Source of the DNA: Seison nebaliae
Taxonomy: Eukaryota
NCBI GenBank assembly: GCA_023231475.1
Contig: JALJEE010002868.1
Span: 62,001-118,298 of the forward strand
Reading direction: 5' to 3'
Length of the DNA: 56,298 nt
Below are positions 1 through 56,298 of the stretch, in pieces; position 1 is the stretch's first letter, and each line of letters begins with the position of its first letter. The position numbers and the translations under genes were made by a program. A model generated the notes under the pieces. The model was not told where the DNA came from. It did not search any database and worked only from the letters and a program-made list of their open reading frames with translations.

Positions 1-1302
1 ACAGTAATTGATCAGCATTTATTAGGTCTCCAAATTCCGAGAAGATTTGCAATTTGGAAATTTGAAATTTATTTCTCTATTTTTCTTCCGAGAATTATTT
101 CCAGATTAAAAAAAAACTGAAGCATTCTCTTCCGCGTCCAAATCCTTCCACTTTTAGTCGTTGGGGGATGAAATAAGTTCCGCTATCGAATCAGCTTATT
201 TTATGTTCACGATTAAGAAGGATTGAAACTACAACAATTGCATGATTCTTCTGCTAAACAGACTTTCCTTAAGTTTCTAACGGGAAATTTCCGATTGTAC
301 CAAATCGTTTTAACAATAACTACTTTTTCCTTCCCTACGTATATTTTCCTCATGATTATTATTCGTTTCTTTTTAAGAAGATAAACTAACTTTCTCTTAT
401 TGCCCTTTTTCTCTTATGATGATGATGATAATGATGATGATGAACTTTATTATTATTACTGTAAGTAATTGGGAGTCGAATGGAATAGAAGAATTGAGAT
501 TAACGAAACATAAACGGATTGATGAGGCGGACAGGCAATTATTTGATCGTTTAGTAAATTAAATGAGATGGAAGTAAGCGAACTAGCTGCTGATCGACAT
601 TAGCAAATTTGGTTCGAGCGAGAATATGTTAAGTGAATCCTGATTATTCGTTTCGAACACAAAATGAATATTTCTCTCTAACCATTTCTTTAATAATAAT
701 CTTATTTAATTCCCTTCAATTTCTTATTGGAATTATTTACTCCAAATAAGCGTTCATTCTAACAGTGAAGACATATCGATATTATTTTTCTCACAAATTC
801 TCATTAATTCTCTCCTGTTTTCAAATAAATGTGAAAAACGACTAATAAAGTCGTTATTAAGAAAAAAATGAAGGAAAATTTCTTTTGAAGACATTTCAAT
901 TTCGTCCGGAAAATAATGGTAGAGAAGTACGTTACGATTGTTTTCTTATTGACAATCTCTCTTACACTTCCACCACAACTACATCTAAAACTTTTCCTCC
1001 TCTTGCCCTCCAATTAATTATGAAATTCTAAAGGGGAAATGGAAGTTAACTGCGGAGAAATGCAATTAACGAAAGAAGTTTTTATAAACAATTTCAAGAA
1101 TTTTATGAGTAATTGATTTTCAAAAAATTTTAGTTCTTCTTTCCAGCTCCATCATACGTTACATACTCGGAAAAACTTTACGTCATTTTCCACATACCGA
1201 TTAACGTGCTTCCCATCTCTTATATTAATTGTATATTAATCATATGTAACTGATAAATTTGTGATTTCGGACCATATAGCTAAGTAGGACTAATTATTCG
1301 AT

Positions 1303-2120
1303 GAGGGACAGACATTAGGAGAGGACAGACGGTAAACAAAAAAAAATTTGTAAAGGACAATTTTCAAACATTTTATTGACATTTCGGACAGTTCTCAACC
1401 TGGATACTGAGAATATATCTGGAAAGATAGTAATAATACATAAACATTTTCCAGCAGACAGTTATTAACTAATAATTAGGACAGTTGTTAACTTACACAA
1501 CATATACAAGGCCAAGCCAATGGTTTTAGATACAGTTTTGCATTGAATCATCCAGCTTCAAATATGAAAAATTTGAAATGGATAATTTGTGGTAAGGCGA
1601 AAAAGAGAAAAACAATATTCGATAAGATTAAAGATGACAAACTGAAGAGATTAGTGCTCAATTATGACATAATAATAGATATTGTATCTCCACTTAACGA
1701 TCTTCTTTTTTTGTATACCAATCGATACTATATATTGTGAAATTAAATTTTCATTTAAATATATTTCATTTGCTCTCATAAACAAATTAACGATCTCCCT
1801 TTTATATTAATTTTTACGCTTTACCCTATGGGGATTCCGCATCTTAATAAAAAGAAAAAAATAATAATAAATCAAATTCCCGCGGGACAAATTTTTTCAT
1901 TAAAATAATTTAAAATGTTAAATTAAAAAAAAATTATATTTCTTCACTCCAGAATCAAAATATTTTTCCTACATTATAAATTTAGTTATAATTAATATTT
2001 TACGTATGTTCTTGTAATTCTCTCGTCAGTAAGTTTCTCAAAAGTTTAAAAACTGTCCTTCTTTTTCTCAAAAGTTTAAAAAATGTCCTTCTTTTTCCCA
2101 AAAGGTTGAAAAATGTCCGA
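1303..2120. repeat. Degenerate foldback/MITE-like remnant built from GGACA-N5-(C/T)AAC motifs
   Basis: Forward motifs ggacaattttcaaac (1355), ggacagttctcaacc (1386), agacagttattaact (1456) and ggacagttgttaact (1479). A reverse-oriented 30-bp tandem (tttctcaaaagtttaaaaactgtccttctt, about 2.8 copies) lies at 2034-2118. The motif is the same as in the 9886-10262 MITE. Termini and TSD were not identified. Confidence 0.45.
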
Positions 2121-5100
2121 AAATGAAAATAAGATTGAGAAATGTCGAAGAATGAGGAAAATAAGTTGAGAATTATCTTCTGCAAAATTGTTATACAGAG
2201 TTAATATTCTGTTCAGTTACTTAACATTGAAGAGATCTATTATGGGGTAGTATGTTGTGAAGGAGATGTTCAGAAAAGACTTAACTAAATCAAACGGTTC
2301 CTATCTTATGTTCGGTTACTATGTGACAATAATCGGGAACTACTTGAAAGATGAAGGAGTTCCTCTCTTAAATATCCCACGTAATAGTCGCTGGAAGTAA
2401 AGTGGTCATTGATTAGAATTAATTTCATATGAATAGTGAATTATCATGAATTATGAATATGTCGATAATATTTTGGAGTTGGTTGTACGATTTCCGTTGG
2501 AAATAATTATGAAGAATTACAATGATCAGAGTAAAAAGTTATTAAATTTTATGAGAAAGAAGATTTCTTATATTAATTAACATAATTATTAAAATTAATT
2601 GCAATGGTAAATGTTGGGAATCCTGGTAATGTATTGAATTTGGAAGTTGTGGAGATTCATCATCTTCCAATATCTCTAATTAATCGTTTAATCGACGTAA
2701 CCGTTACTGATGGTAACGGTATGGGAATGTATGTCTCTCGATTTCAATTTGTTTTTTTTCATTTTCCACATTTTTCTATTCTCTTTGTCGTGTAAGAGAA
2801 GACGTTGGAGAACGAACGGATTTTCATAAACCGATCACAAAATAGGAAACATGAAAAATTGAAAATAAAATTTTATGTTTTTTTTATTCATATCAAATCT
2901 CAGTTTTTTTCTCTCAGAAAATCTCTATATGGATAATAGGGAAAATAAGTTTTCTTGAAATTATTCCGTCATCTAAAAGTTTAACGGTCGATTGACTTGG
3001 AAACTGAGAGAGTGTGCATCACTTATTCACACCACACATTCTATCCACAGGTAAAACTTAATAAAATTTAATAAACTTTTATTAAAATTTTTCTAGTCGA
3101 TTAATTGTGTTAACGGTTGAAATTGTTATGTGAATGAAGAAATTATTATTATTATTATTATTATCATTATTATGATGGAGAATGAAAGTTGTGTTTGACG
3201 TGTATTTGGATTATCGATCTGAATCTTCCAATCTTACTGATGTGTCATTTGGAAGAAGAAGTTAAGTAAGAGACTTAATTTGACTGATTTGGTAGAAAGT
3301 ATAATTATGATAAGAACATAAGATCTAATCATTCCCATGACGTAACAAATAAGTGTTTCATGTATGTTCATATGTGATAGATGGAATTTATTTCGGTGAC
3401 TGTCGAATGAAATATTTAAGAGATTACAAGCAGAAGGGCGGAAATTTTTAATTAAAAAATGTGAAACTCAATCAAGCATTTATCACTTAACATTTTACTT
3501 TCTTTCCTCATCCTACGATTCATTTAACATTCTCACTGTTTACTTTCTTATCAACAATCACTTGTTTGTTGTTCCATAAGAGATATGGAAGAAATGAAAT
3601 ATGTTCGATTGAAATAAATTTTGAATTATCTAACAATTCTGATGGTTTGTTGAATTTTTATAAGCTTATCTCAATTCACACCAACGAAGTAATCTAATCT
3701 TATCAATTATTCTTTCTTTAATTCAAATTCAAATATTTAATTGAAGAACACGTGTGGAATTATTGTTTGTTTGACGACGCCTCTTTTCTTTTGCACGAGA
3801 TTTGTTCCTCCTCTTTCTCCGGAACTTCTTTTTTTTTATTTCTCATATTTCTCATATTCAGTCGAGATATTCGAATGACAACAGTCATAATCGTCGTAAC
3901 AACATTGGAAATGGAGAGAATTGATGAATAGACATCGATTTATTCGTAGGAGTCGTGCGAATTTAAATCGTGCACCTATACGACTCTCGAATCACATATT
4001 TGATCGAATCACTCGAATATTACCAAGAAAATGTTATAGGAAATAAGAAAGAAAGTACGATGGACTGATTCGAATTGTAAATTGACATTTGAATGACGTA
4101 AATAGTTGCACGTGGAGCCATGCGAAGTGTCGAGTAGACTCAAATGGAAATAGCTTTCTAACAGTAGTTCTTATAGTAAGTAGAATGAATGGAATAGTTG
4201 TGGTAAGTGTAGTTGGATTTATAAAAAAAAGTGGAAAATCCTCGAGATTTTTTTCACAAGTTTTATTTTAAGGTACGTAGACTAAATGAGAATTTAAATG
4301 AGGAGGGAGAATGAGATGGTAAATGTCCTTGCGTTGGAATTTTTGGAATTAATTGCCAATATGTTTAATTGAATTGCGCATTAATTTATCCATATATATC
4401 TGCATAGAAATGGCTTATTCGTCCCATTGTGTCTTGATGGACAATGAAGGAACTCGTGGGATTTCTGTTCGCCAATAGTCGAGTGATGTGGAGTGAGAGA
4501 ATAATTATTATGATGCAAACAGTAAAGGAAAGCGACGTGGTAAGAATGATTGGAGGGTAATTGGAGAGGAATAATTTGGAAATTAATTGGAAGAAAGTAT
4601 GAAGGTTGTTAGGTCGCGTTTAGTGTGATTGTGGGGAGGGGGAAGTGATTTGTTTATTCAAGTAAATGAAGTTCATATTTATTCAATAATATCGGAAATA
4701 ATTATGTATCATATTGACAAAAGACGACGAATTATTGATTGATCAACAATTCATAAGTTTGGTTATTGTTTCGAGAGAATAATTCTCCTTCGTCAATTGT
4801 TGCCTAAGGTAGAATTGGAGTGTTGAAGTGGGAGAGATCTCGTTCGTGTTATCTGATACATTAATACTTGGTCGATCTTACATAAGAAATACATTATGAT
4901 ATCTTAACATTAACCAAAGAGATAATCAATCAATTTCATACGATAATTCGAAGTGGATCAATTAAAGAGAAAGAATACGTTCGACAAATTGACGAATTCG
5001 ACAAATTCATGAGGATGTTGTGTAAGAGGAATGTAAAGGAATAAATTTAGACAATTTCCACCACATATTTAGTTTCTATTTGGGAGTATGATGGTGGGAG

Positions 5101-5680
5101 GGAGAAGGATAATTTTAATAATACAAAGTTGATTGTGATTGAAGAGAAACGTGTATGTTTATTGACATTATGTCATCTTTCTTTGATAAGTGTGTGTGTA
5201 AATAGGAATCGTACATTTCCATCCTTCCACTCATCCACACATCTATAGGAACCGACTCGAATTGAGCAGAGGAGAAATAGAAATGAAGATGTTGATGTAA
5301 ATGTACGTATATGTTGAGAAGGCGAAAATGGGACGTGCAGGAATAGGAGAAGTATTCATTCTTTCGTAAACGACAATAAGCAGAAGGATTGCTTCATCTT
5401 TTTTCTATAGCGCATATTTAATTCGTTGATGTAGAGTACGTTTTTCATTGTTGAACGATTAAGTTGGAGTAAGTCCGTATGAGATGTGCATATGCATATT
5501 GTTAGTTTTACCAGGAAATATGAATTGACAGTCCTTTCAATATGACTATTCGTTAAGTTTGTGCATACTGTCGACTGTTTGACCAAGACACATATGTCTC
5601 TTCGTCCATATCTTCATTTGGAGTCGGTGTGTGCAAGATGCGCAGCTTTGTGCACGTATATGCACAATACACGATGTTAT

Positions 5681-5711
5681 GTGTGTCTGTGTGTGTATGT
5701 GTGTGTGTGTG
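5681..5711. repeat. Imperfect (TG)n microsatellite
   Basis: gtgtgtctgtgtgtgtatgtgtgtgtgtgtg. Confidence 0.9.
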
Positions 5712-7272
5712 CGGAATGAATGATAATTGTAATGGTGATAATAATAATAATAATCACAATATAAATGATGGAAGGGGAAAGAAATGTATGAAAAGAGGGG
5801 AGGGAAATGGAACGATTACTTCTTATTCATTCCCTTCAACGATCAACAGCAAATGCCGAACGACGTCAGCAGCAATTTGTAAGTGTAACAGTCACAATAG
5901 GAGAAATGTAGAATTGTTTTCTCGTTAACATGATGTTGATTATCGTTCTCATCCATTATCCTGCTAAAGATAAATCAGCAATTACGATTGTGATTGTGTA
6001 AGAATATGAAATAAAAGTTCATTATTCCCTTCTTTTCTTCTCCTCGATCCTCACTCCATCTCAACCTTATCAGCATGATGATTCTTCCTCAGACCATTCT
6101 CCCATCAATCGAATCGATGTCCTTCCATCTTCAACATTTCTTAACAATTCGCTCATCATTCATTCCGCTCTCTTAAATAAAAATGTTATCACAACTTCTC
6201 ATCTTATTCATCTCCAGCTCTTTTTAATTGTTGTTCGATTACTCATCAACTCATCAAAGTTGTTTAGTTCCATCATCATCATCACCACCACCACCACCAT
6301 CATCATCAACAACAACAACAACAACAACGACATGATGATTACATGTGAGAATTGGAAGGTGGAGATGATCTTTTGAAAAGAACAATTATATAAATAATTG
6401 AAACTAATATTTATAATTTCATGAACAGAATCAGGAGAAAATAAAATGAATAATCATTATCTTCCCATTCATACTCCATAATTATTATTCCTCTTTCTAA
6501 TCTATCAATCTTCCTATTCATCCATTCATTCTCCTATTTAATCATCTATCAATCATTCTTCAGACGTTCCAATACCTTATCCCGCATCATCAGGATAATA
6601 TTCGTCTTCATTTGCTATTTTTCCGTTAATCAGGAATACATGTACTCCCGTTCACTCGACATCTAGCTCGCTCCTTCTCCTCCTTCCTCCTCCTCCCTTC
6701 TTTCCTTCTTTTCTTCTTCCTCCAACAACTGATCTTCTATTAATTCTATTAAATTGTTGTTTATTATCATAATTCCTTTGCATTCTCTTCTCACTCACAT
6801 TCTGAAGTCGGTACTATATATCCAATTATAGTCATCCTCCACTATAAATCCAATGAGATTAGAACGACTATTCTATTGTAGAAGGATGTCTAGTGGATGG
6901 AATGTCATTCCAATGATACCGTCCACCAAACTTCAGGAAATGATTGACAGAAAATCAATAAAATAATTGTGTTGATCAATAAAATAGTTTCACATTAAAT
7001 CCTTTTTTCCTCTTCTCTTGTCCATGTGGTCCGATTGAGAAAGAAATTGAGAAGAATAATTACTAATTTCTCTCCAATGATGACCATTGGGAGAATGATG
7101 ACCAACTATCTGATGAATGTTTCTCTCATTTCTCACAGAAAACTTTTTCTTTTTTTATTCTTCTCCAATGTTATCGATATTATTCATGAGCAATTGAGTG
7201 AATATCGTCAGACTTACAAGTGAAATTAATCGAAATTTTAGTTCAGAATACTCACGTGAAATTTTGGGAGAT

Positions 7273-8165
7273 ATGCCATTGGAAGGAGCTTATGCTGTAT
7301 GGAACAATCGAGGTGGTAGTGGCAAATCGTCGTTGACATATCATCTCGCATTAAAATATGCAGCGATGCAACCAGATAAAACCGTTCTCATCATCGACAT
7401 GTGTCCACAAGCTGATATTTCACATGCACTTCTCGGCTATGACGACAACGGAGTGGACTATGTCTCACAAATCAGTTCTTTACAAATACGTTCGCTCTCC
7501 TTGTTCGATGGGAAACAAACGATTCCCAGAACTGTTAGTGGCTACATCGATCTAGTGACCACAATTGGTTTACCATCAACTGTCGATCCTCGACAATTTT
7601 TATTTAATGTCAGTAAATACAATCCATCGTTGCCTAGCAACGTTTACTTATTATGTGGTGATGTATCTTTAGAATTATTGTCGAGAACGTTAGAATTGAA
7701 AAGATGTGGAATTCAAACTACTACGACGACCAATTCCTCAACCATCTCGTCGTCATCACCATCATCCTCATCATCCACCACTACCACTACATTAGGAATT
7801 GGGAATAGTAGCAGTGCTCATTTATTCCGTTCGATAACGCAATGTCTAGCGAGATTCATTGACAAAGTGTCAGAACGACGAGGCATCCGATTGTTGTCGT
7901 TGATCGATACCAATTCATCATTATCGTTGATAACGGAAATGGCATTGGCAGCGGCCGATCGTGTCATTATTCCAATTCATCATAATCATGTTGAACGAGA
8001 CAATGGAATAGAGTTTATGTTGACTCAAGTTTATGGTGTGACGAAACCAAATTCGGCTTATTATCATTATCGGAATTTCACCGTTCCATATATGGCGAAT
8101 ACTCATAAAATCCGTTTGCCGAAATTACATCTATTCATTTATTTGGGTGGTGCACGAAAGAATAA

Positions 8166-8229
<64 letters not shown>

Positions 8230-9264
8230 TTATTAACGAATGATAATAGTCAGAAGAAATCGATAATAAATAATACTCAATCTGAATATCAATTATATAA
8301 TTCGACATTGATGAAAAGTGAAAAATGGCAAAAGATCTTCAATCTCTATCAATCATTTCCTGATATATTCGAGGAGCGACCAGCAGCCGTTAGTTTCTCG
8401 TCAATGTCATCAGCGAAAGATTCGTCATCGATCAATAGTCAAAATCTTTTAAATGAGAATCAATTACCAAATGATCCCATTTTTCCCGTTTCAACTTTCG
8501 CACTCGATTCAAATAATCAGATCGATAGTATTCAACCAATCCATTGTCTCAATGTCGATCAATTTGAAATGCAATATGTCATCGACATGTCCATCGATAT
8601 TCCTTTCATTCATCAACTCAATCAACAACAACAACAAGAACAACAACAGAACGGTCATATTCCGTTTGACGGAAAATTATCAGTCTCTCCATCGACACAA
8701 CGTAATCAGATGTTGAATGTTCGACCGTCGTCTGCATCTTCCATTAAACATCGTTTGCCATCAGTTCCGTTAGGGACAGGTCGTCGAATCAAAAGTAAAT
8801 CGAATGTATCACCCAATAATCAGAGTGTAATAATGAATGCCAATTCATTTCAATCGCTCAATGTGAATATTGGAGGTGAAAGTGTCTTCACTAATCCAGG
8901 AATACGTGACACGATTAGAATGCATTTACCATTCTCTCGTCATCGAAATCATCAAGAAACTCGATGTACTTCAGTCGAAACGAATTCCAATGAGAAATAT
9001 TCCTTATCACCCAGAAGGCCAAGTCTCAAAGATCGAATTTTGCAACGACCTCAAAAGAAGAGTTGCGAATCACTCAATCGCATCGACAACAACAACAACA
9101 ACAACAACAACATTAATGTTCAATATGAAAGAAATTTGTCGGCTATATCTTTGTTGTCGAACGATAATCTCAGTCATCAAACCGTTTCATCGACGAAGGA
9201 ATTCATTTCCTCACTAGATCATCAATTCGATTTGAAATTACAACAAATTGTTCGACTACTCTGA
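7273..9264 (+). CDS. ParA/Soj/MinD-family P-loop ATPase of bacterial type, with low-complexity insertions; apparently intronless
   Basis: YAVWNNRGGSGKSSL (deviant Walker A), VLIIDMCPQAD (switch I), NVYLLCGD, LIDTNSS (Walker B) and ALAAADRVIIP. The first ATG (7273) lies a few codons before Walker A, as in bacterial ParA proteins. The ORF is open from 7198. Confidence 0.85.
8167..8229 (+). repeat. (AAT)n microsatellite encoding poly-Asn inside the ParA-like gene
   Basis: About 21 AAT units, in frame. Confidence 0.95.
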
Positions 9265-9885
9265 TGGAAACGAATACGAGTATGTGTTGCATATGGTTCT
9301 TGGAAGCTGATAAAAAAAAACCGTTTAGGAATTTGTAAAAACTCTTTAGCTACGAGAGCAATCCATCCCGACCTTTCCCACTTCCACCATTAGACGATAG
9401 AGGAACAACTCGCCGAGGACGAATAAACACGAATTACAATCAACGAATTGGTCCATTGCAATTCGAATACAATCTCACCTCGATAATCAGGGAAAGTCCT
9501 ATAATTAATTTATTCAACCATTTTGTTATTTATTCCAAACCAAATTATTTCTTCATAATCAATTCCTCTTATTTCTCTTATCTCTTTGTTATCTTTAATA
9601 AAAGAAACTCACAACAATTATTATTTCAACATTATCATTCAATTCTTCTAAAATAATCTCTCAAAACAATTCAACATTTCTTTTATTTAGTTCGTCATTC
9701 TTCAAAACTCATTTAGTTTCATCAATTCTTTTTTTTCCTTACAAATACCAAGAAGAAAAAGAACGTTATCGTAAGAACATGAATGATATAAATGTATATT
9801 TGACAAAGAGACAATAATCTATCTATATCCCCAATTTGAGGAACCATAAAATGTATAATATGGAACGATGAATACTAAAAAATTT

Positions 9886-10262
9886 GATTGGGGACAGTTC
9901 TTAACCTTTCGATTTTCTTCCCAAAAAGGACAGTTATCAACCTTAAACTGCCATTTCGGACAGATGTCAACCATATAAGTGCTTTTCGAACAGATTTCAA
10001 CCCCATTAATGCTTTTCCAGAGAGATCTGAATCTCAACTCTTTTTTTCAAATAGAGTTTTTTCTTCGAAAAAGTGTTTATGAGGTTGACATCTGACCGAA
10101 AAACCAATTATCAGATTGAGATCTGTCCGAAAAAATATTAATGGGGTTGAGATTTGTCCGAAAAGTACCTATATGGTTGACATCTGTCCGAAATGGCAGT
10201 TTAAGGTTGATAACTGTCCTTTTTGGTAAGAAAATCGAAAGGTTAAGAACTAGCCAAGTACC
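9886..10262. mobile_element. Non-autonomous palindromic MITE (Mutator/foldback-like), about 377 bp
   Basis: Arms 9896-10035 and about 10110-10251 are reverse complements (agttcttaacctttcgattttctt... / ...aagaaaatcgaaaggttaagaact). Internal subrepeats ggacagNNNNNaacc occur at 9892, 9928, 9958 and 9988. AAAAATTT flanks both sides (candidate 8-9 bp TSD). Confidence 0.8.
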
Positions 10263-11145
10263 AAAAATTTATATTATACCAATTATATAAAATACATTTT
10301 ATATTTAATTTTAGAAATTCAGCAAATTTTCAAAAATCTCATCCGAATTTGTTTCAGGTTAAACTGTGTGAGATATTTTACTATTTCATCTCACACTCCA
10401 TCACATCCAGCATCATTGCAGGACTTGTAAAAGAGAAGAAAAACAATTCTTATGCAACATAGTTAGTGTGAGATGGGTTTATTAAGTTTTTTTATGGTGA
10501 AATTCATGTCAATAATATAAATATTGAATTGAGTAATATTGTGGAGTAATGAGATGCTTTGTTGATATAATGGTCATCTATGAATTTGAAGTATTTTCCA
10601 ATGAAGTGATAATTAGTTGGAGTTAGGTAAATAGAGTTGAAAGAAGGTCAATGAAAAGATACTTTTATAGACATAAGCTAAAAGAAGAAATAGAATTGAT
10701 TTGAAAATGAGAAAAAATATTTTTTATTCACTATTAATGTGTGTGATGTTGATGTCACGCTGAAAGAAAGTTTATTGTGATGTGTCTTTCTTATTTACAG
10801 TTAATGTCCATCCATTTCCATCTTTTATTTCCAACACCACCATTCTCATTGAGAGGATTTGTTTTTATAAAATGTATTGTCAATCGCTCTTTGTTTGGGT
10901 GATGGGATTGTGACATAAAAATGAAATTGTTTTCTTCTTTTCATCATTCCAAACAATCAGTTCGGGTTGACGTTAAAAAATGAGTTAATAGGACCTGAGT
11001 CGTATAAATAGAGGGAATGAGAGAAGAGGAAAGAAAAAGAAAGATTTTTATTTGGAAAAATTTTCATTTCATATTTAATTTAATTTTCACTTACGAATCA
11101 TTTGAATCGGACAGAAAACAAATTACTTTCTAGTTCCAAATTATC

Positions 11146-13078
11146 ATGTCAAACAAAGTTGGATTACTTAAGGAGATTGCCACTCGACTCCGCTACCACA
11201 GTGTCCAAATGACACAAGCTAGTAATAGTGGACATCCGACTTCTTGTTCGTCGATGGCAGAGATGATGAGTGTTCTCTTCTTCAACGAAATGAAATTTGA
11301 CGTACAAAATCCGGATGATCCAAATAGCGACCGATTTGTCTTATCGAAAGGACATGCCGCTCCAATTCTTTATGCGGCATGGGCAGAATTAGGATCAAAA
11401 TTGATAAGCGTCAGTAAATTGTCGACATTACGACAAATGAACAGTATTTTAGAAGGTCATCCAATGCCACAAATGCCATTTGTCGATGTAGCGACAGGTT
11501 CGTTAGGTCAGGGTCTCAGTGCGGCAGCGGGTATGGCTTATTCCGCCAAATATATTGAGAAGAGTAAACATCAAGTTTATTGTCTGATTGGTGATGGTGA
11601 GAGTGCGGAAGGTGGTATTTGGGAAGCACTATCTTTCTCTTCCACTTACAAATTGAATAATTTGCGATGTTTGATCGATGTAAATCGATTGGGTCAATCA
11701 GCTCCAACCGCTTTAGCACATGACATGGAAATATATAGAAAGAGATTTGATGCATTTGGATGGAATGCCATCATTGTTGATGGACATAGTGTAGAAGAAT
11801 TGTTGGCTGGATTTGAGAAAGCATCGAAAGAAGAGAATAAACCAACAATGTTAATTTGTAAAACATTTAAAGGAAGAGATTTCCCGAAGATTGAAGACGA
11901 GTTAAATTTCCATGGAAAAGCATTAGGTGATCGATCGAAAGATGTTCTTCAACATCTCAAAAAGAAAATGGTGAAACCGATCGATTCCAAATTTGATATT
12001 GTTCCAAAAAATCGAAGTAACACTTTAAAGAAACGATCATTCAAAGAACTCATCACTAATATAGCTGCACCACCAGCATATAAAATGGGCGATTCGATAG
12101 CGACACGACAAGCTTATGGTGCAGCTCTCGCTAAATTAGGAGATGTTAATAATAATGTAATCGCATTAGATGCCGATATGAATAACTCGACATTCTCGGC
12201 GAAATTTCAAGAGAAATTCCCCGCTCGATATGTCGAATGTTTCATCGCTGAACAAAATATGGTGGGAGTAGCGGTGGGAATTGCAAGTCGAAATCGATCC
12301 ACCGTTTTCTTATCCACATTCGCCGCTTTCTTAACAAGAGCATTCGATCATATTCGAATGGCTGCCGTCTCACAAAGTAATATCAATATCGCAGGATCAC
12401 ATGCTGGTTGTTCCATTGGACCTGATGGCGTCTCTCAAATGGCGTTAGAAGATTTGGCCATGTTCCGTTCCATTCCCACTGCCACCGTTTTTTATCCATC
12501 CGATGCCGTTTCAACTGAGAAAGCTGTCGAATTGGCTGGACAGACGGAAGGCATTTGTTACATTCGATTAACTCGAGCGAATACTAATGTTGTTCATGAA
12601 CCAAGTACGAAATTCGAAATTGGTAAAGCTATCGTTGTCAGAAGTACACCATCAGCAAAAATGTTGATCATTGCTGCCGCCGTTACATTGACAGAGGCGG
12701 TTAAAGCGGCGGAGAAATTAGCTGTTGATAAGATTGATGTTGCCATCATTGATCCATTTACAGTGAAACCGATTGATAAGAAAACGATTTTAGAAACAGC
12801 GAAAAAATCAGGAAACAAAATTCTGACGGTGGAAGATCATTATCGTTCCGGTTAGTCGTCATCATAATCATGATTTGAAATGATGATGATAATTTTCTTC
12901 TATTTTCATAGGTGGTATCGGTGAAGCAGTAGCGAGTGCATTGGCCGATGAAACGGATATCAAAATAAAAATGGTTTGTGTTACTACTATTCCACATTCC
13001 GGTACACCAGAGGAAGTGATGAGCAAAGCGGGAATTGATGAAGCTGGAATCATCGCAGCGGTCAAATCATTCATTTGA
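11146..13078 (+). CDS. TKT: Transketolase (animal type); 2 exons, intron 12851-12911
   Basis: SGHPTSCSS, DRFVLSKGHAAPILYA, ATGSLGQGL, GDGESAEG, ECFIAEQNMV and VEDHYRS|GGIGEAV joined across a GTTAGT...CATAG intron. Confidence 0.97.
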
Positions 13079-13295
13079 ATTAATTAATTTAAAAAAATAA
13101 TTTTATTATTAAAAATGTTCCATTTGAATGTTTTACGTTTTTCTTTTTAGAAATTAAAATAAATTGCTTCGTCTTCGAATTTATTTGTCGTCTGTGAGAA
13201 AAGAACCAACTGTAATTGGTGGATGGAAAGTTAAAAATGTCCAGTTAAATAAATGAACCGTCCTTTTTAAATCTCCTCAACGTCTCCAGATTAAA

Positions 13296-14040
13296 ATGTC
13301 CTTACTCAAATTTCTTTTTTTCTTCTCTACAATTCTTTATCAATTCAGGTTTTTCTCTATCAATTCTCGTTTTTCTTCACATTTCGTTTAACGATAGTTG
13401 TGAATTTTGTTGTAAGGAGTATGTGAATGAAGCACCGAAAACTTATTCGACCACCATCACTTATGAGGAAATAGAACTTGTCGATCATATCATGGGTTAT
13501 GATCATACCGGTTGCATCGACATGTATACGGCGAAGGAAGGCGCACTAACCAAACCATTAAGTCCGACACAAGTCGATTTGATTAATCAATTCATCAAGT
13601 CGAAAGGAGAGAAGATTCCGACTGGAATACTCGAATCGAGAACAATCGACACTCGATGGTTTCTACAACACAAACACAAACCCACAACAATGCCACCGTT
13701 GTTGGAGAAGAATAAAGACATCTGCATCGGTTATCCCATCACTGAAAAGGTGACACAGTTAGTGAATTAATAATGTGTTATGTTGAACTACTTCTTTTCC
13801 TTTTCTTTTTTTTTAGGAAACATTTGAAAACGAAGACACAAATCAATAATTTGCCGGGACAGAGTTATTGTCCGGAAGAGAATTTGGAATGTTGTACCAA
13901 TTACGTACAAATTGGTCATAGTTGTGTCCGTTTAGTAACTTTCCTATTTAGACACTTGTTAGTGTTACACTTATGATAATTTTCTAGCGGAAGATTTTCT
14001 CAAACAACTTTCACCCGATCTCTTGAACAGCATCGGCTAA
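13296..14040 (+). CDS. Small secreted Cys-containing protein (C-terminal CC..Y......C.P motif reminiscent of EMI domains); 4 exons, introns 13349-13397, 13758-13816, 13930-13987
   Basis: The spliced frame gives signal-peptide-like MSLLKFLFFFSTILYQFSC, then EFCCKEY...CCTNYVQIGHSCVPEDFLKQLSPDLLNSIG*. All three GT-AG introns preserve frame. Confidence 0.75.
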
Positions 14041-15986
14041 ACGACGATTTTAACAATTCATACCGAAATTTCTCATTCTTCCTTTCTCATTAACTGTGAA
14101 GGAGACGGAGGAGGAAGGAGGAGAAGAATGATTAAACATAAATTACATAAATATGAGACTGATTGAATAAAGATCAGAGAAATGTTGAAAGATAAATAAA
14201 GAAATAATCGAATTAAAATTCTTTACGTCTGATATTGATTGAGGAAAGAGAAATCATTCGATCATCATATGGGGTGAAATATTCTTGAAATAATTCTCTT
14301 TTATATTAATAATTATATCATTAGATTACATCATCAACATTCTTTCTTTCTCCATACACATACAGAACTATATCGATTAAATATAATTTGAGTAAGAACT
14401 AATAACAATTGTTGTTGTTGTTGTAGTTGTTGTAGTTGTTGACGATTGTTAAGGAAGTTAGTAGTTTCTTTACAAATTTATTATATGAGAAAAAAAGAAT
14501 CATGGAAAATGAGAAGGAAGTAAAGAAGAATTTTAAAATAAATTGTGCATATTACAATTTATATGGACGGCACTTAAGCGGAAACCATAGAAGTGATAAT
14601 GGAAGAAGAATGAAGTGGTGAAAGGAAAGAGCGGTATGAAGAAAAGTCTAAATGTTGAGCGTACCTGATATTCGATAAAAATTAGAAATGGAAATACAAT
14701 AACATTCTCGACTAATTAGTTAAGCAAGCTCGAATTGTGTTTTTCTGTCAGTGATGTCCACTCCCGTTTTCCTGTTATTCAGCTTTCATCCTCCATATTC
14801 ACTATATTAACTGCCGAATAAAACGATGAAACGACTTCCCTTTTATTGACGACTAATTTCCAATGGTGTCTATGGGATAAATTGGTTGAACGGTAGTCGT
14901 CGTTTGACTGTTGAGTCCAGCGATAATCTTCCGGTTTTCTCCTCCAAGTGCAACGGGATAATCGACAAAATTTACTTCTACTATTCGGCGCTCCTCGAGT
15001 CCCATCTAATATAATGAGTCTAATAATGATGTGTTATTGGAAATGGTGTTTGTCTTCCACACACACACACACACACACAGAGAGGAACACAAAAACGATG
15101 CACATTTATACATGTAACACGAAATAACACAATTCACGCCCATTGAATGGTGTGTCCGTGAAAAGAAAATAATTGGGGAGAAAAATAAGTTTTTTTTATC
15201 TTTTCTCATCTCTGATAAAAGGAAATTACAATACATTTTGGTATTTTTATACTTTTCTCATGTAGCTTTATGTGGAGACGTTCCTATGTAATTGTTGATG
15301 GATATTTGTGCCGTGTGTCTTCTCGTCCGGTGTAGAAGGGGAGATAGATATAAAAATAATTGTATGTCGAATTGATTCTTCAAAAAGTAAATTTCATATA
15401 ACGACTTCTTCTTTCGGAAGAATTGGCCACTGAATGGAACTCATTCGATTCGAAGAGGTGAAAAGAAAAGAAAGACATTCGATTAGACAAAAGATCATAT
15501 CGCTGATATTTGGATAGTAATATCATGACTGAGAAATGTCATTCGAGAAGAGAAGAGAATGTGTGGTGAGGACGCTCCCTATGAAAGAGTGGATGAATGA
15601 ATGATGGAAATCACTTGTCCAATTTTCGATTCGTTCACTCATTTTCTGAGTATATTTCGCTCTCGAAGGGTGGACTTGTCTCAATAAATATTGGATAATG
15701 TGGAAATAGAAAAAAAAATTGAAATATTCTTAAGATGGAAAATTTATAATTTTTTTTAATTTCTCCTCAAATTAGACTTTTTTTCTCTTATCGCTTCCCA
15801 CTTTCGTATCATTCGTCTTATCGGCTGTCTGCCGTCGCCGTTCAACTATTCGCAAGACACACACACACACACACAGACACACACACAAACACAAACACGC
15901 GCAAAGAGAGAGATAGATTCAGAAAAGAGTGAAGTGGTAGAATAAAGTGAATTTAACGGGAGATCGAACTGACATGAATATATAGA

Positions 15987-17875
15987 ATGTACAATTCGAA
16001 TGACATAATCTTCCCAACCAATACTTTACTTCAAAATGAATTGATAATAAATGAATCGGCGAATATCGAGAAAAATGAAATCGATAACGAACGAAAAAAT
16101 GGAAAGAAAAGGAAATCTATTAATCATCCGGAGACAATGTCAACAAATGATGATACCTTCCTATCATACTCAAATGAACAACAACAACAACAGGAGACTA
16201 ATCTTCAACATTCCATTCCCAAGTTGTTAGTTGGGAAGAATCAATCGGAACTTCTAACCAAAACAACTACCATCAACGCCAACCAACCAAATTTAGAAGG
16301 AAACCGAAAAACGAGTCAAATGGAAAAGAAAATAGTTTATGGTAATGTCTATCATAATCAACGTAGTCAATCAGGAGGAAGATATCATTTATTAGACACT
16401 GCCTCCAACAACAACAACAACAACAATAATAATAATAATAATAATAATAAAGATGAAGATTTAGAATTGATTGATGAATCAGAGAAATTGTTAGATGAGA
16501 CGAATGTGGTTGATTCGACGAATAATTTCCTCCCATCCAAAAATCAGAAAAATAAGAAAATTGATGGAAAGAAAGGAAGTAATCGTTCGACGATCAGATC
16601 ACTACAACGATTAGCATCAACGTCACAAATGGAGAATGTAGGAGAAAGTAATACTGTCCGTCCTCCGGGCACATCATCTGACGATGTAATCCATTATTTG
16701 GCATCAGTCCCGAAGAATTGTGCGGAACAAGTCGAAGGTTTCGCCAAATATGTTTGGGAGACAGGATGGCGAGTTATGCCACATCACGCTCTTCCGCCTT
16801 GGTTGAGAGACAACGATTTCTTATTAAGAGGTCATCGTCCTCCACTCTCCTCATTTCGCGAATGTTTCAAATCGATTTTTCGCATTCATACTGAAACCGG
16901 AAATATTTGGACACATCTCTTAGGTTTATTCCATTTAATTTCATCATCTCAAAATTAATCTCATTTCATCTCTCTTGTTCAAGGCACTTTGGCATTCATT
17001 GGCGTAGCGAGTTACTTTCTCACACGTCCATCACAAGAAATTCAGTGGCAAGACAAGATGGTATTCAGTGCCTTCTTCTTTGGAGCAATTCTCTGTCTTT
17101 TATTTTCAACTTTGTTCCATACACTCTATTGCCATTCTCCACGAATCAGTAAATTATTCAATAAGTTGATATTTGTTGAGAAAATAATTGAAGAAAATTT
17201 TAAACTTTATTTCAGATTAGATTATTGTGGAATTTCTTTCCTTACTATAGGCTCATTTATTCCTTGGTTATATTATGGATTCTATTGTCACATAACGACA
17301 AAGATGGCATATCTCGCACTTATTCTCATATTGGGCACGGCGTGTATTGTCGTGTCATTGTGGGATAAGTTTAGTGAACCCCGGTTTCGAGTAGTACGAG
17401 CAGGTTCCTTTATTTATAATTTAATTATCTTTCAAATTAATTATCTTTTTAGGAATGTTTGTTGCACTCGGTTTATCTGGTATCATACCAGCTATACATT
17501 ACTATATATCCAATGGGGCAGCAACGGCATTTTCAGTTGGTTCGTTGCATTGGCTCATCATTATGGCCACTCTGTACATAGCGGGAGCGGGGTTATATGC
17601 CGCTCGTATTCCCGAACGATTATTTCCAGGTATATTTCACATTTCTTCCCACAATTATCACTTAACCTGCCCATAATTCACTCTTTCTAGGACGTTGTGA
17701 TATCTGGTTTCAATCTCATCAAATTTTCCACATTTTCGTCGTTTTAGCCGCCTTCGTTCATTATCACGGAATCACCGAATTAGCTGCGTATCGACTTCGA
17801 ATTGGCGATTGTATGGGAAGTGATCAGCAACTGGAATTCATCCAACATCCCCTCTATCCGAAAGTCGATCTCTAG
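15987..17875 (+). CDS. ADIPOR: Adiponectin receptor (PAQR family); 5 exons, introns 16924-16983, 17165-17215, 17404-17452, 17630-17690
   Basis: LPPWLRDNDFLLRGHRPPL, SIFRIHTETGNIWTHLLG, FHTLYCHS, KLDYCGI, RIPERLFPGRCDIWFQSHQIFH. Confidence 0.96.
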
Positions 17876-19176
17876 AATTATTTATGGGACGGAACTATAG
17901 TGGAAGTGTTATATCATTTCCCAGAATTTTTGTTCCATTTATTCATGTATCAATTTCATTTTATTCATTAAAAAAAATTTACATTATTTAAACACGAACA
18001 ATTTGCGGATACGAAGAACAAACGAAATTTATTAATTCTCTCACAATTTCACTTAATTGTCAAACTGAATTTCCATCAATTGTCAACTTTAATTAGGAGA
18101 TTGATGTGTTAACTCCGATATTCGTCTCGTCGTCTCTTTTGATGCTCATACAAATCTCAATAATTTCACACGTATGTAAATTCAATAATGAAATATTTCT
18201 TATTTTCGTTTTCATAATAATTCTTATTTATTTTATTTATTCATTTGTAATTTATCATCGTTCCTATAATATAATCCTCTTCTTTCCAATCATTCTCTTC
18301 CCTTCCATTAATGGTATGGAACGAGAGATTCTCTAAATTTAATCGATCTATAAAAAAATTTTTAAAATTTTTTAAATAAATTCTCCAAATATATTTTAAG
18401 TTGCTGCTAGTTCCTCATCCACAAACAAACTTGTCTGTCTCTAGACTTTCTTCCTCTTACAACTCATCACCATTTCCCCTCTGTGTTGAACAATAAGAAT
18501 TTATGATAATAAGATGTAAGAATTATTTTTGAAGAATTTGTTCGACTTTGCACTCCTATTATTCGTGAAGGAAAGAATGCGTCTAATTCCCATTCCATTT
18601 ACAATGGTCACCAAACATAATTAATTAACAACTTTAATTCTTTTTTCGTCCACTTCTCTTCCAATGGACATTCGACGATTATATAAATATATGAACGGTC
18701 AATTTAAATCCGTCCATCACAATCATCGAAATGATTACAGACGAACGAAGAGAACCATCATTCTTCTTCCAAACTCAATTGAGAGAAGGAAGAATCGAAT
18801 GAATAAATTACAAAAGGACATCATGCTCAACGAAACAGGATGACGAGAATATTCTTCAAAAAATGATTTAATGATTCATAATCTACTTCTCATTATCTCC
18901 TATTTGGTTTTCATGTTCATGAATGAAATTAGGAAAAAAAATGTTTTTTTTTTATTCTCTGAAGAATGACATTCTCTCCAGCACTATAGACTGTGAAGAG
19001 GACTCCAATTCGAATCTCGATCCCCATACAGGAAGGACGTCATATTTTGACTTTCTTCCATCTCTCTAATCTCATTCCAATTAATTTCTCATCCAACTAA
19101 TTCAATATCCAACTCATTTGAGACGAGTTGAAACGTCATCGTTCACATTCTCTCAAATACAACCATAGTCTTCAAG

Positions 19177-20362
19177 GTATACGGTGATTTCGCCATCCTG
19201 ATATTTTGCCACCCTGTTTTATCCATTTTGGACAGTTCGCCACCCTGAATATGGACACTTTGCCATCTTGTGTGTATATTTTCGGTGATTTCGCCACTCT
19301 TCTATTTAAATAAAATATACATTTTTTTATTCTTCAAGGAATGGACACTTTGCCACCCATCTTTTTTTAAAACAAAATACTATTTCGGTGATTTCGCCAC
19401 CCTTCTATCTAAATCTGTCTATTTATTTTCAAGGAGTGGACACTTTACTGTCCTGTCTTCTCTTATGTTTTCACCTTTTAAGTACATGAGTTAGATCATG
19501 AGTTACGATCACGCCAAATCACCCCTGCTTTTATTAATTAGAATTTCAGTTTTTACTTTAATAATTGTTAATAAAATTATTAAACGATTGTAGGAGTTTT
19601 CACAGTTGGAGATTTCAGCGGACAATTTTTTCGAACTTTTTTTTAAACTTCCCTTTTTTATAGAAAATATTTAATTTGTGATGATAGTTTTATAAGATGT
19701 TAGATATTAAATAAGTTGATAGGATATCTTTCTGATGTATTTTTTAAAAAAAAATAAGCGGACAAATCCACATACATACATTTTCCTTATTTTTTTGAAA
19801 AAAGGACAAAAAACATAAAGAGAAAAAGGGAAGAGAAAGCAAAATCACTGTGTGAAATTCACCTATTAAATTAAAATAAGTAAGTAATAACATAATAAAA
19901 GTAAGTAAGTATTAAGTTATCGTTAATATTAAATAATTAGTTAACTAATTGATTAACTAATTAATTATTATAATAATTTTATTAACAATTATTAAAGTAA
20001 AATCTGAAATTCTAATTAATAAAAGCAGGGGTGATTAGGCGTGATCGTAACTCATGATCTAACTCATGTACTTAAAAGGTGAAAACATAAGAGAAGACAG
20101 GACAGTAAAGTGTCCACTCCTTGAAAATAAATAGACAGATTTAGATAGAAAGGTGACGAAATCACCGAAATAGTAATATTTTTTTAAAAAAAGATGGGTG
20201 GCAAAGTGTCCATTCCTTGAAGAATAAAAAAATGTATATTTTATTTAAATAGAAGAGTGGCGAAATCACCGAAAATACACACACAAGATGGCAAACTGTC
20301 CATATTCAGGGTGGCGAACTGTCCAAAATGGATAAAACAGGGTGGCGAAATCAACGGGATTC
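19177..20362. mobile_element. Non-autonomous Mutator-like (MULE/foldback) element, 1186 bp, with about 400-bp TIRs and a perfect 9-bp TSD
   Basis: TSD GTCTTCAAG at 19168-19176 and 20363-20371. TIRs at about 19177-19583 and 19968-20362 are near-identical reverse complements and carry repeated (T)TTCGCCAC/TTTGCCAC subunits. The core is AT-rich and non-coding. Confidence 0.92.
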
Positions 20363-21789
20363 GTCTTCAAGAGCGATAAGATAAATTTTAATAGAAATAA
20401 TCATCAATAACAGTCATTCATGTGGATAAATTGAATTTTTCCTTACAATAATTCTTACAATATTTGTTAGAAGAAATTGGTAGATAAATACTCCATACCG
20501 ATGGAATAATTGTCAGGAGAATAATAACAATCATAATTCTCTTTAATCATATGTTTGAATGGACTATTTTTATTTTTCATTCATTTAATTTAATACTCTT
20601 ACAGTCAAGGATATTTTAGGGAAGACATAAAACTCGTTTTTACTTAAAGGATTATTTCTGTCGTTGTTTAGTGGAGAAGAATGATGAGAATTATTCAAGA
20701 AGATTTTCTAAAGTATTTTCGAATTGAATGATTTTTAGTAGAAATCTAATAAAAGATTACCTGTCCATAAGAATAGAGTGAGGAAGGTGGACCACTTCTA
20801 CTCCCCATTTCCCTTAAACATGACAAATGGGAAAATGGACAATGAATTAATATATTCGTTCCCAATACAAAAGGGAAGTATTAAGTAGGAAGGGTAGAAG
20901 AAGCAAGATTAAGATCTGTCCTTTTCCTTCCCATTGAAATTTCAAAGAATTGAACTATCCACCAACTGGACCACCATCTATCGAATTGCCTACTATCTAT
21001 CTTCTTATTTATCTATCTATTTATCATTTTCCAAAGAAATAATAATGATTATCTGACAAATATTAATAATTCGACTTTCCAATGAAAATTGTGTGTGTTA
21101 AACGATTATTTCATGGGGGAAACAGGAAAATATGAAGGAGAAATTGGGAACTGTTTCAATGAATGTGAAAAATGAATTTTATGCTTCCACAATTGCTTTC
21201 TTTTAATAATATTTCTTATTAACCATATTCGATAAGATTTGAACGTTTAACCGACTTTCTTCCCTCATAGAAGTTGCTTGGTTGGTTTTAATTGAACTTT
21301 CTCCAACTCACCAAGTCAACAGAAGGAGGAATGGGGGTGGATGACAATTATTTATTTTTTTCGCCCAACCGATCATTTCTCCTTATTCAATTCCTCCCAA
21401 CGTCATGTACATTACTCAACAAATTCATATTTGTCGTCCGTAGTAGATAGAATAGTAAAAGATGAATCTTAATCGCGTCTATTTACATTTGACATATTAT
21501 GGACATAGGTAACATGAAAATAAGAAATTTTTTCTATTTAAATTTATCTATTTCTCTTTCAAATATTTTCTTCATTTCTTGAAAACTTTCAATTTCCAAC
21601 AATCATTTCCTTCTAATATATCTCGTGTTTTTCTCTCATTTCTCTCCTAATATTCTCTAACTTTCCAAACACTCTCTATTCTTTCTCTCTTTTTCTCTCT
21701 CTCTCTCTCGTTCATCATAAACATTTATCATTCATTCTTCAATTCCTTCTCCAATTTCTCGAAATCAGATCACCATTTAATTAGACGAA

Positions 21790-23773
<1,984 letters not shown>

Positions 23774-24070
23774 CATCCATCTCTCTCCTCAACGAGTCGA
23801 AACCTTCGAGAAATTTCCTGGTGAATTCACAACGAAGAAAGCGAATTAGCTTCTTAATCTTTTTATTTTTTCAAGAATTCTTCTATTTCACATCTGATCG
23901 CACCACCGTTTTGTAAATGAATATCCACTCTCCCACACAAAACACGCACACACTGCCCACACATCTGTTCTTATTCATTCTTATTTTACTAACGACCAAT
24001 TATTATTAAAACGTTTCAAATAAAGAAATATCAATTTATTATTATTATTTTTTCTTTCTTTCAATTAAAT

Positions 24071-25048
24071 TTACAATAATTTCTTAGAGCGTATAATACC
24101 CGAACGGATACCTGTCTTCTCTCCACTATATTTCTCCATACTTCGTTTCTGATCGAATTGACGTTTCTGTCCACGAAGCGAAATTAATGCTTTCGAATAT
24201 TTCCTTCTGTGTTTGACTCGAGGATTATTCTTGAATTTTTTCCTTCGTAATTCATCCAACGACTTATTCTTCTCAATTCGATAACTGACTTTCCTCTTAT
24301 CATCATCATTATCTTCACCATCATCATCATCATCATCGCTTATTTTTTCTTCTTTTATTTCTTTTTCTTCTTTTAAATGAAGATGAATTTGTTCAAATAA
24401 TTCTTTTTGTCGCAATCGATCCATTGATACATTGTCACAATTTTCAAATTTCTTCAAAAGTTTTTTTAGAAGGAAAATATCCTTCAAAATTGGATGAATC
24501 TTCTTCTCTAACGATATGATTTCCTTCTCATTCTTATTGTCGTTGTCATTGTTATCGGAGTCGGAGGAAGAGGAGGAGATGAGTAGAAATAAACATAATT
24601 TCATCGAATAAACATATCGGAGAACTTGAAGAAAATCATTTTCTACATTCTTCTTTTCCAAATCATCCAATTCATTCTTCAATTCTCTCAATAATAATCT
24701 CATTTCGTCATTCATCACAATCGTCTCATCATTCATTTCTTCCATATTCTCTTCCTTTATCTTTCTTAATTGACCCAATATGAAATGGTTTGACGACGAA
24801 GACGAAAGTAAACGCTCTTTCCCATTATCATATCTGATATATTCGTTTTGTTGTATGGTTATCGCTTCCTCTTCCTCCAACAATTCGTCATCTAAATCTG
24901 CTTCGAAATTCTTCTTCTTCTTCTGCTTCTTCTTCGCTCGTTTCCATTGACCTTGTTCATTCGATCCATAATAATCCGACTGTTTCTTTCCCCAATTTAC
25001 CTTCCCAATTCCTTCGTTTTCATCCTCTACCACTTTGATCACCATCAC
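24071..25048 (-). CDS. UTP3: Sas10/UTP3 (SSU processome component); 5' end uncertain
   Basis: C-terminal Sas10 domain KNNPRVKHRRKYSKA...YSGEKTGIRSGIIRSKKL. N-terminal WGKKQSDYYG and EEEEAITIQ resemble the Sas10 N-terminal region. Confidence 0.88.
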   Translation of the reverse strand: MMVIKVVEDENEGIGKVNWGKKQSDYYGSNEQGQWKRAKKKQKKKKNFEADLDDELLEEEEAITIQQNEYIRYDNGKERLLSSSSSNHFILGQLRKIKEENMEEMNDETIVMNDEMRLLLRELKNELDDLEKKNVENDFLQVLRYVYSMKLCLFLLISSSSSDSDNNDNDNKNEKEIISLEKKIHPILKDIFLLKKLLKKFENCDNVSMDRLRQKELFEQIHLHLKEEKEIKEEKISDDDDDDGEDNDDDKRKVSYRIEKNKSLDELRRKKFKNNPRVKHRRKYSKALISLRGQKRQFDQKRSMEKYSGEKTGIRSGIIRSKKLL

Positions 25049-27407
25049 CTTATCAATTTGTAAAACATGGAATTATCTCAAATGCTTCAAATTTAAAATT
25101 TCTTAATTTATTTCATCATTCAGAAAATTGTTTGACTTCTCGTTGAGCTTCAAACTCCTACAAATTCAAAAAACTCATTAATTCTTCATTTTTGTTTGAT
25201 TCAAACATTATCGTTTGAATGGGAAAAATTAGCTGGTTAGATCTGGGAGATTATCCAATATGTTGTCGTTCGAAGGAGAATGATTAATGAGAATAATTTT
25301 CAGTGTAGATAAATAAGAGAAGGATGATAGGGTTGATAATGAGGGCACTCTCGAAATGAATCAGAATGATGAGAAGATGTAGATAAGAACTGCTCAATTA
25401 GAAGTGAAATGATAAGTTAAAGAAGAATCTTAATTGAAAATCATCATTCTCCATCTAGCTACATATGTTATCCTTTATTTGTGTGGGTTAAACTTCCCTT
25501 CGCTCACTACTCAGCGTTCTTACTCCAAACAACTTCTCTACTCGTCAAAGAGCTGACAAGGTAGTTGTGTAAGTCCCTCGTCAATCTTCTGGATTGACTC
25601 TATCTTATGCGTTTTACGTTACGAATGTTGGAAAAACTACAAATACTTCTCTTGTGATCGATTCATTTTTCAAATCTCATATTTTAATTATCATTATAAC
25701 TATCATTTTGTCAAAAACAAAACACATTTACTCCATTTGCGTAATTTTCGATTGTAGTAATTTCTATACGTAATCTATAAAAAATGATGTTTTCCTAAAG
25801 AAGCTAAACCGGTTTAGTCAAAGCGTAAATTAATAAACATTTTACTATCAAATCTTACACATCAAATCCTAATATAATAATCTACGTCGATCTTCCTTTT
25901 TTCACTTTTCATGAGAAGTGAATATGTCAACCTTCATTCTCATACCCATCAAACTGATTTGATAATCATTAATCATTTTTAATTAAATTTAAATGTTTAG
26001 TAAATGTTCCAGACTAATCGAATTGACATTAAGTTACTGTCAAAATTAAATTAAATTTCTTCAAATAAACCCATTCGTTTATCTCAGGATGGTAGTTGAG
26101 TTTGGAAGTTTGGGGTGAAACTGCTATCCAAACTCTAAATGTAGCTCATTCTTTTATATTTCTTATTAAAGATGTAACTTTTCAACTTTTACCCAATACT
26201 GGCAATAATTTGTGTTAAGTTAAATTAAGTTCGAAGTTTCATAAGAACGTGCGTTTGATGTTAGTTATATGACATGAAATTTAAGTTTAGATAATTTGTC
26301 CATAGTCCTCCAGCAAATTAGACTTATTCGAATTTGAATTTATTAGAATTCCTAATGGACAAATAGAAGATGTTGAATGAGAGTTGGGAAATATTGGAAA
26401 TAATTCTAGAATAGGTATTTTGGGGAGGTTGTAGGGGGAAGACGGGATAGTTATAATTTACAAGTTGTCAGTCTGTGAGAGTTATAAACTTCCCATTTCG
26501 TTCCGTTTAGAGTTTAGGTATTAGATTATGGTTTATCGATCAGTTGTTAAGAGGAACTAATTAAAGTTCCCACATCACTTCGTTAATAGCGAGTTAGATA
26601 ACATTTGATATTGTTAATAAAGAAGATTGGTTATAATTAGGATTTCGTGGGAAAGATGCCTAAGAGAATGACAAGAAATATCTAATCATAATCTACACTG
26701 ACCTTCATTTACATAAGGCTCCCTCACATTGTTCTCTCACGTACGTTTGAGTAGGTGAATAATATATAACATATTATATCGTATGATATCTGTTATGAAA
26801 ATTGCTTCACATGTCTTTTCCTTTCCTCTAGTTTGTCTATCCGTCGTCGTTCATTCGATTCTATTACTTTCCACATGCATGTTCCTTAACTGCTTCTTCT
26901 ACATGTCTCTTTTCAACTATAATACGGACATGGTTTTTCGATGACGTCAAATATTCGATTGACTTTCAAAATAGATAAATTTTTATTTCTCCCAATCATT
27001 TATAAACGTTATTCATTCAATCAAAATGTACGAAATGGGGAAAACTTCAAATTTATTATTTTTTATTTCTTCAATACATTTGCCTTCTCCTCAAAATACA
27101 TTCAACTTTCTCATATCATAGTTTTAGCAAGCAAGCTAGCTAGCTCACTTAACGTCCTATCATCTTTTACCATTGTATTTTCCGAAAGAAAATTCTACTC
27201 CCAACAAGATTGAAACATCTTCCCCCACTCCCCTTCCTCCCCATTTTTCACAAAGCATTTGATGCGAATGTATTCATTTTCTCTCCTAAATCTTCTATTA
27301 ATGTCCCTCTCGAACAACACTTGTTATATGTACGTCCCCCCTCCTCTTGCTAGATTATTGCTCTTGCTTCCTTTCATACTTTTCTCAAATAGTTCTTTCA
27401 CAACAAC

Positions 27408-27975
27408 ATGGTCAATCGACAACGTTCACCCTATCGCCATGCCGATGGTAGAATCGACGATACAAAATACATTCAACATATGGAAAAATTACATCCAACT
27501 AAACCTTTAGAACCACCATCAATTCCTATTGATCAATATCCCATCAATTTCGATCCAAATCCGATCGTCATCAATAAGGAGATTCCCGAACATATGATGC
27601 CAAAACAACCACATGTTCAATTAGTTCAGATTAGATATCTCCAACCACCAACACCACCAGAACCCGCTCCAATTATAGTGAGAGAGATTCGACCGAAATC
27701 TTATCCGGAAAAACCACCGGTTCGAATTCGACAACGACAACACCGTCAAAAAACTCCACCACCACTAGTGATTCGAGTGAAACCGCCAGCGCCACCGCAC
27801 ATTGAGAAGGAAGTGAAATATATTGACGTTAAAACATCCGAAGATGCTCAACAAAAAGTTTCGAACTCGTTTTATCAACATTTTGAATTTATTAACTGAT
27901 TTTTTTTTCTTAAATTCTCTTTTCATTTAAAGTTATCACAACATCAACATCGTAACCAACATCAAGAACGATACC

Positions 27976-28016
<41 letters not shown>

Positions 28017-28259
28017 ACACAACAAACAGATTCCAAAATTTATTCGTCAAATTATAATGTCAAGCAGAATGGATCATCCTCTGCCAAGATGTTTAGTGCA
28101 ACGAAAGAATTCTGTTAATATTCTTCATAAAAAATGAAGAAATTTTTTATAAATCTTTCTATTTTAGGGATGAATGATCCACGATTGTTAAGACTATTGA
28201 GAAAAGGGAGTAGTTACACAGACGACGATCTTCGTCGTTTGGGATTCTCATTTCAATGA
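27408..28259 (+). CDS. Proline-rich protein (YPIN.DPNP / RYL.PPTPP / TPPPLVIR family); 3 exons, introns 27858-27932, 28114-28167
   Basis: YPINFDPNPIVINK, VQIRYLQPPTPPEPAPIIVRE, KTPPPLVIRVKPPAPP. The spliced frame continues through poly-Q to ...YTDDDLRRLGFSFQ*. Confidence 0.8.
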
Positions 28260-28860
28260 AGCAAGCAATTCTTGAGTTGAAAGAACTAAATCTTTTTTTA
28301 AACTAATCTTTTTACTTTTTATTATTTATTAGAAAAGAAAACTATTTTTTTTTCTTTCTCATTAATGCGGAACTGTGAGGAATTTCTTGTTTTTAATCTT
28401 TTTTTCGATGCCGAATTATTAATCAGTTAATGATGAATCTAAAATTATTATTCGTAGAAATTAATTATTAAATTTTGATTCAATCATCATCCAATTCAAA
28501 CCATTATTATTATTATTATTATTATTATTCTTATTATTATTATTCCAATTATTCTCATTCATTCCCATCAATCCATCGAATTAAGATAGTAACCATCAAC
28601 TTTTATTTTATGATTTCTAATAAAATAAGAAAGGAAACACTCATCATTTGAAAAAGTCTATTCAAATTCAACCAATTATTACTTCTTATATTAATATTAA
28701 TCTAATTATAACTTCTTTTACAATTTTGATAATTTAATTAGTAACTTGAAATCGATTAAGGAAACTTAAAATTAAAATTTTTTCAATTAACAAATGAATA
28801 AAAATTTTGTTTTTATTTGAAAAAATGGAAAAAGTAATAAGAAAAAGTGTTTAGACATAA

Positions 28861-43088: not shown

Positions 43089-45623
43089 TTACACAAATGT
43101 TCCTTTTCTACTGATGTTGTTGTTCTTGTTGGTTTTGGGGTTGGTGGGAGTGGTGGTAGTGGAATCGACAATTTTAATAATTTTCGAACCATTTTTAGTA
43201 TGAGAGTCTGTCGTTCGACGATAAAAATAAAATTCATTTTTTGGATTATTCGAAATTTCATTAATCGATTTCTGTTGTAACATCGACGTTGATTTATGAA
43301 TTGATCGATTGTTCATCGGATTATCCGATTGTTCTTCATTCTTCGTCTCTTCCATCTCCAAATTCCATCCTGTTGTTCTGATGGTTTCCGGACGGTTCTG
43401 ATGGTTGGTGGTGAGTGGAGGAGAAGGAGAGAAATAGGAATTGGGTTTATTGGAAAATGTTTCTAACAATTTCTTCTGACTGGATCCATTATTCTCTCCA
43501 TCATTACAACAATAAATGAATGGATCATTTTTCATATTTCGATTGGTAATAATATCTCCCGATGATTTAGTTGTCATGGAAACATGACGTTTCGCCATAT
43601 TAGCGAAAGTACCATCAGGTTTCATCGTTCGATTATAAGAATTTTTGAACGGTTTAACTTTCGGTGGTAATGATCCAACTAAAAAAGAGGGAGTACTATT
43701 ATTCGTATAAATTTTAGATGACGTCGATGATGATGATATTGTAGTGGTAATGGAAGGAGAGTTGGAAGAAGAAGAAGATGATGTTGTTGTTGTTAATGAT
43801 GTGGTAGTGGTAGTGTTGGTGGATGATGATGATGATGATGATGATGAATAATTATTTGAATTAACGATATTATGATAATTATCATATTTTAACCATAATC
43901 GACGATCTTTTGATGTCGATCGAATTTGTTGGACGTCATTCGATGGATAATTACCACCTTTCAATTCCATATCACTTACATGAGCATTCAATAATTCATC
44001 AATATTTCTGGAAGAGTCTTTCGTTTTGTTTAATCCATTGGCAGGTGTTATATGATCATCGATTGGATGATGATGGTTCGGTTTAAATGGTGAAATATAT
44101 TGATAATTATTCTCATTATCTGACGTGTTGTTGTTCAACGAATTAAATGATTTCAAAATCTTCTTCGTATCTAGACGATTTACACAACTGTGTTGCGTCA
44201 ACAAGAGAAGTTTAGATGGATTTTGGGTAGTTCGATCATCTGTCTCTCTCGTCGTCAAATATCGATTGAGTGTGGTAGAATTGGTAAATTGTCGAGAAGA
44301 AATATCTGATTGATGAAGATTAATGTCGGAAGTGGAACGACACGTTAATTTGGGAGATATGTTCTCGTCATTACAATTCCGAATTGGCAATTCTCTCACC
44401 ATTTTCTTCTGATTGAGATGATGAGATTTCTTCGATATTCCATCAGTCAATGGGAACCATTCATCACATACGATATATTGAAAAGGAGAAGGAATAGAAG
44501 TAGTGGAAGTAGAAGTGATTGAAGAGAAATTTTTTCTTCTCAATTTAATCGTGTTAAATTCATTCAAAAATTTCTTCATCAAATTCTTATAATGTTCAAT
44601 CGCCATTGTTGTTATCAAATATTTTCTATGATATCTAACATATTGTTGTTGTTGTTGTTGTTGGTGTTGGTGTTGTGGTTGTTGTGGTTGTTGTTTATGG
44701 AGAGTTGATGAATCATCTTTCTTTTTCGATTGTTTCGTTTGTCGATTATTATCGAATGAATTTTGTTGTTCGACGACAACATTCTTCCAATCTCCTTCCA
44801 GATTTTTCAAAGAATTCTCAAAGAAACTCTCGTACGAACTGGATATTCGTTGAATGATTTGATTATAGAAATCATAACGATGGTTCTCATTCGCTTGTCG
44901 TTTTCGTTGAGCGATACAAGTAATTATCTTGAAGAAATGAGATGAGATATTCTCCAAATCCTTCTCCATTAAACTCTTCAAACAATTCATATATTTCACT
45001 TTATTATTAGAGACGATTGGAAGTATCATCCGATTGGCAGTGATGGAAGGGACAGTTGTAGTGGTGGTAGTGTTGGAACGATTGAGTTTTGATGATAAAT
45101 TCATTTGGAAATCTTTCTCTAATTTCTTCAATTTATTCATTAATAATTCTTTCTTTGTCGTCTCTGATAAATTATTTATTTGCAATCTCAACAAATATCG
45201 TAACAATTCCATTTTATCGATCAATAAATACAGATCGCTAATCAATTGTTTCGAGGCATTCCTCCAGATACATGTCGTCGACGAATTGGGAAAAACGATT
45301 CGACAAATCGAATGACCACATTTCTCATCAAGTTTAATAATTATCATTGTGAATTTGTTGTGAATGTGAAGTAGTTTAGTTAGAATGACTTCGATATTCT
45401 CATCCGTTTTCATTGATAATCGATTATTTTCTAATTTGGTTTTATTCTCATTAAAAAAATGATATTCTGAACTATCACCATTCTTTTTCTTATTATTATT
45501 ATTATTATTATTGTTGTTGTTGTTGTTGGTTGTGATTTGTTCAACATGACGAACATCACTAATTGTTCGTGATGATCTGATCATCGTATCAGCACGATTC
45601 ATTCGATTATTTATCAATACCAA

Positions 45624-45674
<51 letters not shown>

Positions 45675-48113
45675 GTTATTGTTGTTATTATTGTTGGGAT
45701 GTTGTCGATTATCTGTTGTTCGAAATAAATCATTTTCAATTGTCATCATACCAGTAGCAGATAATGATTTACTAGCAGTTGTCAATCGATTACGAGCATT
45801 ATCGGATGATGATGAGGAAGATGATGAAAGAAAATCATCAAACTTCCGTAATGGAACACCAAGACGATTCTTATTGAAATATTGTTTGACGGGAATGGGT
45901 GGACGTTTAATATTATTTCGTCGTTTCTGTGTTGTCCGAATGTCACTGCCATCAGAAGTGGTACTGAGAGTGGCGGCAGGCGAAGAAATTGATGGTTTCA
46001 TTATCGATCGGATGGTTCTCACTCCAGTGACGAAAGCAGCAGTAGGTGATAAATTGAGATTGGTAGATGATCTAAATAAAATATGATATGATATGATAAT
46101 AATAAGAAGAATTTGAAACTTATCGAGAGATGAATGTCGTTTCAAATGATCTTTATTCTTCTTCTTTCCACCATCTATCTTGTCGATATTAATCGATTTG
46201 TCGTTTAACGACTTCTTCACTTTCTCCAACTTCTTTCTCTTCTTTTCCGATGAATCGGAATTATTGACCATTGTCAATCCTTCACCCAATTGTGTCTTCT
46301 CCGACAATTGAGAATGAAGTGAAGAAAGTGAAGAATTATTACTCAGATTACTCGATGATGTTATCGAACATGATGACGATGATGATATTTGACAAAGTGA
46401 CGAACGAATATTAATTGGAACAGATGAAGACGAATGACGACGATGTTTCTTTATCTCATCATCATCATCATCACCATCGTCAATTTTCTTCTTGTTCTGA
46501 TTGAAGATTGAGGATGAGTTTTTTGTTGAAAGGAAATAATTGTCATTCATTCTCAATCCATTCCTTAAAGGACTGATGGTTTTATGATGGAAATAATTTT
46601 GATTATGATCGTTCACTTGATCGGATGAGATCGTCAATCGATAAATGGTATTGAGATATTGTTGAATAATCGATGATTGATTCTCACTCTTATTAATCAT
46701 TAACAATCGATCATTGATCAATTCGATCGTTTCCTCTTTCTGAATTCGATTTGCCCCAACTATTTGTCTCTCCACTTTAAACTTCCGATTCCTTAACGAT
46801 CTTTTATTTATGAGATTTCCATCAAATTTCTGAGAACGATCAAGTAGAAATTGATGTTGCCAAATTGCCATTGTCCATAAACTCTTACAAATTTCACTAC
46901 TATTCGTATGCCAACTCTTTACTTTTGATAACTGTTGTTGTTGTTGTTGTTGTTGTTGTTGAGGAGATGAAATATTCAATGAAGATTTATTTGTTGATGG
47001 GGTTGTTGTTGTTGATGATGATGATAGATTGATAGTAGAATCAGTAATTGTTGTATTATTAAGAGAATTGGAAGTGTTTAATGACGATTGATTTGATGGT
47101 GTATTCTTCAATTGAATTGAGAATTTCTTATCACAATAATAAATATTCTGTAAATCATCCCATACAAATGATCGTACCGGTGTCAAACGATTTCGTTGTC
47201 CATACACTGAAATGCCATCGATTGATATTCCTAAATATACCGACTTTCGACTCAATATCGACGTGCCCGATTCGCACACATGGAAGAAATGTTCCCCATA
47301 AAATTCAGTTCTTGATAACAATCGGAAGAATCTTCACAAAATAATCATTTTTTAAATGAGAAGAGAAATGGAATGAACTCGATGAATGATTGACCGGTCG
47401 TACGAAGCGCAATAAATTCGGTTGCTATCGACAAAATTTCTCGTTGTTGTACCACAGACAATTTGGGAAGTTTCGAAGTCTTCATCCATCGATGGAGAAC
47501 GCATTTACGTAACTCCTCACTAAATAAGAAAGAAGATAATAATAATAATGATTATATAGAAGATAAAATTAAAATTTTAAATTAAAACTTGGAATCAGAT
47601 CGACAGATAATATGAAGAGCGTTCGCTAATATCTCATTCTCATAATTCTCTGATAAAATCTCTCGCTACAAAAATGGGAAATAATCGAAATAAAGAAAAG
47701 ACAAAAAAAAATGAAGAAAAGAAAACTTTAAGGAACAAATCGAAGAAATGAAGAAAATAAAATTCGATGAATCCAATACATTTCACTTTTGTGATATCAT
47801 CGATGAAATAACTGAAAAATTAAAAAAATTTTTTTTAATAAATTTTTTTTTTTCATTTTATTTCAAATCTCCTTCAAATTCCTTCTAGAAAGAATAATGT
47901 ATGGAGAATTAACCGTATTCTCAATTGTAACGATAAAATTTTTGTTTTTCTTCGACTAATCAATTCGTTGTTGAGGAATGGTTGATCCGGCTCCAACCAA
48001 CAATCATTATGATGATATTCTCTATTGTTATTGTTATCGTCATTTTCTTCAGGATGATTTTCATCTAAATCTTCTTTCTGATTCGTTTCATTATAATCAT
48101 AAACTTTTGATGA

Positions 48114-48144
<31 letters not shown>

Positions 48145-48477
48145 CTGTTAATAGTTTTTAATAATGATAGTAGTAATAATAGTAGTAGAATAGTAGTAGT
48201 AAAAAGAAGAAATTAAAAAAAAAAAAAACTTATGGATGAAAGTGAGTCCAAGATAATGTTGGAATGGAATCATATCATGTTTCTTCGCTATTACACTAAT
48301 CAGTTGATTGGGAGAGTCGTGTGGATGTAATTCATAAATGAAACGTTCATCCTGAAATAATGTTATCTCACAAATTATTATATTCGATTCATCTTCTATA
48401 TTTTTTTTTTGTTGTTGTTGTTGTTGTTGTTGTGATGGTGAAGAATTTTCAGAAATGAAATTCTCTTTCACTTTCAT
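43089..48477 (-). CDS. FRMD4: FERM-domain protein, FRMD4-like; introns 48145-48229, 47812-47913, 47666-47726, 47520-47588, 47332-47378 and probably in-frame 46072-46119
   Basis: FERM N-lobe (YLGL, WLEPDQP, LQLRIRYFIDD), FYGEHFFHV, VYLGISIDGISVY, FVWDDLQNIYYCDKKFSI, KSLWTMAIWQHQFLLDR (FRMD4 signature); C-terminal PDZ-ligand-like GTFV. Confidence 0.88.
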
Positions 48478-49403
48478 AATTAACGAATTTCTTTTATATT
48501 ATTTTCTCTACTACTATGAATCGTTGTCATGTCACAACCGAAAGACGATAACGATAACGATGATGATGATGATAATATTGAAATTAAGAATCAAGAAACG
48601 GAAACATAAAAAAATTTTCAAAATCTCATTTTCCGTTTCAGATGTCTTTCTTCTTTTTTTTCCGATTTTCAAATGGTTGTTAAAAGAAAAAAATTATTAA
48701 ATTATGTTTCGATAAATTTATTCAATTGGGATTGAATCGATCACATCGTGAGTTAATATACAAGACAACATATCTAAAACAACAATAGACTGTTGTTGTT
48801 GAGACGTTTAAAAAGGAAAATAATTCAATTTTTTTTTTAATAATTCCACTCTTCTCTCCAATTGACATCTCCTCAATCCCATCAGACGAACATTCTCAAT
48901 TAATGAGAAATCAATAAAGAAAATTCATTCTCACAATTCCTTTTCACTTCTCTTCGATGATGTTTAAGGTGATGATGTGAGAAGAAAAAATTTCTTTTAA
49001 ATTTCATTTCATAGAGAAATGTGTCTCTTCATTTCGGTGAGTTTTTCATGGTGAAATTTTATCTTGATAAATTTCCCATCCACCTTTCACCTCTTCTCCA
49101 CCTCCAAAAATTGAAGTTGATGGAAATTAAACTAAATTTCAAAACTAAAATTTTGAATGAAAATTCTTCTTCTCTTCCATCTCTTCATATCTCATATTTC
49201 TCTTAAATCTTCTGGAACATTTCCACCTCAACTTTATTTAGGACGACATCAAAATATGTTTTCGTTTATTCACAAAAAAGTTTCATAAATTCATAAAAAT
49301 CTTTGTCCCAAGGGGGATTCTGAATAATAAGAAAAAAAATCAAATTCATTAAACTATCTCGCGACGAGATCAATCCGACATTTCTAATTCGAATGTGAAT
49401 GTG

Positions 49404-52400
49404 ATGGTAAGCATTGGTATTTATCTGTTGATCCTTTTATTAACTCCCTTCATTCGCCCACAAGTTATTCCTTTATAACTTTCCATCATTTCTCTTCTGT
49501 TTCTTTTTATTAATTAGAATTCGCCTCATTTCTGATTGATGAAAAAATTATTTTGAAAATAAAATTTAATTATTTTCTTTTATTTTCTTCTCACAGACGA
49601 CGAATGATGATAGTCAATCATTAGATTTTACTCATTTCTCCAATTCTCCAATTACCGAAAAGTTTCTTCCTCTCTCCAAATTCCATTTGAATAAATTTGA
49701 TAATTCCAAAGAAAATTCTTTCTCATTTCGACGATCGACGGGAAATTGAGTTTAATATCGAATGACAATCCCAGAATTCTTTGGACGTTTGATGGTATTG
49801 CGGATAATACTACCGATTCATCTACATTACTCAATTTGGAATATGTTGATTCAGTTTCATCATTATCATCTTCTTTCTCTTTTTATTTTAACTTATCTTT
49901 TATTTGTTAGTCGAAAGATGGTAAGAGTCAATATATTCTCGCATTAAACGGATCGATTTTCTTTAAAGATGATGATGGTATCTTCAAATTACGCTCATTC
50001 ACTGAGATGAGTAATTTGCATTCCATCTCATCGAATAATCGAAGAAATAATTTGGTGAATGTTGGCAGTTTCACCAAAATAATCATCGCCCTCAATATGG
50101 ATGACGGTAATTTATGTTACATGTGGACGGACAATGGGAAGAGCACATTCAACTATAACGATCAATCGCTGTGTATCCCATTGACATTGTATCGGCAGAA
50201 GATTTTCATGTCAGAGAACAAGAAAAATTTCAATGAGAAATTTTTCAAAGCGAGGTCTCATTTTCACTTTCAATAATACAACCATCCTTCCTTCTCCAAC
50301 TAACAAATCGTAAGAACTATCACTTAAACAGTATTGTGGATGTTTGATTGAAATTATTTTCTCATATTTTTTTTCACTATATTCTAATACTGAATTTTCT
50401 GTCTAAAAACAATTTTCTCAAATTGACATTTTATTGAATTGAAATTGAATTATATTTATTATTCCTTTTTATAGTGTAAGTGAATATGAAATTAACGATT
50501 TACCCTGGATCAATAATCGATCGATTGATTATAGTTTCTCATTATTATTTCATCCACTCCAACTAATTGTGATTGGGAAGGTCATATTCGAATGAGGACC
50601 AATTCAAATACATTTATTGTGGACAACAATTCCATTTCGTTCCAATCACCAGTCACTCGAGTTTGGGAAATGATCGGATATTATCAGAATGAAAAATTAA
50701 TGAATATTTTCAGTAAACAATTAGATCTGTTTCATTGTTTCCACATTTCAAATCCGTATTCGTACGGATATATTGGGAATTATAAGAATATGGAATATTT
50801 AATATTACCAGAAGAAAGAATGAAAGGAAATCTGATAACGGATCGATCGTTTATTAATGAGGAAAAGAAGAATTATATCGAATTGAAAGTATCACCAGAA
50901 GTGATGGAAGAGAAGAATGCGTTGCAGCCAATTTTCGATTTCGATCAAAATTTTCGAAATTTGAAAGAAAACGGAGAAAAAACGGAAATGCCAACAGAAG
51001 AAAATCTCAAGAAGGAGTTAGTTCAAGTGAAGAATTTTTTCCAACAACAACTCTCACTCAATTTGGAGGATATCGACTTTTCTTATTATGTTCTCATTCT
51101 GCTGATGTTCGGGGCGGCGGTTCGATGGATTTATCTTCTCGTCAACGAACGACGGGAACATGATGACGAGTTAAATCGATTTATTAGCGATAAATACCGT
51201 TGTCAATTAGTAGAGATAATTGACGAAGTGAAAACATCAGTTGAAAGAAAAAAATCTTCGACTTCCATTAACGTCGAAAGTTCATCCTCTTCATCAACGT
51301 CATCAGCGAAGAATTCTTCAACAAATGTCTCACCGTCATCGGCGAAGAATTCTGCAACGAATGTCTCATCGTCAAATCTATCGACTAAATCAGCAAATAC
51401 TTCCCGTTTCTGGAATGAATACACTGATTTCCAGGTGTTGGGACAAGGCGGTTACGCCGTCGTTTTTCAAGCAAGAAACCGTTTGGATCAAAGAGAAACG
51501 GCTATCAAACGAATACTTTTAGATAACGAAGACGAAGATAAGGTAACGAGGGAAGTGGTATCATTCGGTCGATTAGTTCATCCGAATGTTGTCGCTTATT
51601 ATCATAGTTGGAAGGAAACAATCAGTTTTGATTATCAAAAACATTTAGAACAACTTTATGCGTTAAATGATAAATTATTACTAGCTACTGATTGTGAGAG
51701 TCAATCATTATATTCCTATACCCAATCCGGTTATTCTGTGGTCGATATGTCCGACGCATCTATCAGGAAAGGTAAGGAACAATTGAAAAAATTGTCCGTT
51801 TCAACGGTATCGTCCGATTTTAAAAATATCGATATCAGCTCATCGTCGTTGGCTATCAGAGATGATAGAAGGATATTTAATAAAGATAAACTCCAATGTA
51901 CCACCACATCCACATTGTCCGATGACATCCCATCCGTTAGTTATTTGTATATTTTGATGGAATTGTGCAATTCGGGAACGTTACGAGATTATTTGGATAA
52001 AGGTAACGAAGTGTTCGTCAATGACGACTATGTCGATTGTTTTATCTTTACCAATCACCAAGTTCGATCACTAATAGAAGTGAAACGAATATTTAAAGAA
52101 ATGTTATTGGGCATCCAATATATTCATAATGAAGGATGTATTCATCGTGACTTGAAACCGTCCAACATTTTCATGCAAAGTAAAGGAAAGATAAAAATCG
52201 GCGATTTCGGTTTGGTTGTGGACGAGAAGGCACGTCCAGATTTAGACCAAACTAAAACAAATAACCAAACTAACAATCTACTGACTGATAATGTCGGAAC
52301 TGAATTATATATGAGTCCCGAACAAGTTCTTATTTAACTTTTTTTTGAAAATATTAAAATTTCTTTTAGAAATGTGGTAGTCGTCAATACGATAACAGTG

Positions 52401-52636
52401 TCGATATTTATGCGGCTGGATTGATATTATTCGAACTCCTACATCCATTCAGAACGTTAATGGAACGACATATCGATTTCTCTCGTTTAAAAACTCAGAG
52501 AACATTACCCGAACCATTTGCTCGACATTATCCTACTTTTTCCCAATTGTTGCTATCAATGGTTCATCATAATTGTAAAGAACGGCCATCAGCCACATCA
52601 ATCCTCAAAGAGATTGATAGAATATTTTTAGTTTAA
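49404..52636 (+). CDS. EIF2AK3: PERK-like eIF2-alpha kinase (signal peptide, IRE1/PERK-type luminal domain, TM helix, kinase); introns 49464-49596, 49662-49711, about 49845/49854-49910, 50255-50474, 52326-52369
   Basis: Signal MVSIGIYLLILLLTP; luminal FLISTIDGKLSLI...ILWTFD; TM YYVLILLMFGAAVRWIYLLV; SRFWNEY, LGQGGYAVVFQARNRLD, AIKRI, YLYILMELC, IHRDLKPSNIF, KIGDFGL, VGTELYMSPEQ. Confidence 0.92.
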
Positions 52637-53294
52637 TCGATTCTTCATAAAATTTCCAAACATTTATTTATAAAACCAATATTCCAAACATAGAATAAAA
52701 TCGAGAAAATATTCTTTTTTTAAATTTATTGTTTAATCCTAATTGGGCAATGAGGAGAGAAAAAGACCGAAACATCGGAAAAGGGTCTTCAACTCGGTGT
52801 GCAGTTTCAAGATAGTTCTCGTCGCTATTCAAACGGGTTTCTTATTTGTGCAATTGAGAAAATTATAGCTTATTTTTAACATTCTTACTGTTAGTCTTAA
52901 ACTTCAAGTCTACTATTTTTCTGGCCTAGCTCTAGGATAATTGTAAGGTTTGCTTCGTTCTGTGATTGATTTTCGTGCAAATTGTTTTACAGACCACATT
53001 AAGCGTCTGATTATAGGAAGTTATCCCGGATGTTTCTCTTTCCTAAAAAAATGATGGCAAATCTAATAATGAAGAGAGCAAGGTGCTTTGTAAAGAGAAA
53101 ATTCGAAGATGCCTTCCGTTTACCAATCGTTTATCATCCATCTTCTTTGTCCGTAGTAGTCGGATATTGATTTTTATTTCTTTTATAATTTTCATAATTT
53201 CCTCTTTTACAGACATCCCCAACCGTCGATCTAAGTCCGAAATAAAATTTATTATTATATAATAATTAAAAATTGCGAAATATAAATTATTACG

Positions 53295-53949
53295 TACAAT
53301 ATATTGGCGAAAAAAGTAAACATCTAAAGGTTGCAGCAAGGGTGTTGTTCCAGAAGGGATAATTTCAATGTCGATGGATTGATTTTGTTTGTGACCTGAC
53401 CAGGAATCAATTACTAGCAATTTTGAGCAATTTGGATTATAATCGATAATGCATTTTTCTACATAATTTTTGAAGATAAAGGATATGGACTTGCCAGATT
53501 TAGTGCACCTTAAGTAAATATTGGATGGTACTTTTAATGATTTCATTACTCTAGGTCCAAAAGTACCGGAACTCTCCTGCAAAACAAGAAGCATTGTGGG
53601 AAGAACAAGTCCACTAATAGCGATAGTCTGTTGGAATTGTATATGAATGCGTTGTTTTTTTTGATGATTGGACAGCCACGAATGTTTTTCTTTTTCCTCT
53701 AATACTCAATGTACGATTACAATGGTTCTCATAATTCAAACCCGATTCATCTGTATTAAGATTAACGGTATTAACATATTTAGGTATTAACGATGCCATT
53801 TTTCTTTGAAAATTATTTATTATTGCAGGGGACAGGTCATTTTGTTGTTTTTTAGTAACAAATTTGATTACTTTCCTGTTAACGATTCTGTTAGTTTTTT
53901 TGAAACGATATAACCACGAATATGACGCACGGAATTTGTTGATTTTCAC
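53295..53949 (-). mobile_element. Decayed pogo/Tigger-family (CENP-B HTH + DDE_1) transposase fragment, frameshifted and truncated
   Basis: FRASYSWLYRFKK (HTH), NTDESG, LLVIDSWSGH and IPSGTTPLLQPLDVYFFRQY, split over ORFs 53614-53949 and 53043-53594. Confidence 0.88.
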
Positions 53950-54354
53950 GTGTCATTCGAGTTAACTGTTCCATTCATCTTCTATATTGAATTGAATGAT
54001 TCATTTGAATGTTTCCCATCGATCAAATTCTACAATTAATGGAATTCCATAAAATTCTTCGGTTGCCGATTGTCCATTGAAATTGAAGATATCTAGTTGA
54101 ACTACAGTTCTCAATTGATCGAAATTCAAGGAAAGTTCGAAGTATCATTCCACTTTCCACGACCATATAATATTCATGATCGATGAACTTTTCAAGAATA
54201 TTCTGCTGTTGTTGTGGTTGTCAGTTGAAAAAATGAAAAATTCTTTCAAATTGTTAATAGAACCAATTGAGTATATTTCCACAATTCTGTCAATTAATAT
54301 ATCACTTAAATAATTATAAAATTTTTTTTTTGAAATGCAGAAAATTAATAAAAA

Positions 54355-56157
54355 TTGCTTATGAATTCCACTGAAGACAAAGAAAATGCCCCATCTCCGT
54401 CAGTTAATAATATTGGGGATGAACAGCATTGTACCACTCAGTCGGTACAAGATAAGTCTCTGGTGGAGGAACCGAAACCCTCTCCAAGAGTTACTCGATC
54501 GACCAATAAAAAGAGAGGTCTCTCTCAAATGCTGTATGATGACCCAGAAGTTCTTCTGGTCAATTTATATGAAGAAATGGAGTCGTTAAAACATGAACTA
54601 TCGACTGTTCGTAGTGACAATGTGTTACTGAAGGATGAAAAGCATCTAAACGTCTATTGACTTCTCTCTCAGCGTGCTCTATGTCGATTGCTGAAAATAT
54701 CAGGATAGATGCTAAGAAGATCAACCTTATCAACCTACGTCGAGCTCTTCACGAATAAAAGTAAAGATAATCAAGTAAAGTCGAAGTTAGAAAAGCAGAA
54801 CGGCAACATCGTATCCACTGTGTGTTCTTCAGTGGGTAATAAGTCGCGGAAGCCAGTTGTGAATAAACAGGATTGGAAAAATGACAATTCTCTTCTAAGG
54901 AAGAAGTTGGAACAAAATGGTAAAAAACGGACGGCGAAGTTGACCGAATATAACGTTCCTCCAATCAATGCGTCATCTCGAAAGAATGAGAACGAGAAGA
55001 TCTCGAATGAGAAAGTTGGGGGAAAATATACTGGTAAAAAGAAAGGAGTTAGAAATGGACAAAAAAAGGTTATTGCGGGTTGCAACTTGTCGTCAGTTAT
55101 TTCAGGTAAAGTACGACCCCCAAAAGTCAAACTCCGATCAAACTCCGGATTATGATATTCAACGTAGCTGCTGACGTTAGCATTGAAAAATTTGGTAACT
55201 TTTTGAAGGAAGAAGGTTTAGACTTCTCAAAATTATGGCGATTAAGACATAAGAAATTTGATAACAGCGAAAGAATCGCTAAACCGTTTATTGTTAGTTA
55301 TGACATAGCATAATCTATCACTCCTATTTACAAAGGACATGGCAAGGATACATCAGAAGTAAATTCTTATCGTCTATTTGTGTTGCCAGTGGATTAATTA
55401 AAATGATCGAGCAAATAATTAAGAACCGATATTCAAAAGAATTATATTCCTCGGAATTTCAATTTGCTTGTCGGGAAAATAATAGAGGAGCTTTACCACT
55501 TCTTCTTCTGCTAAAATTCCTTATATCTTTGTGTCGTTTTCATAATTCGAAATTTGTCTTCTTTTTTATGGACGCATCAAAAGCATTCGATTCTGTCAGT
55601 ATGGAACATGGTATCAAAATACTACGTAATGAGGGAATAGACGAGTACCTTCTTTCTTTTATTAACGAAATCTTCACGAATTCATTCGGTGTAGTTAAGA
55701 ACGGGGCTACGAAATCGAAAATATTCCGCATAAATAAAGGAGTGAGACAAAGCTGCATCCTTGCCTCATGGATCTTTGGGAAAGTGTTGGATGAAATTCT
55801 TATCGAACCTAATCGCTATTCTCATTCAGAATTGGTTCGAACTCGTTTCCGGCTGTTGTTGCATACGCAGATGATATTCTAATATTTTCGAATAACGTAC
55901 GTCAATGTAAAAATATTATTGAATTCATCAATAATCGATTAACTATCGTAGGAATCGCTTGTAATGAGAGTATATCGTCAATTTTGTCGAATATTTCGAG
56001 ATTTCCGATACATTACGACCTAGAGAAGTTGGTGTGTAAGGAAGTGTGTTTCCTGGGATGTCAGATCGACTCGAAGAGAAGAAGTTCAACACTTGTATAT
56101 CGCGTAAGATGTAATTTTCTTAGATCTTTCTACTCCTACCATCATCGGTGTAAATTC
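54355..56157 (+). mobile_element. Decayed non-LTR retrotransposon (LINE): ORF1-like fragments plus frameshifted reverse transcriptase
   Basis: RT motifs QFACR, FMDASKAFDSV, GVRQSCILAS, then AYADDILIF in a shifted frame at 55861 and FLG downstream. The upstream coiled-coil/basic ORFs 54355-55155 resemble ORF1. No endonuclease is visible. Confidence 0.82.
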
Positions 56158-56298
56158 GGGGAGCCGGTAATTGCTCCGAAAGACACTTTCCCCGCGAAGC
56201 ATTTGCCCCGAATGACACTTCCTCCGAAGCATTTGTCCCGAATGACACTTCCCCCGTTTTTTTTCATAAAATTGAAGAAAAAGATTTATAAGATTAAA
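56158..56298. mobile_element. Probable left terminus of another Mutator/foldback-like element; 30-bp tandem subrepeats
   Basis: Abrupt GC-rich start GGGGAGCCGG, then cgaagcatttg(c/t)cccgaatgacacttcc x2 plus a degenerate copy. It truncates the LINE. The other end lies outside the window. Confidence 0.55.

Follow-up and report, generated by a model that had tools for sequence, protein, structure and literature searches.

Modelled introns in a genomic region of the rotifer Seison nebaliae start almost exclusively with GTT

To our knowledge, donors of the GURAG type and the 5′ end of U1 are nearly invariant across animals. Many GTT donors occur in bdelloids and in some nematodes. The closest described system is that of Entamoeba, where, according to the preprint by Roy and Bowser (bioRxiv 10.1101/2022.06.08.495308), GUUUGU(U) donors have co-evolved with a U1 ACAAAC sequence in an intron-poor genome, the motif being strict (88–90% GUUUGU) with +5G kept. 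The donors of Seison nebaliae, a marine rotifer, resemble those of Entamoeba in that the genome is AT-rich and U stands at +3 of nearly all GT-AG introns. Unlike Entamoeba, however, Seison is an intron-rich animal (42 donors in 12 genes); GTTTGT is present at none of the 42 donors, and positions +4 to +6 are degenerate, with 24 different hexamers starting the introns. No published account was found of an animal whose donors carry +3U almost universally and have otherwise lost their consensus; rotifer donor data were not found in the available parts of PMC11347168, PMC10125929, PMC7310846 and PMC10597677, and PMC4901422, in the part covered, deals with GC donors. Because of the published Entamoeba precedent, in which near-universal +3U donors are accompanied by a compensatory U1, the term 'undescribed system' in an earlier sequence-only reading of this DNA is too strong.

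The window, i.e. the whole stretch of 56,298 nucleotides that was analysed, encodes S. nebaliae proteins with matches at 100%. Our own models of 12 genes contain 42 donors, two of which share one ArfGAP intron (Table 1). Three tiers of evidence were distinguished: exact mapping of annotated proteins onto the window (tier A; four S. nebaliae proteins in NCBI, encoded by three genes), a junction inside a conserved domain (tier B), and reading frame and stops alone (tier C, 15 of the 42 donors). The GHLF C W motif at the first RING gene intron, the RING spacing that places the second, and the motifs that place FERM gene introns B and E and PERK-like intron 2 are our own assumptions. For an annotation-independent test, HMMs were built from non-Seison homologs and used to rank every open-frame GT/GC..AG alternative. 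The modelled junction ranked first in 16 of 18 introns, and both misses fall in the unconserved SGK linker. As judged from the HMM and PDB register comparisons, restoring the conserved proteins would demand removal of the introns. The AdipoR and SGK regions show no differences from contigs of two DNA runs; the two runs covering positions 11000–30900 are DNA, and no joints skipping introns were found in them. When 18 exon/gap signatures were compared with part of the GMAP table of Trinity transcripts (PMC8351084, supplement 2), two matched (in 1 and 7 rows), with neighbouring lengths that are all unlike the window genes.

Table 1. Modelled introns in window coordinates. Bits are HMM margins.
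Intron	Position	Strand	Donor	Acceptor	Tier	Support or remark
Transketolase intron	12851..12911	+	GTTAGT		A	HMM rank 1, +31 bits over the best non-GTT alternative
13.3 kb gene intron 1	13349..13397	+	GTTTTT		C	
13.3 kb gene intron 2	13758..13816	+	GTTAGT		C	
13.3 kb gene intron 3	13930..13987	+	GTTTAG		C	
AdipoR-like intron 1	16924..16983	+	GTTTAT	AAG	B	HMM rank 1, +54 bits
AdipoR-like intron 2	17165..17215	+	GTTGAT		B	HMM rank 1, +12 bits
AdipoR-like intron 3	17404..17452	+	GTTCCT		B	HMM rank 1, +49 bits
AdipoR-like intron 4	17630..17690	+	cag/GTATAT (exception)		B	HMM rank 1 of 5
SGK intron 1	21856..21902	+	GTTCAT	AAG	A	HMM rank 1, only 1.7 bits
SGK intron 2	21987..22046	+	GTTCAT	AAG	A	+31 bits
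SGK intron 3	22178..22217	+	GTTATT		A	HMM rank 4, linker
SGK intron 4	22434..22489	+	GTTTAG		A	HMM rank 4, linker
SGK intron 5, NGGE/LF	22773..22820	+	GTTCAT		A	+28 bits
SGK intron 6, IIY R DLK	22934..22982	+	GTTTAA		A	+45 bits
SGK intron 7	23020..23067	+	GTTAAT		A	+7 bits
SGK intron 8, YGL/PPFY	23251..23298	+	GTTCCA		A	+40 bits
SGK intron 9	23548..23602	+	GTTAGA		A	+25 bits
27.4 kb gene intron 1	27858..27932	+	GTTTCG	AAG	C	
27.4 kb gene intron 2	28114..28167	+	GTTAAT		C	nearby GTG donor also in frame
RRM gene last intron	28963..29015	-	GTTTCA		C	
ArfGAP1 intron 1	35411..35457	+	GTTCAT		A	+77 bits
ArfGAP1 intron 2	35979..36020	+	GTTTCC		A	+5 bits
ArfGAP1 intron 3, alternative donor	36202..36475	+	GTTAAC		A	annotated isoform P0242
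ArfGAP1 intron 3	36226..36475	+	GTTTAG	AAG	A	isoform P0361; +7 bits
ArfGAP1 intron 4	36536..36583	+	GTTCCT		A	+11 bits
38 kb gene intron	38137..38173	-	GTTATT		C	
RING gene intron 1, GHLF C W	39908..39975	+	GTTTGA		B	exon end at RING profile position 21-22
RING gene intron 2	40058..40105	+	GTTAAT		B	presumed spacing
Fumarylacetoacetase intron 2	41364..41419	-	cag/GTATTT (exception)		B	exons in continuous register with PDB 9sqs
Fumarylacetoacetase intron 1	41637..41685	-	GTTTTT		B	exons in continuous register with PDB 9sqs
FERM gene intron F	46072..46119	-	GTTTCA		C	in frame, stop-free
FERM gene intron E	47332..47378	-	GTTCAT	AAG	B	presumed motif
FERM gene intron D	47520..47588	-	GTTTTA		C	
FERM gene intron C	47666..47726	-	GTTTTC		C	
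FERM gene intron B	47812..47913	-	GTTAAT		B	presumed motif
FERM gene intron A	48145..48229	-	GTTTTT		C	
PERK-like intron 1	49464..49596	+	GTTATT		C	
PERK-like intron 2	49662..49711	+	GTTTCT	AAG	B	presumed motif
PERK-like intron 3	49854..49910	+	GTTTCA		C	
PERK-like intron 4	50255..50474	+	gag/GTCTCA (exception)		C	uncertain
PERK-like intron 5	50534..50580	+	GTTTCT	AAG	C	
PERK-like intron 6, SPEQ/	52326..52369	+	GTTCTT		B	continuous with PDB 4g31 within one residue

Among the modelled junctions of the 12 genes, 39 of 42 donors are GTT, two are GTA and one is GTC, and GTRAG is absent, which bears out the earlier estimate of about 37 GTT donors in 40 introns with no GTAAG or GTGAG. The share of GTT is 15/15 in tier A, to which one ArfGAP intron contributes two alternative donors, 10/12 in tier B and 14/15 in tier C. 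Thymine at +3 thus reaches 93% (95% CI 0.81–0.99), as compared with a background of 0.482 in intron interiors and 0.524 at positions +4..+12; a GT is followed by T with a probability of 0.40 across the window, 0.36 for GTs inside introns and 0.32 for those in exons. Binomial p values for +3T are 8e-10 for all 42 donors, 1e-6 for tiers A and B (25/27) and 2e-5 for tier A, and across all donors the significance against 48–52% intronic T is about 1e-8 to 1e-9. The sequence-only reading had further held that the bias was not mere donor choice, many junctions being fixed by conserved motifs; this agrees with the HMM ranking and with the donors fixed by homology alone, of which 13/15 are GTT (p = 0.002). 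The signal is confined to a single position, with an information content of 1.56 bits at +3, 0.39 at +4 and 0.15 at +5. Positions +4 to +6 are close to background, as is -1G (12/42), while -2A is enriched. The loss of +5G, previously put at only about 4 remaining cases, is found at the same level (4/42, background). The 12 gene models contain 25 sense-strand GTRAG motifs, none of which is a donor in these models. GTTAG or GTTTAG is seen in 6/42 donors (p = 4e-4, post hoc). Taken together, these modelled donors support a shifted donor code in the Seison window, as had been proposed.

The introns are mostly 37–75 nt long (median 53 nt), and their interiors contain 48% T and 6% G. They have GT-AG ends, with exactly one possible GT..AG placement at every tier A junction, and a pyrimidine-rich 3′ end with T in 24–30 of 41 introns at positions -5 to -9. 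Acceptor position -3 is relaxed, with A in 8/41, and a YTRAY branch-point motif occurs in 16/41 introns as a raw count. U12-type introns, whose donor consensus is RTATCCTT, were considered and rejected, this sequence being present in none of the modelled donors. In a leave-one-out model of 38 short introns, which is partly circular for tier C, composition picked the modelled donor in 27, addition of length in 29 and addition of a +3T term in 34, as compared with 19 for a GURAG matrix; for the 25 introns of tiers A and B the corresponding numbers are 19, 21, 23 and 13.

Neither the GURAG class nor the AG//GU class, in which an exon-side AG offsets weak intronic pairing, fits most Seison donors. 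All three non-GTT donors do belong to the AG//GU class: an exon AG precedes 3/3 of these as compared with 4/39 GTT donors (Fisher p = 0.003, based on three non-GTT donors of which one is uncertain), and 2/2 versus 3/25 in tiers A and B only (p = 0.03). Since all three follow an exon AG, +3U looks like a positive determinant of donor choice. An adenine at +3 would pair with canonical U1, so that GTA donors would then need no rescue by an exon AG. The pattern fits rescue by the U5 loop equally well (PMC11732430).

We propose, with a probability of about 0.45, that the donor signal of the short introns in this region has been pared down to GTT, with +3 likely read by an adenosine of a variant U1 and pairing at +4 to +6 likely lost. 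The 5′ end of this U1 would carry a U6-to-A change (ACUAAC-like), placing an adenosine opposite donor +3. Splicing would otherwise be of the ordinary U2 type and proceed by intron definition, with short length and a U-rich, G-poor composition flagging the intron, and the +3U pair would select the exact GT within the segment so defined. Donors lacking +3U would be rescued by pairing of the exon-side AG with U1 or with U5 loop 1. The residual GTTAG and GTTTAG donors are consistent with such a U1, since they can pair with ACUAAC either without a bulge or by looping out a single U. A full-length U1 with the 5′ sequence AUACUAACCUG (ACUAAC) is present at 4 metagenomic loci, from an organism other than Seison. 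U1 pairing would stay weak, because even the U6A variant averages about 5.2 of 9 pairs per donor, versus 4.3 for canonical U1. An Rfam search of the window gave no match, and none to an snRNA; viral contigs scanned for a U1 motif yielded two matches, neither of which is U1, and no rotifer ArfGAP loci were found in these contigs. Only tentatively can the proposal be widened to a recoding of the whole major spliceosome in an intron-rich animal, whose main U1 would have A opposite +3, with the +4 to +6 and -1G signals gone and introns defined solely by GTT, length and G-poverty.

It is unlikely, albeit a serious alternative, that the snRNAs are canonical and that +3U is chosen by proteins (a changed U1C, LUC7, PRP8 or SNRNP27K, or a TIA-1-like U-binder), U1 pairing being nearly dispensable on very short introns. 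Lineages whose donors are atypical mostly retain a canonical U1, examples being Saccharomycotina, Giardia, Trichomonas, Mamiellales and Thecamonas (bioRxiv 10.1101/2022.06.08.495308), which argues for protein selection and counts against the U1 step. Donor preferences are altered by LUC7, METTL16 and SNRNP27K, the last of which acts on +3 (PMC11732430). In addition, ∼35% of metazoan BUSCO genes are absent from S. nebaliae (PMC8351084; two of its supplements contain no spliceosome terms), and the relaxed acceptor position -3 is read by Prp8 Gln1594 in yeast (bioRxiv 10.1101/212811). A one-base peak that falls to background at +4 is, however, unlike a general U-binder. Improbable, too, is a transfer of selection to U6, with U1 minor and +3U pairing with the ACAGAGA box by wobble with G or after a G-to-A change. 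Roy and Bowser note (bioRxiv 10.1101/2022.06.08.495308) that more extensive pairing might be possible between GUUUGU and the ACAGA of canonical U6; however, the main U6 contacts in the Seison donors do not follow, +5G and +4U both being at background. Moreover, GTC, whose +3C is the Watson-Crick partner and thus the best match of a U6 G facing +3, accounts for just 1/42 donors, which favours the variant U1. Reading by canonical U1 with a register shift or a bulge (GTT-N-N-G-T) is a slightly poorer candidate still. Roca and Krainer reportedly described such registers at human atypical donors, which also start with GTT. Here, GTTTAGT is seen 3 times and bulging of +3 lifts the mean pair count from 4.3 to 4.7, but +6G (4/42) and GTTNNGT (3/42) are near background, and a shifted-register donor class was rejected because G at +6 followed by T at +7 is not over-represented. 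Finally, an artefact of T-rich introns combined with self-trained gene prediction or our own donor choice, or of introner-like elements with GTT ends that inserted recently, is very improbable: although the junctions are DNA-based models and tier C rests on frame, the homology-fixed donors, the diversity of hexamers and the DNA contigs, where they match, speak against this, and the 38 introns are no more alike than shuffles (mean pairwise score 16.9 vs 16.4, the maximum inside the shuffled range) and lack terminal inverted repeats (6.5 vs 6.7 shuffled).

If the variant U1 and reduced donor signal hold, splicing in Seison, including alternative splicing, with little beyond GTT would make it possible to gauge in a natural setting to what extent a metazoan spliceosome depends on pairing by U1 and U6. 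Generic donor models mis-call genes in this DNA, because the GURAG matrix recovers 19/38 donors and the +3T model 34/38. Whether snRNAs and splice sites can evolve together in a genome with many introns may likewise be tested in Seison; Entamoeba, the published case, is intron-poor.

The full window was inspected and models were built for 12 intron-containing genes, every one open through its last intron, giving a total of 41 introns and 42 donors. GTT opens 39 of these donors, none conforms to GTRAG and G occupies +5 in four, in agreement with the sequence-only reading, which had estimated about 37 GTT starts in some 40 introns, no GTAAG or GTGAG and about four +5G. Exon queries of transketolase, SGK and ArfGAP1 match the Seison nebaliae proteins SNEBB_003165, SNEBB_003168 and SNEBB_003172 (NCBI; two isoforms annotated for the last) at 100%, and exact mapping of the annotated proteins yields GTT at 1/1, 9/9 and 5/5 donors, respectively, the ArfGAP donors including two alternatives 24 nt apart. 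Junctions in conserved domains contribute 10 GTT and 2 GTA donors, and those placed by frame and stops only 14 GTT and 1 GTC. Within the former group, RING intron 2, two FERM introns and PERK intron 2 were placed by presumed conserved motifs only. A comparison with contigs from two DNA runs, applied to the first half of the window, revealed no other letters at 16469-19205 and 20326-24291, so that the donors in these segments are not assembly errors.

Junction placement was also scored independently of the annotation, using HMMs for four genes trained on homologs from organisms other than Seison (58, 79, 67 and 50 fetched proteins, those for AdipoR being at least 180 aa long) and all open-frame GT/GC..AG alternatives up to 75 nt away. 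The modelled junction ranks first in 16 of 18 introns, one of the top-ranked donors being GTA; SGK introns 3 and 4, both in an unconserved linker, rank fourth. The GTT donor is ahead of the best non-GTT alternative by at least 10 bits at eleven donors and by 2-7 bits at four. Aligned to a solved structure, the fumarylacetoacetase exons join without any shift of register across each of the two introns, of which one starts GTT and the other GTA, and the exons at the last PERK junction are continuous within one residue. Among homology-fixed donors GTT accounts for 13/15 (p=0.002). The earlier contention that the bias is not merely the reader's choice of donor is borne out by these scores, and an artefactual origin is very improbable. 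As judged from the gene models, the GTT donor bias is real and strong within the window.

The excess of +3T also holds, in the window, against three backgrounds: 48% T in intron interiors (p=8e-10), 52% at positions +4 to +12 (p=2e-8) and 40% after GT window-wide (p=8e-13), at a GC content of 32.7%. All 25 GTRAG motifs within the gene models are unused as donors. Position +3 carries 1.56 bits and +4, +5 and +6 are close to intron background; the donor signal consists of GT and a single position-specific U. On the exon side, A is enriched at -2 (24/42, p=0.001), and no enrichment of G is found at -1 (12/42, p=0.11). The acceptors of the 41 introns comprise a U-rich tract followed by TAG (25), AAG (8) or CAG (8), with a relaxed, near-background -3 base and no preference for CAG; this relaxation points to the PRP8 alpha-finger as a candidate to inspect. 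The introns have a median length of 53 nt (37-75 nt in 36/41) and a G content of 5.8% in their interiors versus 18.5% in exon flanks, and no shared sequence or terminal repeats were found among them. Since most intron-sized gaps on other Seison contigs are ~42-92 nt in the first part of the transcript-mapping table of PMC8351084 (supplement 2), short introns are general in Seison nebaliae.

Exon AG precedes all three donors that lack +3U, versus 4/39 of the others (p=0.003; small sample, post hoc). In the proposed mechanism +3U would make a positive contact, +3A, normally the best base, would now need rescue, and the simplest reader of +3U would be an adenosine facing it. GTTAG or GTTTAG occurs in six donors (p=4e-4, post hoc), which would be complementary to a U1 ending ACUAAC. 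A variant U1 with A opposite +3 may thus read the GTT donors of Seison, a reading to which we assign a probability of roughly 45%. Against it, such a U1 would pair with only ~5 of 9 donor positions, and canonical U1 is retained in most lineages with atypical donors, according to passages of bioRxiv 10.1101/2022.06.08.495308. Selection of +3U by proteins, the snRNAs being canonical, is somewhat unlikely. Reading of +3U by U6 is improbable: the G of U6 facing +3 should favour C too, but C occurs there in 1/42 donors. Canonical U1 pairing in a shifted register is slightly more doubtful still. For 38 short introns, composition and length recover 29 donors, 34 with a +3T term, and a GURAG matrix 19 (21, 23 and 13 for the 25 placed by annotated proteins or conserved domains); intron definition with +3U as fine selector fits these recoveries.

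Rfam families gave no match in the window. A U1 motif scan of genome contigs yielded 12 loci, of which 10 were tested with Rfam and are all U1, nine canonical and one (L014) with 5' GUACACACCUG. These eukaryotic genes lie on contigs of GTDB prokaryote genomes, as host or co-sample contamination, three copies being ~2.7 kb apart on one contig. Scanning metagenome contigs for the variant with A opposite +3 gave five loci: four near-identical, full-length U1 in two flank types, whose 5' AUACUAACCUG would match GUUAGU donors perfectly, and one (L017) without a proper 5' end. The flanks of the AUACUAACCUG loci appear non-coding and do not resemble the window, so these loci are not Seison; all they establish is that the proposed variant occurs as a gene outside Seison.

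Other elements in the window and U1 loci (L numbers) in contigs outside it
Feature	Position	Strand	Remarks
Intronless ORF, 688 codons	7198-9264	+	ParA/MinD-like ATPase N-terminus (AAA_31 E=3e-11); low-complexity inserts
Inverted-repeat element	9860-10260		by eye
Large inverted repeat	19180-20350		contig depth raised 7-8-fold
Sas10/Utp3 gene (PF09368)	24074-25072	-	apparently intronless
Frameshifted fragments	53046-56298	-/+	resembling DDE transposase (-) and LINE reverse transcriptase (+), by motifs in ORF list
Divergent U1, 5' GUACACACCUG	L014 87-252	+	90.9 bits; complementary to GUGUGU; contig filed in bacterial MAG
Full-length U1, 5' AUACUAACCUG	L015 1080-1240	-	138-141 bits across four loci
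Full-length U1, 5' AUACUAACCUG	L016 2888-3048	+	as L015
Full-length U1, 5' AUACUAACCUG	L018 343-503	+	as L015
Full-length U1, 5' AUACUAACCUG	L019 347-507	-	as L015

The intronless ORF is possibly a bacterial-derived gene, and the large inverted repeat resembles a non-autonomous DNA transposon.

GTT donors are probably common in other rotifers. No paper on a rotifer or Seison donor consensus was found in a search of open-access article and preprint text, a literature search joining Seison with the spliceosome gave 0 matches, and the passages of PMC8351084 consulted do not discuss a donor consensus. Most donors in the window fit neither of the donor classes described in the accessible part of PMC11732430. 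The closest known case is Entamoeba, in which, according to passages of bioRxiv 10.1101/2022.06.08.495308, 88-90% of donors are GUUUGU and U1 ends ACAAAC. Seison resembles Entamoeba at +3, whereas the strict GUUUGU motif is Entamoeba's (GTTTGT in 0/42 Seison donors). The GTT donors of Seison are a variation on the donor shift already known from Entamoeba.
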